This document shows positions 1 through 64,000 of a stretch of DNA of 64,000 bases, one piece after another. The notes beneath the pieces were generated by a model, which had not been told where the DNA came from, made no database searches, and saw only the letters and a program-made list of their open reading frames with translations. Location of the stretch: positions 1,366 through 65,365 of the forward strand of contig JBNAVT010000003.1 of assembly GCA_049700215.1 (NCBI GenBank), read 5' to 3'. A program made the translations under genes and the position numbers. This DNA comes from Thermoproteota archaeon. GTDB lineage: Archaea > Thermoproteota > EX4484-205 > JAAOZP01. Each line of letters starts with the position of its first letter. The stretch's first letter is position 1.

Positions 1-1092
1 GCTGAAATAATGAGGAAAAACAGGATTTCAGGGCTGCCGGTTGTTGAAAACAATAGGCTGGTTGGGATAATAACCGGTAGGGACGTCAGGTTCACCGACC
101 CCTCGGTGAGCGTTGGGGAGGCAATGACTAAGGATGTTGTAGTCGCGAGACCCGGAGTAACCCCGGAGGAGGCTGTTGAACTAATGAAGAAGCATAAGGT
201 GGAGAAGCTGCCTGTCGTAGACAGGGATGGGCGGCTGGTGGGGTTAATAACCTACAGGGACGTGGCTTTGAGAGGAGAGTACAAGGGCGCCACCAGGGAT
301 GAGGAGGGGAGGCTGAGGGTCGCGGCATCCGTCTCGCCTTTCGACATCGACAGGGCCAGGCTGCTTTCCAAGCATGCGGACGCGCTCGTCATGGATGTTG
401 CGCATTTCCACAACAGTAACGTGATTGAAGCAGCAAGGAGGCTTGTGAGGGAAGTGGGTGTCGACGTCGTCATCGGAAACCTGGGCACTAGAGAAGGGGT
501 TTTAGACTCGGTTTCAAGGATCGATAACGTCGCAGGATTGAGAGTCGGCATTGGAAGCGGCTCAGTATGCATAACTACGGAGGTCACTAGAACCGGGGCT
601 CCGACGCTTTTCGCAGTCTCCCAGGCGGCTGACGCGCTTGAGGAAATCGGTGTTGAAATACCGGTGATCGCGGACGGTGGTGTTAGAAACCCTGGGGACA
701 TAGCGCTGGCCATTGCCTTCGGAGCCTCCTGCGCCATGCTGGGCTATGTTTTCGCAGGCTGCAAGGAGAGCCCCAGCCCCATGACGATCATAAACGACAG
801 GTATTTCAAGCTTCACAGGGGAATGGGGAGTCAATCAGCCAGGCAGAAGAGAATGGCTCTAGACAGGTATGCAGCCCTCTCCAAAGATATTCCGGAGGGC
901 ACTGAAGTCTGGATACCCTACAGGGGGGAGGTTGCCTCAGTGATAAGCGAGTTCGTCTCAGGCATTAGGGCAGCCATGGGCTACGCCGGAGCCTCAAGCC
1001 TGCTTGAACTCAAGACGAGAAGCAGGGTTGCAAGAGTCTTGTCGAGGAAGGAGAGGGTTGGCGTGAGCCAGAGTGTTGAGCAGCTTAAATAG
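1..1092 (+). CDS. guaB: IMP dehydrogenase with CBS pair (5'-truncated by window edge)
   Basis: Open frame from base 1; CBS motifs (ISGLPVV, VEKLPVVD), catalytic loop GIGSGSVCITT, IADGG, RGMGS, PEG motifs. Confidence 0.95.
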   Translation, partial: AEIMRKNRISGLPVVENNRLVGIITGRDVRFTDPSVSVGEAMTKDVVVARPGVTPEEAVELMKKHKVEKLPVVDRDGRLVGLITYRDVALRGEYKGATRDEEGRLRVAASVSPFDIDRARLLSKHADALVMDVAHFHNSNVIEAARRLVREVGVDVVIGNLGTREGVLDSVSRIDNVAGLRVGIGSGSVCITTEVTRTGAPTLFAVSQAADALEEIGVEIPVIADGGVRNPGDIALAIAFGASCAMLGYVFAGCKESPSPMTIINDRYFKLHRGMGSQSARQKRMALDRYAALSKDIPEGTEVWIPYRGEVASVISEFVSGIRAAMGYAGASSLLELKTRSRVARVLSRKERVGVSQSVEQLK

Positions 1093-1137
1093 CCTGCTTA
1101 GCGCGCTTAGTCTCAGCCAAGAATCCTAGGCTTGAGG

Positions 1138-2679
1138 CTAGGCGACGTGTCTCCCCAAGTATCCCCTGTGCTTCTTGAAAGAGCTTCTCAGGCTTCTGCC
1201 CACCAGGTTGTGAATCTCCTGAAGCTCCCTGTACTTCTCAACGTTAGACGGCTTCGGGCTGACACGCGTCTCCTCGTCGAGCTTAACATACCGGTCGCAC
1301 ACCTCCTGAATACTGGTCTTCTCGCCAACATGGTTCAGGTAGCACCATATTGCTTGAAGAGCCGCCCCGTAGGCCGCGCCCTCGTCGATCTTAATGCAGA
1401 CGACTTCAGCGTTGAAAACATCCGCCGCAATCTGCCTCCAAGCCCTGTTCTTCGACCCTCCGCCAGTCAGCCTTATCTCGCCGGGCCTTATCCCGAGTTC
1501 CCTCATCCTGTTCAACCCGTAGTTCATCCCGAGAGTAACGCCCTCCATGGCTGCCCTCGCAATACACTGCCTGTTGAAAGTCCTGCTGTTCAACCCGTAG
1601 TATACGCCCGTGCCCTCCGGGACGTTAGGCGTCCTCTCCCCCTCGAAGTAGGGGATTAGAAGCAGCCCGTTTGAGCCAGGGGGAGCCTCCTCAACAATCC
1701 TTGTCAACTTGTCATGCGTCATTTCGAAAAGCTCCCTGACATACTCAGTGGCCACAGTAACGTTCATAGTGCACAAGAGGGGTAGCCAAGCGTTCGTAGA
1801 GTCGCAGAAGGCAGCTATCTCCCCCTTGGGATCCACCACCGGCTTCTCAGAGTAGGCGTATATCGTGCCCGATGTTCCGAAGCTGGCTGTAACAACACCC
1901 TTCCTCACGTTACCTGTTCCAATAGCGCCCATCATGTTGTCCCCTCCCCCCGCGCTGACGATAACGTCTTCCCTGAAGCCAAACTCCTCCGCCACTCCCC
2001 TCCTGATTACTCCAGCAGGCTTATCCGAGCCCTGCAGCGGGGGAAGCCTGCTCCTGAGCCCCGGGTCAATCGCGTCAACAACCCTCCTACACCAGACTCT
2101 CCTCCTCACATCCATCAACGCTGTTCCAGACGCGTCGCCATACTCCATAACCATGTTCCCCGTCAAATAGTAGTTCAAATAGTCGTGGGGCAGGAGAACG
2201 TGGCGCAGCCTAGCGTAGTTTCCAGGCTCGTTCCTCTTAAGCCAGAGTATTTTGGGAGCAGTGTAGCCGGGGAGTATCGGGTTCCCCATGAGCCTTAAAA
2301 CATTCTTGACTCCGCCGAGCCTCCTAGTCAAGTATTCACACTCCCTCGCCGTGCTGGTGTCGTTCCAGAGCTTCGCAGGCCTTATTACCCTGCCGTTCTC
2401 GTCAAGCGGGACGAAACCATGCTGCTGGCCTGAAACCCCTATGGCCCTCACGCCCCTGGGGTCTATCCCCGTCTTAGACAAAACCTCTCTAACAGTCTTA
2501 TGGAACGCGTTGATCCAAACCTGCGGGTCCTGCTCCTTATGGCCGGGTGGAAGATTCTCTATCAAACCATAGTTTTCAACAGCCTTGCCGACAACGGAGC
2601 CGGTCTCGCCGTGGACAAGCAGCGTCTTCATGCTCTGCGTGCCTAAATCAACCCCGATGAAATACGTGTTCCCCTCCAT
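1138..2679 (-). CDS. xylB: Xylulokinase (FGGY family)
   Basis: GVDLGTQS, GVSGQQHG, KLWNDT, GGGDNMMGAIG, PYFEGERTP, LTGGGSK motifs; ATG at 2679. Confidence 0.9.
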   Translation of the reverse strand: MEGNTYFIGVDLGTQSMKTLLVHGETGSVVGKAVENYGLIENLPPGHKEQDPQVWINAFHKTVREVLSKTGIDPRGVRAIGVSGQQHGFVPLDENGRVIRPAKLWNDTSTARECEYLTRRLGGVKNVLRLMGNPILPGYTAPKILWLKRNEPGNYARLRHVLLPHDYLNYYLTGNMVMEYGDASGTALMDVRRRVWCRRVVDAIDPGLRSRLPPLQGSDKPAGVIRRGVAEEFGFREDVIVSAGGGDNMMGAIGTGNVRKGVVTASFGTSGTIYAYSEKPVVDPKGEIAAFCDSTNAWLPLLCTMNVTVATEYVRELFEMTHDKLTRIVEEAPPGSNGLLLIPYFEGERTPNVPEGTGVYYGLNSRTFNRQCIARAAMEGVTLGMNYGLNRMRELGIRPGEIRLTGGGSKNRAWRQIAADVFNAEVVCIKIDEGAAYGAALQAIWCYLNHVGEKTSIQEVCDRYVKLDEETRVSPKPSNVEKYRELQEIHNLVGRSLRSSFKKHRGYLGRHVA

Positions 2680-2906
2680 TTTTCCCGCTGGAGAAAGAAA
2701 TCGGCTGAACAATATTTAAACGTTAAAAACAGAGATTCTGCTCGAACCATTGCATCTCTTTCAAGTTTTAAAAGAATTGTTGTAAGGCGAACCATGAAAA
2801 ATAAACATTTACCCATATCAATAGGTTCAAAAGGTTGGGACGACGTGTTCTTCAGAAAGATGGCTCAAGCATTAACCATATATACCAGCGATGTTTGCCC
2901 GTAAAC

Positions 2907-3863
2907 ATGCCAATAATAGATCTGCCGCTGGAGCAGCTTAAGGTTTACAAGCCTCCGCTTACGAGGAGAAGCGATTTCCAGAGCTTCTGGAATGAGAACA
3001 GGAGGCTCTCCGAGGAGCAGCCTTTAAACCCGGTTTTAAAAAAGCTGGAATACCCTGTGAAAAGGCTTGAAGCATACCTGCTCTCCTTCGACGGCTTCAT
3101 GGACAGGACTCCAGTAAAATCCTGGTTCATAAAGCCAGTTGGAAAAGGGCCTTTCCCAGCTCTCCTTTTCCCACACGGCTACGGTTGGCACAGGGGCACT
3201 GTCTCAGACTACCTGGGCTGGATACTGCAGGGAGTTGTTGTGATGGCGGTCGACGTGAGGGGTCAATTCGGAGACACTCCTGACTTCGCGAAATACCCTT
3301 CTGGAAGCGTCACAGGATACATGACTAAAGGCATACTTGACAAGAACACTTACTACTACAGGTATGTCTACATGGATTGCGCTCGCGCGCTTAAAATCCT
3401 CTGCGAGAGGGAGGATGTTGACGAGAACCGTGTCGGCGTGGCTGGAGCCAGCCAGGGAGGAGGCTTAACGCTCGTAACCTCAGCCCTATGTGGAAAAGTC
3501 TCCCTATCCCTCCCGGAAATACCCTTCCTATGCCATTTCGAAAGGGCTGTTGAAGTAGCGGCTTCAGACCCCTACCTGGAGATACCCCGATACCTGAAGA
3601 TGCATCCCGACAAGGTTGAGAAGGTTTTTGAAACACTCTCCTACTTCGACGCGATGAATTTTGCCCCAGATGTTAAGTGCCCAATCCTCATGTCAGTCGG
3701 CCTACTGGACACGGTTTGCCCGCCTTCAACCATTTTCGCAACCTTCAACCACATAGCTTCCGGAAGCAAGGAGCTCGCGGTTTACCCGGGAATGGGTCAT
3801 GAATGCCCAAGCGTGCACAGAGAGAAAATGATAGAGTGGGTAGCCAAATACTTGCTGCAATAG
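2907..3863 (+). CDS. Acetylxylan esterase / cephalosporin-C deacetylase (CE7)
   Basis: N-terminal DLPLEQL, HGYG, DVRGQ, nucleophile GASQGG, D..CPPST, GHE. Confidence 0.9.
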   Translation: MPIIDLPLEQLKVYKPPLTRRSDFQSFWNENRRLSEEQPLNPVLKKLEYPVKRLEAYLLSFDGFMDRTPVKSWFIKPVGKGPFPALLFPHGYGWHRGTVSDYLGWILQGVVVMAVDVRGQFGDTPDFAKYPSGSVTGYMTKGILDKNTYYYRYVYMDCARALKILCEREDVDENRVGVAGASQGGGLTLVTSALCGKVSLSLPEIPFLCHFERAVEVAASDPYLEIPRYLKMHPDKVEKVFETLSYFDAMNFAPDVKCPILMSVGLLDTVCPPSTIFATFNHIASGSKELAVYPGMGHECPSVHREKMIEWVAKYLLQ

Positions 3864-3937
3864 TCTTTAAACATTCGCTTTCTCTATATGTTTTTCTCGC
3901 AAGACTTAAAAGAAACCCGCTGCCTGCTGGAGTTAGA

Positions 3938-4222
3938 ATGATCTCAAAGGTTCCTGTGGATTTAGAGAAGATTGGGAAGAAAGATGTCGATAGGCAGGCT
4001 CTCCGTGTAGCAATAATAGCTGAACTGGACGCGGTAAGCCTTTACGAGCAGCTTGCCCAGTCTGTTGACAACCAGGATGTTAAGAAAGTCCTTCTGGACA
4101 TAGCTAAGGAGGAGAAGACTCACGTGGGAGAGTTCCAAGCCCTCCTGCTGAAAATAGACAGGGAGCAGGCTCAAGAGCTTGAGAAGGGCAGGAAGGAAGT
4201 GGAGGAAATAACCGGGAAATAA
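3938..4222 (+). CDS. Short ferritin-like/rubrerythrin-domain protein
   Basis: AELDAVSLYEQ and EEKTHVGEF di-iron motifs; ATG at 3938. Confidence 0.85.
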   Translation: MISKVPVDLEKIGKKDVDRQALRVAIIAELDAVSLYEQLAQSVDNQDVKKVLLDIAKEEKTHVGEFQALLLKIDREQAQELEKGRKEVEEITGK

Positions 4223-4297
4223 GTGCGTCAATATCTTTTTTAAAAACGAATTAAAAAGGCTTTTCACATTCCACTTGGTAACCCGGGTGCTGAAGCA

Positions 4298-5335
4298 CTA
4301 TCTCGACCAGCGTTCCTCCGCCGGGGGCAGTGCTGGGAAGGGCGCGTGCGGCTCAGTCTGATACCAGTATGCTACTGAAGCAATATCGTCAGTAAGAGGC
4401 TGAAACTTACGGTCAGGATACCATCCTAAGGCTTGAATAGTAACCTTCAGGTCTCTCTTGAACCTTACGGGGTCCAGTATGTGCCACCTGTAGAGCGCGT
4501 GCCTAGGAACCTCACCCGGCTCCCTCCTGTAGAGAGGATAGCCCAGGAAGGCTGTTGAAAAAGTCTCGCCGCCGAAGCACCATGCTCCCCCGAAATAGTC
4601 CTCCGTGCCAGTTCCACAAATAGTCGGATACTCAGTGTCGCCGTCTATGAAGAACTTTACCTCCCCCTCTCCCCACCAGCCGTTAGAAAGCTGCGTCCAG
4701 GCTAAGACTGTTCCAACGTAGTGCCCGCTTCCCCTGACGCCGTCGAGAATCGTGTGCTGCGGGTTCTGCCTGCTGGTCATGGAGCGCCTCCACTGAGCGT
4801 GGAAACACGCCATTCTATCCTTAACCTCCTCCAGCGAGTAGGTGATCTGATAGTAGAACCCTCCTATGTCCTCGATCCACTGGTTTTCAACAGTTATCAC
4901 CGCGCTCCTCCTGAAAGGCATTGGAAAGTAGCAGTTGAACCCTCCGGAGGGGTTTACCGCGATGGGTATTGAGTTGACATTGTACCTCAACCCGTGGCAG
5001 TTTGCGAAGAAATCTCCGAGAGGGACTTCGACGGAAGGCTTCTCCTCACCATCCCAGTAGAAGCGTAGGACGCAGTTCCTGTAGGCTTTAGCGTCAACGG
5101 TTAGCCAAATGTGGCGGATGAAGCCGCTTCCCCTTATGTCTGCAAGCTTAACCGTCTCCCCCCTCGGCAGCGTTATGCAGGGCCTCACCTTCCAGCCTTT
5201 CCCAAGCCTTGAAGCAGGGCTTTTATCATCCGGAGCCTCCATCGCCCCCCTTCCCTTTTCGCCAGTAGGGTTCTCCGCTGAAATTGAACGCGTCTCAGCG
5301 TCGCTCAGCTCGGGAAGATAGTGTAGGAACACCAT
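4298..5335 (-). CDS. Glycoside hydrolase family 172 (DUF2961)
   Basis: SISAENPTGEKG, WWGEGEVKFFIDGD, GTGTEDYFGG, SVAYWYQ motifs. Confidence 0.9.
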   Translation of the reverse strand: MVFLHYLPELSDAETRSISAENPTGEKGRGAMEAPDDKSPASRLGKGWKVRPCITLPRGETVKLADIRGSGFIRHIWLTVDAKAYRNCVLRFYWDGEEKPSVEVPLGDFFANCHGLRYNVNSIPIAVNPSGGFNCYFPMPFRRSAVITVENQWIEDIGGFYYQITYSLEEVKDRMACFHAQWRRSMTSRQNPQHTILDGVRGSGHYVGTVLAWTQLSNGWWGEGEVKFFIDGDTEYPTICGTGTEDYFGGAWCFGGETFSTAFLGYPLYRREPGEVPRHALYRWHILDPVRFKRDLKVTIQALGWYPDRKFQPLTDDIASVAYWYQTEPHAPFPALPPAEERWSR

Positions 5336-5449
5336 TTCTAACACCGTTCTACGCTAAGGATTGCTTTAAATAAGTCTTTCTCCACGGATTCCATCTAATA
5401 TTTAATTTTTTTATCTCTATTTGTTTTCAAAATTTAGTGCAGACAGAAC

Positions 5450-5545
5450 GAGTTCAACCTCGCTAGCGACGCCGAGCCTAGCGGCCTTTCTTTAGGCTAG
5501 GGCTGTAGCAAATCCTGTATGGCTAATCCGGTTGAATCAAAAAAA
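5450..5545 (-). pseudogene. Remnant of the 3' end of a second alanine dehydrogenase copy
   Basis: Aligns by eye with 6418-6515; reads FDSTGLAIQDL...RKAARLGVASEVEL with a deletion and a stop. Confidence 0.75.
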
Positions 5546-5680
5546 CTCTTACTTTTAAGCAGCCTAAAACCCGCTGAGAAAGCACGCGCTGCAAGGGAAG
5601 CTCCTCTTAACCTCGTATTCACCAGCAACCTTATCCAGTTCACGGTAGAGAGGAAGGTTCTACGTCTCAGTAGAAGATGA

Positions 5681-5696
5681 TAGCGCGCGCGCGCTA
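5681..5696. repeat. TA(GC)nTA palindromic junction motif
   Basis: Perfect palindrome TAGCGCGCGCGCGCTA upstream of vapBC. Confidence 0.85.
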
Positions 5697-5726
5697 AAAC
5701 CGTTTAGCTGAAAGCCTTTTTAAAGC

Positions 5727-5757
5727 TTATATACATGTATTACAAGTAAAATTTGTA
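5727..5757 (+). promoter_or_regulatory. TATA box and probable antitoxin operator of vapBC
   Basis: TTATATAC about 25-30 nt before the ATG at 5757, overlapped by palindrome ATACATGTAT and followed by inverted repeat TACAA-N7-TTGTA. Confidence 0.6.
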
Positions 5758-5999
5758 TGACAGTAATTACAATACGGGTGGATGAGGAAACGAAAAGAAT
5801 GATGAAGAAGATGAGGGTTAACTGGAGTGATTTCATCAGAAACGCGATAAGGATGAAGATAGAGGAAGAGAATAGGAAGAACATGGCCAAAGCAGTTCTG
5901 ATCAACGAGAAGCTGAGGAGGAAAAGCAGGGGTGAAGCCAAGGCTGAAGAAATCATCCGGAGATTTAGGGAAGAACGATACGCCTCTAGCAGTTGTTGA
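5757..5999 (+). CDS. vapB: VapB-type RHH antitoxin
   Basis: TVITIRVDEE...VNWSDFIRNAI; ends EEIIRRFREER; overlaps the PIN gene. Confidence 0.85.
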   Translation: MTVITIRVDEETKRMMKKMRVNWSDFIRNAIRMKIEEENRKNMAKAVLINEKLRRKSRGEAKAEEIIRRFREERYASSSC

Positions 6000-6393
6000 C
6001 GCGAGCATAGTAGTAAAGTGGTTCGTTGAAGAAGAGAATTCTGAAAAAGCCTTAGAGATTAGAGACAGATATGTTGAGGGAGAAATGAAACTGATAGCTC
6101 CTGAAATCATAATCTTCGAGGTGTTGAACGCTTTATATTGCAAGAAGCTTTTCTCAGAGGCCGATATGAAAGAGATTTCTGACGCCCTGTATTCGTATTC
6201 GTTTGACTTATACTCTCTTAAAGGCAAATATGCAGAGAAAACCATAGAAGCAGCGTTCGAGAACGCTATAACAATTTACGATGCATCCTACGTTTCCCTA
6301 GCAATCATGAAGAACGCTTACTTTTATACGGCAGACAGGAAGCTAATAGATGGGTTGAGAGAAGAATATTCAAAGCATGTTAGAGTAATATAG
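5980..6393 (+). CDS. vapC: VapC PIN-domain toxin (start uncertain: ACG at 5980 or GTG at 5932)
   Basis: VVDASIVVKWF, EVLNAL, IYDASYVSLA, TADRKL. Confidence 0.85.
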   Translation, partial: TPLAVVDASIVVKWFVEEENSEKALEIRDRYVEGEMKLIAPEIIIFEVLNALYCKKLFSEADMKEISDALYSYSFDLYSLKGKYAEKTIEAAFENAITIYDASYVSLAIMKNAYFYTADRKLIDGLREEYSKHVRVI

Positions 6394-6395
6394 GG

Positions 6396-6408
6396 TTAGC
6401 GCGCTTAG
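6396..6408. repeat. TA(GC)nTA-type junction motif
   Basis: TTAGCGCGCTTAG just after the vapC stop; identical 13-mer at 1098-1110. Confidence 0.8.
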
Positions 6409-6411
6409 AAT

Positions 6412-8436
6412 CTAAAGGAGTTCAATTTCACTGGCGATGCCGAGCCTTCTAGCCTTCCTGTAAACCAGGGCTGCCGCGGCTAAGTCTTGTATGGCCAAAC
6501 CCGTGGAATCGAATATTGTTATCTCGTCATCACTAGTCCTCCCGGGCTTTCTCCCAACTATGATTTCACCTAGTTCCGCATGTATCTGCTCAGGCTTGAA
6601 AATGCCTTTTGAAACAGGAACGTTCAGCTCCCCATAGTGACATGCCTGCTCGTAGTCATCCACGACGACCTTCGCCCTCTTAAGAATCATGGGGTCCAGC
6701 TCCTCCTTTCCAGAATTACCATTCATAGTAACCCTGCCATTTCGTTTTATGATAAGTATGTGGTTCTTGTCCAGTTGTGGACAGGCTACTAAAGAGTTAT
6801 TTTTTACATATTTTACGTCTTGCCCATATATGCTTCGCGTAGCATACCCCTTCTCTGCTCCAATTTGAACGGTATAAACCGGATGAATAGGGTTAATTTT
6901 TCTATTGAGAAATCCTCCCGTCGTTATCCTGCCCTTTCCTTCCGACCCAACTGTGCAGAATCTTCCAAGTTTTATTGCGAGTTCTATAACGTTGTCTGCT
7001 AGAACTTTTGACGTAGTAGAATATGCACATCTTTCCCTCCCTCCTCCAGTCCTTCTCCTCCAACCGTCTCCGTCTATCAAGGAGTTGAATAAATGGATAA
7101 GGTATTTTTTATCAAGTTCCAGAAATTCTTTAGGTATTCTTTTTTCATGCCTGTTTTTTCCTACATTATTTTTTAGGTATTCATAGATTTGCTTAGATCC
7201 AAATGACCAGCCATCCTTTAATCTAGTAGCATGCAAACCCATTCTGGCTAGCAGCCTCCCAACCCTCTCGCTTTTTCGTTTATCTTTTTGGTGTATGTTT
7301 ATACTATAATTTGAAGCTTTTAGAGAACCCTCGGAGATAAACCATCCCAAAAATTCCATCCAATCCTTCATTTTAAAACTATATTCTTTCTGATAGTTGT
7401 TGGTCTTTTTTATTTTTGGAAGAATGAAAGTTTTTCTATCCACACCTTTCCATTTAACTTTTATAGTTGTCACAGTCTGCCATCTATTTATCAACTCCGA
7501 AGCTTTAACGAAGCCTAAAAATCTTTGTCCGTCGCGTGAAAAACTTGGGATATTATGATTAGGTGTAACTAAAAAATCTGTATATAGGTTCCTTACATGA
7601 ACCATATCACCATTGAATTCATAGAAGTGCATTTTTATTACGCTAGCTTTTTCGAGTAGACCGTTATTTGGGTTTACTGACCATACGGTCATGCCTTCCT
7701 TTATTTCTCCAACTGGAATAAAACCATCCGGCGTCATTATTCCAGTATCGAGAGAATAGCAAGCGTCTGCACCTATAGCGTTAATATGCATGCCCTCTTC
7801 AACCCATTCGTTTTCAACCAGGGGCCGGGTTACTGGCGTGGTCGTCACTAGGATGTCGCAGCCTCTCACTGTTTCCTCAACACTCTCTTTAACCACGATT
7901 TTTAGGCCGAGGTACTGCATGTCTTTCGCAAACTTTTCACACTCCATTCTCGTCTTAGCGCAAACCCTGGCCTCCTCTATCTTGAAAACCTCGTTCAAAG
8001 CCATTAGCTGGGTCCTAGCCTGGGATCCTGCGCCAACCATCCCGATTACTCTTGAACTCCTCCTTGCGAGATGCTTTGCAGCCACACCCCCGGTTGCTCC
8101 TGTCCTCATGCTGGTCAGATAAGTGCCATCCATAATGGCCAGAGGCCTACCAGTATCAGGCTCTATCAGGACTATTGTCGCCATGACCGTGGGTAAGCCG
8201 TGTTTCTCAGGATTGTTCGGGTGCACGTTCACTATTTTCACGCAAGCCATCTCGAGGTCTGGAATATACGCCATCATCGTCCTATAATCGCCCTCCGGTA
8301 AGGTTATGTAGAGTTTCGTCGGCATCTGCACCCTCCCCATTGCTTTAGCCCTGAAAGCCTCCTCCATCGCGTCCATCAGCTCCCTCATTGAAACAATTCT
8401 TTCAACGTCCTTTCTCGTGATTAAAGAGACTTTCAT
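6412..8436 (-). CDS. ala: Archaeal alanine dehydrogenase (ornithine cyclodeaminase/mu-crystallin family), intein-containing
   Basis: KIVNVHPNNP, TSMRTGA, GAGSQARTQ, HINAIGAD, FDSTGLAIQD; exteins total about 325 aa. Confidence 0.9.
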   Translation of the reverse strand: MKVSLITRKDVERIVSMRELMDAMEEAFRAKAMGRVQMPTKLYITLPEGDYRTMMAYIPDLEMACVKIVNVHPNNPEKHGLPTVMATIVLIEPDTGRPLAIMDGTYLTSMRTGATGGVAAKHLARRSSRVIGMVGAGSQARTQLMALNEVFKIEEARVCAKTRMECEKFAKDMQYLGLKIVVKESVEETVRGCDILVTTTPVTRPLVENEWVEEGMHINAIGADACYSLDTGIMTPDGFIPVGEIKEGMTVWSVNPNNGLLEKASVIKMHFYEFNGDMVHVRNLYTDFLVTPNHNIPSFSRDGQRFLGFVKASELINRWQTVTTIKVKWKGVDRKTFILPKIKKTNNYQKEYSFKMKDWMEFLGWFISEGSLKASNYSINIHQKDKRKSERVGRLLARMGLHATRLKDGWSFGSKQIYEYLKNNVGKNRHEKRIPKEFLELDKKYLIHLFNSLIDGDGWRRRTGGGRERCAYSTTSKVLADNVIELAIKLGRFCTVGSEGKGRITTGGFLNRKINPIHPVYTVQIGAEKGYATRSIYGQDVKYVKNNSLVACPQLDKNHILIIKRNGRVTMNGNSGKEELDPMILKRAKVVVDDYEQACHYGELNVPVSKGIFKPEQIHAELGEIIVGRKPGRTSDDEITIFDSTGLAIQDLAAAALVYRKARRLGIASEIELL
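6715..7761 (-). mobile_element. Intein with LAGLIDADG homing endonuclease (349 aa)
   Basis: Starts CYSLDTGI after GADA; block B LVTPNHNI; FLGWFISEGS, LFNSLIDGDG, YSTTSKVLA; ends TMNGN before +1 Ser; AT-rich relative to the exteins. Confidence 0.92.
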
Positions 8437-8601
8437 CCAGTTTTCTACTCTAAATTTCAGTATTTAAGGGTTTTTCAGAGAAAACGGTTTAACACGCCTG
8501 AAACACGCGTTGAAAAGCGTTTAAGGCTTCCGCCGCTTCTTCAAGCTAACCGCAACTAGCCACGGGCTTCTCGAAAGCGTAGCGCGCGAGCCCAGCCTCT
8601 C

Positions 8602-8787
8602 CTAATCTATTTTAACCTCATACTTGTTAGCGAGTATCTCCATCTGCTCGTCAAAGTTCCTGATGCCTTGGAAGTAGAGCTTAGTCGCCTCATCGTCCAG
8701 CTTTTCCTTCCCAATCTTGTTCAGCAATGCTTCCGCTATTTTCTCAGCCCTAGTCTTCTCGTTCTTCTTTTTCCCGAACAGCACCAT
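8602..8787 (-). CDS. Small hypothetical protein (61 aa)
   Basis: ATG-started ORF with upstream TATA-like TTATAAAT on the minus strand; charged helical composition. Confidence 0.6.
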   Translation of the reverse strand: MVLFGKKKNEKTRAEKIAEALLNKIGKEKLDDEATKLYFQGIRNFDEQMEILANKYEVKID

Positions 8788-8848
8788 TTTCCCCAGTCCT
8801 CTCCAGGGGAATTTATAAGTTTTTCCTCCTCCCCGGGGTCGCGAGGGT

Positions 8849-9679
8849 TCAACAGGTTTTCAGAATCTCCTCTATTATCCTCTTCGCCTTAAGAATGTCT
8901 TCAACCTGCTTAGGCCCAGCGATCTCCCTCTCGATCGTTATCGCACCCCTGTATCCGAGTGAAACAAGCTTGGGGAGAAAAACCTTATAGTTCACCTTCC
9001 CCTCTCCCAACGGTTTCTCCTGGCCTAGGGCATACCCGTCCCTCGGGTATTCACCGTCCTTCGCGTGAACACCCTTAACGTATCCTCCGATAACGTCTAA
9101 AGCATCAACCGGGTTCGCCTTACCGTAGAGAATCAGGTTTCCAGCGTCAAGGTTCACCCCGACGTTGTCAAGCCCAATGTCTTGAATCGTTCTAAGCAGA
9201 GTCACAGGGGTTTCCTGCCCTGTTTCAAACCAGAATTCCTGCCCGTTTCCCCCAATGTAGCTCACAACCTCCCTTAGCGCCGGGATCAGCGTGATGTAGT
9301 GCGGGTCATTCGGGTTCTCCGGTATGAAGCCCACGTGAGTAGTCACGCTTCCGACTCCAACCTTCCGAGTGAAGTCGGAGGCTTTCTTCAAGGCTTTCAC
9401 CCTAGCCTCTCTTGTTTCAAGCGGAACCAGCCCGATGGTTAACGGTCCCTGGACGAAGTTCCAAACCGGGGTGCCGGGCAGCCCGCTCCATATTGTCGTC
9501 ACCTCGACACCATGGTCTTCAGCGGTCTTTTTCAGCATGAGCGCCATCTCATCGTTGAAATACTCCATCGTCCAGCAGGCGACCTGCGCCGTTGGAAAAC
9601 CGAACTCGTTTAGTTTCTTAAACTCTTCCTCCATGTTCGGCTTCAAGCCGACAATCACCCCTAGTTTCAGATAGACCAT
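8849..9679 (-). CDS. Sugar phosphate isomerase/epimerase (xylose isomerase-like TIM barrel)
   Basis: ETGQE, NLDAGN, VHAKDG, TIERE metal motifs. Confidence 0.85.
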   Translation of the reverse strand: MVYLKLGVIVGLKPNMEEEFKKLNEFGFPTAQVACWTMEYFNDEMALMLKKTAEDHGVEVTTIWSGLPGTPVWNFVQGPLTIGLVPLETREARVKALKKASDFTRKVGVGSVTTHVGFIPENPNDPHYITLIPALREVVSYIGGNGQEFWFETGQETPVTLLRTIQDIGLDNVGVNLDAGNLILYGKANPVDALDVIGGYVKGVHAKDGEYPRDGYALGQEKPLGEGKVNYKVFLPKLVSLGYRGAITIEREIAGPKQVEDILKAKRIIEEILKTC

Positions 9680-9798
9680 TTTTCTTCCATAGCCTGCCTC
9701 CGTTAGTGATTAATAAAGGTTTTTCAATCAGTCAACCAACTGGTTTCGAAACATTCTTGTTGAAAGTTTAAAAGCTTTTTTAATTCCACTGAAAGACC

Positions 9799-10725
9799 AT
9801 GAAGGCAATCGTGGCGACATGGCCCTTCGGGCTGAAGGCCGTAGAATCCGGGTGGAGGATTCTCCAAAACAGGGGGTCTGCGCTGGACGCTGTTGAAGCA
9901 TCCATAAGAGTGGTTGAAAACGATTTTTCAAACAGGTCCGTCGGGCTGGGCGGGTACCCAAACATCGCCGGCTTCGTTGAACTGGATGCGGCAATAATGG
10001 ATGGCGCAACCCTGAGAGCAGGCTCCGTGGCAGCAGTGAGAAACGTTCAGAACCCAGTATCTCTCGCTAGAAAAATCATGGAGAACACTCCGCACGTCAT
10101 GATCGCGGGCGAGGGTGCAGTAAAGCTTGCCAAGGTATTCGGCCTGTACACGGATAAGGCTGAGCCTCAGCCTGAGGCAAGGATGGAGTGGGAGAAACGG
10201 CTGAAAAACGCTTTATCCACCTCCCCCAGCGAGGGGTCGATCGACTTCTGGCTGAAAATGGCTGCTGAAGGACGATACAATCACGATACGATCGGCTGCG
10301 TCGCGGTGGATGAAGACGCGAATATTGCCGCCGGGTGCTCCACCAGCGGGTATGCCTTCAAGCTAGTAGGCCGGGTTGGCGACTCCCCGATAATAGGGTC
10401 AGGCTTATACGCGAACAACACTGGGGGTGCAGCGGCAACAGGCTTGGGGGAAAACATAATGATTCATAACGTGTCGAGGAGAGTGGTGGACTTCATGGAG
10501 CAGGGGCTTCCCGCGGGGGAGGCTGCTGAAAAAACAGTGAAGTATCTCGCTAAGATCGGTAGAAGAATTGAGCAAATATCTTTCGTCGCCCTAGATAAGG
10601 ATGGCTGTTTCGGAGCAGGCACTACTGAAGAGGCTTTCGTGTTCGCGGCAATGTCTGATGCTCTGTCAAGGCCCTGTCTGCTGAGGGTTAGGAGAGGGGA
10701 AGGAGCCCTGAGTCAAATAAAATAG
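9799..10725 (+). CDS. N4-(beta-N-acetylglucosaminyl)-L-asparaginase / isoaspartyl peptidase (Ntn hydrolase)
   Basis: SVGLGGYP, ELDAAIMDG, autoprocessing site HD|TIG, GRVGDSPIIGSG, TGLGE. Confidence 0.88.
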   Translation: MKAIVATWPFGLKAVESGWRILQNRGSALDAVEASIRVVENDFSNRSVGLGGYPNIAGFVELDAAIMDGATLRAGSVAAVRNVQNPVSLARKIMENTPHVMIAGEGAVKLAKVFGLYTDKAEPQPEARMEWEKRLKNALSTSPSEGSIDFWLKMAAEGRYNHDTIGCVAVDEDANIAAGCSTSGYAFKLVGRVGDSPIIGSGLYANNTGGAAATGLGENIMIHNVSRRVVDFMEQGLPAGEAAEKTVKYLAKIGRRIEQISFVALDKDGCFGAGTTEEAFVFAAMSDALSRPCLLRVRRGEGALSQIK

Positions 10726-10808
10726 AGGTTATGACTCCTTATGGCGAACTTTATTTTCATAAGTAAAACTTATATATCAATAAAAGAAGACTTATTGTGC
10801 GATATGAA

Positions 10809-12827
10809 ATGGCGCGGGAAGCGCTTAAAAGCGGATTAACTATAAGAGCCATCGTTATTGCGACTATCATAGCCCTACTTTACACGGTTCCGTTAATCTG
10901 GTGGATGAGGTACTCGTCAGCCAGGTTTGCCGTTAGAAGACTCTCCCCCATGGCTATGCACCTAATGTTCCTTACCTTCATTGTAGGTATAATGGCGGTG
11001 ATTACTAGAAAGTCTTTGAATAAAGCCTTCTCCAGCCAAGAGTTAACCGTGATATACTCTATACTGGCTGCTACCCTTCCAATACCCTGGGCACTCGGAA
11101 TAGTAGAGTACTCCTGGATCCTTACACCATTAAGAGTCAACGATTACCCTGGTGTTTGGCAAGCCGTGCCGGATTTCTGGCTGCCTAAGTCGCTCGGTGT
11201 AGACGTTCTCTGGTCTGGCGGCATCGGGATTTCAGAATTCATCCCCATTATCCTGCTTTGGTCGGCTGTAACATCGGTTCTCTATATTTTCAGCTACTCG
11301 ATAGGTCTTCTTTTGAGGAAACCATTCCTAGAGGTTGAGAAGCTGCCATACCCGCTGGTGACGCCTGCCTCCTTCGTCATTGAGAAGGCAACTACTGCTG
11401 AAGAAGGCGGATTACCGGCAATACTCAAATCCAGACTCTTCTGGACGGCTCTCCTAATAGGTTGGCTGGTGAACTTCTATTACAGTCCGACAGGTGGTGG
11501 TGGACAGGGCTCAGGCTTAGAACTTCTCCTAGGCTACCCGTCTCCAGAGCCATATGTGGCTTACACGTATCTCAGCGGCAAACTCCCCTCTCCATTCACC
11601 AACATAGTGATGGCATGGGATTTCGACGCTCTTGGAATAGGTCTCTACTTGTTGTTCCCCTTGGATATTCTGTTAACCGGTATAATATTCCACGTGCTTT
11701 GCTACATCATATGGCCCATAATTCAGGTTTCGACAGGATTGGTTAAGCCTCAGCCGGGTGGTGGTGAATGGGGTGCATACGGCATCGTTAATTCGACTGA
11801 AACCTTCATACCGGAGTCTTTCCTGGATGTGGGCGCATACATCGGCATAGGTCTTCTAGCTTTATGGATTATCAGGAAGCCTTTGATAGAATCGGTTAGG
11901 CATGCTATCAAGGGGACGGGAGACGAGAAGCCCTTCTCTTACAGAACCATATGGATGCTAATTGTGGTTACAGCAATAATTCTAACTGGGTTTCTGACAG
12001 CGAGCGGTGCAGACGTTTTGTCATCAATAGTTACGGTGGCTCTGCTCGCCTTCGCCATACTTATTCTCGCGAGAGTCAGGGGTGAAGTATGGCCGGGGTA
12101 TTCTAATGCTTGGTGCTGCATTCAAGTCCAGAACTCAAGCACGAATCCTTTGAATCCTGTTGCAGTTGTGCAAGCTGTTTCAGGCGCTCGCAGCGGTGTG
12201 CCTGTCAGCACAGCCGTTGCCAGGTCGATATATGTTACAAGCGGCTTCCTGAACGTTACAAGCTACTACGGGGTGTGGACGCCTGCAATAGCCTCTTTAG
12301 AATCCTTAAAGCTCGCTGAGGAAACAGGAACCAACCCTAGGGATGTGGTGATCGTTGCAATACCCGTAGCTATTGTAGTGACCTTCTTAACATTCCTGTT
12401 CCTTTCAATGAATGTTACACAGTTCGGGGCAAGGACATTCCTCTCCGACTGGTGGACAGTCGGCCAATTCGACCGCATAGGCAATCAGGATGCAGCTAAC
12501 GCTCTTAGAAGCGGGATAACCCTGCCTACGGTAGGGAGAACAGTGTGGACTATTCTCGGAGCAGTGGTTGCAATCGGATTAGGCTTGGCTAGAATCACTA
12601 TATCCGGTTTCCCGCTGAACCCATTAGGCATGATTCTGTTCTCAAACAGTTTCTACGGATTCGGCTACGGTCTTGTTGCATACATAATCAAGTTCCTAGT
12701 GTTGAAAATAGCTGGTGCTAAAACATGGGAGGAGAAGGGTCTACCTGTAGCGCTAGGTTTATTCCTCGGTGGTTACACAGGCTTCTACCCGACTAGGGCA
12801 CTAGTATGCTTCCTATTAGGGAGGTGA
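10809..12827 (+). CDS. Polytopic membrane protein, OPT-superfamily-like (DUF6785/DUF6784-type)
   Basis: Many hydrophobic segments; GLTIRA, SQEL, PDFWLP, EKLPYPL; paralogous to 17473..19395; TATA-like TTATATAT at about 10770. Confidence 0.7.
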   Translation: MAREALKSGLTIRAIVIATIIALLYTVPLIWWMRYSSARFAVRRLSPMAMHLMFLTFIVGIMAVITRKSLNKAFSSQELTVIYSILAATLPIPWALGIVEYSWILTPLRVNDYPGVWQAVPDFWLPKSLGVDVLWSGGIGISEFIPIILLWSAVTSVLYIFSYSIGLLLRKPFLEVEKLPYPLVTPASFVIEKATTAEEGGLPAILKSRLFWTALLIGWLVNFYYSPTGGGGQGSGLELLLGYPSPEPYVAYTYLSGKLPSPFTNIVMAWDFDALGIGLYLLFPLDILLTGIIFHVLCYIIWPIIQVSTGLVKPQPGGGEWGAYGIVNSTETFIPESFLDVGAYIGIGLLALWIIRKPLIESVRHAIKGTGDEKPFSYRTIWMLIVVTAIILTGFLTASGADVLSSIVTVALLAFAILILARVRGEVWPGYSNAWCCIQVQNSSTNPLNPVAVVQAVSGARSGVPVSTAVARSIYVTSGFLNVTSYYGVWTPAIASLESLKLAEETGTNPRDVVIVAIPVAIVVTFLTFLFLSMNVTQFGARTFLSDWWTVGQFDRIGNQDAANALRSGITLPTVGRTVWTILGAVVAIGLGLARITISGFPLNPLGMILFSNSFYGFGYGLVAYIIKFLVLKIAGAKTWEEKGLPVALGLFLGGYTGFYPTRALVCFLLGR

Positions 12828-15800
12828 CTTTCCCCTCGCATAAAAGATTTTTTCCCCTCTTTATTTTTAGTTTATTGGAATTATCCTTAACTATTGGATA
12901 CACGGCTTCTGGCTTAACATCGTCTAGTCAGGCTGAAAGTATTGTTGGGGAAACAGTTTTTACCGGTGCAAGGTTATCTAGTATAAATTTTTTGAATATA
13001 ATTAACCATTTAGAATATTTTTCTTCGCTAAACAGATACACGGGTTATCCTGGATGCGAAGAAGCGTCGAAGTACATTTTTAAATACTTCAGTGAAACAT
13101 TGGGACTGAAAACCTGGGTTGAAGAATATGAACTACCAATACCTTTTGACTATGGCTCGAGTATAACTGTTCATCTTAGCGGAGAAACGAAGATTATTGA
13201 AGCATACGCTTTGCTTCCAAACAACGTGCAGACTTCCTACGGCAACTATACCGGTTATTTAGTATACTGCGGGTTTGGAACAATCAATGATCTTAACAAT
13301 GTTAAGGGAGAGTTAAACGGCAGTATCGCTCTTATGGAATTCAACTCAGGGTATAACTGGTTAAACGTTATGCGACTAGGGGCTAAAGCCGTTATCTTTA
13401 TCGCTCCGAACGATACTATGCGCAGCGAAAGCGACCGTAAGAATCTGGATATTCCTTTGAAATTTCCAAGGATTTATGTTTCGAGGGATGACGGAGCTTA
13501 CCTTAAAAATCTAGCTGTTTCAGGGAAAAGCATAACTGCAACCGTTAAAGTGAATATGAAATGGATTCATGCGAAGGCGAAGAACATTATTGCGGTGCTA
13601 AACGGGATGGATCCGAGGGAGATGGAGAACACTATTGCCTTAATGGCTTACTACGACTCGGCGTCCATAGTTCCAGCTCTCTCACCGGGAGCCGAGGAAG
13701 CTATTGGCATCGCTTCTCTCCTCGAACTAGCCCGCCTGCTGAAGGAGAGTCCTCCGAAGAGGCCAGTCTGGTTCATAGCTTTCTCAGGGCATACACAGGC
13801 AATGGCTGGGGGAAGAGACTTCATATGGCATAGTCAAGAGCTGGTGGAAAGCGAGGATGGGGATTCTACACCATTCGTATGGCACTACGACCACATAGGG
13901 ACTACTGAAAACAGGGATCTAGCCCCCTACGCGATAAAAATGGCTATAAGCTTAGACTTCTCATCCGACTCCGACGCGACGGCGGTGGCTGGTTACGGGC
14001 GTTTCTACGGTTTAGGCGGTCCCTGGTATGATTGGTATAGTTACGATAAGGATCTTACAAGATTCCTGTTTACAGGAGGAAGATATGGGGAGTATAGTCC
14101 TTCAGAGAACATTTACCGCTTGAGAAAAGATGTTTTGCCGGCGAATGCGTCGCGCACGGCTTACAGGGTATTCGGATTGTGGGCGAGTCAACTAGATATG
14201 AGCCAGTATCTTCCAGGGACATTAGCCTATGAGGCGGAAATATTCGCTAGGACAGGAATATGGGGAATCTGCTTCACTACTGCTCTCTCTATTAGGCTGA
14301 CTTACAACACTCCGTTTAACTTGTTCGGGGGAATAAAGTTTGAAAACATTGTCCCACAGGTCGAGTTCTCGTTTACACTGATAAACGCAATATTGAATGA
14401 CACGGAGTGGTTTGACTTTAGCAAAGTAACAATCAGCGGGGGTCAAAAAGCAGGCGTTTTCTTCACTCATAAGCATAAGGATGATGCTGGAGTCGGCTAC
14501 GTTGTTGTACACGGTCGCGTTGGCTTATGGAATATGACGAGGAACTGGTATGAGTACAACTGGACTAGTATAGCTGGAGAGGAATGTGATATTCTTCTCT
14601 CCGTACGCATAACTAATAGGGCTGACGTGTATGGTCATGAATGGGTGCAATTCGCGAATATGGATGACGGTACGTTTGTTTCAAAAGGTATGTTGCCGAG
14701 CTTAGGCTGGGCGGCTCCTCTTGCCGAGTATGAGATTCTACCGTATCTCATAAACAGGACAACAGGAGATATTGAGTATGCTCCCGACATGGGCGTGTAC
14801 GGCGGGTATCTTTGGCCGCATGGCTACCGGTTCCTCACTTTCGACGACCCCCTTATTGATGGGAGTGGAGATAAAATTGTAAATCTCAGTATGTTCAAGG
14901 CAAGCACAATAGCGCTTCACGACCTGTTTGACCCAAGAACTCTCCTAACTCCAAGCATGGGGTCTTACATCAGGATTCTAGACACAAGTGATGTTGAATT
15001 AACCCAGTTTAGCTACATAATGTCCGCTCCCCCGTCATTTGAAAGCGCGGAGAATATTGTGCTGGGAGACCCAACTTCAGGTTATGAAGCCGTGATTTTC
15101 GTTCCTCCTGAAAGCAGGATAAAAATACTTTTCATGACTGAGCAGACTGCTTTAGGTATATTAACCAATAACGGGGAGGGGATTAAGGTTTCAGAGAAAT
15201 ATTTGAATATTATTCCAACCCCGTTGCACTTTACACGTGATCTTACGAGTTTGGTCGAAGCCAGAGTGAGTGGTTTGACTGCAATACAGCTCGCCGGAGG
15301 GGGAAAGGGTGCTTACATTAATGAACTTTACAGTCAGAGCGTTAAGGAGTTAGAATCAGCCCGCGAGTTAAAGAGGGAGAATAAGCATGGCGACTATTAT
15401 CTCGCCCTTTTAAAGTCTTGGTACTATATTCAGCTTGCCTATTCTGAAACTAAAAGCATCCTGATGGATTCGTCAGTCACCGCAGTCTTCTTCTTCATCC
15501 TGATCGTGCCGTTTTCTTTTCTTGTCGAAAGGCTGGTTTTCTCTGCTAAAGGGAATAGGAGGGTCTTAACAATAATCGTGGTTTTCGTCATCCTAATGAT
15601 AATGCTGTTTCTCATCCATCCCGGTTTCAAAGTAACTCCTTTCTCAATGGTTTCAGCTCTCGGCTTCATATGTTTATCCTTGGTGGCTCTAATTCTCGTT
15701 TTCATGTCGAACGAGATTGCCGGAGTACTTAGGGAATTGAGAAGAAGGCTCATAGGTGTCTCTTTCGTCCAGGCGGACACTCTTGGATCCATAATGGTGT

Positions 15801-17476
15801 CCTTCTCGCTTGCTGTTGAGAACATGCGGAAGAGAAAGTTTCGCACTATTCTTGTCCTCTCCAGTCTGACAATCATAACGTTTGCTTCCGCAAGCTTCAT
15901 TTCCATTAGCCCTATTCAAATAACGATGAGGCTTCCCGTTGAGCCTTCAGGAGCCTTCCAAGCAAGGTATCAGGGAGTACTTATTACTGGTACTGACTTC
16001 TTCGTCCCTATAAATCCGATGGTGTCTCATGTTGCTAGTAACCTGGCTGGAGAGAGTGCAACTGTTGCGCCGAGGGCAATAATACCCGTAAGCACTGGGG
16101 GAAGCTACCTGTACAATAAGCTGGGTAAGCAGATACTTATAGCTGGGGTTTTCGGCTTCGCACCTGAAGAGAAGGACATCCTGCACCTTCAGGACACCAT
16201 AATACCGGAATACAAGAGTGCTTCCACCTTAAAGCCATGGTTTACTGAGGAGGATAAGAATGTCTGCTATATTACTGAGGATATTGCTAAGGAGTTAGAC
16301 ATCGTGCCCGGAGAAACAGTCGTGTTCTACGGTGTTGAATTGAAAGTGCTAGGAGTCATAAGCCAGCAGTTTCTCAGTAATGTTGTGGATATTGACGGGA
16401 TTCCAGTCGCTCCATTCGACCCATTGACTACTCGCCCGCCGAGGCCGAGAGTGTATTGGGGCATAATCTTCATTCCTTACAGGTTTGCCATGGATCTGGG
16501 AGGGATAACATATTCGGTGGCAGTAGGCCTTAAAGATTCGTCTACTGTTTCCAGGGTGGCGGAGAAGATTGCGAAATACCTCGGCCTGACTTCACACTAT
16601 GTTTTCGCGGTTGAAGACGTAGGTTCAAATAGAAGCTTTAGATACACGTCTGAAAGAATGTTCGACGTGTCAAACTGGCAGTTCTCCTTAATCCCAATAG
16701 TCATATGCGCACTAGTACTATTATCCACGATAACTGGGGCAGTGTATGAAAGGGTGAGGGAGATCTATATATATTCGGTAATAGGGTTAAACCCTATGAA
16801 CGTTATTGGAATGTTCCTAGGCGAATGCTTGGCGTATGCGTTAATAAGTGCACCATTAGGTTACATCTTCAGCTCCATACTCGGAAACTTTTCAAGCGTG
16901 TTTGCAAACTATGCTTCTACCTCAGTTATCATAGTGATCCTTTCATCAATACTGATAATCCTGTCTTCCTCGATCTATCCGCTCCGTAAAGTTTCTAGGC
17001 TCGTAACACCGTCTCTAGAACGAGTTTGGCGCCCTCCCACGAAGCCTAAGGGTAATACTTGGGATATTCCTCTCCCAATAGCGATGGAGACAGAAGAAGA
17101 GGCTGTTGGAATGGTCGCGTTTATCACGGAATACTTAAAATCATATGGGAGTGAGGCAACTAGCTTCATGGTTGAAAAGCTTATGCACGAGAAAAAGACT
17201 GAGGAAGGGAAAAACGTTTATATTAGTAGGGCCTTAATTAGATTAAGACCTTATGAAACCGGTCTAACCGAAGAAATGATTTTCAAGACTTCACGCGTTA
17301 AAAACCGTTACGTAGTCACGTTGGTTGCAAACCTTGTTTCCGGACCCAGAGTCCTATGGGTAGGAAGTCATCTAAGGGTTGTCGATATGATTAGAAAAAC
17401 AATGCTCGTCTGGAAATCTTTAAGCAGTGAGGAGAAAAATAAGTTCATAAAGCTTGAGGAGGAGATGTTTAGATGA
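12824..17476 (+). CDS. Giant membrane protein: signal peptide, PA/M28-peptidase-like ectodomain and FtsX/MacB-like permease
   Basis: RYTGYPG, AKNIIAVL, AYYDS, PGAEEAIG, FSGH, ISLDFS; ENMRKRKFRT and VYERVREIYIYSVIGL FtsX-like motifs; GTG start overlaps upstream stop. Confidence 0.75.
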   Translation: MTFPSHKRFFPLFIFSLLELSLTIGYTASGLTSSSQAESIVGETVFTGARLSSINFLNIINHLEYFSSLNRYTGYPGCEEASKYIFKYFSETLGLKTWVEEYELPIPFDYGSSITVHLSGETKIIEAYALLPNNVQTSYGNYTGYLVYCGFGTINDLNNVKGELNGSIALMEFNSGYNWLNVMRLGAKAVIFIAPNDTMRSESDRKNLDIPLKFPRIYVSRDDGAYLKNLAVSGKSITATVKVNMKWIHAKAKNIIAVLNGMDPREMENTIALMAYYDSASIVPALSPGAEEAIGIASLLELARLLKESPPKRPVWFIAFSGHTQAMAGGRDFIWHSQELVESEDGDSTPFVWHYDHIGTTENRDLAPYAIKMAISLDFSSDSDATAVAGYGRFYGLGGPWYDWYSYDKDLTRFLFTGGRYGEYSPSENIYRLRKDVLPANASRTAYRVFGLWASQLDMSQYLPGTLAYEAEIFARTGIWGICFTTALSIRLTYNTPFNLFGGIKFENIVPQVEFSFTLINAILNDTEWFDFSKVTISGGQKAGVFFTHKHKDDAGVGYVVVHGRVGLWNMTRNWYEYNWTSIAGEECDILLSVRITNRADVYGHEWVQFANMDDGTFVSKGMLPSLGWAAPLAEYEILPYLINRTTGDIEYAPDMGVYGGYLWPHGYRFLTFDDPLIDGSGDKIVNLSMFKASTIALHDLFDPRTLLTPSMGSYIRILDTSDVELTQFSYIMSAPPSFESAENIVLGDPTSGYEAVIFVPPESRIKILFMTEQTALGILTNNGEGIKVSEKYLNIIPTPLHFTRDLTSLVEARVSGLTAIQLAGGGKGAYINELYSQSVKELESARELKRENKHGDYYLALLKSWYYIQLAYSETKSILMDSSVTAVFFFILIVPFSFLVERLVFSAKGNRRVLTIIVVFVILMIMLFLIHPGFKVTPFSMVSALGFICLSLVALILVFMSNEIAGVLRELRRRLIGVSFVQADTLGSIMVSFSLAVENMRKRKFRTILVLSSLTIITFASASFISISPIQITMRLPVEPSGAFQARYQGVLITGTDFFVPINPMVSHVASNLAGESATVAPRAIIPVSTGGSYLYNKLGKQILIAGVFGFAPEEKDILHLQDTIIPEYKSASTLKPWFTEEDKNVCYITEDIAKELDIVPGETVVFYGVELKVLGVISQQFLSNVVDIDGIPVAPFDPLTTRPPRPRVYWGIIFIPYRFAMDLGGITYSVAVGLKDSSTVSRVAEKIAKYLGLTSHYVFAVEDVGSNRSFRYTSERMFDVSNWQFSLIPIVICALVLLSTITGAVYERVREIYIYSVIGLNPMNVIGMFLGECLAYALISAPLGYIFSSILGNFSSVFANYASTSVIIVILSSILIILSSSIYPLRKVSRLVTPSLERVWRPPTKPKGNTWDIPLPIAMETEEEAVGMVAFITEYLKSYGSEATSFMVEKLMHEKKTEEGKNVYISRALIRLRPYETGLTEEMIFKTSRVKNRYVVTLVANLVSGPRVLWVGSHLRVVDMIRKTMLVWKSLSSEEKNKFIKLEEEMFR

Positions 17477-19395
17477 CGGAAAGTGAAAAATCTGGGTTAA
17501 CGTTTCGCTCTATGCTGGCTATTGCTTTCGCTGCCACAATACTCATGCCGGTTACAATATGGATGCAGCTAGTTGGGGGTCAGGCTGCTGGCTTGGGTTT
17601 CACCACCATCCTGCTCTTCATTTTCATAACAAAGTATTTCGGAAGAAGCCCTCTTACTTCACAGGAAATAATACTTATAAACATCGGCATTGGGATTGCT
17701 GCTTACGTTCCTTTTTTTGCAACATTCATTAACAGGGCCTATTTCGCCGGAAGCCCTGAGGCTTACATGTTCGGCATCACCAGGTTTATTCCCTCATGGT
17801 GGGTGCCTGAGAACCCGCTTATACGCACTCAAGCAGTAAGGACACTTCTTCACATGGATTGGATAATGCCGATAGCTATATCGCTGCTTACTTCAGTCAT
17901 ACTATACTTGCCTATACAGCTTCTTCTCGGTTACATTGCATACCAGACATACGTGGTTGAGGAGAATCTTGTGTTCCCCCTTGCTAAAGCTGAGGCTGAG
18001 ACGGCTATAACGCTTGGAGAAAGAGATCCCAGAAAAACGAGATTCATGTTAATCGGGTTTATGATTACATTCTCATACTCGCTGATCGTGTACGGGCCTT
18101 ATATACTTGGTCCGATAATAGGTGTTCCAATGAGTGCTATTCCAGTGCCGTTTGCAGATTTTACATCACGAATTGAGCATCTCTTGCCAGGGGCTCTCAT
18201 AGGCATAGCTACTGACCCCTTTACGTTTTTCAACGGATTCATCATACCTGGGAAATCACTGCTCTGCATGATTATCGGTTCTATTGCTATATGGATCGTT
18301 GCCAATGTGGTTGGGATTACTTATTTTAAGAGCGAATTCCTGCCTGAGTGGACATCGGGTTTCAGCTTGGCCTTAACATATCAACGTTCCTTTTTACATA
18401 CTTGGGCGAGCGTTATGATCGGCTTCTCATTTGCCATCGCCGTAACGCAATTGATAGACGCCAGGAGATCGGTGGTGAAGGCACTGTCCTCGCTGAAGAG
18501 AATCGGTGGTTCAAGAGGCTCCTCGTTCTGGTACCTCATACTTATGTACGCTGGCTGCTCATCAATATGGGTTATTCTTTCACACCGGCTTCTCCCGGAT
18601 TTTCCAATACTGCCACTCGCCTTCCTAATAGTTGTTTGGCCCTTTGTCACCGCGCTCATAAACGCTAGGGCACTTGGTGAAGTAGGGTATACTGTTGCAG
18701 CCCTGCCGATGAGGGAGATGGTTTATGTGGCGACTTTAACGGCTAACAATATACCTGTTTACAGCGATCTAGGAGTGGGCGTCTGGTTTCTCCCCCTACC
18801 TTCTACAGCAGGCGTCTATCCTTCAGCTGAAACATGGGTCGGCCACTTCTACACAACAAGATACGTCGGGCTCTCTGTTAAAGACGTGATTAAGGCGGTC
18901 GTCATGGTAGCTATTCCACTGTCCTTAATCATGAGCTTCATATACACTAATGTGATATGGTCTTTCAGCCCAATACCTTCTCAAGTCTACCCATGGGCTG
19001 CGATAAACTGGCCTGTCAATGTTATTCAAAGTGCGCTATGGATCACCCGGTCAGTTACAGTTTTGAAATCAGCAATAATAAACCCGGGTACACCTCCACT
19101 TTTAGAGGGGTCCTTCATCCTTATGACTCTAGCATATGCGATTGCTAAAGCGGCACACCTGCCTTTCTCTCCAGTGGCCTTCGTAGTGGGAGGAAGCGTC
19201 CTACCCCCCTACGCCATAACTGCTCTAATCGGGTATATTGCTTACAGAGCCGTGTGTTCAAGAGTTGGGAAAGAGAATGTTGACAAGTATAAGTGGCCTT
19301 TCTACGCTGGCGTCTTCATAGGATACGGCTCAGCGACCGCCATGTTGATCACTCTCACAATAGGTTTAAAAGCTATGTGGATGCTTCCATACTAG
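17473..19395 (+). CDS. OPT-superfamily-like peptide transporter
   Basis: GLTFRS, SQEI, PSWWVP, EENLVFPLA, PIPSQVYP; ATGA overlap with upstream gene. Confidence 0.7.
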   Translation: MTESEKSGLTFRSMLAIAFAATILMPVTIWMQLVGGQAAGLGFTTILLFIFITKYFGRSPLTSQEIILINIGIGIAAYVPFFATFINRAYFAGSPEAYMFGITRFIPSWWVPENPLIRTQAVRTLLHMDWIMPIAISLLTSVILYLPIQLLLGYIAYQTYVVEENLVFPLAKAEAETAITLGERDPRKTRFMLIGFMITFSYSLIVYGPYILGPIIGVPMSAIPVPFADFTSRIEHLLPGALIGIATDPFTFFNGFIIPGKSLLCMIIGSIAIWIVANVVGITYFKSEFLPEWTSGFSLALTYQRSFLHTWASVMIGFSFAIAVTQLIDARRSVVKALSSLKRIGGSRGSSFWYLILMYAGCSSIWVILSHRLLPDFPILPLAFLIVVWPFVTALINARALGEVGYTVAALPMREMVYVATLTANNIPVYSDLGVGVWFLPLPSTAGVYPSAETWVGHFYTTRYVGLSVKDVIKAVVMVAIPLSLIMSFIYTNVIWSFSPIPSQVYPWAAINWPVNVIQSALWITRSVTVLKSAIINPGTPPLLEGSFILMTLAYAIAKAAHLPFSPVAFVVGGSVLPPYAITALIGYIAYRAVCSRVGKENVDKYKWPFYAGVFIGYGSATAMLITLTIGLKAMWMLPY

Positions 19396-19427
19396 GTGGC
19401 GACAATTCTTCACAACCGTAACGTGTT

Positions 19428-21861
19428 TCACTCTAAAACTATTTTCAACGTGCATATTTCGTACGGGTTTAAAGAGAGCTTCAACCTGTTCGCGTGAACC
19501 TCTACTTCCTCGAGAACCTCATCCTCAAGAATATTCGTCTTACAAGCCTTCTTCAATGTCTTGTCGAGATTTAACATCATTTCACAACTGCTTTTCACCC
19601 CAGTATGCTCGAAGAGTCTTAATACTAGGCTTTTATCATCCTCTGCCTTCTTAACGCATTCAATAATTGTACCCTCAGGTTCCATGCTGATGAAGGAGCC
19701 AGTTTTACTTAAAACTCCGCCATGCTTTCCTTCCAAGCGTGGCAGTAAAGGGTTGCTAAACTCGTAACTTCTTTGCACAACACTGCTCCTTTTCCATTCT
19801 CCCCTATGCGGATAGAGCGCATACTTTATCACATGCCTCCCGTTATCCGTATTATAGGATGGTTCAGACGGGCTCCTGAGCAGGGTCAAGCGTAAAAACG
19901 TTATGCTCCGAGTCATACCCATACTTTGCATCGCTTAGAAAGGCGACACCGTAACTACCGTCAGCCTCAGACATGTCGATCCATTGTTGAAACGGCTGTT
20001 CCTCTCCATTCGGAATCCTCGCCGCACTGCCGTACGGTATTCCTACGTTGAGCATGGGGCTGGTTATGTTTAGGGGAAACTCTACTTTGAGGGCAGTGTT
20101 AACCTCGTTCCAGTCGACTGTAAGCCTGAAATCTATGCGTCGGATTCTTGAATAGGCAGCAACCTCCTGTACGTACGTTGAGTTTCCATAGGCTTTTTTA
20201 ACGGTTAACTTAGCTCTCACAGGCCCATTCTCCGTAACTCTAACGCTTTCCCTGGATTCGATTCTCATCATTGGTCCTGTGAACCTGTTCGACCTGTCTA
20301 TCCCTGGGGTAAGCCTGCCCTCAGAGTCCCCCGGGTCTTCAATCAATTTGAGGACATTACCATGATTGTTTTCCTCAAGCAATTCCCTAGCGTTCTCCTT
20401 GCCAAAAATACTTTCCAAGTCTCCCGTTGTTCCGCATACTCTGATCCTGAAGAAGCAGTTTTCCAATTCACTGCCTGATGCTTCAACAGGGTTTGTTTCA
20501 AAACCGTTTTCATCGGCGGGGATTACTCTGTAAACCTTGTATCCTAATGGCGGAACGTTTTCAGCTATGAAAATAATCTTTAAACACGTCTCCCCCTTTT
20601 CGTCGAAACATTCTGTTATTTGAATCGGGATAGTTACTCCATCAGGATCTTCAAGCCTAACGTTCTTCCAGCCTTCTGGAAGATTGAGCCTCGTTTCAAC
20701 TACATCAGTCCTGCTCCAAGACAGGCTGTTGAACACCACGATGCTTAGCTCACTGTCACCGGTGTCTATGAGAGAGGATATTTCCTGCAGGGCTTTTTCT
20801 AAGGTTTCTCCGGCTGTTCTAAAAACAGCATCATAGGCCTTGCCGGCCTCTGCCTGGACTGGTGGAATGACGCTTCCTCCGATTATGTCGTGAAACTGGT
20901 TGAACAGAACCTTCTTCCAGGCAGAGTTTAACTCAGACTGTGGATATTGCATTCCTGCGAGGAGCATCGCGATCGAAGAGAATTTCTCCGCAGCCAGAAG
21001 CATAACCTCGCTTAAACGATTTCCCTTCTTTAGCTTGGCGCAATTAGTCAAGTCCCCAACAAGCTCCCAGTCCAGCTCCCCCCTTAAAACCGGGAGGCTA
21101 CTCGCCTCCTTCGACAAGGAGTCGAAAAACCGGTGGGGTGTGCTGAAGCAAACATCCATCTCATGCTTCAAAGCCTCCCTGAGGCCGCGAACATTCTGTA
21201 TCTCTTGATACGTCGGCCCCCCACCATGGTCGCCGCTTCCAATCACTATCGGAATATTACTGACACCGTATCTCCTAACAATGCTGTAAGCCAGCTCCCC
21301 GATTTTCGGAAACGGTCTGTATGCGAACGAGCCTCTCGGAGGCCTACATGCTAGGATTCGTGAGCCATCAGGAGCCTCCCACCAGAATAAGTCCTCCCCC
21401 TTGCCTCCTCTATAGAACACTAGATAGTTTATTCCGCTTTTCCTAAGTATCTGTGGAAGCTGCCAGGGGAGAGTCCAGCTGTCCGGTAGCCATCCGACCC
21501 TTACTCTGGCTCCGAATCTATCCTTAAAATACTTCTGGCCGAAAAGGTATTGCCTAGCCAGAGACTCTCCACAAGGCTCGCCTCCTTCGAACTCAACGTA
21601 GGAGCCGCCTACAACGTCCCACCGCCCATCTTTAACGAATCTAGCGATCTCGGAGAATAGTTCTGGCAGGAATTCTTCAGCAGCCTTGTAGAGGGGAACC
21701 TGGCTCTGCGCGAAAGTATACTCTTCATGCATTTTAAGATTGTCAACCGCCCTTGTGAAAGTAAGCTTAACGCAGTCGTAGACTGTTTCAGGAAAGTATG
21801 GCCAGAGCCATGCGACGTCGATATGCGACTGGCTTATTACGTGTATCACAGGCTTCCCCAT
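19428..21861 (-). pseudogene. GH38 alpha-mannosidase split by a +1 frameshift
   Basis: SHIDVAWLW, GWLPDS, GDHGGGP, NQFHDII; KYGYDSEHNV and LRLTLLRSP lie in different frames across the A5 run at 19894-19898. Confidence 0.8.
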
Positions 21862-22033
21862 TATCAGCCGCTCCCTTGCATGCGTAACAGCATTAAAATG
21901 TTTCGAACGCTTTGCAACGGTTTCCTAGGCCTCGTCTTAAAACCAGCTGAATGCGCAGCAGGGATTTGCTTACCGAACCGCTGCCTGAGTAAAACTTTTA
22001 CGCGGGTTTTTAAACTGTGAAGGGGGAGTGTTT

Positions 22034-23293
22034 ATGGTTCCGGGGGATTTGAAAGCCGGCTCCTCCTCGGCGGAGATAATCAGCGACGAATCCATGGTTA
22101 TCGCCGGAGGGATTCATCCTAGGTTCGCCTCAGGCAGGGAGGCCAGTGTCAGGGCTTCCGTCCTAATTGTTGAGAAAGACGCTAGGATCTGCATTGTTTC
22201 ATGCGACGTTCTAGCGCTTCAGAGAGACGTGTGCGACGAGCTTTGTCTAGAGATTGAGGAGAAATTTGAAATCCCGTTTGAAAACATTCTCATCGCGGCT
22301 ACCCATACTCATCACGCACCGTCAACCGTGACCGTGCATGCGTATAAAAGAGACGAATCCTTCGTTGAAAACGTTAAACGCGCAGTCTTAACCGCTGTTA
22401 GCTCAGCCAACCAGGGTTTAAAGAATGTTGAGATGAAGTTTTGGCTCGGGATTGAATCCACCGTCGGCCAAAACAGTCGTCTCCTGCTCTCCGACAACAC
22501 GGTGTACTGGGTTGGGCCTAGAGAAGATGCGCTGAGGCCCACGGGTCCTTTCGACCCAGATCTCCCAACCCTCCTGTTTAAAAGGAGCGACGGGGCGACG
22601 GAGGCCGTGATCTTCAACCATTCAACCCACAATATTGGTTCAAGAAACCCGGGGGCTATTTCTCCAGGCTTCTACGGTCTGGCTGCTCAAGAACTTGAAG
22701 AGGAGACCGGTGGGCGTTTTCTATTTCTCCCCGGAGCCTCAGGCTCAACACATAACCTTGTTTTGCCGACGGACGAGATGATCCTGAGGATAAAGGATGC
22801 TGTCAGGGAAGCTATGCTTCAGTCTCAGCCTAGAACAGTCCAACGCATAGTGTCGTTGAAGCAGGAGTTCGAATACCGCGTTAGAAGGTTTGAAGAGGAG
22901 AAGGAGGAAAAAGCAGTTTCATACTATTGCAAAAAGCGGGTCGCTAATCCTGAATCGGTAATAGAGGTATTCCGGAAAATGCGGAGAGAACTGTCTACGC
23001 ATCAGGGTGAGACACGCAGATCATGGCTGCATACAATTCTCCTCGGAGACATAGCGTTGATAGGGGTTCCCGGCGAACTGTTCACGAAGCTTGGAGTAAT
23101 CATTAAGCGCCTCTCTCCCTTCCGCTACACTTTCATAATACAGCTTGCTAATGATTGGATAGGCTACATTCCGGATAAGCAGGCTTACGAGCTCGGCGGC
23201 TACCAGACGTGGACGGGTTTCCACAGCTATGTGGAGGAAGGAACAGGCGAGATGCTGGTGGAGAAAACTATTCAGATGCTGCGCAACTTGTAG
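22034..23293 (+). CDS. Neutral/alkaline ceramidase-like hydrolase
   Basis: ATHTHHAP, FNHSTH, GASG, GVPGELF, ANDWIGYIP...GGYQ. Confidence 0.75.
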   Translation: MVPGDLKAGSSSAEIISDESMVIAGGIHPRFASGREASVRASVLIVEKDARICIVSCDVLALQRDVCDELCLEIEEKFEIPFENILIAATHTHHAPSTVTVHAYKRDESFVENVKRAVLTAVSSANQGLKNVEMKFWLGIESTVGQNSRLLLSDNTVYWVGPREDALRPTGPFDPDLPTLLFKRSDGATEAVIFNHSTHNIGSRNPGAISPGFYGLAAQELEEETGGRFLFLPGASGSTHNLVLPTDEMILRIKDAVREAMLQSQPRTVQRIVSLKQEFEYRVRRFEEEKEEKAVSYYCKKRVANPESVIEVFRKMRRELSTHQGETRRSWLHTILLGDIALIGVPGELFTKLGVIIKRLSPFRYTFIIQLANDWIGYIPDKQAYELGGYQTWTGFHSYVEEGTGEMLVEKTIQMLRNL

Positions 23294-23432
23294 CCTAAAA
23301 ACCATCCTGCTTCCAACTGGTTTACAGCAAGATTGAAAAGGCTTTACAGCTTGCCCAATCCGGATAAGGGCTCTGGGGGAAGAGTTATAAGCCTTCCCCA
23401 CGGTAGTTCAGAGTATCAACAGTGATAGAGGG

Positions 23433-23942
23433 GTGAAGAACATCCAGCACATTGCTGAGCCTTACAGGAGCCTTGTTTCGAAAATGCTTGAAGCACTCTT
23501 ATCAGTGTTCGGAGATAGATTAGTATCGCTTATTGTCTATGGGAGTGTTGCGAGAGGGGAGGCGAAGCGGAGCAGCGACCTTGACTTATTGATAATAGTC
23601 GAAGGCTTGCCTGAATCAAGGTTCGATAGAAATAAGATTTTCGATACAGTCGAAGATTTATTGATCAGGGACTTAGAGGGCTTTCATGCCTCAGGATACT
23701 ACGTGGCGTTATCGCCAATTTTAAAAACACCTGAAGAGGCTCGAAAAATTTCGTCTTTATACCTAGACATGGTTGAGGATGCTGTTATAGTCTATGATAG
23801 GGACGGGTTTTTCGAATCCATACTCGTAAAGCTTTCAAACAAGCTGAAGGAGCTTGGTGCTGAAAGAGTTTGGGTGGGCAAGAAGTGGTATTGGAGGCTT
23901 AGAAAAGATTTGAAGCCGGGTGAGGAGATCATCATTGAATAA
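23433..23942 (+). CDS. Minimal nucleotidyltransferase (MNT) antitoxin
   Basis: YGSVARGE...SDLDLLII. Confidence 0.88.
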   Translation: MKNIQHIAEPYRSLVSKMLEALLSVFGDRLVSLIVYGSVARGEAKRSSDLDLLIIVEGLPESRFDRNKIFDTVEDLLIRDLEGFHASGYYVALSPILKTPEEARKISSLYLDMVEDAVIVYDRDGFFESILVKLSNKLKELGAERVWVGKKWYWRLRKDLKPGEEIIIE

Positions 23943-24360
23943 TGTTGAACTCGCTAGGTCGAACATTAGGCAGGCTGAGGAAAGGTTGAAGCACGCGAAG
24001 GAAGCCTTGGAATCGGGCAACTATCCCTACGTGATAAGGCAGTGTCAGGAGGCTGTTGAGCTTGCTTTAAAGGCGGCGCTGAGGCTGGCTGGAATAGAGC
24101 CGCCTAAATGGCACGATGTGGGGCCGATACTGAAGAGGGAGAAGAATGTTTTCCCAGACTGGTTTCAAACACATATAGATGAGTTGGCGTCCATATCTAG
24201 GATTCTAAGGAGGGAACGGGAACCAGCTCTTTACGGCGACGAGGAAACAGGCATTTCTCCAGAGGAGCTGTATGCTAATTCTGACGCTGATAAGGCTTTG
24301 AAAGATGCGGAGAAAGCATTAACATTAGTGCTTAAGCTTCTTTGCCAGAATCTTAATTAG
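23935..24360 (+). CDS. HEPN-domain protein
   Basis: QEAVELALKA, PPKWHDV, REPALYGD; overlaps the MNT gene. Confidence 0.88.
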   Translation: MNNVELARSNIRQAEERLKHAKEALESGNYPYVIRQCQEAVELALKAALRLAGIEPPKWHDVGPILKREKNVFPDWFQTHIDELASISRILRREREPALYGDEETGISPEELYANSDADKALKDAEKALTLVLKLLCQNLN

Positions 24361-24562
24361 CATCCCGTTTTAGCATCGCGTTGTCCTTTAATCGCGATAA
24401 GAATTGCGTGCACAATAAGCTATTGACTTGGATTTTTTACTTTTCCATGAACTATTACGTGAATCTTAAATAAAACTGATACAGGATGCCTGTTGATGCG
24501 ACTCATGGTTAAGGCTTAAGGCGCGGCGTCAATTAGTCATTACGAAACGTAAACTGAACATA

Positions 24563-24575
24563 TAGCGTGCGCTAG
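24563..24575. repeat. TA(GC)nTA-type junction motif
   Basis: TAGCGTGCGCTAG at the left end of the ceramidase-like remnant. Confidence 0.8.
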
Positions 24576-24717
24576 CCAGTAATGGAAACATTTAGAAGAA
24601 TGCGGAAAGAGCTTTCAAAGCAGCAGGGAGAGACACGTAGGTCCTGGAATACAGGTTATTCTTCTCGGCGACATAGCACCGATTAGAGTCCAGGGAGATT
24701 TTTTTGCGAAACTTGGG
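24576..24717 (+). pseudogene. Internal fragment of a paralog of the ceramidase-like gene 22034..23293
   Basis: Reads VMETFRRMRKELSKQQGETRRSW...ILLGDIAPIRVQGDFFAKLG versus VIEVFRKMRRELSTHQGETRRSW...ILLGDIALIGVPGELFTKLG (22958-23097). Confidence 0.85.
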
Positions 24718-24730
24718 TAGCGCGCGCTAA
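24718..24730. repeat. TA(GC)nTA palindromic junction motif
   Basis: TAGCGCGCGCTAA at the right end of the remnant. Confidence 0.85.
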
Positions 24731-24836
24731 ACACTGTTTCGCTCTTCTCAGGGCTGACTCACTGAGAGGAGGGTGAATAAAAATTTTCTTCATGTAAAAC
24801 TTTATAAGTCCTTTAAAGAGGAATTCAGTAAGTTTA

Positions 24837-25040
24837 ATGATAAGCGGTAAAAGAATTAAGGATCTTGTTGAAGAAACGAGAAAGATTAAAAAACTTAAAG
24901 TCGATCCCCTAGAAATCCTCGACTCTTATTATGGTGAGATTGAAAACGAGTTAGTAAAAACCCTTAACAGCAAAATGAGGAATATGAAGGCTGTAAGAAA
25001 ATTCGTCTTAACGTATAGGAGAAGAATTAGAAATGGGTGA
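24837..25040 (+). CDS. Small basic hypothetical protein (possible antitoxin-like partner)
   Basis: ORF preceded by TTTATAAG; overlaps the ATG of the downstream remnant. Confidence 0.55.
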   Translation: MISGKRIKDLVEETRKIKKLKVDPLEILDSYYGEIENELVKTLNSKMRNMKAVRKFVLTYRRRIRNG

Positions 25041-25262
25041 ATTTTCAAATTTCTTCAAACTTTTAATTAGCGCGCGCTAGACAATATTACTGCAAAGCTC
25101 GTCTATGGATCGCAGCAAGACATGGAGGATGCCCTATCCGTGCTCATCGTGCAAGAAGAACGGATAGACATGGATGCCTTAGTCAAAAAGTCGGCCAAGT
25201 TTAAAGTGACGAGTAAGTTAAAACAGATTATTGAGGAGAAAGATAAATTTATTAAACAGTAG
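25033..25262 (+). pseudogene. Internally deleted nucleotidyltransferase-like gene
   Basis: MGEFSNFFKLLI, then the motif at 25068-25080, then C-terminal ...AKLVYGSQQDMEDALSVLIVQEERIDMDAL...KQ*. Confidence 0.65.
25068..25080. repeat. TA(GC)nTA palindromic junction motif
   Basis: TAGCGCGCGCTAG at the deletion junction. Confidence 0.85.
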
Positions 25263-25625
25263 TTCTAGCACAAGTGTTCCTACGTTCTGTAAAGAAATTA
25301 TAGAAAGGCTTTTACTGGCGTTTTAGCGTGCACGCACATAATGGAGACCATTGCGGAGGCTCTAATTGAACCTATCACGAGGCAGAGGGGCTTAAAGGTA
25401 TGTAATATATTCGATTTATCCTGACGATTTACTTCTTTGCCGCGCGCACTACTGGTTAAAGGTTTAAAAATTCTATGCGCGCGACTAAGCTTGCCAAGGT
25501 ATTCGGCCTATACGTGGGGAAGGCATTGTACTCGCTTATCTGTGCTGCTCACAGTAACGTCAAATTTCCTTATGACTATTCCCTATTAGGAATTGATTCA
25601 CACGTTAAAGATTCAGTCTTAAGGC

Positions 25626-28600
25626 TCAAATAATTCTTACTGAAATATAGACTGGACATTGTTTAATCACTTTCTCTACGAAGACCCCCCTTCCGGTTAT
25701 TCTTAAAATCTTTCTGAGCTCAGCCATCGCTTCCCTATTCCTTCCCAGTCCAAAGTAGGCAACGACCTTCCTGCAACGCGCTTCCGCAAGCTTTCTATCG
25801 TAATTCAAGGCGTTAAAGTACTCTTCAGGAATTTCTCTCTTTACGCTGATTATCCTCCTCTCCTTTTCCAAAGCCTCCTTCAACGCATCCTTGAACAATT
25901 TTAAAGCCTCTTTTTTCCTTCCAAGCATTCTTAGGGCAAGGCCCTTATAGTAAACCTCATCAATATTAAAGAACTTTTGGATGAGGATACTTCTCCACAT
26001 CTCCCTCGCCTTCTTCTTCTCCCCCATCAGGAAATAGCATTGGCCAGCCCAATACCTCTGTTTAGCCTCATGCCTATGCGGGACATAGGGTGCCCCGACA
26101 CCCAGGTTCCTAGGGTAGGCTAAAGAGCTAAGGAAGTCTTTTAAAGCCTCTTCATATCTTCCTTTCTTAATATTCTCCACCCCCCTTCTTACATGAGCCT
26201 CTACGAACAATTCCCAGTACCCGTAGTATCCTTCAGCCGGAGTGAAGGTGTTTTCTTCAAGTATTCTAAGCGCTTCATTATATTTTTCAGCGTTAATGTA
26301 TGCTGCGGATAACGCTGCCAACAAGGAATCCTTCCTAATCCTGCTGCTAGCCTCCTCCAGAGTTTCAACGGGTTTTTCAACTACCCCGGCTACTGAACAA
26401 GCCTCATAATACTCGAGATGGAGCCTATGGTTAAAAGGGTCGATGGCGATTGCCTTCTCATACTCTTTCAAAGCCCTTTCAAAGCCTCTGTATAGTTTAT
26501 AGTAGGCGGACCCAAGGTTCCTGTATAAAACCGGGTGTTCCAACCCCTCTTGCACCGCAGCCTCCCATTCTCTAATCGCCTCGTCAAACCTGCATAGGTA
26601 GAAGAGGAGGTTTCCCAAGTAGTATTTAGCCCTGGGGCTGGCTGTAGTTGCAATTACACTCCTAAGTATCTCCTCCTCGCCCACCCGGTGAGGGAAAACG
26701 TAATCCGGATTCTTCGAATCGCCAAGCTGAAAGTGCTTCCTCATCTCCCCTGTCTTTCCAAGCCTCCCGTAAACGAAACCCAGATAGTAGTGGATCATCG
26801 GCCCGTCAAGCCGCTTCAAAGCTCCTTTTGAAAGGATTTTCTCCGCATCCTCGTAAAGGCCTGCTTCAATATATTCTGACGCGGCTTCTAGAAGCTTCTG
26901 CTCGCCGGATAATACGACCCTCTCAAACTCTAGACTATTCTTTCCCTCTGAGCAGAACATTAATTCTGACAGTAGGGGATAGTATATTGGAAAAGCCTCC
27001 AGCCCTCTTTCAACAATCTGCAAGGCCTCACTTGCTTTACCCTGCTTCCTCAACGTGGCGGCTAGCAGGAATAAGCATTTAAAATTCGTAGAATCCTTCT
27101 CCGCAACCTCTCTCAGAATCTCCTCCGCCTTCCAGTATTCCCTATTCCTCATTTTAATAACGGATATCCAGTAGGAGGATGGTGAGAAGAACCTTGTAGA
27201 CCTTCTGGCCTCCCAGAATTTCGCCTCAGCGTTGTGTTCGTCGCCCAGTTTAAGGCGGCATATGCCGAGATAGTAATGGGCTTCATCGGAATCCGTGTTT
27301 CTCTTCAAGGCTTTCTCCAGAAGACCGGCTGCTTTACCATATTCTCCCCTACGACAGTAGATGGCTGCTAGGGAGCAAAGGGCTTTCGAGAAATTACCAT
27401 CTGCTTTCAACGCCTGCCTATACTTCAATTCTGCAAGCAATGGGCTGCCCATTCTTTCCTCTAATTCTCCGTCTATCCAAAGCTCCTCAGCAGTCTTCTT
27501 TTTCTCAGCATCTATGCTGAACTCGCTTGGGCGCCGGTATACTGATTCGTCAACCCTCGTCCTATAGTCCCTGCAATCCCAAACTATGATCTTGCTATTG
27601 TTTTCATCTAAGACTTCAGCCTTCACTCTTTTATCCTTAGACTCAAACTCTTTAACAAAAGGGTTGCCTGGTGCCAGGTTAAATTCTTCTTCAACAATCT
27701 TCTCACCCAGATTGATCCTGATTTTGGAATGCGGAAATTCCTTTGTCGCATACACGCCCACAATTATCCTGAAAGCACCGTCCTCCGGCTTAGCGTCGAC
27801 GTTAATAGTTGCATCCTTATTCGCATACGAAACGCCGTTAATCTTCGATATCGGGTACCAATATTCCTCCCATTCTTCGAAGAAAAGGGGATCGACGAAA
27901 CCAACTATGCTCTGTGTCCTGTATTTACCGGATTGAAGCTCTATGTAAGGCATGCCTTTGTCTGAAAGTATCGGGGCCCAGAAAAGCCCGTCTTCACTAG
28001 TTCCCCACGTGAACCTTTTCTTCCCTGGCACTTTAAAATGGTTGGCGTGCTGCACCACTCCGTAGTGTGTATTATAATCATAGTATCCGAAGAAATCCTC
28101 CTCAGAATCTATTATGAAGGCGTCGACTGCATACTTACAATTCTTATACCAGCTGACGTCGACACCATCTCTATTCACTGGAAAAGTATCATCCACCGTG
28201 CGTTTACCTGGTATGAAGACCCTGCTTCCTTCAGTGACTGTTTCCGCCGTGTTCATCCAGAAGTAGTATTTTGTTTTCTGCAGGTCGTTGTTAAAAGTTT
28301 TGACAGATATCTCTAGAAGGGCTCTCCCAGGCCTCAGGGTTAAGCCAACCAAATAGTATATGTTGGTAATGAGATTAATGTTTCCTATGTAGATGCTCAC
28401 ACTGCCATCTTCCCATTCCTTAACCTTCCAATCCACTGGGGAGAAGTTGTCCGGAGTATGGTGCCCCCTGTCCAAGCTGTTGAACTCTATTCCATTGGCT
28501 ATCCATGCTCCTCTCAAAGCTATGTTGGCTGGCTTTATTATTTCATTGTAGTGGAACACGTGAGCATTGTTAACCTTATCATATAAGTCGTGCAGTCTCG

Positions 28601-28799
28601 CCCCAAGCGATGGTATTACTCTCATCTTCAGGTATTCGTTTTCAACCACTATACTGTCATACATAATCGGCTCAGGTTTATCGCTGAAATTGTTTAGACC
28701 AGTATAGGGGTAGTATTGGAAAAACTTCGGAAGAGGATCTTCGTCGAGCACCCTATAGGTCTGTATCTCAACCTTCTCGCTGTACCATTTGCTGACCAT
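25626..28799 (-). CDS. DUF5107 domain and TPR-repeat protein
   Basis: VENEYLKMRVIPSLGARL, IKPANIALRGAW...GIEFN, PGKKRFTWG, YIELQSG; multiple TPRs; YPRNLG. Confidence 0.85.
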   Translation of the reverse strand: MVSKWYSEKVEIQTYRVLDEDPLPKFFQYYPYTGLNNFSDKPEPIMYDSIVVENEYLKMRVIPSLGARLHDLYDKVNNAHVFHYNEIIKPANIALRGAWIANGIEFNSLDRGHHTPDNFSPVDWKVKEWEDGSVSIYIGNINLITNIYYLVGLTLRPGRALLEISVKTFNNDLQKTKYYFWMNTAETVTEGSRVFIPGKRTVDDTFPVNRDGVDVSWYKNCKYAVDAFIIDSEEDFFGYYDYNTHYGVVQHANHFKVPGKKRFTWGTSEDGLFWAPILSDKGMPYIELQSGKYRTQSIVGFVDPLFFEEWEEYWYPISKINGVSYANKDATINVDAKPEDGAFRIIVGVYATKEFPHSKIRINLGEKIVEEEFNLAPGNPFVKEFESKDKRVKAEVLDENNSKIIVWDCRDYRTRVDESVYRRPSEFSIDAEKKKTAEELWIDGELEERMGSPLLAELKYRQALKADGNFSKALCSLAAIYCRRGEYGKAAGLLEKALKRNTDSDEAHYYLGICRLKLGDEHNAEAKFWEARRSTRFFSPSSYWISVIKMRNREYWKAEEILREVAEKDSTNFKCLFLLAATLRKQGKASEALQIVERGLEAFPIYYPLLSELMFCSEGKNSLEFERVVLSGEQKLLEAASEYIEAGLYEDAEKILSKGALKRLDGPMIHYYLGFVYGRLGKTGEMRKHFQLGDSKNPDYVFPHRVGEEEILRSVIATTASPRAKYYLGNLLFYLCRFDEAIREWEAAVQEGLEHPVLYRNLGSAYYKLYRGFERALKEYEKAIAIDPFNHRLHLEYYEACSVAGVVEKPVETLEEASSRIRKDSLLAALSAAYINAEKYNEALRILEENTFTPAEGYYGYWELFVEAHVRRGVENIKKGRYEEALKDFLSSLAYPRNLGVGAPYVPHRHEAKQRYWAGQCYFLMGEKKKAREMWRSILIQKFFNIDEVYYKGLALRMLGRKKEALKLFKDALKEALEKERRIISVKREIPEEYFNALNYDRKLAEARCRKVVAYFGLGRNREAMAELRKILRITGRGVFVEKVIKQCPVYISVRII

Positions 28800-28948
28800 G
28801 GTGTTTATGAAACACTATTAACACGCTAATTAAGTTTTCGAGTACTTCGAGTATTAGTCGTTCACCTGCTAGGAGCCACGCACGTTTATGGGTAAATACT
28901 TGGCGCATGCCATCCTTGTTCCTCCATTGTCTAGTAACGCGCGCGCGG

Positions 28949-29724
28949 GAGGGAGCCTTGGGAGCCATCATGGTATACCTTTCACCACTACGGTATTCCA
29001 TGGTACACTCCCCCTATGATATGGAGGATTTTAAATATTTTGATTTTAAAACATTTCACTATACTACTTGCATAACCTCAAAAACCAAAGTAGCTATTCT
29101 GGTAGGTCCTGGTGCCATGAATGAATTTACTGTAAATAAACTTGAAAAGTTTTGTCAACAAGAAGGGTATGTGATCCAAGCCTGCGGTGCTTATATTCAT
29201 GATCCTGAAACAGGTAAGGAGATGCTGGAGTTTGAAGGATTAGAAGTCGATAAAGAACCAAAAGATGCCTTTATTTATCCTTAGCCTTCGCGCGCGCTTG
29301 GTCCCTAGAAGGGATGACTTGCGACTTTCTCAGCGAGTTTATGAGAAGATGGTTCCACCATTTAGTGGCTAAATACGAGGGGAACATCTTGAAAAGGGCT
29401 AAAGTAAACATCTATGATTATGAGGTTTACACCGGAAGGCTTCTCGATTGGAAGGGAGGGCCATATATTGAAATTAATGAAGAACAAAAAATAGGGGTAG
29501 TAAAGAATTATTTGAATAAACCCATAGAGCGAACATTTCTTGTCCATCATAAATCTATTAAGGAGACACTCTTCGATGAGGAGCAAAACGTTAAAGAAAT
29601 CAAGTTGATAAGAGGCGATAAACCTCAGGAAATATCGGTTTTTCTTCAGCCGGGATGGTCCGTGGCCTTGAGAAAACAGTGTAACTCGGCAGCCTCATTC
29701 TTTTTGACGAACATTTCATCATAA
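28949..29724 (+). pseudogene. Fragmented AT-rich gene remnant in two pieces separated by a GC motif
   Basis: Protein-like frames with frameshifts; starts after the motif at 28935-28948, interrupted at 29289-29299, followed by the motif at 29763-29778. Confidence 0.5.
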
Positions 29725-29879
29725 CTTATTTTTCCCTGTCTCACCTGAACGCTTCTATTATCAAGCGCGCGCGTGCTACTAGAATTTTTTTCACTCCAAA
29801 ATATTTATTATACGTATTCTCTACGAGTTAAAGAAACTTGTCTATCGTTTAAAAACTGTTGGTTCCTGTAACCGATGTG

Positions 29880-30338
29880 TCACCAGTAAATCAAGCGTAC
29901 ACAATGATGAAAAACAACCTGTTTGCTCGTAGGGTTGTCTGCGTAGCAATGCATGTAAAGCTTCTCGCCTTTCTTAACGAGGAAGTAACCCGATGGGAAG
30001 TATTCGTACACGCATACGTCGTTAACACCGCTTACTTCAGAGTAATAGTCTCTTCCGCAGTATCCGAAATAGCCTTTCTCCCCGATTGGCTCCATTCCAG
30101 TACCTTTCTCACTCCATTTAACCCAAGGGTTATCAGGATTCTTTGACAGCACGTGCCCATTATCAGTAGGGTAGCCCCCGCTGCTAACTCCTATGAAGTG
30201 TTCAATAGCCACTATGTGCATTTCCTCTTCCGCACTAATGCTTTCAGACCTCTTGTCGACTGTTTTAGGCGGAACCGGGTAAGCCATCGTGTTGATAGTT
30301 ATTGACTTCAACTCCTTTCCTCCAGCTCTCCTGCTCAT
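29880..30338 (-). CDS. Hypothetical protein (His/Cys-containing, predicted beta-rich)
   Basis: ORF MSRRAGGKELK...LYMHCYADN...HHCVRLIYW; a paralog at 31870-32335 supports coding status. Confidence 0.7.
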   Translation of the reverse strand: MSRRAGGKELKSITINTMAYPVPPKTVDKRSESISAEEEMHIVAIEHFIGVSSGGYPTDNGHVLSKNPDNPWVKWSEKGTGMEPIGEKGYFGYCGRDYYSEVSGVNDVCVYEYFPSGYFLVKKGEKLYMHCYADNPTSKQVVFHHCVRLIYW

Positions 30339-30423
30339 AGTTTCCCGTTCAACGGTTCTGCTATTTATGCTTTTAAGATCAGCCACGCTTCCCAGATGCA
30401 CGTGTGAAGAGCGTGCGCGCTAA

Positions 30424-30704
30424 CATAGTTGTTGAGGGCAATGGACACATCAAGCTGCGCCGGTTTCACCTCTGAATGCGGGATATTTCTTGAGAAGGTG
30501 AATAACGTCACGCTTAGAAACGTTAGGGTGGTGGACTTTGAGAATGGCATTGGCTTCAACTTTTCCTCCGGTAACAATCTCGTGGAATGCACTTTCTCAG
30601 GTAATAATTTGGCTGGCGTCTTCCTATATTCCTCCAACAATAACATTGTTAACTGAACTGTTTCCAAAAATAGATCCGGCATTGTTTCCTGATCCTCCTT
30701 TGAC
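30424..30704 (+). pseudogene. Fragment of a NosD/parallel beta-helix secreted protein
   Basis: NIVVEGNGH, GIFLEKVNNVTLRN, GVFLYSSNNNI repeats; frameshift and stops; motifs at 30410-30423 and 30705-30718. Confidence 0.7.
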
Positions 30705-30793
30705 AACGCGCGCGCTAGCTTTTTTCTGCTTAAAGATTTTTCATGGACATTGTTAAAAATGCTTAATAAAAAGCTTTTTGTTTAAAAGGTAAC

Positions 30794-31042
30794 ATGGAAA
30801 AGACGATAGAAGAGATGGAGGAAGAACTGAGGGAGAAAACTATGTCCAGAGCTAAAGCCATAATGACGATATTCAAGCTTAGGGAAGAGTTTGGGGAGCA
30901 GTATCTTCAAAAGAGGCGTGGAAGAGTAAGGAGTGAGGAGGAGCTTCGTAGGCTTGCTGAAGCATGCAGGTTGAACTGGAAATTTATGGAGGAGGTGGGT
31001 ATGATACGACGCAACGACGAGGAAATTCTAGTGAGAATATGA
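30794..31042 (+). CDS. Small charged protein, putative antitoxin
   Basis: 82-aa ORF with ATGA overlap to the downstream nucleotidyltransferase. Confidence 0.65.
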   Translation: MEKTIEEMEEELREKTMSRAKAIMTIFKLREEFGEQYLQKRRGRVRSEEELRRLAEACRLNWKFMEEVGMIRRNDEEILVRI

Positions 31043-31635
31043 TTTCAGAGTTCAGGGAGAAGTTCGCTTCGTTTATCGATAAATTAACATCCATCAGGGA
31101 TAGTACTACAAGATTCCTCATGTTAATAGCCTTCATCAACACTTTTATGGAGGAGCGTGGCTTGGGAAGAATAACGGTTTCCAGGGGCTTTGCTGCAGAA
31201 TTCTACAGTGGCGGCGGGTACAGGACTTTAGACATCGATGTCATAGTCGAAGGAAAGCCGAATGCCGCGGATTTACTAAAGAAGTTTTTAAAATCCGTTG
31301 GATATGTTGAATCCGGAAGAGTTTATGTGTCAACGTTTTCGAGTTTGGTCGTTAAAGCGCTCGACATAGTTGGCACGATCTACGATAAGCCTAAGCCTCC
31401 GATTAAGATAAGGATAAATGATTACCGAGTTTACATGATTCCACCCGAGGAAGCCATAATATATGCTTTGGCAGCGGCCAAGTTTTGGTCCTCGGCTTCG
31501 GATTTCGAAAGGGCTGTCTTGGTTTACGCTACGCAGAAGGAAAACATAGATGTCGCCTATCTTGAAACACGAGCCGCTGAGGAAAATGTAAAGGATTACT
31601 TAGATAAAATAATGGAATTATCGGAAAACGTCTAG
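31039..31635 (+). CDS. Nucleotidyltransferase-fold protein (DUF6036-like)
   Basis: GFAAEFYSGGGYRTLDIDVIV, PPEEAII, IDVAYL. Confidence 0.7.
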   Translation: MISEFREKFASFIDKLTSIRDSTTRFLMLIAFINTFMEERGLGRITVSRGFAAEFYSGGGYRTLDIDVIVEGKPNAADLLKKFLKSVGYVESGRVYVSTFSSLVVKALDIVGTIYDKPKPPIKIRINDYRVYMIPPEEAIIYALAAAKFWSSASDFERAVLVYATQKENIDVAYLETRAAEENVKDYLDKIMELSENV

Positions 31636-31703
31636 CCTAGATGCTAACCTTCCAACCTTCCAAGCATTTTCGGGCGAGAAAGGTTTCGATCCACGCACGC
31701 TAC

Positions 31704-31821
31704 GGGTAGTATTGGAAAAATTTTGGCAACGGGTCTTCGTCAAGCACTCTATAGGTCGGCATCTTTATTTTCTCAATACGCCATATAATGGTCATAGTGA
31801 CCTAGGGAGACACTATTAACA
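31704..31821 (-). pseudogene. 5'-end remnant of a second DUF5107-TPR gene with its upstream region
   Basis: Aligns with 28708-28823 (YRVLDEDPLPKFFQY); bounded by CACGCACGCTA and TAGCGCGCGCGCTAG. Confidence 0.85.
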
Positions 31822-31826
31822 GTTTT

Positions 31827-31841
31827 TAGCGCGCGCGCTAG
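31827..31841. repeat. TA(GC)nTA palindromic junction motif
   Basis: TAGCGCGCGCGCTAG. Confidence 0.85.
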
Positions 31842-31869
31842 TTTTTTCCTTCAGGGGCTAACTTCCATG

Positions 31870-32335
31870 CTACCAGTAAATCAAGCGTATGGCATGATGG
31901 AAACCAACTTGGTTGCTTGTAGGGTTAGCGGCGTAGCAGTGCATGTAAAGCCTCTCTCCTTTCTTGACGAGAAAATAGCCGGATGGGAAGCTTTCATAAA
32001 TACACACGCCGCTGATCTCGCTTACTTCAGAATAGTAGCCTCTTCCACAGTATCCAAATAGCATTTCTCCCCAGTTGGCTCCATCCCGGTGCCTTTCCCA
32101 CTCCATTTAACCCAAGGGTTCTCCGGGCTTTTGGACAGAATGTGGCCGTTATCAGTAGGAAAGCCTCCTGCACTAACCCCTATGAAGTGTCCAATTGCCA
32201 CTATAAGCATATCTTCGCCTGCGATAATGCTTTCAGACCTTCTGTCAACTTTCCCAGGGGGGGAACGGTGTATGCCATTGTTTTAATGGTTATTGTCTTT
32301 AATTCTTTTTCTCTATGTTTACTCTGCTCCGCCTA
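31870..32335 (-). pseudogene. Frameshifted paralog of 29880..30338
   Basis: KELKTITIKTMAY / HFIGVSAGGFPTDNGH / GYCGRGYYSEV...RLIYW split over frames. Confidence 0.85.
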
Positions 32336-32364
32336 ATATGCTTTCTTCAAAAAGTCGCCGAAGG

Positions 32365-33654
32365 TTAAACAGCCAGCCTCTTTAAGAGTGAAACGCTTTC
32401 TTCGATCAGGGTTTCAGCAGCCCCCTTGGCAAGACGGTTCCACCATACAGGAGTAACCTCATATCCGCCCTGTTCATACGCCTCGGATGTAGCTATGTAT
32501 CCACAATACCCGTTCGCATAGGAGACGATGAGAGTTGGGCTTAAGGGAGAGCCCTTCTTGATGCGTATGCCTACTTCAACAAGGGGCTCACCCGGTATTC
32601 CAACCAGCGCTGCGCCACCTATTCGAAACGCCTGCAACGTTGTTTCAACCGTCTTCTCCATAGGCATTTCACGGATCATTCTAAGGTTTTTCTCGTAATA
32701 GTTTAGAATAGCCTTGTTCCTCATTATTGTCTCCGCGTCAGCGTTCCTAGCCTTAAGCTCGGAAACATATTTCTCCTGGTTCTCTACGAGTCTGCGGGCC
32801 GCTTCCTCTGAAAGCTCAGCCAACGGTAGCGTAACCTTCTTCTCAAAACCCCGGATAACAGGCTCCTCCTCCATCTTTATAAACCTCATAGTGTTGAGGG
32901 CTGCATAAGCCACTACTCTCCCAATGGCTTCAACATCCTCAAACCCCCCTGGGCAGGCATACCCCATTGAGGATACGGGGTTAACATCCCCGTCCGCGCC
33001 GTTCATGAAAAGAGCCACGTGGCCAGCGTTAAGCATCGACTCTATGGTTCTCGATACCGCACCAGGGTAGTCCGCTGAAATAAGATAGTTAGTGTCCCCC
33101 AGCACAACCCCGTGGCACGCGTAGTTCACGAGGGAGGCAACCGGGCTGCCGGATTCATCCTTAACGAGCAGAACGCTAACGTCGGGGTCAACAGGCCCGC
33201 TGAAGCTCCTCCTGTTGAAGCCTACGATGACTCTTCCAACACCCCAGCCTAGTTTCGCCGTCCGCGCCTTCTCCACGGATTTCAAGGCTGCCGCCAGCAT
33301 TCTCTCCAGGAGAATACTCGAATAGTTTCCCAAGCCTGCTCCAGAAACGTCTGCAGTAATGTCTGGGGGAAGCGAGGGGCCGGAGTGCGTGTGTGTCGCG
33401 GAAACCAGTATACAGTTCTCCTCCAGTCCAAGCCTCGCAGCCAGCTCCCTCTTCACCTCCGCGGCTAACGAGTCGGGAACATTCAGAAGGTCGTTCGCGA
33501 TAAGCAGTGAAGCGCCTCCACGCCCCTCAAGATAGAGCACCCTCGTGTAGAGATTATCGTGCACACCCTCAGCCCCCTTGTATCTTGCTGCGAAACCACC
33601 CATCTTGACGCCGACGGGTGGAGTAATATCCTTCTTCGACGCTCCGGCTCGCAT
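32365..33654 (-). CDS. Neutral/alkaline ceramidase-like hydrolase
   Basis: DITPPVG, SATHTHSGP, NRR, NYACHG, SADYPG, GIPGEP, YANGYCGY...GGYE. Confidence 0.82.
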   Translation of the reverse strand: MRAGASKKDITPPVGVKMGGFAARYKGAEGVHDNLYTRVLYLEGRGGASLLIANDLLNVPDSLAAEVKRELAARLGLEENCILVSATHTHSGPSLPPDITADVSGAGLGNYSSILLERMLAAALKSVEKARTAKLGWGVGRVIVGFNRRSFSGPVDPDVSVLLVKDESGSPVASLVNYACHGVVLGDTNYLISADYPGAVSRTIESMLNAGHVALFMNGADGDVNPVSSMGYACPGGFEDVEAIGRVVAYAALNTMRFIKMEEEPVIRGFEKKVTLPLAELSEEAARRLVENQEKYVSELKARNADAETIMRNKAILNYYEKNLRMIREMPMEKTVETTLQAFRIGGAALVGIPGEPLVEVGIRIKKGSPLSPTLIVSYANGYCGYIATSEAYEQGGYEVTPVWWNRLAKGAAETLIEESVSLLKRLAV

Positions 33655-33808
33655 GCGGCAACGTGTTTAACAATCCTATTAAACCTTTAACGAGTCGTCG
33701 AGCCGAACGTTCGAGTAAACCCCCTGTCTTGAGCATAAGTCTTCCCGCTGTTTCCAGATAGGTTTTTAAGGTTCTCCAAGCCGGCTTTTTTGAAAGGTAG
33801 AGGCTGGG

Positions 33809-36433
33809 TTGGCTGAGCCTTCGAGCAGCGTCAGGATCCACCTTGTCCCGACTTTCCACTACGACCTCGCGTATTTAATGAGTTTCGAAGAGTATCTTCC
33901 GAGGCTTAGACACATTTTCACGGAGGTGTTGAACATTATGGAGAAGAGCCCTGAGTACACGTACATGTTTGAACAAGCCTTGCTGGTGAAACTGTTCCGC
34001 AGGCTCTGCCCCGAGCACTTGGAGGATTTGAGGAAACTGGTTTCATCCGGGAGAATCGAGGTCACCGGCCCATATGTGCAGACGGACAACAATATTCCTT
34101 CAGGAGAATCCCTTGTCCGCAACGCGGTTCTAGCCAGAAGAATAATTGAGGAAACAGGGGGGAGCACTAAAACAGCCTGGATGGGCGACGTCTTCGGGCA
34201 GAACGCTCAGACCCCGCAGATCGCCAGGCTCTGCGGCTATGAATACTTGCAGTTTAGCCGGGGCCTTTCCAGGGAGGGCGTTAAACCAGTATTCTTCTGG
34301 GAGGCCCTGGACGGCACGAGATTGTTAACCTACTGCGGCGAGTACGGCGGCGTCCAGTTCACGCAGAGCGTTGAGGAAAACCTGAGGAGGATAAGAGCGG
34401 TGGTTGAAAAACTATTAGGCAGCTCGGCTGCTGGCGAGGCTCTCCTCCCAAGCGGGGGCGACTGGGCTGTTCCAACTCAAAACACTCCTGAAACCGTTAG
34501 AAGATGGAACCAGGAGAATGTTTTAAAGATCTTTTTCTCAACCGCCACCGGCTTCTTCGAATCCGTGGCTGGGAAGAAAGTTGGACTGCAGGCCGTTAAG
34601 GGAGATATGAACCCGGTGATGCGTGGAACCTACAGCAGCAGGATCAGGCTTAAGATTCGAAACAGGCAGGTGGAGAACCTGCTTACCACTGCTGAGAAGC
34701 TTTCAACAATCTGTTCCCTAATGGGGGCTGAGTATCCGCGTGAAAAACTGGAGGAGGCTTGGGAGAAAGTCCTGCTCAACCAGTTTCACGACGTGATCTG
34801 CGGAAGCTGCGTGGACACTGTTTTCGAGCAGGCTTTACAATGGTATGCGGAGAGCGAGAGGGTTGCGAGCAGGATTATAGACGAGAGCCTTGAATACTTA
34901 TCCGCGAGGATTGACTCGAGCAGGGGCGAGGGCAGGGCGATACTCGTGTTCAACCCCCTGGGCTTCGACAGGCGTGACGTAGTGAAGCTGCGGGTTACTT
35001 TCGTAAAGCCGGGTGTTAGAGCCGTCCGTGTTTTCGACGACGAGGGCAGGGAGGTCCCCGTGCAGCTTGCGGAGGAGAAGTATTACGGTGAGGAGCCACC
35101 GCCCCACCTGCCCGTCAGCGCGGAGATCGAGTTCCGCGAGGAGCCGGCTGAACCCGGCTACACGAGGGTTGAGAAAAACTCCTCTAGAAGGGTTGAAGCC
35201 AGAGACCTCAGGGAGGCTGTGGTGATGTTCATCGCGGAGGTGCCGGCCCTAGGCTACAGGGTTTTCCACATGCAGGAGGCGAGCGGGGAGCAGAAGTATT
35301 CAAGCAGCCTCCGTGTCTCCGGAAACGTTTTAGAAAACAGTTTTCACAGGATTGTTTTCAACGAGGACGGGACGATAAGAAGCATCGTCGACAAGGAGAC
35401 TGGTTTAGAGTATGTTGACCAGGAGAAGCCTTTCGCAAACAATCTCCTGCTGCAGATCGACCGGGGAGACCTGTACACTATCATGCCTATGCTCGACCCC
35501 AGGGATCCCCTGCCAATGCTGGTGAGGGAGAAGCTTGCTCAACTAGCCCGGGAGTTCCACCTGGAGGACCTTAAGCTCTGGGACTATGTTGAGTCGAGAA
35601 ACATGCCTGTGAAAATAGAGGTTTTAGAGGAGGGCCCTGTTAGGGCCACCGTCAGGGTCTCCGGGGTCCTCAGGTTCTGGGTTGGCATAAGCATAGCGTT
35701 CACCCAGCTTATCCACCTCTACGACGGTTTGAAAAGAATAGATTTTGAAACAAGGCTAACGCCCTCCGGTAAACAGTACAGGGTTAGAGTATGTTTCCCG
35801 ACCAGCATTAGGAACGGGAAGATAAGGCATGAAACGCCTTTCGGCCATGTTGAGCGTCCCGAGGGAGAGTATCCAGCGCAGAACTGGATTGACTACAGCG
35901 ACGACGAGAAGGGGTTGTGCCTGGTTAACTGCGGCCTCCCGGGGAACAATGTTGTCGACAACGTTGCAATAATCTCGCTTCTGAGAAGCGTCGCCTTCGA
36001 GTATAAGGGTGTTAGCGAGAAAGGGTTTGAGGAGAATGTGCCGCACTCTTTCAAATACTCTCTAATCCCGTTTAAGAAGGGTGACCCGGATTACCAGCCT
36101 TGGAACCATGGTGCTGAGCCTAACAACACGCTTGTCGCGAAAACAGTTTCAAAATCCAGCGGGCCGCTTCCACCCAGGCACAGCTTCCTCAGAACCGAGC
36201 CGAGCAGCATAGTTTTATCCTCCCTGACGCGGGAGGATGGTCATACTCTAGTAAGGGTTTACGAGGCGAAGGGTGTGAAGACTCCTTGCAGAATATGGGT
36301 CACACTGCCGTTTAAACGGGCGACGGAGGTAGACTGTTTAAACAGGGAGACGGGAAGCCGGGTTGAGGCCCTGAGTGAAACCGTGAGTCTCGAGTTAAAC
36401 GCTTTCCAGATAAAAACAGTTAGGCTATGGTAG
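33809..36433 (+). CDS. GH38 alpha-mannosidase
   Basis: FHYDLAY, WMGDVFG, NQFHDVICGS, VFNPL, ALGYR, SLLRS. Confidence 0.88.
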   Translation: MAEPSSSVRIHLVPTFHYDLAYLMSFEEYLPRLRHIFTEVLNIMEKSPEYTYMFEQALLVKLFRRLCPEHLEDLRKLVSSGRIEVTGPYVQTDNNIPSGESLVRNAVLARRIIEETGGSTKTAWMGDVFGQNAQTPQIARLCGYEYLQFSRGLSREGVKPVFFWEALDGTRLLTYCGEYGGVQFTQSVEENLRRIRAVVEKLLGSSAAGEALLPSGGDWAVPTQNTPETVRRWNQENVLKIFFSTATGFFESVAGKKVGLQAVKGDMNPVMRGTYSSRIRLKIRNRQVENLLTTAEKLSTICSLMGAEYPREKLEEAWEKVLLNQFHDVICGSCVDTVFEQALQWYAESERVASRIIDESLEYLSARIDSSRGEGRAILVFNPLGFDRRDVVKLRVTFVKPGVRAVRVFDDEGREVPVQLAEEKYYGEEPPPHLPVSAEIEFREEPAEPGYTRVEKNSSRRVEARDLREAVVMFIAEVPALGYRVFHMQEASGEQKYSSSLRVSGNVLENSFHRIVFNEDGTIRSIVDKETGLEYVDQEKPFANNLLLQIDRGDLYTIMPMLDPRDPLPMLVREKLAQLAREFHLEDLKLWDYVESRNMPVKIEVLEEGPVRATVRVSGVLRFWVGISIAFTQLIHLYDGLKRIDFETRLTPSGKQYRVRVCFPTSIRNGKIRHETPFGHVERPEGEYPAQNWIDYSDDEKGLCLVNCGLPGNNVVDNVAIISLLRSVAFEYKGVSEKGFEENVPHSFKYSLIPFKKGDPDYQPWNHGAEPNNTLVAKTVSKSSGPLPPRHSFLRTEPSSIVLSSLTREDGHTLVRVYEAKGVKTPCRIWVTLPFKRATEVDCLNRETGSRVEALSETVSLELNAFQIKTVRLW

Positions 36434-36481
36434 TGGAATGCTTAAATCCATGCGCACGCTTTAACCGGAGAGTGGTGCCGT

Positions 36482-37504
36482 ATGTCTGAAAAGGTTAGGA
36501 TAGGGTTTGTAGGCTGCGGCGGGATAGCTGTGGCGCACGCTAAGGCTCTTGTCAACAACCCGAGTGTGGAGCTAGCCGCCTTCTGCGACGTGAACCCTGA
36601 GCGCGCTAAAAACCTAGCCTCCCAGTATGGCGAGAGTGGAGCAGTCTTCTACAGCAGGGCTGAGGAAATGTTTAGAAACACGAGCTTGGACGCTGTCTAC
36701 TTCTGCCTGCCGCCGTTCGCCCACGGGGCTGAGTTTGAAGCCATAGACCGGGGAATACCCTTCTTCGTGGAGAAACCGGTAAACCTCTACCTGGAGCAGG
36801 CTAGGGAGATAGCTGCGGCGGTTGAGAGAAAAAGGGTTTTAACGAGCGTAGGGTACATGAACCGTTACCGCGCCGGGGTACAGAGGGTAAGGGGGATTCT
36901 GAAGAATGACCCGCCGATACTCGTGCTCGGAGGATGGATCGGGCAGACTCCACGCCTCACGCCTGAGGCAGCGATCTACAGCTGGTGGATCGTGAAGGAG
37001 AAGAGCGGGGGCCAGTTTCACGAGCAGGTTACTCACACGGTTGACCTAGTGAGGTTCATGTGTGGAGAGATCACTGAGGTCCAGGCCTATCCTGCTAAAG
37101 GGTTTAACAAGGGGGTTTCGCCCAACTACAGTATTGAGGACGCTAGCGTGGTGAACATTAAGCTGGCTAACGGGGCTGTTGGAAGCCTCTGGGCATCCTG
37201 CTCAGCAAACGGTGGTGGAGGGGGAGTAAGCCTAAGCGTCTACGCGAGTAATACTACGGCACTCTTCACAGGCTGGGAGCACTCCCTACGCCTGCTGCGG
37301 GCCGGTGTTGAGCCGGAGGAGACGGCTGGGGAGCCGAATATTTTCGAAATAGAGGACAATGCTTTCATAGACGCCGTCAGGCTTAAGGATGCTTCGAAAA
37401 TACTCTGCCCGTACTCAGACGGTTTGAAGACTCTCGAGGTGACGCTCGTAGCCAACAAGTCGATGGAGAGCGGAGAGCCCATCAGGATCCCTGTGAAACA
37501 GTAA
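36482..37504 (+). CDS. Gfo/Idh/MocA family oxidoreductase
   Basis: GCGGIA, FVEKP, SGGQFHEQVTHTVD. Confidence 0.9.
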   Translation: MSEKVRIGFVGCGGIAVAHAKALVNNPSVELAAFCDVNPERAKNLASQYGESGAVFYSRAEEMFRNTSLDAVYFCLPPFAHGAEFEAIDRGIPFFVEKPVNLYLEQAREIAAAVERKRVLTSVGYMNRYRAGVQRVRGILKNDPPILVLGGWIGQTPRLTPEAAIYSWWIVKEKSGGQFHEQVTHTVDLVRFMCGEITEVQAYPAKGFNKGVSPNYSIEDASVVNIKLANGAVGSLWASCSANGGGGGVSLSVYASNTTALFTGWEHSLRLLRAGVEPEETAGEPNIFEIEDNAFIDAVRLKDASKILCPYSDGLKTLEVTLVANKSMESGEPIRIPVKQ

Positions 37505-37582
37505 GGCTGACCCCTCCCGGAGTAGACGCGTCAGACGCTTTGGAAAAGCTTTAATAATCATCAGGCTTATCCTCACCGGTGA

Positions 37583-38365
37583 ATGAGAATGATAAGAGTC
37601 TTATACGTCGGGGACTCGGGGACGATGGCGCTGGCATACACGGGCTCACCCTTCTGGGTTGAGCAGAAGAATCTTGAAGTCAGGAACTTCGGCCTGCCCC
37701 TGTTAAACGCCCTCAAGGGGGACAGCGAGATCGAAGTGACTTACATGCCTACTTGGGAAGCCTACAGCAGTTTCCCGAAGCGCCTTGAAGACCTGTTGAA
37801 CTACGATGTTTTAATACTGAGCGACGTTGAGTACGACTGCATAATATACTACCCGGAGTTCTACACGCCCAGCAAGTATGGCGAGCACATAGTGATGCCG
37901 AACAGGGTTGCAAACATCAGGGATTTCGTCAGAAAGGGGAGGGGGCTGGCGATGCTCGGCGGCTGGCAGAGCTTCGCGGGGAAATACGGGCACGCCCTTT
38001 GGCAGGGCACGCCTGTTGAGGAGGCGCTGCCGGTGAAAATGCTGGACAGGGATGACAGGGTTGAACACCCGGAGGGAGCATTGATAAAAGCTTTGAAGGA
38101 AGACCACCCTGTCATGAGGAACATAGACTGGAATACTGCGCCGCCCCTCCTAGGCTATAACAGGGTTCTGCTTAAAGACGGGTCTGAGCTTCTAGCCACC
38201 GTGGGGGAGCGGGACGTGTTGATCGCTACCCGCAGGTTCGGCGAGGGGAGAAGCTTCGTCTTCACCTCAGACCCGGCTCCCCATTGGGGTATAAACTTCA
38301 TGAAGTGGAGCTACTACGAAGTCTTCTGGAGGCAAGCGGTTCGATGGTTAGCTGGACGGCTCTAG
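37583..38365 (+). CDS. Class I glutamine amidotransferase-like protein (DUF1355 type)
   Basis: YDVLILSD, MLGGWQSFAG, DDRVEHPEG, TSDPAPHW. Confidence 0.8.
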   Translation: MRMIRVLYVGDSGTMALAYTGSPFWVEQKNLEVRNFGLPLLNALKGDSEIEVTYMPTWEAYSSFPKRLEDLLNYDVLILSDVEYDCIIYYPEFYTPSKYGEHIVMPNRVANIRDFVRKGRGLAMLGGWQSFAGKYGHALWQGTPVEEALPVKMLDRDDRVEHPEGALIKALKEDHPVMRNIDWNTAPPLLGYNRVLLKDGSELLATVGERDVLIATRRFGEGRSFVFTSDPAPHWGINFMKWSYYEVFWRQAVRWLAGRL

Positions 38366-38614
38366 CTGTCCGACGGCAAGCTTGAAAAACCCTCTGCGCA
38401 TGGCGTACACCGTGCTAGACGATAAGGCGTAGCCGTCTTAGCACGCTAGAGGCGTTGCTGCGCGTCGCGGGAGTTTCGACATGAAAGTAAGCCTAGGGGA
38501 AAGTAGGGTTCATGTTCAATTCGTAAACGGTTTAAAGACGTCCGAATCAGCGCGTGCTCAGAGTTTAATCAGGAGAGGGAAACAGATAAATTGAAGCCAT
38601 GAGATGTTCTACAC

Positions 38615-39016
38615 GTGGTAAGCAGGGCAAGAGATTTGATTGAAGATGCTGATGATTTCCTAGGGTCTGCTTTAGACCTGTTTAAAACCGGAAGGTGGTC
38701 AAAGGTGTGTTTCAACGCGCAACAGGCAGCGGAGCTTTCTCTCAAGGCGGTTTTAAACCATTATGGTGTCGAAAGGAGGACGCACTCGCTTATCGACCTG
38801 ATTGAGGAACTGGTTAAAATAGACAGTAGGTTTAAAGAGTTTCAAGAAAACGTTAAGATACTCGACCAGTACTATATTCCAACAAGGTATGCTAATGCTT
38901 TTGCAAGCGGGCCTGCTAAAAGGCATTTTACAAGACTGCAGGCTGAGCAAGCAATAAGCTTGGCGAAATCCATTCTTGAGGAGGCGAGGAAGATTGTTGC
39001 CGAAGGAGAAGCTTAA
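38615..39016 (+). CDS. HEPN-domain protein
   Basis: AQQAAELSLKA, RTHSL, LDQYYIPTRY. Confidence 0.88.
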   Translation: MVSRARDLIEDADDFLGSALDLFKTGRWSKVCFNAQQAAELSLKAVLNHYGVERRTHSLIDLIEELVKIDSRFKEFQENVKILDQYYIPTRYANAFASGPAKRHFTRLQAEQAISLAKSILEEARKIVAEGEA

Positions 39017-39431
39017 GAACACGGCTTACGAGAAGATTGGGGAGTTTCTACGCCAGGTTGAAAGGTTCAAGCTAAAACTCGTCGTGCTCTTCGGCTCTTA
39101 TGCGAGAGGAGATTTCACCGAGGAGAGCGATATAGATGTCTGCGTGGTTGCAGAAGATCTTCCCGAGAACGTTTTCGAGAGGAGGAGCCTATCCGGGCTT
39201 TACAAGGTAAGCGGCCTCAGGGCTGTTGGCTATTTTCCGGGAGAGTTCTTAAAAGAGTTGGAGAAGCCTAATTTCTTCCTGCACGATGTGCTTGAAGACG
39301 GTTTAATCGTTCACCACGATGGATCCTTTCTCAAAAGCGTGATGGAGAAAAGGGATATGGTTAAGAAGAAACTCGGTCTAGTGAAGGAGCATGATGGTTG
39401 GAGGACGTTAAAAAGGAGAAATAGCGGGTGA
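38994..39431 (+). CDS. Minimal nucleotidyltransferase (MNT)
   Basis: LFGSYARGDF...SDIDVCVV. Confidence 0.88.
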   Translation: MLPKEKLKNTAYEKIGEFLRQVERFKLKLVVLFGSYARGDFTEESDIDVCVVAEDLPENVFERRSLSGLYKVSGLRAVGYFPGEFLKELEKPNFFLHDVLEDGLIVHHDGSFLKSVMEKRDMVKKKLGLVKEHDGWRTLKRRNSG

Positions 39432-39472
39432 AAACCAGGTTGTTAGCACGCTGCAGGGCCTCGACAATGTCT

Positions 39473-42025
39473 TTAATCCCAGTGCAGTTTTTTCTTAAGG
39501 GTTTTTAAGGCTGCTTCAAAACTCCCTTTAAAACCGTAAAGATAGTAGGTGAAGTAGGTTGTCGTGCCCGTGTTAACCCTTATCCAGGGCTGAACCTCAA
39601 CATAGGAGTAGTGTGAATCAGGGTTATCCGGAGTGTTCATCCAGACGTGGGTGAGAAACGGGGTTTTAGAGTCGTAAGCCATTATGAGCCCAAGCTCCTC
39701 CTGCTCGTCGTAGCACGCGACCCAGTCTTCAGTGAGGAAGAGCCTTTTACCGTAGAGCCTACCCTTATACCTCTCCTTGAGAATGCCGTTGCTTGAAGGA
39801 TAGTAGATCACGTGGCTGGCGTCAACACTGTTTCCAAGCCTGATCAAAGGGTTGACTCCGATCACGTTGAGCTCGGGATTGACAAAATCTGCCTCATACC
39901 TGACTTCTAGAAGCGGAGTTCCTCCGTAGAGCGTGAAGGTCTTCTTTAAAACGTTCCCATTCATATTGCCCTCTGCAGTAACTACGGCGCTCTCCCCCTC
40001 TTTCCTCAATATTCTGATCTTGAATTTTTCATGGCCCTCGACGGTCGGCTGCTGTATGAACTCCTCTAAACCTCCAAAGGGATAGAACCTCCTCTTCCTG
40101 CCTGAAACCCTCCAGTCCTCAGGCTTCTTAGGGTATAGTTTGAAGAACAGGTCTGCCTCCGGCTTTTTAAGCCTATACTCGAGCAACCTTCCTCCTGGGG
40201 AAATCACTTTAGCCACTATGTACCTGTTTTCAAGCACGGCTTCCTCGAGACCATCCCCGTCATAGTCCCCGGTGTAAGCCACGGCCTCTCCTTCAAAGCC
40301 ACGCGTCTTAATCCTGCAGGTTGCGTTTCCGGAGGAGAACGATATGTTTAACAAGTATTCCCCGTTTTCAAGAGTCAGGGGGATTACGGTTTTGTACGGC
40401 TTGTGAATGGGAGCCCGGATTCTCCGCGCTTCCTCAAGAATCGTCCTCTCTCTTGACGAGACACTGATCTTTAAGTCGCCGGTCTCAACACCGGTACAAT
40501 TCCAAATGGTAACCGGTATCTCTAACCGGCCTTTCGAAACCAGCAGGGGGAAAGTGGAAATCATGGGCGGTACCTCAACATAGCACAGGTTTCTCCAACA
40601 ATTATCTTTCGTAAGAAACTCGACCAGCAGCAGCCCATATGACCCGCTTAGCTCTTCAGATATCGATACCTCGAGAGTAATCTCGCTCTTCCCTCTCCCT
40701 TCAAAATGCGCCGCCATTTTACCAGGCGGATTTACTCTAATCCCGGGGCTCGCCTTAATCTGGAGAACCCCGTCTAAAGGCTCGTTAAGCCTGTTCTCCA
40801 TGGCGACTCTAAGGAGCCTGCCTTCCAGCTTTGAAGATAGTGAGAAGAATGTCCCGAAAGTCCTACGGAGATACTGCTTGTCTGCGAGAAGTATTCTCAA
40901 CAGGTTTACGAGCATTGAAGGACCCACCGTCTTACCGTCTTCAAACACTCCCACGGCTTTCCGCGAAAGAATCGTTTTCATAATTCTTTCCTCGGATGAT
41001 AGTTCATGATCCTCCTTGTCGACGAACAGCCAGATTGAAGGAGGTGCCTCCCCCCATTCCAAATGGTATGGAAGAATTAAGAAGGGTGTTTCCAGCTCCT
41101 CCAGACACTCGGTGTTGCCCTCGTGAAAAACATAGCCGTCCAAATGGTTCTTCAACACGTCGACATCCGAATCCAGAAGATTGTTGAACACTCCGAAAAG
41201 CATTTCTCCGGGCTTCTTCATTCTACACGCGTCAGCCGCACCGGAGGACTGGGGATCAGGATACTCGTCCCAATTAACCATGAGACACTTGCCGTCGCCG
41301 GTGAACTGGCCTGAGAAAACAGTGAAATCAAGGCCGAGCTCCTTTATCTTTGGCACCAACTCCCTAACCGTTAAATCCTCGCCGGGGCCTACGAGGAAAA
41401 CCCATTTACAGCCCAGCCTAAGGGCATCCGCCAATATTTTACCCGGGTGCCTGGGCAGGGGGGTCACCATATACCTGCCACTTGCACAGAATGGCCACCC
41501 CTTCCAGACTTCATGTGTGTTCAAAATCTTCTTCCCCTGGCTAAGTAGCTCCAGCAGTCTTCTAGACTCCTCAAGACCCCTCGCGGCGATAATCACCGCG
41601 GTCTTTCGACTACCGTGCTGCTGGAGATAGAGGAGGAAAACATCCTTGCCCCAGTGCTCCTCTGGGACTCCCTGTTTAAGCATTGCCAAGAGTTGCGTGT
41701 TGAAGTCGAGGAGAACGATCAGGTTGGATTCGGCTAAGCTCTTCTGAAACTCCTCGGGAGGAGGGTTTGAGACAACTTTGAAACCCTCTAGTTTCATAAA
41801 CATTTCGAAAAAACCTTTTTCCATCCAGAATCTTCCGAAGCCCTTTAAAAAATTGTTCTTTCTCTCAATGTTTTTCACCTTAGCATCAAGGTCTTCGAGA
41901 CAAAAATCTATCCCAAGGTACGAGGCTGAGACCCATGTTTTCCCCATCCATTCGCGCGAGAATCCTTCAAACCCGTCCTCGAAAAGCGTAAAATCATACG
42001 GACGGTTTTCGGAGGCTTCGTCCAT
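39473..42025 (-). CDS. Large hypothetical protein with C-terminal galactose-mutarotase-like supersandwich domain
   Basis: 850-aa ORF; DYDGDGLEEAVLENRY...GGRL motif typical of carbohydrate-related supersandwich domains. Confidence 0.6.
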   Translation of the reverse strand: MDEASENRPYDFTLFEDGFEGFSREWMGKTWVSASYLGIDFCLEDLDAKVKNIERKNNFLKGFGRFWMEKGFFEMFMKLEGFKVVSNPPPEEFQKSLAESNLIVLLDFNTQLLAMLKQGVPEEHWGKDVFLLYLQQHGSRKTAVIIAARGLEESRRLLELLSQGKKILNTHEVWKGWPFCASGRYMVTPLPRHPGKILADALRLGCKWVFLVGPGEDLTVRELVPKIKELGLDFTVFSGQFTGDGKCLMVNWDEYPDPQSSGAADACRMKKPGEMLFGVFNNLLDSDVDVLKNHLDGYVFHEGNTECLEELETPFLILPYHLEWGEAPPSIWLFVDKEDHELSSEERIMKTILSRKAVGVFEDGKTVGPSMLVNLLRILLADKQYLRRTFGTFFSLSSKLEGRLLRVAMENRLNEPLDGVLQIKASPGIRVNPPGKMAAHFEGRGKSEITLEVSISEELSGSYGLLLVEFLTKDNCWRNLCYVEVPPMISTFPLLVSKGRLEIPVTIWNCTGVETGDLKISVSSRERTILEEARRIRAPIHKPYKTVIPLTLENGEYLLNISFSSGNATCRIKTRGFEGEAVAYTGDYDGDGLEEAVLENRYIVAKVISPGGRLLEYRLKKPEADLFFKLYPKKPEDWRVSGRKRRFYPFGGLEEFIQQPTVEGHEKFKIRILRKEGESAVVTAEGNMNGNVLKKTFTLYGGTPLLEVRYEADFVNPELNVIGVNPLIRLGNSVDASHVIYYPSSNGILKERYKGRLYGKRLFLTEDWVACYDEQEELGLIMAYDSKTPFLTHVWMNTPDNPDSHYSYVEVQPWIRVNTGTTTYFTYYLYGFKGSFEAALKTLKKKLHWD

Positions 42026-42272
42026 AATTTAAGAATACTGGCTGCTTAAATAAATATAAAGTTTAAGGATAACAGGATGGCGTTGCTTACGACGCGGATT
42101 AAGACTCTATCTCCAAGATAGCGCGCGCCAGCAGGAGTACGACTATTGAGGCTCATCTGGCTGCGACAAGCAATGCTTAAACCCTAGTCGTTAGCAACTC
42201 TGACACCCTCTTTAACCATCCATCGCGCACGCTCCGCCAAGCATCTTAGCGTGCACTAACACTGTTTTCGGT

Positions 42273-42668
42273 TTACGGTATCGTTGTGATTCCAAGCCTC
42301 TTAGACGCATAGCGTTGTTTATCGTCGAGAGTGAGCAACGAACCCTTCTCGTGAAATGCTAGAGCTATGTAGAGCGCGTCATAGACGGTTATCCCGTTTT
42401 CAAGAGCTATTTCAAACGCTTTATCCGTATATTCCTCTTCTCTCCTAAGCGCCATGTTTCTTTCAACATATTCCTTGAATAAGGCTAAAACACGTGAAGC
42501 TTCTTCAACGCCTATTCTCTTAAGGTTCACTGCCTTCCACACGGCATTATAGAACTCTTTAACCGTGTGATCAACAGATACGGTTGCAGCCATGTATTTA
42601 GAGAGCTCGCTCCAACCTTCTTCACGCAGAAAGAAGGCTATGATGGCTGAGGAATCAGCTACTATCAC
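42273..42668 (-). CDS. vapC: VapC PIN-domain toxin
   Basis: IVADSSA, KEFYNAVW, TVYDALYIALA, LTLD. Confidence 0.88.
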   Translation of the reverse strand: MIVADSSAIIAFFLREEGWSELSKYMAATVSVDHTVKEFYNAVWKAVNLKRIGVEEASRVLALFKEYVERNMALRREEEYTDKAFEIALENGITVYDALYIALAFHEKGSLLTLDDKQRYASKRLGITTIP

Positions 42669-42885
42669 GGTCCTCCCTCACGCTCATTGTTGAGAAACCC
42701 TTTGGCACGCTCCATGAGGCTCCTTCCAAAGCCTCAAGAACCTTCTTGAAGTTGTCCTCGGCTTCAAGCTGCCTAATCCTATTCTCGATGAACCTTCTGA
42801 ACTCCTGTGCCCAGTTCACCCTATCCTTATACTTCATCATCTTATCCTTAATCTCCTTCTCAACCTTAACGCTTACAACGCTCAT
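42655..42885 (-). CDS. vapB: VapB-type RHH antitoxin
   Basis: SVVSVKV...VNWAQEFRRFI...SVREDRDS. Confidence 0.85.
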   Translation of the reverse strand: MSVVSVKVEKEIKDKMMKYKDRVNWAQEFRRFIENRIRQLEAEDNFKKVLEALEGASWSVPKGFSTMSVREDRDSS

Positions 42886-42898
42886 ACGATTATTAGTA

Positions 42899-42936
42899 TA
42901 CCATTGGTAGACCATTTTATAAACCTTATGGTCTAC
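42899..42936 (-). promoter_or_regulatory. vapBC promoter with operator inverted repeats
   Basis: TATA box (TTTATAAA) bracketed by GTAGACCAT (42907-42915) and ATGGTCTAC (42928-42936); also TACCA-T-TGGTA at 42899-42909. Confidence 0.65.
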
Positions 42937-43084
42937 TTATATAGCCCCAAGCGCAGGGCTCACGCTAGGGACGGTTTAGAGATTGAAGAAGTAATTAGCG
43001 TGCGCTTAGAAAAAGAGCTATATGCCTATGCTAAACCCCCTATAGTCCTTCTGGTCGCGTAAACCATCTCCACATCCCTAACCC

Positions 43085-43098
43085 TTAGCGCGCGCTAA
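43085..43098. repeat. TA(GC)nTA palindromic junction motif
   Basis: Perfect 14-bp palindrome TTAGCGCGCGCTAA. Confidence 0.85.
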
Positions 43099-43679
43099 CA
43101 AGGTTTCCACGTGTAACATCCTCTTCCACATGGCTACCACCATTCTTAACCAGCTTGCAGCTGTAGCCTACGAACTCACCTGGATTGGTGAAAATCGCGA
43201 CGGCCTCGTCTTCGTTAAATTCTATGGATGAAAGCCTGAGTTCAGGAGGGGTTGGGGCAGTTTCCCCCATGACCCTGATCATGAAGCCTCCAGGTCCTTT
43301 ACTTGTGGCGTTTAGATAAGTCAGGATGGTGTGCTCATCAACGTTTACTATGAAGCTGCTATTTGAGAAAGGGGATCATTGTCGACGCTTATCCATAGTT
43401 GGGCACCGTCTAGGGTAAACATGGGGACTATGACGACATAGAAAATGCCTGTTACAACGACGTTTGGAAGCTGAATAATGTACCAGTCTAGAGCGGAGCT
43501 CTTGAAGACACTGCTGTGGAGGAATGCTGAGCGCGCGCGCAGTATTTTAGTGTTTAACCCGCTGTCCCAGATTTGGACGTAGAAGATGGAGCAGGGTCCC
43601 TGAGCAAACATGTTGCGTGAAGCTCGCGCGCTAATGACAGTAAGGCTAGGGCTAGAATAAGACCCATGAGTCTAACCAT
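43099..43679 (-). pseudogene. Secreted-protein gene remnant cut at three GC motifs
   Basis: Signal peptide MVRLMGLILALALLSL, motif 43623-43634, fragment, motif 43528-43541, frameshifted fragment, motif 43085-43098. Confidence 0.6.
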
Positions 43680-44059
43680 AGCTAGGTTAAGGGTTGAGGT
43701 TTTTAAATAAGTTTTTCAAATATTCTCATCCAACTATATATTAACGCACAGCAGTTCTTCGATTTCCTCAAGCCTAGTGGCGTGCCAAATCGAACGTGTA
43801 AATGATTATAATTGATCCGCCTCCATCAGCGCAGGCTACAGCGACAATGGAAGATGAACCTCATCCCCGTACCAGAGAATGGTATGAGCCTCTTTCCGTC
43901 GAAGCTCAACGTCCCCGTTATAGTGCTGTCCAGCATGCGTAGAGACACCAGCGTGGAGAACCCTCTACCTACGATTTTTAACTCTGAACCTCTTACAGCA
44001 GGTTATCCCCTGCGCGCGCTAATGGTTGAAACGGGTTTATAGAGAAGATTTAGCGTATG

Positions 44060-44494
44060 TTAAAGCTCTAGAAGGACTCGTCTTTTCTGCATGTTCATTG
44101 TCAGCAGCCTCATTTTATTGTTTAAAACCTCTCTGCCCACAAGTACTTCACCCGTCAAGAGTTCGGGCTCTGTGGGGATGTAAACCCTGACCCTGCCGAG
44201 ACCCATCTGCTCCCCGCCATAGTAAAGAGAAGCCTCCGCCACGTATATCTCAAACTCCGAGGCACCGTATAGAGGATTCTCAAAGATGGCCTTAGCAGTT
44301 GGCTCAACTCCTTCGAACATTCTCACTATCTCCATGTTCGGATAGATCCCGCCGTCAAAGCCAGTGTCGATTATAGCCGCCCCGTGTGCCCGATATCTAC
44401 CAGCCCTGATTACGAGATGGATGACTGGTATATCGGGTATTTTTTCCCCGCGATCAGTATACCCGTCCTCGGCATAGTGGTAGCCAATCCTCAT
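44060..44494 (-). CDS. Retropepsin-like (clan AA) aspartic protease domain protein
   Basis: AIIDTGFDG and VLVGREVL motifs. Confidence 0.75.
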   Translation of the reverse strand: MRIGYHYAEDGYTDRGEKIPDIPVIHLVIRAGRYRAHGAAIIDTGFDGGIYPNMEIVRMFEGVEPTAKAIFENPLYGASEFEIYVAEASLYYGGEQMGLGRVRVYIPTEPELLTGEVLVGREVLNNKMRLLTMNMQKRRVLLEL

Positions 44495-44760
44495 TATTCT
44501 TCGATCTCCTCGACAACCCATTTCTCCTTAATCGACCTGCCACGTAGCCGCGGGGACCTGAGCCTGAGGTAGCCGGTAGAACTCAGCTTCCATAAGATAG
44601 TAGGATACCTATGGTCTTTGGCTTCAACCTCCATTCCCAGCTTTTCCTCCAATATTCTAGCTATGGCCTCGCTTCTAGCCATATTCAACTGCTTACAAAG
44701 AGCGTCTACCTTCTTCAGAATGGCTTCCGGAATGCTTACGCTTATCTTAACATTAGTCAT
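44494..44760 (-). CDS. CopG/RHH DNA-binding protein
   Basis: KISVSIPEAILKKVD...ARSEAI. Confidence 0.8.
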   Translation of the reverse strand: MTNVKISVSIPEAILKKVDALCKQLNMARSEAIARILEEKLGMEVEAKDHRYPTILWKLSSTGYLRLRSPRLRGRSIKEKWVVEEIEE

Positions 44761-44978
44761 ACCAAGTAATACTTTTTACTACCTATTTAAGCTTTCGGCT
44801 TTTTGGATCCCGAGTCATTAAACTGCCTAGCGAGCTAGCTTCTAACAGAAGCCTCTCGTTGAAAAAAGTTAATTTCTGCCTTAAGAATTAAGCCGACTTC
44901 TTGCCCTGTCGACTAGGATTCCGCTTTTTCCGCTTTCAGGATGAGCGTAAACTAGTTTCCAGAGAGCACGCTACATGC

Positions 44979-45938
44979 TTACTTGGAAGAGTTGGTTAGA
45001 ACATCGTCGACGCTTAGCAAGTCCAGGTCGTCGACGCTAACTCCTTCGGCAAGCACCCTGTATGCTCCGACACACCTTTTAGCAACCTCCTTAACAACCG
45101 GAGAAGGCAGCTCAGGCGGCTCCCCCTCCCCAGCAAAGCCCATCCTCCTCAAGCATTCCCTGAGAAACTCTTTGTCTAGGCAGTGCGACTCCTGCGGCTC
45201 CCCAACCCTGTAGTACTTGACCGGCCAGAGCCTAGCGGAGTCGTGCGTAGGCGGCTCGTCTATCTGGATCAACTCATCCCTGTGGAAGCCGAACTCTATT
45301 TTGAAGTCAGGTATTATGATCCCTGCTTTCCTGGCCTCAGCCTCGTAAAACTCGTACAGCTTTAGAGCAGCCTCCTCCAGCGTGCGCCAAGTATCAGCGT
45401 CGAGAAGCCTCATCTCCAGGGCTTCAGCCCTAGTGATCTCCCTGTCATGACCCACATCGGCCTTCGTAGTGGGTGTTAACACTGGCTCCGGAAGCTCCTC
45501 AGCCATCTTCAACCCATCGGGGAACCTTAACCCGTATATTTCCCTCCTGCCCTCGCTGTAAGCCCTCCACAATGATCCGTAAAGATATTTCCTAACAACC
45601 CATTCAACATTAATCCTCCGGGCCTTCCTCACAAGTATGCTCCTCTCATCCACAGCGTCTATAAGATGGTTTGGAAACACACTACTGCTTCTCCTCATCC
45701 AGAATACGGTTAGCTTCTGCAAGTATTCTCCCTTCCTAGGTATGGGTGTTGGAAGCACGACGTCGAAAGCGGAAACCCTGTCGGTATGATATATTAAGAG
45801 CTCCTCGCCCAGGTCGTAAATGTCCCTGACCTTCCCCCTCAACAGCCTCCCGATGCCTAGGTTAGAGTATTTGACAACAGGTATTTCCCCGCCGGTTAAA
45901 GGATCCTCAGCCAGCCTCATCAAAGCCTTTCTCCCCAC
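44979..45938 (-). CDS. purC: SAICAR synthetase
   Basis: GKVRDIY, TDRVSAFDV, TPTTKAD, DFKIEFG, DSARLW, DKEFLR. Confidence 0.93.
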   Translation of the reverse strand: MGRKALMRLAEDPLTGGEIPVVKYSNLGIGRLLRGKVRDIYDLGEELLIYHTDRVSAFDVVLPTPIPRKGEYLQKLTVFWMRRSSSVFPNHLIDAVDERSILVRKARRINVEWVVRKYLYGSLWRAYSEGRREIYGLRFPDGLKMAEELPEPVLTPTTKADVGHDREITRAEALEMRLLDADTWRTLEEAALKLYEFYEAEARKAGIIIPDFKIEFGFHRDELIQIDEPPTHDSARLWPVKYYRVGEPQESHCLDKEFLRECLRRMGFAGEGEPPELPSPVVKEVAKRCVGAYRVLAEGVSVDDLDLLSVDDVLTNSSK

Positions 45939-46005
45939 GGGTGTTTAAAAAACGTTTCCAACCCTAGGGCTTAAAGCTTATCTCTACCAGTTGCGAGAAT
46001 ACCTT

Positions 46006-46356
46006 ATGGAGCACCCTGTTCCTCCACCACCACCTGGACAAATATACCTCTCTACGACTCCTGAAATACCTGGGATGAGAATCGTGAGAAGCCTTGGCAT
46101 AGTCTTCGGGCAAACAGTTAGGACGAGAGGCGCGCTTGGAAGATTCGTAGCTGGGATAGAGGCGATAGTCGGGGGGAAGTCGGAAGCATACCTCTCGGAA
46201 ATCGAGAAGGCGAGGAACGAAGCCCTTGAGAACCTTATGAGGAGAGCAGCCTCGATTGGTGCGAACGGGGTTGTCGGCATAGATTTCGAAACCTCTGAAA
46301 TCCTAGAGGGCTTCATAGTAATCACTGCCGTGGGAACAGCGGTGAGGGTGGAGTAG
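46006..46356 (+). CDS. YbjQ/UPF0145 family protein
   Basis: LGIVFG, GANGVVGI, GTAVRV. Confidence 0.85.
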   Translation: MEHPVPPPPPGQIYLSTTPEIPGMRIVRSLGIVFGQTVRTRGALGRFVAGIEAIVGGKSEAYLSEIEKARNEALENLMRRAASIGANGVVGIDFETSEILEGFIVITAVGTAVRVE

Positions 46357-46445
46357 GAAACTCTTCGGCAACACAGCTTTTTATCCGTAATTATTGATAT
46401 TGACCCAGGAAAACGATTAAATACTTCCTCTAAACATGCTTAACC

Positions 46446-46679
46446 ATGGTTGTCAAGGCATACGTGTTCCTGGTGACGAAGCCTGGAACATCCATAGAAG
46501 TTTCAAATGAAATGAAGAAGATTAAGGGTGTTCATTCAGCCGATCCCATTTACGGCAGGTTTGATGTTGTGGCGACGGTTGAAGCCGAGAGCCCTGAGGA
46601 ATTGACTAGCCTGCTCTACGAGGTTATTGAGAGGATTCCGAATATTGTTAGAACAGAGACCTCCATAGTGTTGCAGTGA
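46446..46679 (+). CDS. Stand-alone Lrp/AsnC ligand-binding (RAM) domain protein
   Basis: KAYVFL...PG, YGRFDVV, TETSI. Confidence 0.85.
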   Translation: MVVKAYVFLVTKPGTSIEVSNEMKKIKGVHSADPIYGRFDVVATVEAESPEELTSLLYEVIERIPNIVRTETSIVLQ

Positions 46680-46685
46680 CTCAAG

Positions 46686-46919
46686 ATGATCAGGGCCTTC
46701 ATCCTTGTTAGAACCAAGCCGGGCACTTCTGAAGAGGTTGTGAGGACAAGGAGGGTTAGGGGTGTTAAACTGGCTAATTCCGTCCTGGGAAGATATGATG
46801 CAGTATTGGTGATAGAATCCAAAAACCTGGAGGAGCTCAGGAAAACGATTTACGAGGTTTTGGAGAAGCTTGAACACGTTGAGCATACTGAAACACTAAT
46901 ATCTTTCTCTCCAGAGTAG
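46686..46919 (+). CDS. Stand-alone Lrp/AsnC ligand-binding (RAM) domain protein
   Basis: RAFILV...PG, GRYDAV, TETLI. Confidence 0.85.
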   Translation: MIRAFILVRTKPGTSEEVVRTRRVRGVKLANSVLGRYDAVLVIESKNLEELRKTIYEVLEKLEHVEHTETLISFSPE

Positions 46920-46993
46920 TGAAGAAAGATAGTGTTAAACCCATCCCTCACGTTCTTCATAAAACCCGTCAGCAATTACTTTATTCCAATGTT

Positions 46994-48142
46994 CTAGACA
47001 CGATACTCGAGTCTACCGTTCCTTGAGACAATGACTAGAGAGTTTCCCTCGGAAGATTTCTCACACCTGCCGACTACCTGAGCATCGACGCGGAACTTTT
47101 CAGACACGTCTATAACATTATCCTCATCCCCTTTCTCGACGATTATCTCCAGTCCCACTCCCATGTTGAAGATGCGATACATGTTTCTCGAGGCCTCCCG
47201 GCTCTCAGCCTGAATTAGTCTGAATATTGGGTCCGGTTCAGGAAGATTATCCTTCACATACTTTATGTTGCTCCCTATTTTCAAGCATTTCGATAATCCT
47301 CCGCCAGTATTGTGAATTATGGCTTTAACCTTAACCCTTTTCAGGACTTCAAGTATTATAGGCAGATAGATTCTAGTCGGCGACAACAAGGCTTCCCCAA
47401 TAGTCATGTTAAGCTCGTCGACGAAGGAATCCATTTTGAAGCGGCCATAATATCCTTTAACTTCTCCCGAACATGTCTCAGGGTATTTCTTCAAGTATTC
47501 TCCAGCCAGGAGGCAGTGTCTAGCAAGAGTTATCCCGTTACACATTATTCCACTGTTCTCCTTCTCCTCATATGCCGACCTTCCTCCGCTCCTCAACCCG
47601 ACTATAATATCCCCCGGCAAGACGTTTCCACCAGTCACCGCCTTAGAGAGCTCTACTCTAGCCATTACTGTCCCTGAAACGTCGAATGTTCTGACAATAT
47701 CTGGCAGGTCAGCCGTCTCGCCTCCGCTGAAAAGAACACTGGCCCCGTTATCCCTAAGCGTTGAAAAGACTCTGGAGAAGCCTTTAGCCAGGCTTTTAAG
47801 GAGCTCCTGCTTAGGGACTTTGAAAGGGTTTACCGCGACATAGTCTGAGAAAGCCACTGGAAACCCTCCTACGCACGCCGCGTCATCAACATTCATGGCG
47901 ACAACGTCGTCAGCCAATGTTTCGAAAAACTTCTCCTCACCAGTCTCCTTATAGTAGAGGTAGGAGACAACCGGCTTGGTTCCAGCACCATCAGTATGAA
48001 GAACTATCCCCCAGCCCGGGTTTAAAGGATCCTTAACAATCGGGGAGAAGGCTCCGGGGAAAACGTCGTCCGTAATCTTTTTCAAAAACTCCACTCCTTT
48101 CTTACTTACGTCTACGCCAAGCTCCTCATACCTTGAAGACAT
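46994..48142 (-). CDS. purM: AIR synthase (phosphoribosylformylglycinamidine cyclo-ligase)
   Basis: YEELGVD, TDGAGTK, VAMNVDD, GGETAD, HNTGGG, FNMGVG. Confidence 0.88.
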   Translation of the reverse strand: MSSRYEELGVDVSKKGVEFLKKITDDVFPGAFSPIVKDPLNPGWGIVLHTDGAGTKPVVSYLYYKETGEEKFFETLADDVVAMNVDDAACVGGFPVAFSDYVAVNPFKVPKQELLKSLAKGFSRVFSTLRDNGASVLFSGGETADLPDIVRTFDVSGTVMARVELSKAVTGGNVLPGDIIVGLRSGGRSAYEEKENSGIMCNGITLARHCLLAGEYLKKYPETCSGEVKGYYGRFKMDSFVDELNMTIGEALLSPTRIYLPIILEVLKRVKVKAIIHNTGGGLSKCLKIGSNIKYVKDNLPEPDPIFRLIQAESREASRNMYRIFNMGVGLEIIVEKGDEDNVIDVSEKFRVDAQVVGRCEKSSEGNSLVIVSRNGRLEYRV

Positions 48143-48250
48143 TCCTGCAACCACTCCAGCGTAGAACTCTTAAATCTTTAAACTCTCCTCTAGTTAGCGC
48201 GCTGCTCATATTTTGGAATTTTGCCTACTCGTATGCGTTCCCGAGACTTG

Positions 48251-48986
48251 CTAGCGTATGTGTAAAACTGGCTTCGGCCTATATGGCTCCTCCAGGTACT
48301 TGATCTCGTCATCCGTCAGCTAGCGCGCGCTACAGCGTTGGGGCTGTAGGGTATAAGCGCAATGTTATACGTCTTGCAAAAGGGTATCATCTCCCTCTCC
48401 TCCTCGCGGTAAAGCAGGTTATAGAGGTTCTGCATGCTTACGAACTTCTCGTAGCACTTCATCTCGCTGGTGAAGTAGGCGGTGGCGAACTGCCACGTCC
48501 ACATGCTGGACGCGCCCATGCACCTCACCTTTCCCTGATGCACTAAACAGGTTAATGTGGATAAAGTCTCATCTATCCCGGTGGAGTAGTCCCACCTGTG
48601 TATCTGGTAGAGGTCTACGTAACCGGTCTTGAGCCTGCTGAGCGACCCCTCTATCTGCCTCAAAATATGCTTCCTTGAAAGCCCTGAGTCGTTTGGCTTG
48701 TCCCCCATGGGGAAGAACACTTTTGTGGCCACCACCGCGTCCTCCCTTCTTCCCTGCAGAAACCCCCAAGTATCTCCTCAGACTTTCCCCTCGAGTACAC
48801 GTTGGCAGTGTCGTAGAAGTTTATGCCGAGGTCCCACGCCCTGTTCAAAAACTTGAAAGCCTCCTCTTTGCCGGAAACCCAGCCCCCTCCCCCGAAGGGT
48901 TGCAAAGCCGGGTCGCCGAAAGACATGGCTCCCAGGCAGATCTTTGAAACCTTAAGCCCAGACCAGCCTAAGCGAACATACTCCAT
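48251..48986 (-). pseudogene. Aldo/keto reductase (YajO-like) with a frameshift and an internal deletion
   Basis: LGWSGLKVSKICLG, DTANVYS, frameshift near 48763-48767, DLYQIHR, PYSP, motif 48320-48333, then LTDDEIKYLEEPYRPKPVLHIR*. Confidence 0.88.
48320..48333. repeat. TA(GC)nTA palindromic junction motif
   Basis: CTAGCGCGCGCTAC at the AKR deletion junction. Confidence 0.88.
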
Positions 48987-49067
48987 TTGTCGAATCATGC
49001 TTTTACAAGATATATAAGCATTTGCCGAGGCACGCGTGCACGTTAAGAATTTTAAAAATAGTTTAGG

Positions 49068-49823
49068 CTATTTTTCTCTAATGCCCTCCATAAACCTGCA
49101 GGCTTCCTCATAGGTCTGGGGTGTGCCTATGTCGAACCAGTATCCCCGGAAAACATATCCGTACACAGGTTCGTTCCTGCATAGCCAGGACACGAAGTGC
49201 CCTGGGCTATCCCTGTGCCCGCCCTCTTCAACGTATCTCTTGATTTTTACGAGCGACCTCCATGGAAACATGTAGATAGCGGTGGCTATCATGGTTGAAG
49301 CCGGGTTTACAGGCTTCTCGACGAAATCCACTATTCTACCGTCTTCAGCAAGCTTGACGCAGGAATACATTTTAACAAGCTCAATGCTCCCAACATCGTA
49401 AAGCGCCACAACCGGTGCATTCTTACTCCGGTAGAACTCGAGGAACTCCGTTAAATCAAGCGAGAAAAGGTTGTCGCCCGCTATAATCAGGTATTCGTCC
49501 TCTTCAATAGTGTCAACAAGCATCGCCAGCGACAATATGGTTCCAGGCTTCTCCTCCTCCCGTGTGCTCCCCTCGACCTGGAGCCTCGTGTTAACATACC
49601 CTCTTGACCCCAGCCATTCTCTAAAATCCTTTTCAAACCTCCTGTTTACGGTGACGATCACTTCGCTGGGGTTTAACACCATTACTTTCTGCATGGTGTA
49701 GTCTATTATCGGCCTGCCGGAAACCTTAACCAGCGGCTTCGCCATGTGGACCCCGAGGTGTTGAAGACGCTTTGCAAACCCTCCCGCGGGGACTATTACC
49801 CTCAATGCTTCCGAATCTCTCAA
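49068..49823 (-). CDS. Sugar-phosphate nucleotidyltransferase family protein
   Basis: PAGGFAKRL, KPL, AGDNLF, FVEKP, WFDIGT. Confidence 0.88.
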   Translation of the reverse strand: MRDSEALRVIVPAGGFAKRLQHLGVHMAKPLVKVSGRPIIDYTMQKVMVLNPSEVIVTVNRRFEKDFREWLGSRGYVNTRLQVEGSTREEEKPGTILSLAMLVDTIEEDEYLIIAGDNLFSLDLTEFLEFYRSKNAPVVALYDVGSIELVKMYSCVKLAEDGRIVDFVEKPVNPASTMIATAIYMFPWRSLVKIKRYVEEGGHRDSPGHFVSWLCRNEPVYGYVFRGYWFDIGTPQTYEEACRFMEGIREK

Positions 49824-49930
49824 AGGATGATTGAAATAAACTTTTTATCTTTGGCTAGAATCCTGATCATCCGGTAAAACTTTTTATATCTTGAGGGTTT
49901 ACTCCGTGAACCGGATGTGAAAAAACAGGC

Positions 49931-51358
49931 ATGAGCGGGGAGAAAAGTCTTGCTTTCACGATAGATGCTCAAATAACCCCTTCAGACTACGCCAGCCTGG
50001 CTGATTTCATATACCAGAACTATGTTGCTCCGAATTTGAAGCATTTTACGAATGTTGTTAGAAACGTTTCTGAGACAGGATGTTTCCTCTACTTTAGTGC
50101 TGTCGATCCAGATAGGGAATGGTATATCGATGTTCAGATAAGTATTGGAAAACCAATTAATGTCAGAATGGTTTTAAGCGGTAGCGAGGTTCCCGCGTCA
50201 GCTGTACACTTGTTGAAAAGCAACCTGGTGGCTGCAGTCCGGTTTTTCGAAGAACAGCGTAGGAAAACAACTGTCTACTTCACCTGGGTCGAGGGCGAGG
50301 AAATAATACCTGAAAGGGTTCTTGAGGCGCGTAAGAATTTCGTCTACCGGATGTTTTCGGAAAGCATGCTTCTCCTCTTCATACTATTCACCTCGCTCAG
50401 CATTATTCTCTTCTTAGCCCTAGGAGCGTACGCTCCAATAGTTCTTGTAATGCTACAGTTCATGCTGATCCTTTTCTCAGACAGAATTATCGGGAGAATG
50501 GGGGATTGGCGGATCACTGAGAAAAACCCCCTGGTACATGTTTTCCAGTATAGTATTCCGGTTTCAGAATACAAGTCTTTTCTAAACAAGCATGGAGCAG
50601 AAACATTCTCAAAGATTAAGAAGGAGATTTACAGCAGGACCCTCGCGCTCAGGAAGCCGATAGACTATGAAACTTGCGCGGAAGTCCTATCCCAATACGG
50701 GTTGGAGTGTAACTCGGAAAGAGCTTCTGCGAAGATTGTGAACCTGTATGAGATTGTAAAGAAGGCGGCGGAGAGGTTTGAGCTTTCAGTGCCTAAGATA
50801 GTTGTCTCCAACACCACTCTGCCTAATGCTGCAGCCTCCGGACCCTGGCCGAGCCGTGGAGTAATCCTGGTTACCACAGGGTTGCTTGTCCAGCTTGACG
50901 ATAATGAGATACTGAGCGTTATTGGGCATGAGTTCAGCCATCTTAAAGGGAGAGACCCGTTGATCCTCTTTCTCCTTACCTCCATGGAGTATCTTCTCAG
51001 GTTTTACGTTTTCTGGCCACTGTTATACTTCCTAGGATACTTCTATCTTATGCTTGCTCTCGGAGCCGTATACTTCATAGCCAAGTTCTTCGAGTCCAAG
51101 GCTGACTTAGAGTCCGCCATTAGAATAGGCGAGCCCCAGAACCTTGCAAACGCTTTGAGGAAAATAGGTTTCCGCCGGCTTCAGCTGGAAATGCGGCAAG
51201 GATACGCTATTCAAGAATGGTTGGGATGGGACCCGCACCCTCCCCTCTATTTCAGAATATCCAGGCTGGAAAGCCTTAAAGAGCCGAGTGAGATAAGGCA
51301 CCCCTTTATAAGATCCATAAAAGACAATATACTTGGTTTTTTGGAAATAATTAGATAA
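49931..51358 (+). CDS. M48 (HtpX-like) zinc metalloprotease with N-terminal extension
   Basis: PNAAASG, TTGLL, HEFSH, ESKAD, HPP. Confidence 0.85.
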   Translation: MSGEKSLAFTIDAQITPSDYASLADFIYQNYVAPNLKHFTNVVRNVSETGCFLYFSAVDPDREWYIDVQISIGKPINVRMVLSGSEVPASAVHLLKSNLVAAVRFFEEQRRKTTVYFTWVEGEEIIPERVLEARKNFVYRMFSESMLLLFILFTSLSIILFLALGAYAPIVLVMLQFMLILFSDRIIGRMGDWRITEKNPLVHVFQYSIPVSEYKSFLNKHGAETFSKIKKEIYSRTLALRKPIDYETCAEVLSQYGLECNSERASAKIVNLYEIVKKAAERFELSVPKIVVSNTTLPNAAASGPWPSRGVILVTTGLLVQLDDNEILSVIGHEFSHLKGRDPLILFLLTSMEYLLRFYVFWPLLYFLGYFYLMLALGAVYFIAKFFESKADLESAIRIGEPQNLANALRKIGFRRLQLEMRQGYAIQEWLGWDPHPPLYFRISRLESLKEPSEIRHPFIRSIKDNILGFLEIIR

Positions 51359-51416
51359 AAACCCTAGAAGATTAGTTTTTAAGATTATTAAAGCCAACCC
51401 TCTATTCTTATTCAGA

Positions 51417-51941
51417 TTGAAGTTCAGGAGAATACTCTTAGCAATACTCGTCTCAGTTCTTGCCATCATTCTCTATACCTCTACGAGGCATGCAAACACC
51501 CCCCAGGCAAACTATGCTAGCGGGAAAATTTTAAGCGTTCCCTTCGTCAAGCAGGGACCCGGCCTTTGCTCCGAGGCCTCCGCCAGCATGGTTCTCCTAT
51601 ATTACGGTTTAAACTTCTCGCAAGAGGAGATAAACGCGATGGGGTTCGATAGGTTTGAAAACATGCTTCCCTTCTTAGACAAGCATATTTACTGCTCGTA
51701 TAAATCGCTTTCAATAGGAGAATTGAGAGAAGAAATCTGTAAAGGCAATCCCGTAATCATCAGGTTAAGAATCGGGTTCAGCCTCCATACGGTAGTGGCT
51801 GTTGGATATGAAGATAATTGGCTAATTATGCACGACCCTGCATCAGGACCCTTCGTACTGGTAAGGGTAGATGAATTGTTTATTTCTTCGTGGGCGGCGA
51901 CTAACTATGCTTCAATAGTTTCACGTGGCCGCAAGCCTTGA
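51417..51941 (+). CDS. C39-like cysteine peptidase, membrane-anchored or secreted
   Basis: N-terminal hydrophobic segment; VPFVKQ...C, HTVVAVGY, HDP. Confidence 0.75.
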   Translation: MKFRRILLAILVSVLAIILYTSTRHANTPQANYASGKILSVPFVKQGPGLCSEASASMVLLYYGLNFSQEEINAMGFDRFENMLPFLDKHIYCSYKSLSIGELREEICKGNPVIIRLRIGFSLHTVVAVGYEDNWLIMHDPASGPFVLVRVDELFISSWAATNYASIVSRGRKP

Positions 51942-52019
51942 AACATTTTCTTTCCTCGCGAGAAAGAGTTTCTCCAGCTAGCAGAAATTCATAAATCTAA
52001 GCGTCCAGGGAGAAGACTG

Positions 52020-52916
52020 ATGAAACCGGATCTATTATGCATCCCATGCACTGTAAACGCTACCTTAGACATAGCTCTTAAGGCGACGAGCGACCCAGAT
52101 ATAATCAGGGAAATACTTTTAGAATCCTTAAGATGGATCCCGAGGGCTTTCGAAGAGGATGCTTCGCCCAACGTCCTCCACTCGCAAGCATTCAGGATTA
52201 CTCGAAAAATAACCGGAGTGAGGGACCCTTTTAAGCATGTTAAGACTGCCTCGAATGAAACAGCCTTAAAGTTTTACCAAGGCCTGTGTGAAACGCTTGA
52301 ATCAATCCGAGATAATGTTGAAGCGCTGAGGTTTTGCCTTAAAACATCCATAATTGGAAACATGATGGATTTTGAAGTCCACGGGCATCGCTTCAATCTT
52401 GAAAGCATGGAGACGCGGTTTAAAGACTATTTGAAGGAGGATCTGGCGATCGACGATGTGGATAAGCTGTGCGAAGCAATCAGCGGTGGGAATAAGATTC
52501 TTTACCTAGCGGATAATGCGGGGGAAATAGTCTTTGATAAGCTTGTCGCAAAATGTCTGAAAGAAAGATGGGGGTGCAGTGTCACGATGGTTGTTAAGGA
52601 TGGGCCTGTTTTGAACGACGCTACCCTGGAAGACGCTGAGTACGTTAGGCTTGGCGAGACGTGTGATAAAATTCTTACTACTGGAGATGACACTATAGGA
52701 GTCGTTTTAAATAGGGTTTCTGGAGAGTTTAAGCAGGCCTTGAACGACTCAGACATAGTAGTAGCAAAAGGCCAGGGAAACTTCGAATCACTCACCGGGC
52801 TTGAAAAAAATATTTGCAAGCCTGTTTGCTATGTTCTGAGGGTTAAGTGCGAGGTCGTCGGTAGAAACCTCAGTGTCCCAAAGGATTCTAACGTGGTTAA
52901 GCTTGTGCGTTTATAG
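52020..52916 (+). CDS. DUF89/ARMT1-like damage-control phosphatase
   Basis: CIPC, DPFKHVK, GNMMDF, ADNAGE, NDAT, KGQGNFE. Confidence 0.88.
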   Translation: MKPDLLCIPCTVNATLDIALKATSDPDIIREILLESLRWIPRAFEEDASPNVLHSQAFRITRKITGVRDPFKHVKTASNETALKFYQGLCETLESIRDNVEALRFCLKTSIIGNMMDFEVHGHRFNLESMETRFKDYLKEDLAIDDVDKLCEAISGGNKILYLADNAGEIVFDKLVAKCLKERWGCSVTMVVKDGPVLNDATLEDAEYVRLGETCDKILTTGDDTIGVVLNRVSGEFKQALNDSDIVVAKGQGNFESLTGLEKNICKPVCYVLRVKCEVVGRNLSVPKDSNVVKLVRL

Positions 52917-52975
52917 AATGTTCGTTGAACAAGCTTCCAAAAACTTTATTAGGTTTTATTGTTTGAATACTACCT

Positions 52976-53836
52976 ATGAAGAAGGGGATAAATCTTTGGA
53001 GTGTTGAATGGCCAAGCATTCTGAGGGAGCTTGACAATAAGAAGCTTGCTAGGAAGCTTAGGGAGGTCGGCTACGACGGGGTTGAGCTCGTCTTCGACGA
53101 CAGCAGTTTCGACCCGATTAGGAAGACGGGGGAGGAGATACGGAGGACGGCTGAGGATTTCAAGTCGGAAGGCCTCGAGATACCTAGCGTTGCCACGGGC
53201 GTCTTCTGGAAGTATAATCTCGGCTCAAGCGATGAAAAAACTAGGGGTAAAGGCGTCGAGTATGGTAAGGCTGGTGTTAAAATGGCTAGCATTGTTGGAG
53301 CATCATCCATCCTCGTTGTCCCAGGCGTTGCCTCCCCGGAGATACCTTACGAGGAGCTTTACGTCAACTCTCTAAAATCCGTGAAAGAACTTGCAGAGTT
53401 CGCGGAGACCCATAACGTGACGATAGCTGTCGAAAACGTCTGGAACAAGTTCCTCTACTCCCCGATGGAGTTTAAGAAATTTATAATTGACGTTGGAATG
53501 GAGAATGTAAAAGTATATCTTGACGTTGCCAACCTGCTTGCAATATCCCACCCTGAAAACTGGATCCACAGCCTTGGAAGCATGGTGTCGAACGTGCATG
53601 CTAAGGATTTCGACACCAGCGTGGGAAACATAAACGGGTTTAGGAATGTGCTCAAAGGAAATGTGGACTGGAGGAAAATTATCAAGCTGCTTAAAGCAGC
53701 AGGATACGACGGGTATCTGACTGTAGAGTGCCCGCCAAGTTTCAACCCCTTGTTTAAGACCCCTACCGTTAAGGATATTCTGGAGAACGCTGAGGAAAAC
53801 TGCAGGGCGCTTGAGAAAGTCATGAAAGGGTTTTGA
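52976..53836 (+). CDS. Sugar phosphate isomerase/epimerase (hexulose/ribulose-phosphate epimerase-like)
   Basis: VENVWNKFLYSP, DVAN, HAKDF. Confidence 0.85.
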   Translation: MKKGINLWSVEWPSILRELDNKKLARKLREVGYDGVELVFDDSSFDPIRKTGEEIRRTAEDFKSEGLEIPSVATGVFWKYNLGSSDEKTRGKGVEYGKAGVKMASIVGASSILVVPGVASPEIPYEELYVNSLKSVKELAEFAETHNVTIAVENVWNKFLYSPMEFKKFIIDVGMENVKVYLDVANLLAISHPENWIHSLGSMVSNVHAKDFDTSVGNINGFRNVLKGNVDWRKIIKLLKAAGYDGYLTVECPPSFNPLFKTPTVKDILENAEENCRALEKVMKGF

Positions 53837-53839
53837 GGC

Positions 53840-54334
53840 TTGCGCAGAATACAGATAAGGAGGAAGGAGGTAGCCCGACTTATCGAAGACGCTAAAAACC
53901 AGAAAATCTCGTTTAAACTAGACAGATTGGAGTCTGCGGAGGTTGTTGAGCTGGAGGACGCTAAAATACTTCTTTTAAACAGAACCCCCGCGTTAATCGT
54001 TTTCCCGGATGGAAGGGTCATCCCGCATCTTCAAGGCCTTGGAAGAATAACAGTCTGTCCAATAGTGGTTGTGGACAAAGGTGCTGTAGAGTACGTGGTT
54101 AAGGGTGCTGACGTGATGATCCCGGGAGTGGTTAAACACAGTAGTTTCAGCAAGGGGGAGCCGGTTGCAGTTGTTTCAGAGGAGTATGTTGCGATAGCAG
54201 TGGGAGTGGCTCTTCAAGGCTCTGAGACGATTACCAAGGGGACGAGGGGAAAGATTGTTAAAAACCTGCATAAGCCTAACGACAAGTTTTTCACAGTGCT
54301 CTCAGGCCCAGCCGAAAGTGTTGAAGACGCGTAG
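53840..54334 (+). CDS. PUA-domain RNA-binding protein (Tma20/MCT-1-like)
   Basis: VVDKGAV...GADVMIPGV, NLHK. Confidence 0.82.
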   Translation: MRRIQIRRKEVARLIEDAKNQKISFKLDRLESAEVVELEDAKILLLNRTPALIVFPDGRVIPHLQGLGRITVCPIVVVDKGAVEYVVKGADVMIPGVVKHSSFSKGEPVAVVSEEYVAIAVGVALQGSETITKGTRGKIVKNLHKPNDKFFTVLSGPAESVEDA

Positions 54335-54389
54335 CTTCCGCCGGAATCGTTTTTAAGCAATGCGTCCCGCTGGTATTCCAAAGGATCCC

Positions 54390-54776
54390 CTAACCTTTTT
54401 CAACGAGTATTTCCTCCCCATCTTTAACCTTTTTGAAGCCTTCTAGATCACCCTCTATCTTGGCGAAAACGTTAACAGGACTGTAGGCGACAATCTTCCC
54501 CTTTCTAGACACGGGAGTCGGGCCGAAGAATATGCAGAGGGCTCTTCCAGGAGGCCAGTAGGCGACATCCCCCTTCTCAACCTCTCTACGCGAATTCTCC
54601 TCCGGTAGGTTAACGGGGATTTCGAAATATATTTCCTCACCCCAAGTGTTTGCAGAACCTTTGAACGGAAGAGCTTTAAGAATGCCCTCGACAGTCCTAG
54701 GGTTTAACTCAGGCAGAAGCACGGCTCTCTTTACACCTATTGACCTGCTTTTTATTAGGATTATTCCCGTCGACAC
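54390..54776 (-). CDS. Cyclophilin-like fold protein (DUF369)
   Basis: WGEEIYF, GDVAYWPPG.ALCIFFGPTP. Confidence 0.85.
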   Translation of the reverse strand: MSTGIILIKSRSIGVKRAVLLPELNPRTVEGILKALPFKGSANTWGEEIYFEIPVNLPEENSRREVEKGDVAYWPPGRALCIFFGPTPVSRKGKIVAYSPVNVFAKIEGDLEGFKKVKDGEEILVEKG

Positions 54777-54811
54777 AGTATTGTGAACATTAAGGCTGTT
54801 TAAAAACTTAG

Positions 54812-56821
54812 CTAGACAGGGAACAGTGCGTGCTCGAGAAGTATTATTTCAAAAGTTAGGGCGGTCATTATGATGCTCTTCATCAGAATCGTTAGAGAGG
54901 GGCCGACCACATCCTTAAGCGGGTCTCCGAAAGTATCGCCCGTTACGACGGCTGACCGCAGGGCCTCATCATTGTTCCCCGATAATTCGAAAAGCTTCTT
55001 AGTATTGTCGAAAGCACCTCCTATCAGGATATACTTAATCCCTAGGATGGCGCTTGAACCAAGCAGGCCTATCAGCATGCCGGCTAAAGCATTAACTCCG
55101 AAAAGCAGCCCGAAGCCGATGAAAACAGCCTCAGCGATTAAAACAGGCAGGATCATCTGCTTCAAAGCGTTCAGTGTAGCTATTTTAACACACTTGTCGT
55201 AAGCAGGCGTATCCGATCCCGCGAGTATTCTGGGGTTCTCTCTAAACTGCTTCCTCACCTCATCAACCATTACTAGAGTCGTAGAGTTAACCGCGCTCAT
55301 TATGTATGAGGAGAACAGGAACGGTATGGCGATGCCTATTAGAAGACCGGCTGTGTGGAACGGGTTTGTAAGGTCAACCGGTCTTTTGCCAACAACGTAA
55401 TAATAGGTCATTAAGGCTATGAAAGCTGTGAAAGTGCCGCTTGCGAGAGCAAACGCTTTCGTATATGCTTTAGTAGTGTTTCCGATGGCGTCGAGAGCGT
55501 CGAACGCTCCATTATTGCCCCCGCCACACATCTCGTTTATTCCGCCAGCGTTATCGACTATCGGCCCGAATGCGTCCCAAGCCATCACTGTCCCTATGAG
55601 TATGTCTGTACCCAGGTTTGCTGCAACCAAGCCGTAGACATTACCGGTGGCAAGATAGGAGAATACCGCGGATGTTGAGACTAGGAAAACGGGTATTACT
55701 GCCCCCTTTAAACCGTAGGCGAAGCCGCTTATCATGTTTATAGCAGCACCCCTCTTAGCCGACTCATACATGTTTCTAACCGGGGAGGAGTTTACGCCAG
55801 TATAGTAGTTTGACACGATAGCCATGAGCAGGGTCACGATCAAACCGCTAAATCCAGCGTAGAAAAGCGTAACATCCCTCATGAAAATTGTTGAGACAAA
55901 ATATAGGCCGACTGCCGAGGAAACAGTTGAGACGGCAAGGCTTGTCAGAAAACTCTTCGTAGGATTACTGATTTTAAGCGCAACCATGATGCTTATTATA
56001 GTGGAGAGCAGCCCTACCGAGAGAAAGAGCGGTGAGAACAATAAGACCATCTGACCATACTTATCCATGAAACCCAGTCCTATTATCATGCTTGTAACTA
56101 TGTCCCCGCTTAGAGTTTCAAAAAGGTCGGCGCCCCTTCCAGCGCAGTCGCCAACATTATCCCCAACCAGGTCGGCGATCACCGCTGGGTTCCTAGGATC
56201 ATCCTCAGTAAGCCCATACTCAAGCTTCCCAACTAGATCAGCACCTATGTCTGCGCTCTTCGTAAATATTCCCCCGCCCATCTGGATGAAGATTGCAGTC
56301 AGGCTAGCGCCCATGGCGTATCCCGTTAGAAACTCCATGCTCAACCCAGACGAGTCTTCGCCCAGGAGGGAAACCAGTATTAATACTCCAAGCAGGCTCA
56401 GGCTTGCAACTGAAAGACCAGTTACTGAGCCGCCGCTTAAAGCTGTTTTCAAACCTTTAGAAACATCCCCGTTTACCGATTCCATGGTTCTGGCGTTCGC
56501 TTTCACAGCCACCTTCATCCCTACGAAACCCGAGGCTAGGGAAAACGCTGCTCCAAGCATGAATGCGAAAGCCGTTTTAACCCCTAGGAGGGTTAAGAGA
56601 AGCAGAGCGACTGCAGCATCGAAAACCATTATGACGGAGTATTCCGTTCGGAGGAATGCTGAGGCGCCTGACTCTATGTAGCCAGCTATCCTAGCTGCCT
56701 GAGGGTTTCTCAACCGGTGTTTAAGAACGTTTAGAGCTAAGACTATGATTGCCAGTAGGCTCGCTAACACGGAGCCCGAAACGATTATCTCTGGAGCAGA
56801 CGGAAGCCCTGTTGTAGCCAA
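54812..56821 (-). CDS. hppA: Membrane-bound ion-pumping pyrophosphatase
   Basis: GGIFTKSADIGADLVGKLE, EDDPRNP, DNVGD, GNTTKA, GDPLKD. Confidence 0.93.
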   Translation of the reverse strand: MATTGLPSAPEIIVSGSVLASLLAIIVLALNVLKHRLRNPQAARIAGYIESGASAFLRTEYSVIMVFDAAVALLLLTLLGVKTAFAFMLGAAFSLASGFVGMKVAVKANARTMESVNGDVSKGLKTALSGGSVTGLSVASLSLLGVLILVSLLGEDSSGLSMEFLTGYAMGASLTAIFIQMGGGIFTKSADIGADLVGKLEYGLTEDDPRNPAVIADLVGDNVGDCAGRGADLFETLSGDIVTSMIIGLGFMDKYGQMVLLFSPLFLSVGLLSTIISIMVALKISNPTKSFLTSLAVSTVSSAVGLYFVSTIFMRDVTLFYAGFSGLIVTLLMAIVSNYYTGVNSSPVRNMYESAKRGAAINMISGFAYGLKGAVIPVFLVSTSAVFSYLATGNVYGLVAANLGTDILIGTVMAWDAFGPIVDNAGGINEMCGGGNNGAFDALDAIGNTTKAYTKAFALASGTFTAFIALMTYYYVVGKRPVDLTNPFHTAGLLIGIAIPFLFSSYIMSAVNSTTLVMVDEVRKQFRENPRILAGSDTPAYDKCVKIATLNALKQMILPVLIAEAVFIGFGLLFGVNALAGMLIGLLGSSAILGIKYILIGGAFDNTKKLFELSGNNDEALRSAVVTGDTFGDPLKDVVGPSLTILMKSIIMTALTFEIILLEHALFPV

Positions 56822-56951
56822 TTTGAGCCACCATTAGTCCACCGTGTTAAGCCTGCGCCTGTATCAACTATTTTTAAACATTACGTATAGAGCTAAACAC
56901 CCCTGAGATTCTAATGAAAGCTTAATAACGCGGTTTTAAGCCTTATTCGAC

Positions 56952-57461
56952 ATGCGGAGAATCCTGCTGGTTTCTCATTGTATACTCAACCCATACAGTA
57001 AGGCGGTGGGACTACTGCGGGAGGAAAAAGTGGAGGCATCTAGGAGAATCGTCAACGCTCTTCTAGAGGATTTTGAAACTGGAGTAGTACAGCTCCCCTG
57101 CCCTGAACTACTGTATAAGGGTTTAGACAGGGAGCCCGCGTCCAGAGAATCCTACGATAATCCAGAGTTCAGACGTATCTGCCGGGATATTGCTGACCAA
57201 GCCGTGGAAATTGCAGCGAAATACGAGCGTGCAGGCGTCAGGATCATGGCATACCTGGGTGTAGAGGGAAGCCCGTCCTGCGGCGTTGAATGGACCCATT
57301 TCAGAATTGACAGGCCTGAGAGAGGGAGGGGAGTTTTCACTGAAGCTCTTTGCGAGGCGATGAACAAGGCTGGAATAAAGATTAGCCTTCTAGGCCTGCC
57401 TGAAAAAGAGAAGTATGGAAGCCTTGAGGAGCTTTTGAGAAAGCTTGAAGCATTAAGGTAG
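56952..57461 (+). CDS. DUF523/TudS-related Fe-S protein
   Basis: SHCILN, QLPCPE, GSPSCG, GVF. Confidence 0.8.
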   Translation: MRRILLVSHCILNPYSKAVGLLREEKVEASRRIVNALLEDFETGVVQLPCPELLYKGLDREPASRESYDNPEFRRICRDIADQAVEIAAKYERAGVRIMAYLGVEGSPSCGVEWTHFRIDRPERGRGVFTEALCEAMNKAGIKISLLGLPEKEKYGSLEELLRKLEALR

Positions 57462-57516
57462 AACAGTCTCAGCGAGGGCAAATCCTTTTTAAACACCCCG
57501 TCGTGGTGCTGTAGGC

Positions 57517-58362
57517 ATGGACTACGGGTTCGACACGTGGATCTACTCTATACTTGATGCGGAGAAGGCTCTTGGAAGGCTCAGGGGAAAAGGCGTTGGG
57601 TTTGTTGAACTATCTTACGAGCACTTATCCAAGATTTTTAAAGACGAGACTGTTGACTTGAAAGCTTTAAAGAGCATTAAGGAGGCTGCGGACAGTCTTG
57701 GCGTCAGGATTATTCAAGTCCACGGGCCTTTCGGAGAAATTGATCTAGAGCTTGCTTCGGAAGACTCCTCCCAGAGGGAGAAGGCGCTTAGAAAAATCTT
57801 CAACTGGATCAAGCATGTCGGCGAGCTTGAATGGGGTGTGCTGGTGCTGCACACAGTGAGGATAAGGGTTTCGGAGGAACATGATTTCCATAGGCTTGTT
57901 GAGAAGACTAGGCTTGCCAACGCACGGTTCTTTAAAGAGGCTTCTAAACACGCCTCGGAGTATGGTGTTAAGATAGCTGTGGAGAACAGGCTTGAATCCT
58001 GCTACGGCTCTCTGCCCAGAGACCTTTTAGAATTGGTTGAGGAGGTTGGCAGTGAAAGCCTCGGAGTATGCTTTGACACAGGGCATGCTAACGTGAACAA
58101 GCTGAGCACGCCCATGATGGTTGAAATGCTTAGGAAGCACCTAATAGCCACTCATATCCATGATAACGATGGGCATCATGATCAGCATCTTCCCCCTTTA
58201 ATGGGCGGCATAGACTGGGACGGGTTGATGAATGCTTTCTCACGGTCAGGCTACGGGAAGCCTCTGATCCTGGAGATCCATGAGTATGGCAGGCTGGATC
58301 TGGATGACAATGTGGTTAGAGCAACCAGAGTCCTAATGAATAGCCTACTTGGAAGAAGCTAA
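57517..58362 (+). CDS. Sugar phosphate isomerase/epimerase (TIM barrel)
   Basis: VEN, DTGHAN, HIHDNDG..DQHL, LE. Confidence 0.85.
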   Translation: MDYGFDTWIYSILDAEKALGRLRGKGVGFVELSYEHLSKIFKDETVDLKALKSIKEAADSLGVRIIQVHGPFGEIDLELASEDSSQREKALRKIFNWIKHVGELEWGVLVLHTVRIRVSEEHDFHRLVEKTRLANARFFKEASKHASEYGVKIAVENRLESCYGSLPRDLLELVEEVGSESLGVCFDTGHANVNKLSTPMMVEMLRKHLIATHIHDNDGHHDQHLPPLMGGIDWDGLMNAFSRSGYGKPLILEIHEYGRLDLDDNVVRATRVLMNSLLGRS

Positions 58363-61163
58363 CCAGTTTCTATTTGAACGAGATGAAGCTCGACTCCTTG
58401 AACCGTCATAACTAGGACGCCGATGTTTATCATTTCCCTATCCCCGGTTTTCTCAACCCAGATGTTTACTGTTTTCAAGCCATGCTGCCTGCAGAAGTCA
58501 ACCAGTTTGGCCAGCGTTGAGTTAGCCGTGCTCTGAAAATCTCCAGCCTTAACGTATCCAATCCTGTAGATAACGTTGGCAGAAACACTGACCGGCTCAG
58601 CTACGTACAGCCCATTCGCAACGAGGAATGCTCTAACCTGTTGGAGGTAATCCGGTTTAACAGTAATGTTCGCAGAAACTGTTGAAACATATGCTGCAAA
58701 GGTTGATCTTGAAACCTCAACCCAGTCATCAACGTTTCCAACCTGGTAGATGCCTATTTTGCTTGTTTGAGGATTATAAACCACAACCATGGTGACGTAG
58801 GCGACTTGGGCGCTTATCGAGTAGAACGGGAGTATGAATACCGGCGTGTTATTCACCAGTTGAACCATCAGGTTGCCTTCAACCCACGAGACTCCGCGCG
58901 TCTGGTGCAGCGTCAATATTTGTTGAACAGTAGGATGGTGAAGAATGCTGTCCATTATCGCACTAAGCCGTGGAACCCTGTTTGGAAACAGTATAAACTC
59001 CTTACTGTCAGGGGTAAAAACATACGCGCCAACAATGTTCACGGAAGCCCCAGGGTTCTGCTGATAATTCTCAACTATGCACAGGGCTACGTATTGGCCT
59101 CCCAGTGAAACATACCTTATGTCGAAAACGCTTTGCGAATATAATTCTCCACTAGGGTCCCTCGGGTAATCTAGCATACCCGTACTCCTATACCAAGAAT
59201 CGTAATCCGTGCTTGAAACCCTGTAAGTATTATATATATCTATTATGCTCCACATAAGGTTCTTAACATACCTCACCTGCGGCTTAAGCCAGGATGGTAT
59301 TGGCTTAACCCAAGACGGGTAGAGGGATTTAAGCGCGTTGACAACATAGTTATCGCTTTTCAAAGACTCGTCAAACATGTAGCCTTGAATACTGCCGTCT
59401 GCAACGTTAACCAGGATGATGGAGAAAAGCCTTCTAAAACAGCCCCCGTTTTCGACGCCATACTTCTCTGTGTCAGCGTACTCAGTGTAAACAGGTTTCT
59501 CAATGAAGGTTGAGAAAGCGAGGTAAAGATTCCCCTCTGGGTCTACAACCGGGTAGGGTGACGGTATACCCGTCCTAGGATCGGTTTCAAGGATTAGAAG
59601 CGGTGCTTTTATCGCTGAAACCCTTTTGTAAGCATCTCTCGTGATCAAGGCGTTTAAAGTATCCCCATAGCCTCCGGAGGCTATGTCAAGCCTTCCTTTA
59701 AGAAGGAAGTAGGCTGCGCGAACCCACCCTGAGAACACATAGTCAGGCGGACCAGTGTAGTTCACCGTCCCGGCTTCCCTCCACTTGCCCGTGTTGACGA
59801 ACACGATCTCCCTTTCTCTGAAAAGCCCTCCCAGACCGTAATAAACCGGCGGGGCATCAACCATCCCGAGGGCTTGGCTTAATGGGACTGTCCTTCCAGT
59901 CGTAGCGTCGAAAGCTAGAATAACCTCGCTGTGAGTATATATGAATGATTCAGCAGTCTCAACGTCAGTCGCCTCCACCATCACGGGGGCTGTGAAGACA
60001 ACCCAGTACAAGCGGCCGTCTTTGAAAAATATCATTGAGGGCTCGCTCCCAGTAATCCACGGTATCCCTCTTCTCGAGAGCTCATAGCTGGTTCTTGACG
60101 ATATGAAGTCGTGACTAGTCAGCCTAACCTTCTCAAGGTCGCTTAGGCTACCCGAGCATTCGACTGTTTCAGAAACATCGTTTAAACCGTTAAGAAGCTT
60201 TACGAGCTCTACGTGCGGCTTAATCCTCGGGTTGAACTCGTAGGAAACCTTGTTAGCATCCCATCCTCCAACAGTCCTGTAGTATGCTTGCGGCAACGCG
60301 TAGCCTAGCAGAACCACAACTATCGCTAGGACGACTAGAATATTCTTAACCACGGCTGCTTTCTTAAAGGGCATTGCTTCCAGGAGGATTTGGAGAATTA
60401 TCAGGATGAAGGATATGTTTAGGGAAATCCTGAATACTGGGCTCGTCACATCGTAGGTAAAAGCAGGATACCAGAAGAGGAAGTATCCTATGAAGACGGC
60501 GGAAACAATGAATCTGAGGAAGGAGGAAGCGGACCTAGCTAACTCGAACATTACCAAGTCGGTCTGAGGCCACTCCGCAGCCTTTTTAACATGCAAGAAT
60601 ATGCGTGAAAACTTGGTGACGATCAAGCCTGTGAAAACTATTGCTACGGAAAACACGTAGAGGATTCTCATAAGCATGATGAAGTCGAAAACCGGCATCG
60701 TGCTGTAGAGCTCCTCGCCGGAGAATGAGAGTGGTTCAAAATATACTTTTTCAAGCCACCTGAGATAGGATTGCAGAAAGTTTTCCGCATTATTCAACAG
60801 AAGTGTTTGAACACTTATTTGCGGGCCTACTGAGGAGAAGAATACGAATGATAATAGAACACTGGGCAACAGTATTAAAGCCGCTGTCTTAAGCCTACGC
60901 TTTAAGACAGAGTACCAGAAGAAGGGGTTTAACACCGCTATTCCTATCAGGATTCCGAGGGCAGCGAACAAGTGGCCGTTTAAAAACATGATGTTAAGAT
61001 AGCTCACCCCCGATTTCACAACGTACATATTGTCGTAAACACTCATCGTGAAAAGCCAGGCGGAGAAGCCGAGCCAGACTAGAAAAACCGCCAGCAATAC
61101 TCCGGCAGCCTTCTTCAAAAGACCGCGGTGATTCACGCCGCTTGAAACCTTTATTTCAGCCAT
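58359..61163 (-). CDS. Large membrane protein, UPF0182-like
   Basis: N-terminal TM bundle; IYTHS, VYYG, PYPVVD, QVRY, GNL, PFY motifs reminiscent of UPF0182. Confidence 0.55.
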   Translation of the reverse strand: MAEIKVSSGVNHRGLLKKAAGVLLAVFLVWLGFSAWLFTMSVYDNMYVVKSGVSYLNIMFLNGHLFAALGILIGIAVLNPFFWYSVLKRRLKTAALILLPSVLLSFVFFSSVGPQISVQTLLLNNAENFLQSYLRWLEKVYFEPLSFSGEELYSTMPVFDFIMLMRILYVFSVAIVFTGLIVTKFSRIFLHVKKAAEWPQTDLVMFELARSASSFLRFIVSAVFIGYFLFWYPAFTYDVTSPVFRISLNISFILIILQILLEAMPFKKAAVVKNILVVLAIVVVLLGYALPQAYYRTVGGWDANKVSYEFNPRIKPHVELVKLLNGLNDVSETVECSGSLSDLEKVRLTSHDFISSRTSYELSRRGIPWITGSEPSMIFFKDGRLYWVVFTAPVMVEATDVETAESFIYTHSEVILAFDATTGRTVPLSQALGMVDAPPVYYGLGGLFREREIVFVNTGKWREAGTVNYTGPPDYVFSGWVRAAYFLLKGRLDIASGGYGDTLNALITRDAYKRVSAIKAPLLILETDPRTGIPSPYPVVDPEGNLYLAFSTFIEKPVYTEYADTEKYGVENGGCFRRLFSIILVNVADGSIQGYMFDESLKSDNYVVNALKSLYPSWVKPIPSWLKPQVRYVKNLMWSIIDIYNTYRVSSTDYDSWYRSTGMLDYPRDPSGELYSQSVFDIRYVSLGGQYVALCIVENYQQNPGASVNIVGAYVFTPDSKEFILFPNRVPRLSAIMDSILHHPTVQQILTLHQTRGVSWVEGNLMVQLVNNTPVFILPFYSISAQVAYVTMVVVYNPQTSKIGIYQVGNVDDWVEVSRSTFAAYVSTVSANITVKPDYLQQVRAFLVANGLYVAEPVSVSANVIYRIGYVKAGDFQSTANSTLAKLVDFCRQHGLKTVNIWVEKTGDREMINIGVLVMTVQGVELHLVQIETG

Positions 61164-61262
61164 CACGTCTGCTCCATCCACTAAGCTTTTAAGCTTATCT
61201 TAGAAAAGATGTTTGAGAGCACTTAAGGTTTTTAACCCTCCAACCCAACCATTGTCGCGGCC

Positions 61263-62261
61263 TTGAGCAGAATACTCGGCAAGGTTCCTCCAAGAATACT
61301 GGAAAAGATCGTCTTCTCAAACCTCGGGGCTCCAAGCAGGAGAGTTATTGTCGGCCCAGGCATAGGTGTCGACAACAGCGTAATATCCTTTAACGGGGTT
61401 AAGATAATTGTTTCCAGCGACCCGGTCACAGGGGCTAGGGAGAACCTGGGCAGGATCGGTGTCGACGTTTCAACCAACGACGTAGCCCTCACGGGAGTAA
61501 AGCCGGAGTTCCTTCTCATCGTGCTCATCCTCCCTCCTAAAGCCAGCCATGAGGAGATCAGGAGGATAATGAGGCAGGCCAGTGTTGAAGCCAAGCGCCT
61601 CGGAGTTACCATAGTGGGGGGCCACACAGAGTACGCGAGCATCGTGGAAAACCCTGTTTTCGTGGGGACGGCAATAGGATGGACCAGGCGCAGGAGGCTT
61701 GTCACTTCGAGCAGCGCTAAAGCCGGTGAAAACATAGTGATGGTTGGGGAGGCCGGTGTCGAGGGAACATCCATTCTCGCATCCGACCTTGGGGGGAAGC
61801 TGGTGGAGAAAGGGGTTCCCCCGCAAGTCTTGAGGAGAGCAAGAAGGCTTGTTGAAAAACTGAGCATAGTTAAGCCCGCGCTGGTCTCTGCGGAATATGC
61901 TTCGGCGATGCACGACCCTACGGAGGGTGGTGTGCTCGGCGGCATATTCGAAATATGCGAGGCCTCTGGAAAAGGGTGTGTCGTAAACATAGAGTCCATA
62001 CCGGTTAGGAGGGAGACTAGGATGATATGCGAGAGGCTTGGGCTAGACCCTCTTAGGCTCGTGAGCTCCGGAACCCTTTTAGCTACGGTGAGCAGGTCTA
62101 AAACACCGAGGCTGTTGAGAAAGCTTCGCGAGAAGGGGTTTAAGGCGCGCGTCATAGGGAGGGTGACGAGAAATAGGAGTGAAAGGATCGGGCTGCTCGG
62201 CGGTAGAGAAATCAGGATAAACGAGCTTCCTCAAGACGAGCTTTGGAAAGCTACCGGCTGA
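61263..62261 (+). CDS. AIR synthase-related (HypE/ThiL-like) protein
   Basis: GPGIGVD, SSDPVTG, NDVA, VGGHTE, MHDPTEGG, LVSSG. Confidence 0.85.
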   Translation: MSRILGKVPPRILEKIVFSNLGAPSRRVIVGPGIGVDNSVISFNGVKIIVSSDPVTGARENLGRIGVDVSTNDVALTGVKPEFLLIVLILPPKASHEEIRRIMRQASVEAKRLGVTIVGGHTEYASIVENPVFVGTAIGWTRRRRLVTSSSAKAGENIVMVGEAGVEGTSILASDLGGKLVEKGVPPQVLRRARRLVEKLSIVKPALVSAEYASAMHDPTEGGVLGGIFEICEASGKGCVVNIESIPVRRETRMICERLGLDPLRLVSSGTLLATVSRSKTPRLLRKLREKGFKARVIGRVTRNRSERIGLLGGREIRINELPQDELWKATG

Positions 62262-62979
62262 ACAGCCTTGGCTGACCTATTCTCCTCCCTACCGCGTTGC
62301 AAAGCGGCACAGCTATAAGTGTCCCGAGGAAGGTTTGGGCAAAGTTTGCAGGCACCTCGAATATTGCTCCCAACTGATATAGGAAAAGCTCGTAGAGGAA
62401 GTATCCTAGAACCATTTCGAAGCCCCCTATGAAGCAAGGCACTATTAACAGCAGGTTCTCCCTGTAGACTCTTAAGATAAAGATCAGCGAAGCCGCTAGA
62501 ACAATAAGGATTGAGAAGAGAATAGGCTGATATGCTACTGTGGCAGAGTATACTGTAAGCAGCGAAACCTCAGCCTCTCCCGAGAAAAGAACTATGACTA
62601 GTACTATTCCGAGAACCACTGTGGGAACCGGTAGGAAAACCATCAGGAGGCGAGTGGCACGGGACTCCCTCCGCGCGAAAACATCGTGGAGGAAGCCGGT
62701 TAACAGGCCTTCAACGCCTTTAATGACAAGTGTTGCGGGAGCATACACGGTATAGCCTAGGAACAGGTCGCTCAGCATGGATCCTAATCCGCCTGCGACA
62801 CACCCTACAAAGGGGCCGAATAATAAGGCGGTTAGGAAAATCATGGAGTCGCCCAGGTTAAAGTATCCCCTGGTTGCCGGGATGTAGATTGAGATGGATG
62901 CTGTCGCCACGAAGACTAGCGCGGTGGACATGGCTGTTGAAGAGACAAGCCTAGCCTTTGAAACGTTTTGACTTAGCAT
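62251..62979 (-). CDS. ECF transporter S component
   Basis: IPATRGYFNLGDSMI, GGLGSMLSD, APATLVIKG, MVLGYFLYE. Confidence 0.85.
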   Translation of the reverse strand: MLSQNVSKARLVSSTAMSTALVFVATASISIYIPATRGYFNLGDSMIFLTALLFGPFVGCVAGGLGSMLSDLFLGYTVYAPATLVIKGVEGLLTGFLHDVFARRESRATRLLMVFLPVPTVVLGIVLVIVLFSGEAEVSLLTVYSATVAYQPILFSILIVLAASLIFILRVYRENLLLIVPCFIGGFEMVLGYFLYELFLYQLGAIFEVPANFAQTFLGTLIAVPLCNAVGRRIGQPRLFSR

Positions 62980-63054
62980 GTGGAGGAGGATAAGCCCGCT
63001 GAATAAAACACTTGCCTTATATTAAGGCCTATAGTAAGATGATGCCTGCTGGTT

Positions 63055-63867
63055 CTACTGTTTCGAAAACAGTTTAAACAGGTAGCTTGCTGAAAACAGG
63101 ATTATTGAGGCTAAGGCTATCGATCCGCTCGTCGGGATGTCCAAAAGCAGCGATGCCACGACGCCTCCAAGCCCAGATAGGACTGCCACCGTGAAGGACA
63201 CTGTCAGCATCATGCTTACGCGGCGCACCAGCAGCCTTGAGACTGCTGCCGGGATTACGAGAAGCGTGACGGAGAGCAGAATACCCATAGTTCTCGCCAC
63301 GACAGCGACGGTTAACGCGGAAACGGTGAAAAGCAGGGAGTCGTACAGCCCAGTTTTAAGCCCGAATGATTCAGCGGTCTCCATGTCGAAGCAAATGTAG
63401 ATAAACTCCCTGTAGAATATTGCGGCGGCGACGAGTGCAACGGTTGACGCAACCGCTAGGCTGAGCACATCCATGTCCGACAGGAGTAGAGGGTCGCTCA
63501 ACAGATAACTGTCCACCACCATCCTTCTCTCCATCGGCAGGTAGCTTCTTATAATAGCGTAGAGCATTACGCTTACAGCTAGGGAAACGCTGAGCATCAT
63601 GCCCAGGGCTTGCTGACTGCTCTTGCCAACGCGGGAAACGAATATGGATGTTGCCACGCAGAATATTATTGCGAATACAAACGGGTCCGCCACCCCCGGT
63701 AGGAAAGCCTGGATTAAAACTCCCACGGCTGCACCGCCCAACGCGGCGTGCGAAACCTCAGGGGTGACGTAGAGAGCTCCTCTTAAAAGCATTATTACTG
63801 AAACGGGTGCTGAGAAGGCGGCGAAAAGAACTCCGAGGATCGCTCTTAAAACAAACGGGTCAAGCAT
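63055..63867 (-). CDS. Zn/Mn-type metal ABC transporter permease
   Basis: SHAALGG, ICFD, G.LL...LLVIPA, D.PTSG; hydrophobic. Confidence 0.82.
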   Translation of the reverse strand: MLDPFVLRAILGVLFAAFSAPVSVIMLLRGALYVTPEVSHAALGGAAVGVLIQAFLPGVADPFVFAIIFCVATSIFVSRVGKSSQQALGMMLSVSLAVSVMLYAIIRSYLPMERRMVVDSYLLSDPLLLSDMDVLSLAVASTVALVAAAIFYREFIYICFDMETAESFGLKTGLYDSLLFTVSALTVAVVARTMGILLSVTLLVIPAAVSRLLVRRVSMMLTVSFTVAVLSGLGGVVASLLLDIPTSGSIALASIILFSASYLFKLFSKQ

Positions 63868-64000
63868 GCTTATCACCTAGGATGAAGACCCTCCGGCCCT
63901 CTCTTTCAACAGTCCTTAAACAAGGATAGATCGGCTTCAGCTTGTCCTCGCTTAAAACCTCGCTCGGATCCCCGTAAACGCAGACAACCCTGTTCAAAAC
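63860..64000 (-). CDS. C-terminal end of a metal ABC transporter ATPase (partial)
   Basis: VLNRVVCVYGDPSEVLSEDKLKPIY...GDKHA*; overlaps the permease start. Confidence 0.7.
   Translation of the reverse strand, partial: VLNRVVCVYGDPSEVLSEDKLKPIYPCLRTVEREGRRVFILGDKHA

What the first reader, a model, noticed from the sequence alone, without database searches (positions are those of the whole stretch)
1098..49046. Dispersed TA(GC)nTA palindromic motif marking deletion and rearrangement junctions: candidate undescribed DNA end-joining or recombination system
Seen: a 10-16 bp self-complementary motif, (T)TAGCGCGC(GC)0-3TA(A/G), and variants recur about 30 times (near 1098, 5581, 5681, 6396, 8580, 24563, 24718, 25068, 25324, 25439, 25475, 28935, 29289, 29763, 30410, 30705, 31692, 31827, 38438, 38547, 39443, 42119, 42246, 42995, 43085, 43528, 43623, 44011, 48194, 48320, 49029). 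I found no full copy in the intact 10.8-23.3 kb block or in 49.1-64 kb. It lies precisely where genes are cut: internal deletions in an AKR and an NTase, and both ends of the ceramidase, NosD and DUF5107 remnants. The (GC)n length varies, and the GCAC/GCGT variants are what C>T decay of GCGC gives, so scars of different ages appear to coexist. Full copies place stop triplets on both strands. Inference: the motif is added or selected at junctions. Options are filler DNA from an end-joining primase/polymerase, opening of hairpin-capped ends (like P nucleotides in V(D)J or hAT excision), a mobile-element excision footprint, or the core site of a recombinase encoded elsewhere. Alternating CG is also Z-DNA prone. 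I know of no described archaeal pathway with this signature.
Basis: partly seen in the sequence, partly recalled or inferred. Interest (0 to 1): 0.92.

Follow-up and report, generated by a model that had tools for sequence, protein, structure and literature searches.

The report
Palindromic GC scars at archaeal DNA breaks
In one group of hot-spring archaea, deletions and insertions are often sealed with the same short palindrome, TA(GC)nTA, and a primase-like gene paired with a RadA copy is found in the same genomes, which points to an undescribed way of mending broken DNA.

Summary
The motif is real and far above chance. A(GC)>=3T occurs 208 times in the 2.09-Mb genome (about 25 expected), and TAGCGCGCGCTA occurs 35 times (controls 0).

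Sister genomes show it is not a pre-existing site. It replaces 31-1,997 bp of intact sequence, often inside open genes. It can also be a pure 8-10-bp insertion, or it borders inserted DNA. Ten of 33 simple indels >=20 bp between two sister species carry it.

The flanking T/TA is usually native. So a constant unit, about TA(GC)4TA, is joined through 1-4 nt of microhomology. Contigs from two samples carry the junctions. Copies decay by transitions, and a few are shared between species.

The motif is confined to one clade of a hot-spring Brockarchaeota-labelled genus. A two-gene operon found here has the same distribution: a RadA/Rad51 paralog overlapping a ~270-aa PriS-like primase-polymerase (AEP). 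In two genomes the operon is broken or missing, and there the motif is rarer; in the one without it, it is also more decayed.

Best reading: these are scars of an undescribed break-repair or end-joining route that uses a constant self-complementary filler, probably made by this module. The enzymology is inferred, not shown.

The parts
1098..1110 (.). TTAGCGCGCTTAG in the spacer between convergent genes
   Evidence: Sequence. Relatives G007, G010 and G009 have unrelated spacer sequence here. Whether this is a junction is inconclusive.
5445..5555 (.). Copy A of a ~110-bp duplicated target segment (a decayed copy of the 3' end of the gene at 6412-8436)
   Evidence: G007 and G009 hold one copy; G000 holds two, flanking about 0.85 kb of extra DNA.
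5681..5696 (.). TAGCGCGCGCGCGCTA (n=6), inside the inserted 0.85-kb segment
   Evidence: The inserted segment carries a PIN-domain ORF at 5932-6393. G007 and G009 lack the segment at this locus by alignment, and G002 by hit coordinates.
6396..6408 (.). TTAGCGCGCTTAG, exactly at the joint between the inserted DNA and target copy B (6409-6520)
   Evidence: In the alignment with G007 and G009, homology resumes right after the motif.
24563..24574 (.). TAGCGTGCGCTA (one transition); left border of a 143-bp module
   Evidence: Module 24574-24713 recurs at G002:C48:3433-3571 in a different context.
24718..24729 (.). TAGCGCGCGCTA; right border of the 143-bp module
25068..25079 (.). TAGCGCGCGCTA in ORF-poor DNA at 24.4-25.6 kb
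28935..28948 (.). TAACGCGCGCGCGG, inside about 1 kb of DNA that has no match in relatives
   Evidence: G007 and G010 join the DUF5107 gene to the 173-aa gene through a ~117-bp spacer without any motif.
29289..29301 (.). CGCGCGCGCTTGG, a half-framed copy between two small ORFs
29763..29778 (.). AAGCGCGCGCGTGCTA, near the right end of the 1-kb extra DNA
   Evidence: Alignment with G007, G010 and G002.
30410..30423 (.). AGCGTGCGCGCTAA; deletion junction at the 5' side of the NosD remnant
   Evidence: A contig of a relative (run X4) has 1,710 letters in place of 30410-30421. The Pfam NosD match covers only profile positions 78-141 of 212.
30429..30656 (+). NosD / beta-helix gene fragment (75 aa) held between two motif copies
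   Evidence: PF05048, E 2.6e-9.
30705..30718 (.). AACGCGCGCGCTAG; junction at the other end of the NosD remnant and left border of module 30717-31680
   Evidence: The X4 contig has 706 letters where G000 has 1,664. The module recurs at G002:C48:3963-4934 and at G008:C2:1544-2447.
31692..31703 (.). CACGCACGCTAC, a decayed copy that bounds a 76-bp remnant of a second DUF5107 gene copy
   Evidence: Homology to the DUF5107 start region begins right after it.
31827..31840 (.). TAGCGCGCGCGCTA (n=5) in the spacer before copy 2 of the 173-aa gene
42119..42129 (.). TAGCGCGCGCC, at a border of homology
   Evidence: Contigs of X1 and X4 run on unlike the window from 42130 (table 7).
42247..42258 (.). TAGCGTGCACTA (two transitions); left border of the VapBC-like module 42257-42937
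   Evidence: The module is 90% identical to G010:C54:7087-7767, which lies elsewhere in that genome.
42995..43009 (.). TTAGCGTGCGCTTAG, to the right of the VapBC-like module
43086..43097 (.). TAGCGCGCGCTA; a near-pure insertion (net +8 bp) inside a surface-protein pseudogene
   Evidence: Homology to the intact paralogue at G000:C15:12437-13582 continues on both sides.
43528..43544 (.). TGAGCGCGCGCGCAGTA; an in-frame replacement (6 bp replaced by 15 bp) in the same pseudogene
43623..43634 (.). CTCGCGCGCTAA; internal deletion junction (roughly 190 bp, an estimate from the alignment) in the same pseudogene, between the signal-peptide coding part and the body
   Evidence: An X2 contig spans 43505-44396 with 0 differences.
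44011..44022 (.). TGCGCGCGCTAA, before module 44057-44803
48194..48205 (.). TTAGCGCGCTGC; an old copy shared at the same position by four species and decaying
   Evidence: G002 has TTAGCGCAC, G009 TTGACGCAC and G010 TTGGCGCGC at the same position.
48321..48332 (.). TAGCGCGCGCTA; a 285-bp deletion inside an aldo-keto reductase gene, sealed by 10 added nt, AGCGCGCGCT
   Evidence: G002, G009 and G010 carry the intact 285 bp and no motif. X4 has 284 letters here. An X2 contig spans 47853-48534 with 0 differences. The Pfam AKR match covers profile positions 66-191 of 291.
49029..49042 (.). GGCACGCGTGCACG; a decayed old copy next to a ~45-bp deletion
   Evidence: G010 has TTAGCGCGTGC and G009 TTAGCGCACAC at this position.

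Best explanation
TA(GC)nTA is a mutational scar, not a functional site. When DNA of this lineage is broken and rejoined, a constant self-complementary unit, about TA(GC)4TA, is placed between the two ends.

Shown:
- The unit is absent from the ancestral sequence.
- It sits at deletions of 31-1,997 bp, at pure insertions of 8-10 bp (one with a 4-5-bp target duplication), and at a border of inserted foreign DNA.
- The ends pair with the unit through 1-4 nt. A native ...T is followed by an added A(GC)n. A native ...TA is followed by (GC)n. A native ...TAGC or ...CGGC is followed by a shorter run.

Inferred mechanism:
- Each broken 3' end is extended, or joined, with the same palindromic sequence.
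- Because the sequence is its own complement, any two ends can then anneal over a G+C-rich 8-12 bp. That length would hold at hot-spring temperature.
- Annealing in a slipped register gives n=3 or n=5.

Inferred machinery:
- An accessory operon found only in the motif-bearing clade.
- It encodes a second RadA/Rad51 recombinase (318 aa), whose gene overlaps that of a ~270-aa PriS-like AEP primase-polymerase with all catalytic motifs intact.
- The AEP would make or add the filler and the RadA paralog would pair the tails.

After formation the scars decay by transitions. They also delete genes and border captured DNA, so the process shapes the variable regions of these genomes.
For: (1) The motif is added rather than resident.
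- 13 G000-specific events were examined. In them G002 holds 31-1,170 bp instead of the motif.
- 5 reciprocal G002-specific deletions of 37-1,997 bp and 3 pure insertions were found.
- The same pattern is seen in G009, between paralogues within G000 and in the surface-protein pseudogene.

(2) Direction of change.
- In 9 of 20 events the long allele lies inside an open frame of >=239 aa.
- For the AKR event three genomes share the long allele.

(3) Frequency.
- 10 of 33 simple indels >=20 bp between G000 and G002 carry an exact run.
- 30 of 291 homology breakpoints have a run within 15 bp. The same holds for 1.07% of random positions and 4.3% of random non-ORF positions.

(4) Microhomology at the 27 evaluable junction sides of 44.
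- In 17 the native sequence runs up to or into the run.
- In 7 only the last base is new.
- In 3 the last two bases are new.

(5) The unit has a defined length.
- (GC)-phase run lengths: 6 nt 156, 8 nt 166, 10 nt 51, 12 nt 2.
- At (GC)4, position -1 is A in 138 of 166 and +1 is T in 137 of 166.

(6) The donor is a discrete unit.
- Flanks are shared between sites no more than chance (k=8: 28 against 22).
- No sequence is conserved beyond the T/A frame.

(7) The junctions are real and heritable.
- Contigs of two samples carry them.
- Some orthologous copies are shared between species and decayed.
- Inner single changes: 21 transitions against 6 transversions.

(8) Co-distribution in the genus.
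- The AEP paralog is present in 7 of 8 motif-bearing genomes. It is full-length in G000, G002, G006, G007, G008 and G013, and a broken remnant in G009.
- It was found in 0 of 9 motif-lacking genomes.

(9) Co-distribution in the phylum.
- In 401 genomes of the phylum the AEP was found only in the clade, in G023 (a distant homologue) and in G090 (a fragment).

(10) The partner gene.
- RadA2 lies directly upstream of every full AEP copy and overlaps it.
- The housekeeping RadA is only 50-53% identical to it. It was the only RadA found in all 5 motif-lacking genomes searched and in G010.

(11) Counts track the operon.
- Exact 12-mers: 35, 28, 26, 14 and 9 where the operon is whole. G013, a 70%-complete assembly, also has it whole but holds only 1.
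- 11 where it is broken (G009) and 4 where it is absent (G010).
- The ratio of copies with up to 1 mismatch to perfect copies is 3.2-4.1 with the operon, 4.5 in G009 and 7.5 in G010.

(12) The AEP is a credible enzyme.
- Motifs I-III and the zinc knuckle are invariant in 34 homologues.
- The model has pLDDT 81.5.
- Its best structural matches are PriS, followed by the LigD and Methanocella NHEJ polymerases.
Against: - No activity has been measured. The link between operon and motif is a correlation inside one clade. A single gain of both would give most of the pattern, because kin are not independent.
- G010 has 4 perfect copies and 30 copies with up to 1 mismatch but no operon was found. It is 89% complete. 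This fits loss after activity, but it also fits independence.
- G013 has the operon but only 1 exact copy. It is a 70%-complete assembly of 1.2 Mb.
- G023 has a distant AEP homologue and only 1 copy.
- No source of a constant TA(GC)4TA sequence is known. No reverse transcriptase, PrimPol-type AEP, Ku, family A polymerase or true PolX was found. No template RNA was sought.
- PriS-type enzymes normally need PriL, and whether this paralog works alone is unknown.
- 22 of 33 simple indels show no exact motif run, so other routes coexist.
- Some borders of inserted DNA do not coincide with a motif. The left end of the 1-kb segment, near 28835, is one.
- Only about 30% of G002 (661.7 kb) was compared.
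- The gene model used for location statistics is crude.
Confidence: 0.55

Rival explanations
1. The motif is a minimal mobile element, a 'nano-MITE'. Alternatively it is the excision footprint of a transposon with GCGC... tips that is missing from the assemblies. Copies insert first, and deletions and rearrangements then arise by recombination between two resident copies.
For: - Pure insertions exist, one of them with a 4-5-bp target duplication.
- Copies are dense in dispensable DNA, for example 3 in 540 bp of one pseudogene.
- A palindrome can recombine in either orientation.
- Assemblies from metagenomes often lose insertion sequences.
- Fragments of the AEP/RadA2 operon are scattered like a mobile gene.
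Against: - Deletion junctions outnumber pure insertions: 18 against 3 in the G000/G002 comparison. This model needs two insertions for every deletion.
- No intermediate was seen. In 0 of 18 events did the intact allele carry a copy at a breakpoint.
- There is no TA duplication at pure insertions.
- No sequence is conserved inside the 101 half-open sites.
- DDE_3 was found in 0 of 17 genomes.
- TnpB is not co-distributed: 0 in G002 and G009, 6 in motif-lacking G011.
- Few contig ends stop at the motif.
- G008, with only about 20 contigs, still has 28 copies.
Confidence: 0.17
2. The motif is the core site of a site-specific recombinase or a protelomerase-like enzyme. That enzyme cuts and rejoins resident palindromes, so deletions, inversions and cassette shuffling always regenerate one copy at the new joint.
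For: - Modules between copies sit in a different order and context in different species.
- The core resembles, by recall only, the TA(CG)3TA centre of phage N15-type telomere resolution sites.
- The palindromic symmetry would suit a dimeric enzyme.
Against: - Naive sequences acquire the motif.
- Native breakpoints share no similarity with it beyond 1-4 nt.
- ResT/TelK was found in 0 of 17 genomes.
- No extended inverted repeat surrounds the core.
- The variable n would change the spacing of half-sites.
Confidence: 0.07
3. The motif is a selected functional palindrome. It could be a protein-binding or regulatory site, a terminator, or a HIP1-like iterated palindrome that lies between genes. Its closeness to breakpoints would then only reflect that both are intergenic.
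For: - 142 of 208 sites lie outside crude ORFs, which cover 87.6% of the genome.
- Full copies put stop triplets on both strands.
- Palindromes are typical binding sites.
Against: - Breakpoints are enriched 2.4-fold even over random non-ORF positions.
- Copies lie inside broken genes at exact deletion joints.
- Very few copies are conserved between G000 and G002, and those are decaying.
- n varies.
- All flanking gene orientations occur (<< 37, >< 36, >> 34, <> 22).
- No Rfam family matches in the window.
Confidence: 0.05
4. The motif is an assembly or library artefact, such as a linker or a chimeric join.
For: - All genomes are assembled from metagenomes.
- Only contigs, not raw reads, could be laid on the window.
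Against: - Logan contigs of the probable source (X1) and of a second sample from another study (X2) reproduce the junctions with 0 differences.
- 8 of 16 other species-level genomes of the genus have the motif.
- Orthologous copies are shared and decayed between species.
- Paralogous copies differ by one transition.
- The 12-mer was found at most once in 384 of the 394 genomes outside the clade in the phylum sample.
Confidence: 0.02

Closest known systems
Bacterial/archaeal Ku-LigD non-homologous end joining (AEP polymerase domain PolDom; Methanocella NHEJ polymerase)
   Same: - An AEP-fold polymerase is the suspected agent. LigD PolDom (2irx, 4mky) and the Methanocella NHEJ polymerase (5dmu) are among the structural matches of the model.
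- Joints use short microhomology, and deletions vary in size.
   Different: - Ku was not found.
- The AEP is closest to PriS, not to PolDom.
- Its partner is a RadA paralog.
- The filler is a constant palindrome. To my knowledge (recalled) that is not a feature of LigD joints.
Insertion of telomeric repeats at double-strand-break repair sites in vertebrates (interstitial telomeric sequences)
   Same: - A constant, enzyme-specified repeat is inserted at break repair.
- It was recognised by comparing loci with and without the insert between species. I saw only the search listing and abstracts of PMC2246262 and PMC7215372.
- Priming from a few paired bases fits the pattern.
   Different: - No reverse transcriptase was found.
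- The repeat is a palindrome, so two tailed ends could anneal with each other.
- The host is a prokaryote, which as far as known has no telomeres.
Mobile GC-rich palindromic clusters of fungal mitochondria (yeast GC clusters; Fusarium palindromic repeats)
   Same: - Short G+C-rich palindromes in dispensable DNA.
- Present or absent between close relatives.
- Associated with indels (passages of PMC4478555 and PMC7218506).
   Different: - Those elements are longer hairpin-forming units. The passage read from PMC4478555 describes target-site nucleotides (AG) and occasional footprints.
- Here the unit is 8-12 bp, without a constant target duplication. It mostly replaces deleted DNA.
HIP1 (GCGATCGC) of cyanobacteria
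   Same: A single short palindrome is the most over-represented oligomer of the genome. By recall, HIP1 was first noticed at the borders of a deletion.
   Different: - By recall, HIP1 deletions join two resident copies and HIP1 spreads by substitution, also inside genes.
- Here the copies arise as insertions at joints.
- The library search returned only cyanobacterial work.
Archaeal primase PriSL: terminal transferase activity and polymerisation across discontinuous templates (recalled from the Sulfolobus literature, not read here)
   Same: A PriS-type catalytic core that can add nucleotides without a template and bridge two DNA ends would suit the inferred step.
   Different: - The paralog is about 100 aa shorter than the genus's own PriS (377-aa frame).
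- It is paired with RadA2, not with PriL.
- Synthesis of (GC)n has never been reported, as far as I know.

Membership tests
IS630/Tc1-mariner excision footprint | A DDE_3 transposase in the genomes | tested here: not met
   PF13358 was found in 0 of 17 genomes of the genus. The control search found it in 5 of 14 reference genomes.
IS630/Tc1-mariner excision footprint | Duplication of a native TA at simple insertions | tested here: not met
   The pure insertions lie in ...cctt|ccat... and ...tcaaa|acag..., and in the surface-protein gene. None is at a native TA.
Transposon or MITE ends | Conserved terminal sequence continuing inside half-sites | tested here: not met
   The 101 half-open sites share no inner sequence. 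There is no conservation beyond -2/+2.
Protelomerase (ResT/TelK) resolution site | A ResT/TelK catalytic domain is encoded | tested here: not met
   PF16684 was found in 0 of 17 genomes.
Protelomerase (ResT/TelK) resolution site | A long inverted repeat around the core | tested here: not met
   Flank profiles are flat beyond the T/A frame.
REP/RAYT elements | A 20-40-nt imperfect palindrome with a GTAG head | tested here: not met
   The unit is 10-14 nt. Position -3 is close to uniform (C 39, A 37, G 36, T 53 at (GC)4).
REP/RAYT elements | A Y1 (RAYT) transposase gene | not tested
   PF01797 was not searched.
Integron attC cassettes | A 57-141-bp imperfect palindrome at one end of each cassette, plus IntI (sizes recalled) | tested here: not met
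   The site is 10-14 nt with no extended structure. IntI was not searched.
Ku-LigD NHEJ | Ku is present | tested here: not met
   PF02735 gave 0 hits in G000.
Telomerase-type templated addition | A reverse transcriptase is present | tested here: not met
   PF00078 gave 0 hits in G000, which is 94.6% complete.
Telomerase-type templated addition | A constant sequence is added from a few bases paired at the 3' end | tested here: met
   24 of 27 junction sides share at least 1 nt with the TA(GC)n unit, and 17 of 27 run up to or into the run.
AEP superfamily (the candidate protein, G000:C17:241-1062) | Catalytic motifs I (DxD), II (SGxRGxH) and III (D), and the AEP fold | tested here: met
   - PF01896: 32.2 bits, above the 26.8 cut-off.
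- PriS chains 1g71 and 1v33 match.
- D97, D99, H153, H155 and D205 are invariant in 34 sequences.
- Foldseek places PriS first, E 1.4e-10.
Heterodimeric PriS-PriL primase | A dedicated PriL partner | not tested
   The conserved neighbour is RadA2, not PriL. The genome's own PriL was not examined.
RadA/Rad51 recombinases (RadA2) | An N-terminal HhH domain plus the Rad51 ATPase core | tested here: met
   PF08423 E 4.6e-90 and PF14520 E 2.1e-12. PDB chain 1pzn matches at E 1e-104.
HIP1-like iterated palindrome | Copies arise by substitution and persist inside genes (recalled definition) | tested here: not met
   Copies arise as indels and break genes.

The most novel reading that the evidence does not exclude
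A two-gene accessory module, a RadA/Rad51 paralog translationally coupled to a minimal PriS-like primase-polymerase, is a new archaeal end-joining pathway. It heals any two DNA ends by giving them the same self-complementary, heat-stable sticky tail, TA(GC)4TA. It accounts for about a third of the deletions >=20 bp seen between two sister species of this clade, kills genes, and lets foreign DNA fragments be pasted into the chromosome without homology.
Probability: 0.3. Interest if true: 0.95.

Novelty: categorically new. Interest (0 to 1): 0.88.

Why it matters
- Most archaea lack Ku, and how they join broken ends without homology is an open question. Here a natural record of hundreds of repair joints carries a sequence signature that can be read from genomes alone.
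- There is also a concrete two-gene candidate to express and assay. If the module makes the filler, it would be a new kind of end joining. A universal palindromic adaptor would replace flank-derived or random filler, and a recombinase paralog would be recruited to non-homologous joining.
- It would also explain how variable islands, pseudogenes and toxin-antitoxin cassettes turn over in these thermophiles.
- An enzyme that tags DNA ends with a defined sticky sequence at high temperature could be of practical use.
- Even if the module is not the agent, a constant filler at about 30% of deletions is a mutational process not described for any prokaryote.

Tried and rejected
Families sought without result:
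- IS630 DDE_3, reverse transcriptase, PrimPol PF09250 and Ku.
- ResT/TelK and family A polymerase.
- PolX palm gave only sub-threshold hits to small nucleotidyltransferases.
- TnpB is present but not co-distributed with the motif.
- C5 methylase is absent from every motif-bearing genome. The idea that decay follows GCGC methylation is therefore dropped.
- GCGC is only mildly avoided (O/E 0.74 after masking, like other palindromes), so no restriction signal was seen.

Ideas tested and dropped:
- Copying from other genomic motif copies (template switching). Flanks are shared only at chance level.
- Contig ends as transposon borders. Only 17 of 170 ends have a run within 150 bp, and they share no common sequence, apart from one paralogous pair.
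- An 88-bp 'multicopy repeat' at 43635-43722. It proved to be the promoter and signal-peptide part of a surface-protein gene family.

Searches that led nowhere:
- No tRNA and no Rfam family in the window.
- An IMG/VR scan for TTAGCGCGCGCTAA gave 35 stretches. None is related to this genome.
- Literature searches for the motif strings, iterated palindromes in archaea, ab initio synthesis, and AEP with RadA found nothing that describes this.
- The Brockarchaeota paper PMC8065059 holds none of six terms (palindrom, repeat, pseudogene, transpos, DNA repair, end joining).
- Complex prediction for RadA2 with the AEP gave no verdict.

Limits:
- Supplementary files were not opened. Those of PMC5862659 list AEP families and might hold this one.
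- Raw reads were not available, only contigs.
Gene-content profiling of the whole clade was therefore not possible.

Full report
**The observation**

Of these, 21 are exact runs of at least 6 nt and 10 are degenerate variants of the GCGTGC/GCACGC type. No framed copy lies in 10.8-23.3 kb or 49.1-64 kb.

The mean was 1.1 and the maximum 6 in 200 third-order Markov simulations.
- The window is G000:C3:1366-65365, in a 2.09-Mb assembly of 85 contigs.
- Genome-wide, A(GC)>=3T occurs 208 times against 25.4 simulated.
- TAGCGCGCGCTA occurs 35 times. TA(CG)4TA, AT(GC)4AT and AT(CG)4AT occur 0 times. AGCGCGCGCT is the commonest 10-mer of the genome.
- The motif is compact. (GC)-phase runs peak sharply at 8 nt: 156 of 6 nt, 166 of 8 nt, 51 of 10 nt and 2 of 12 nt.
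- At (GC)4 the neighbours are A in 138 of 166 and T in 137 of 166. The next positions out are T in 89 and A in 92. Beyond that there is no signal.
- With a crude ORF model covering 87.6% of the genome, 142 of 208 sites lie outside ORFs. All arrangements of flanking genes occur.

**Where it occurs**

- The exact 12-mer is found in 8 of 16 other genomes of the genus. Counts are 28, 26, 14, 11, 9, 4, 1 and 1. It is absent from four genomes that are at least 91% complete.
- In a sample of 401 genomes of the phylum, only this clade has high counts with clean controls. A few unrelated genomes have 4-5 copies. One has 12, but its control count is 4.
- Record titles of close relatives read Candidatus Brockarchaeota, Thermoproteota or Nitrososphaerota archaeon.
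- The runs that hold the window are labelled hot-spring metagenomes.

**The motif is added at joints**

The cleanest case is at 48321-48332.

- G000 reads ...GTCAGCT-AGCGCGCGCT-ACAGCG.... G002, G009 and G010 carry 285 bp of an aldo-keto reductase gene between CAGCT and ACAGCG, with no motif.
- The remaining ORF matches only positions 66-191 of the 291-position Pfam profile.
- A relative's contig (run X4) has 284 letters in place of the motif.
- A contig from a second sample and study (X2) spans the joint with 0 differences, as do contigs of the probable source.

The same call shows 1,710 letters in X4 where G000 has the 12-nt motif at 30410, and 706 letters against 1,664 at 30705. The 75-aa NosD fragment is therefore the rest of a longer gene, cut on both sides.

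Further cases:

- In G009 a 173-aa gene has a 157-bp internal deletion sealed by AGCGCGTGCT, and a truncation sealed by GCGCACGCTA. Six other copies of this gene lack any motif there.
- Within G000, one paralogue has 50 bp where two others have AGCGCGCGC and AGCGCGCGT.
- A surface-protein pseudogene in the window (43040-43722) carries three scars: a net +8-bp insertion, an in-frame replacement of 6 by 15 bp, and an internal deletion of roughly 190 bp.
- A decayed copy at 31692 bounds a 76-bp remnant of a second DUF5107 gene copy.

**A wider sample: G000 against G002**

I fetched 661.7 kb of the closest relative, G002, about 30% of its genome. The mean identity is 88.7% over 548 kb aligned.

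- Mapping 120-nt flanks placed both flanks for 38 of 424 loosely defined G000 sites. At 13 of them G002 holds 31-1,170 bp in place of a (GC)n run in G000.
- For G002, 13 of 56 sites had both flanks placed. They gave five deletions of 37-1,997 bp, three pure insertions and two shared decayed sites. The rest of the 13 were less clear.
- One pure insertion has a 4-5-bp target duplication. One is an exact 10-nt AGCGCGCGCT. One is a 26-nt insert.
- In 9 of 20 events the long allele lies within an open frame of at least 239 aa, so the motif allele is the derived, gene-breaking one.
- Of 33 simple indels of at least 20 bp between the two genomes, 10 carry an exact run at the joint and 1 more was flagged as degenerate. 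22 show none, although by eye at least 3 of these hold decayed copies.
- Of 291 homology breakpoints, 30 have a run within 15 bp in G000, and 52 in either genome. The figure is 1.07% for random positions and 4.3% for random non-ORF positions.

**Insertions of DNA**

- Between the genes at 4298-5344 and 6412-8436, G000 has about 0.85 kb with a PIN-domain ORF. G007 and G009 lack it at this locus by alignment, and G002 by hit coordinates.
- The insert is flanked by a duplicated ~110-bp target segment.
- The motif at 6396 sits exactly at the right joint.
- Modules between motif copies (24574-24713, 30717-31680, 42257-42937) recur in relatives in other contexts at 81-90% identity.

**Anatomy of the joints**

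At the 27 junction sides that could be anchored (of 44):

- native sequence runs up to the run or 1-3 nt into it in 17;
- only the last base is new in 7 (in 6 of these a native ...T is followed by an added A);
- the last two bases are new in 3.

In one event both TA pairs are native and the added part is GCGCGCGC alone. In another, native TAGC and TA leave only GCGC added.

- Native sequence beyond the breakpoints shows no likeness to the motif.
- Sites do not share flanks beyond chance, and half-open sites share no inner sequence. The donor is therefore a discrete unit, not another genomic copy read through.
- Single changes inside the (GC)4 core are 21 transitions against 6 transversions.
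- Copies at 48194 and 49029 are shared by up to four species in decayed forms.

**A candidate machine**

A family search for the primase small subunit showed one hit in every motif-lacking genome where it was found (8 of 9; none in G001). Motif-bearing G009 and G010 also showed one. Extra hits appeared in the other six motif-bearing genomes.

The AEP paralog:

- It is a 273-aa protein at G000:C17:241-1062, with motifs EYVIDVDD, a CxxC knuckle, SGSRGFHVHV and D...PxTLNASTG.
- Pfam PF01896 scores above its cut-off, and PriS structures match by sequence.
- The model has pLDDT 81.5. Its best structural matches are archaeal PriS, then eukaryotic Pri1, then the LigD and Methanocella NHEJ polymerases.
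- Catalytic residues are invariant in 34 homologues.
- Its relatives in a 5.8-billion-protein collection number 42. Every name given by a source reads 'hypothetical protein'.

Distribution of the AEP:

- With the protein as query, it is full-length in G000, G002, G006, G007, G008 and G013, and a broken remnant with stop codons in G009.
- It was not found in G010 or in any of the 9 motif-lacking genomes.
- In 401 genomes of the phylum it appears only in this clade, in G023 (a distant homologue, E 7e-42) and as a fragment in G090.

The partner gene:

- The gene directly upstream overlaps the AEP gene in every full copy. It is a complete RadA/Rad51 (Pfam Rad51 E 4.6e-90 plus HhH; PDB 1pzn E 1e-104).
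- It is a second copy. The housekeeping RadA (347-aa frame in G000) is only 50-53% identical. It is the only RadA found in G003, G004, G011, G014, G015 and G010. G009 keeps a 42-residue remnant of RadA2.
- In G000 the RadA2 gene runs across a contig break. C59 ends and C17 begins with the same 55 nt.
- RadA2 is 84-92% identical between species, but the AEP only 58-85%. G000's copy is the most divergent.
- Decayed extra copies of the pair exist, one of them beginning at a motif.

Motif load follows the operon:

- Perfect 12-mers number 35, 28, 26, 14 and 9 where it is whole. G013, a 70%-complete assembly, also has it whole but holds only 1. There are 11 where it is broken and 4 where it is absent.
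- The ratio of copies with up to one mismatch to perfect copies is 3.2-4.1 with the operon, 4.5 in G009 and 7.5 in G010.

**Reading**

- Shown: a constant palindromic filler is put in at break-repair joints of this clade, with short microhomology to its ends. The process is frequent, old and ongoing.
- Inferred: both ends receive the same self-complementary tail and anneal through it.
- Inferred from co-distribution, operon structure and enzyme class: RadA2-AEP does this.

The caveats are serious.

- The motif-bearing genomes are one clade, so the correlation rests on few independent events. These are one gain and two losses.
- No activity is known, and the source of the constant sequence is unexplained.
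- No reverse transcriptase, Ku, PrimPol-type AEP, family A polymerase or true PolX was found.
- 22 of 33 simple indels lack an exact motif run.

**Rivals**

- A nano-transposon or footprint model needs more pure insertions than deletions, and intermediates with resident copies. I saw 3 against 18 and no intermediate. I also found no IS630 transposase, no conserved ends and no co-distributed TnpB.
- A site-specific recombinase or protelomerase cannot explain naive sequences gaining the motif, and none was found.
- A selected binding site is contradicted by the location inside broken genes, rapid turnover and decay.
- An artefact is contradicted by contigs from two samples and by shared, decayed copies.

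**Comparison with what is known**

- It works most like filler insertion in end joining, and like the insertion of telomeric repeats at break sites (abstracts seen).
- It recalls the mobile GC palindromes of fungal mitochondria that accompany indels (passages seen).
- It recalls HIP1 as an iterated palindrome (from recall; the listing held only cyanobacterial work).
- It fails the defining tests of each family I could test. These are listed in the membership table.
- The searches found no description of this motif or of a RadA-AEP module. The library does not hold most subscription journals, and supplements were closed.

Noticed in passing
window 5445-5555 and 6409-6520: A ~110-bp segment (the 3' end of the gene at 6412-8436) is present twice in G000 and once in G007 and G009. 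The two copies flank an inserted 0.85-kb PIN-module segment, so this is an insertion with a long target duplication.
   Followed up: partly
window 23433-24360, 38615-39431, 42273-42915, 5932-6393: The cargo between scars is mostly toxin-antitoxin-like pairs: an NTase-like/HEPN-like pair (by eye, not scanned), a HEPN + NTP_transf_2 pair, a PIN-like pair with a small partner, and a PIN ORF. In G002 and G008 the homologue of the 38572-39422 pair lies within 120-250 bp of the RadA2-AEP operon.
   Followed up: partly
window 29879-30409 and 31872-32313; 25620-28846 and 31701-31776: Two diverged copies (about 78% identical) of a 173-aa gene with no Pfam match, and a second, almost wholly deleted copy of the DUF5107/TPR gene. 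G008 also has two DUF5107 copies with the small gene inverted between them.
   Followed up: partly
G000:C59:5559-6308 + C17:39-1062 (outside the window): The RadA2-AEP operon of this genome is split by a contig break (55 nt shared). The AEP evolves much faster than RadA2 (58-63% against 83-86% identity to other species), although G000 and G002 are otherwise the closest pair.
   Followed up: yes
G008:C12:18273-18873, G007:C12:244706-245049, G000:C64/C69/C85, G002:C5/C63/C47: Scattered, broken extra copies of the RadA2-AEP pair. In G008:C12 a RadA2 fragment is fused to an AEP fragment and begins at a motif copy. The pair may itself be duplicated or mobile.
   Followed up: partly
G023:C10:22664-23383 (other genus, same order): A distant homologue of the AEP (E 7e-42, 354-aa frame) in a genome with a single exact motif copy. 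Whether that lineage uses another filler sequence was not examined.
   Followed up: no
G000 contigs C78/C80, C81/C84, C8/C42: Pairs of short contigs that are 82-84% identical over 2.2-2.7 kb. C78 has only short ORFs. These may be paralogous regions or a second strain in the bin; the cause was not resolved.
   Followed up: no
G000:C60, C46, C49, C19, C11: Five TnpB-type (PF07282) hits. The family is present in some motif-bearing and some motif-lacking genomes, so it is unrelated to the motif.
   Followed up: partly
L093, L098, L106, L112, L115 and L101, L109, L117 (IMG/VR contigs): Two groups of low-GC (32-35%) phage-like contigs each share a conserved site TTAGCGCGCGCTAA in near-identical context. 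L097 ends in three copies within a nested inverted repeat. They are unrelated to this genome.
   Followed up: no
G009:C2 (L016:346-1551): About 2.2 kb of the 850-aa gene at window 39473-42025 is deleted in G009 with no motif at the joint. The two matches overlap by about 10 bp. This is an example of the ordinary deletions that coexist with the filler type.
   Followed up: no
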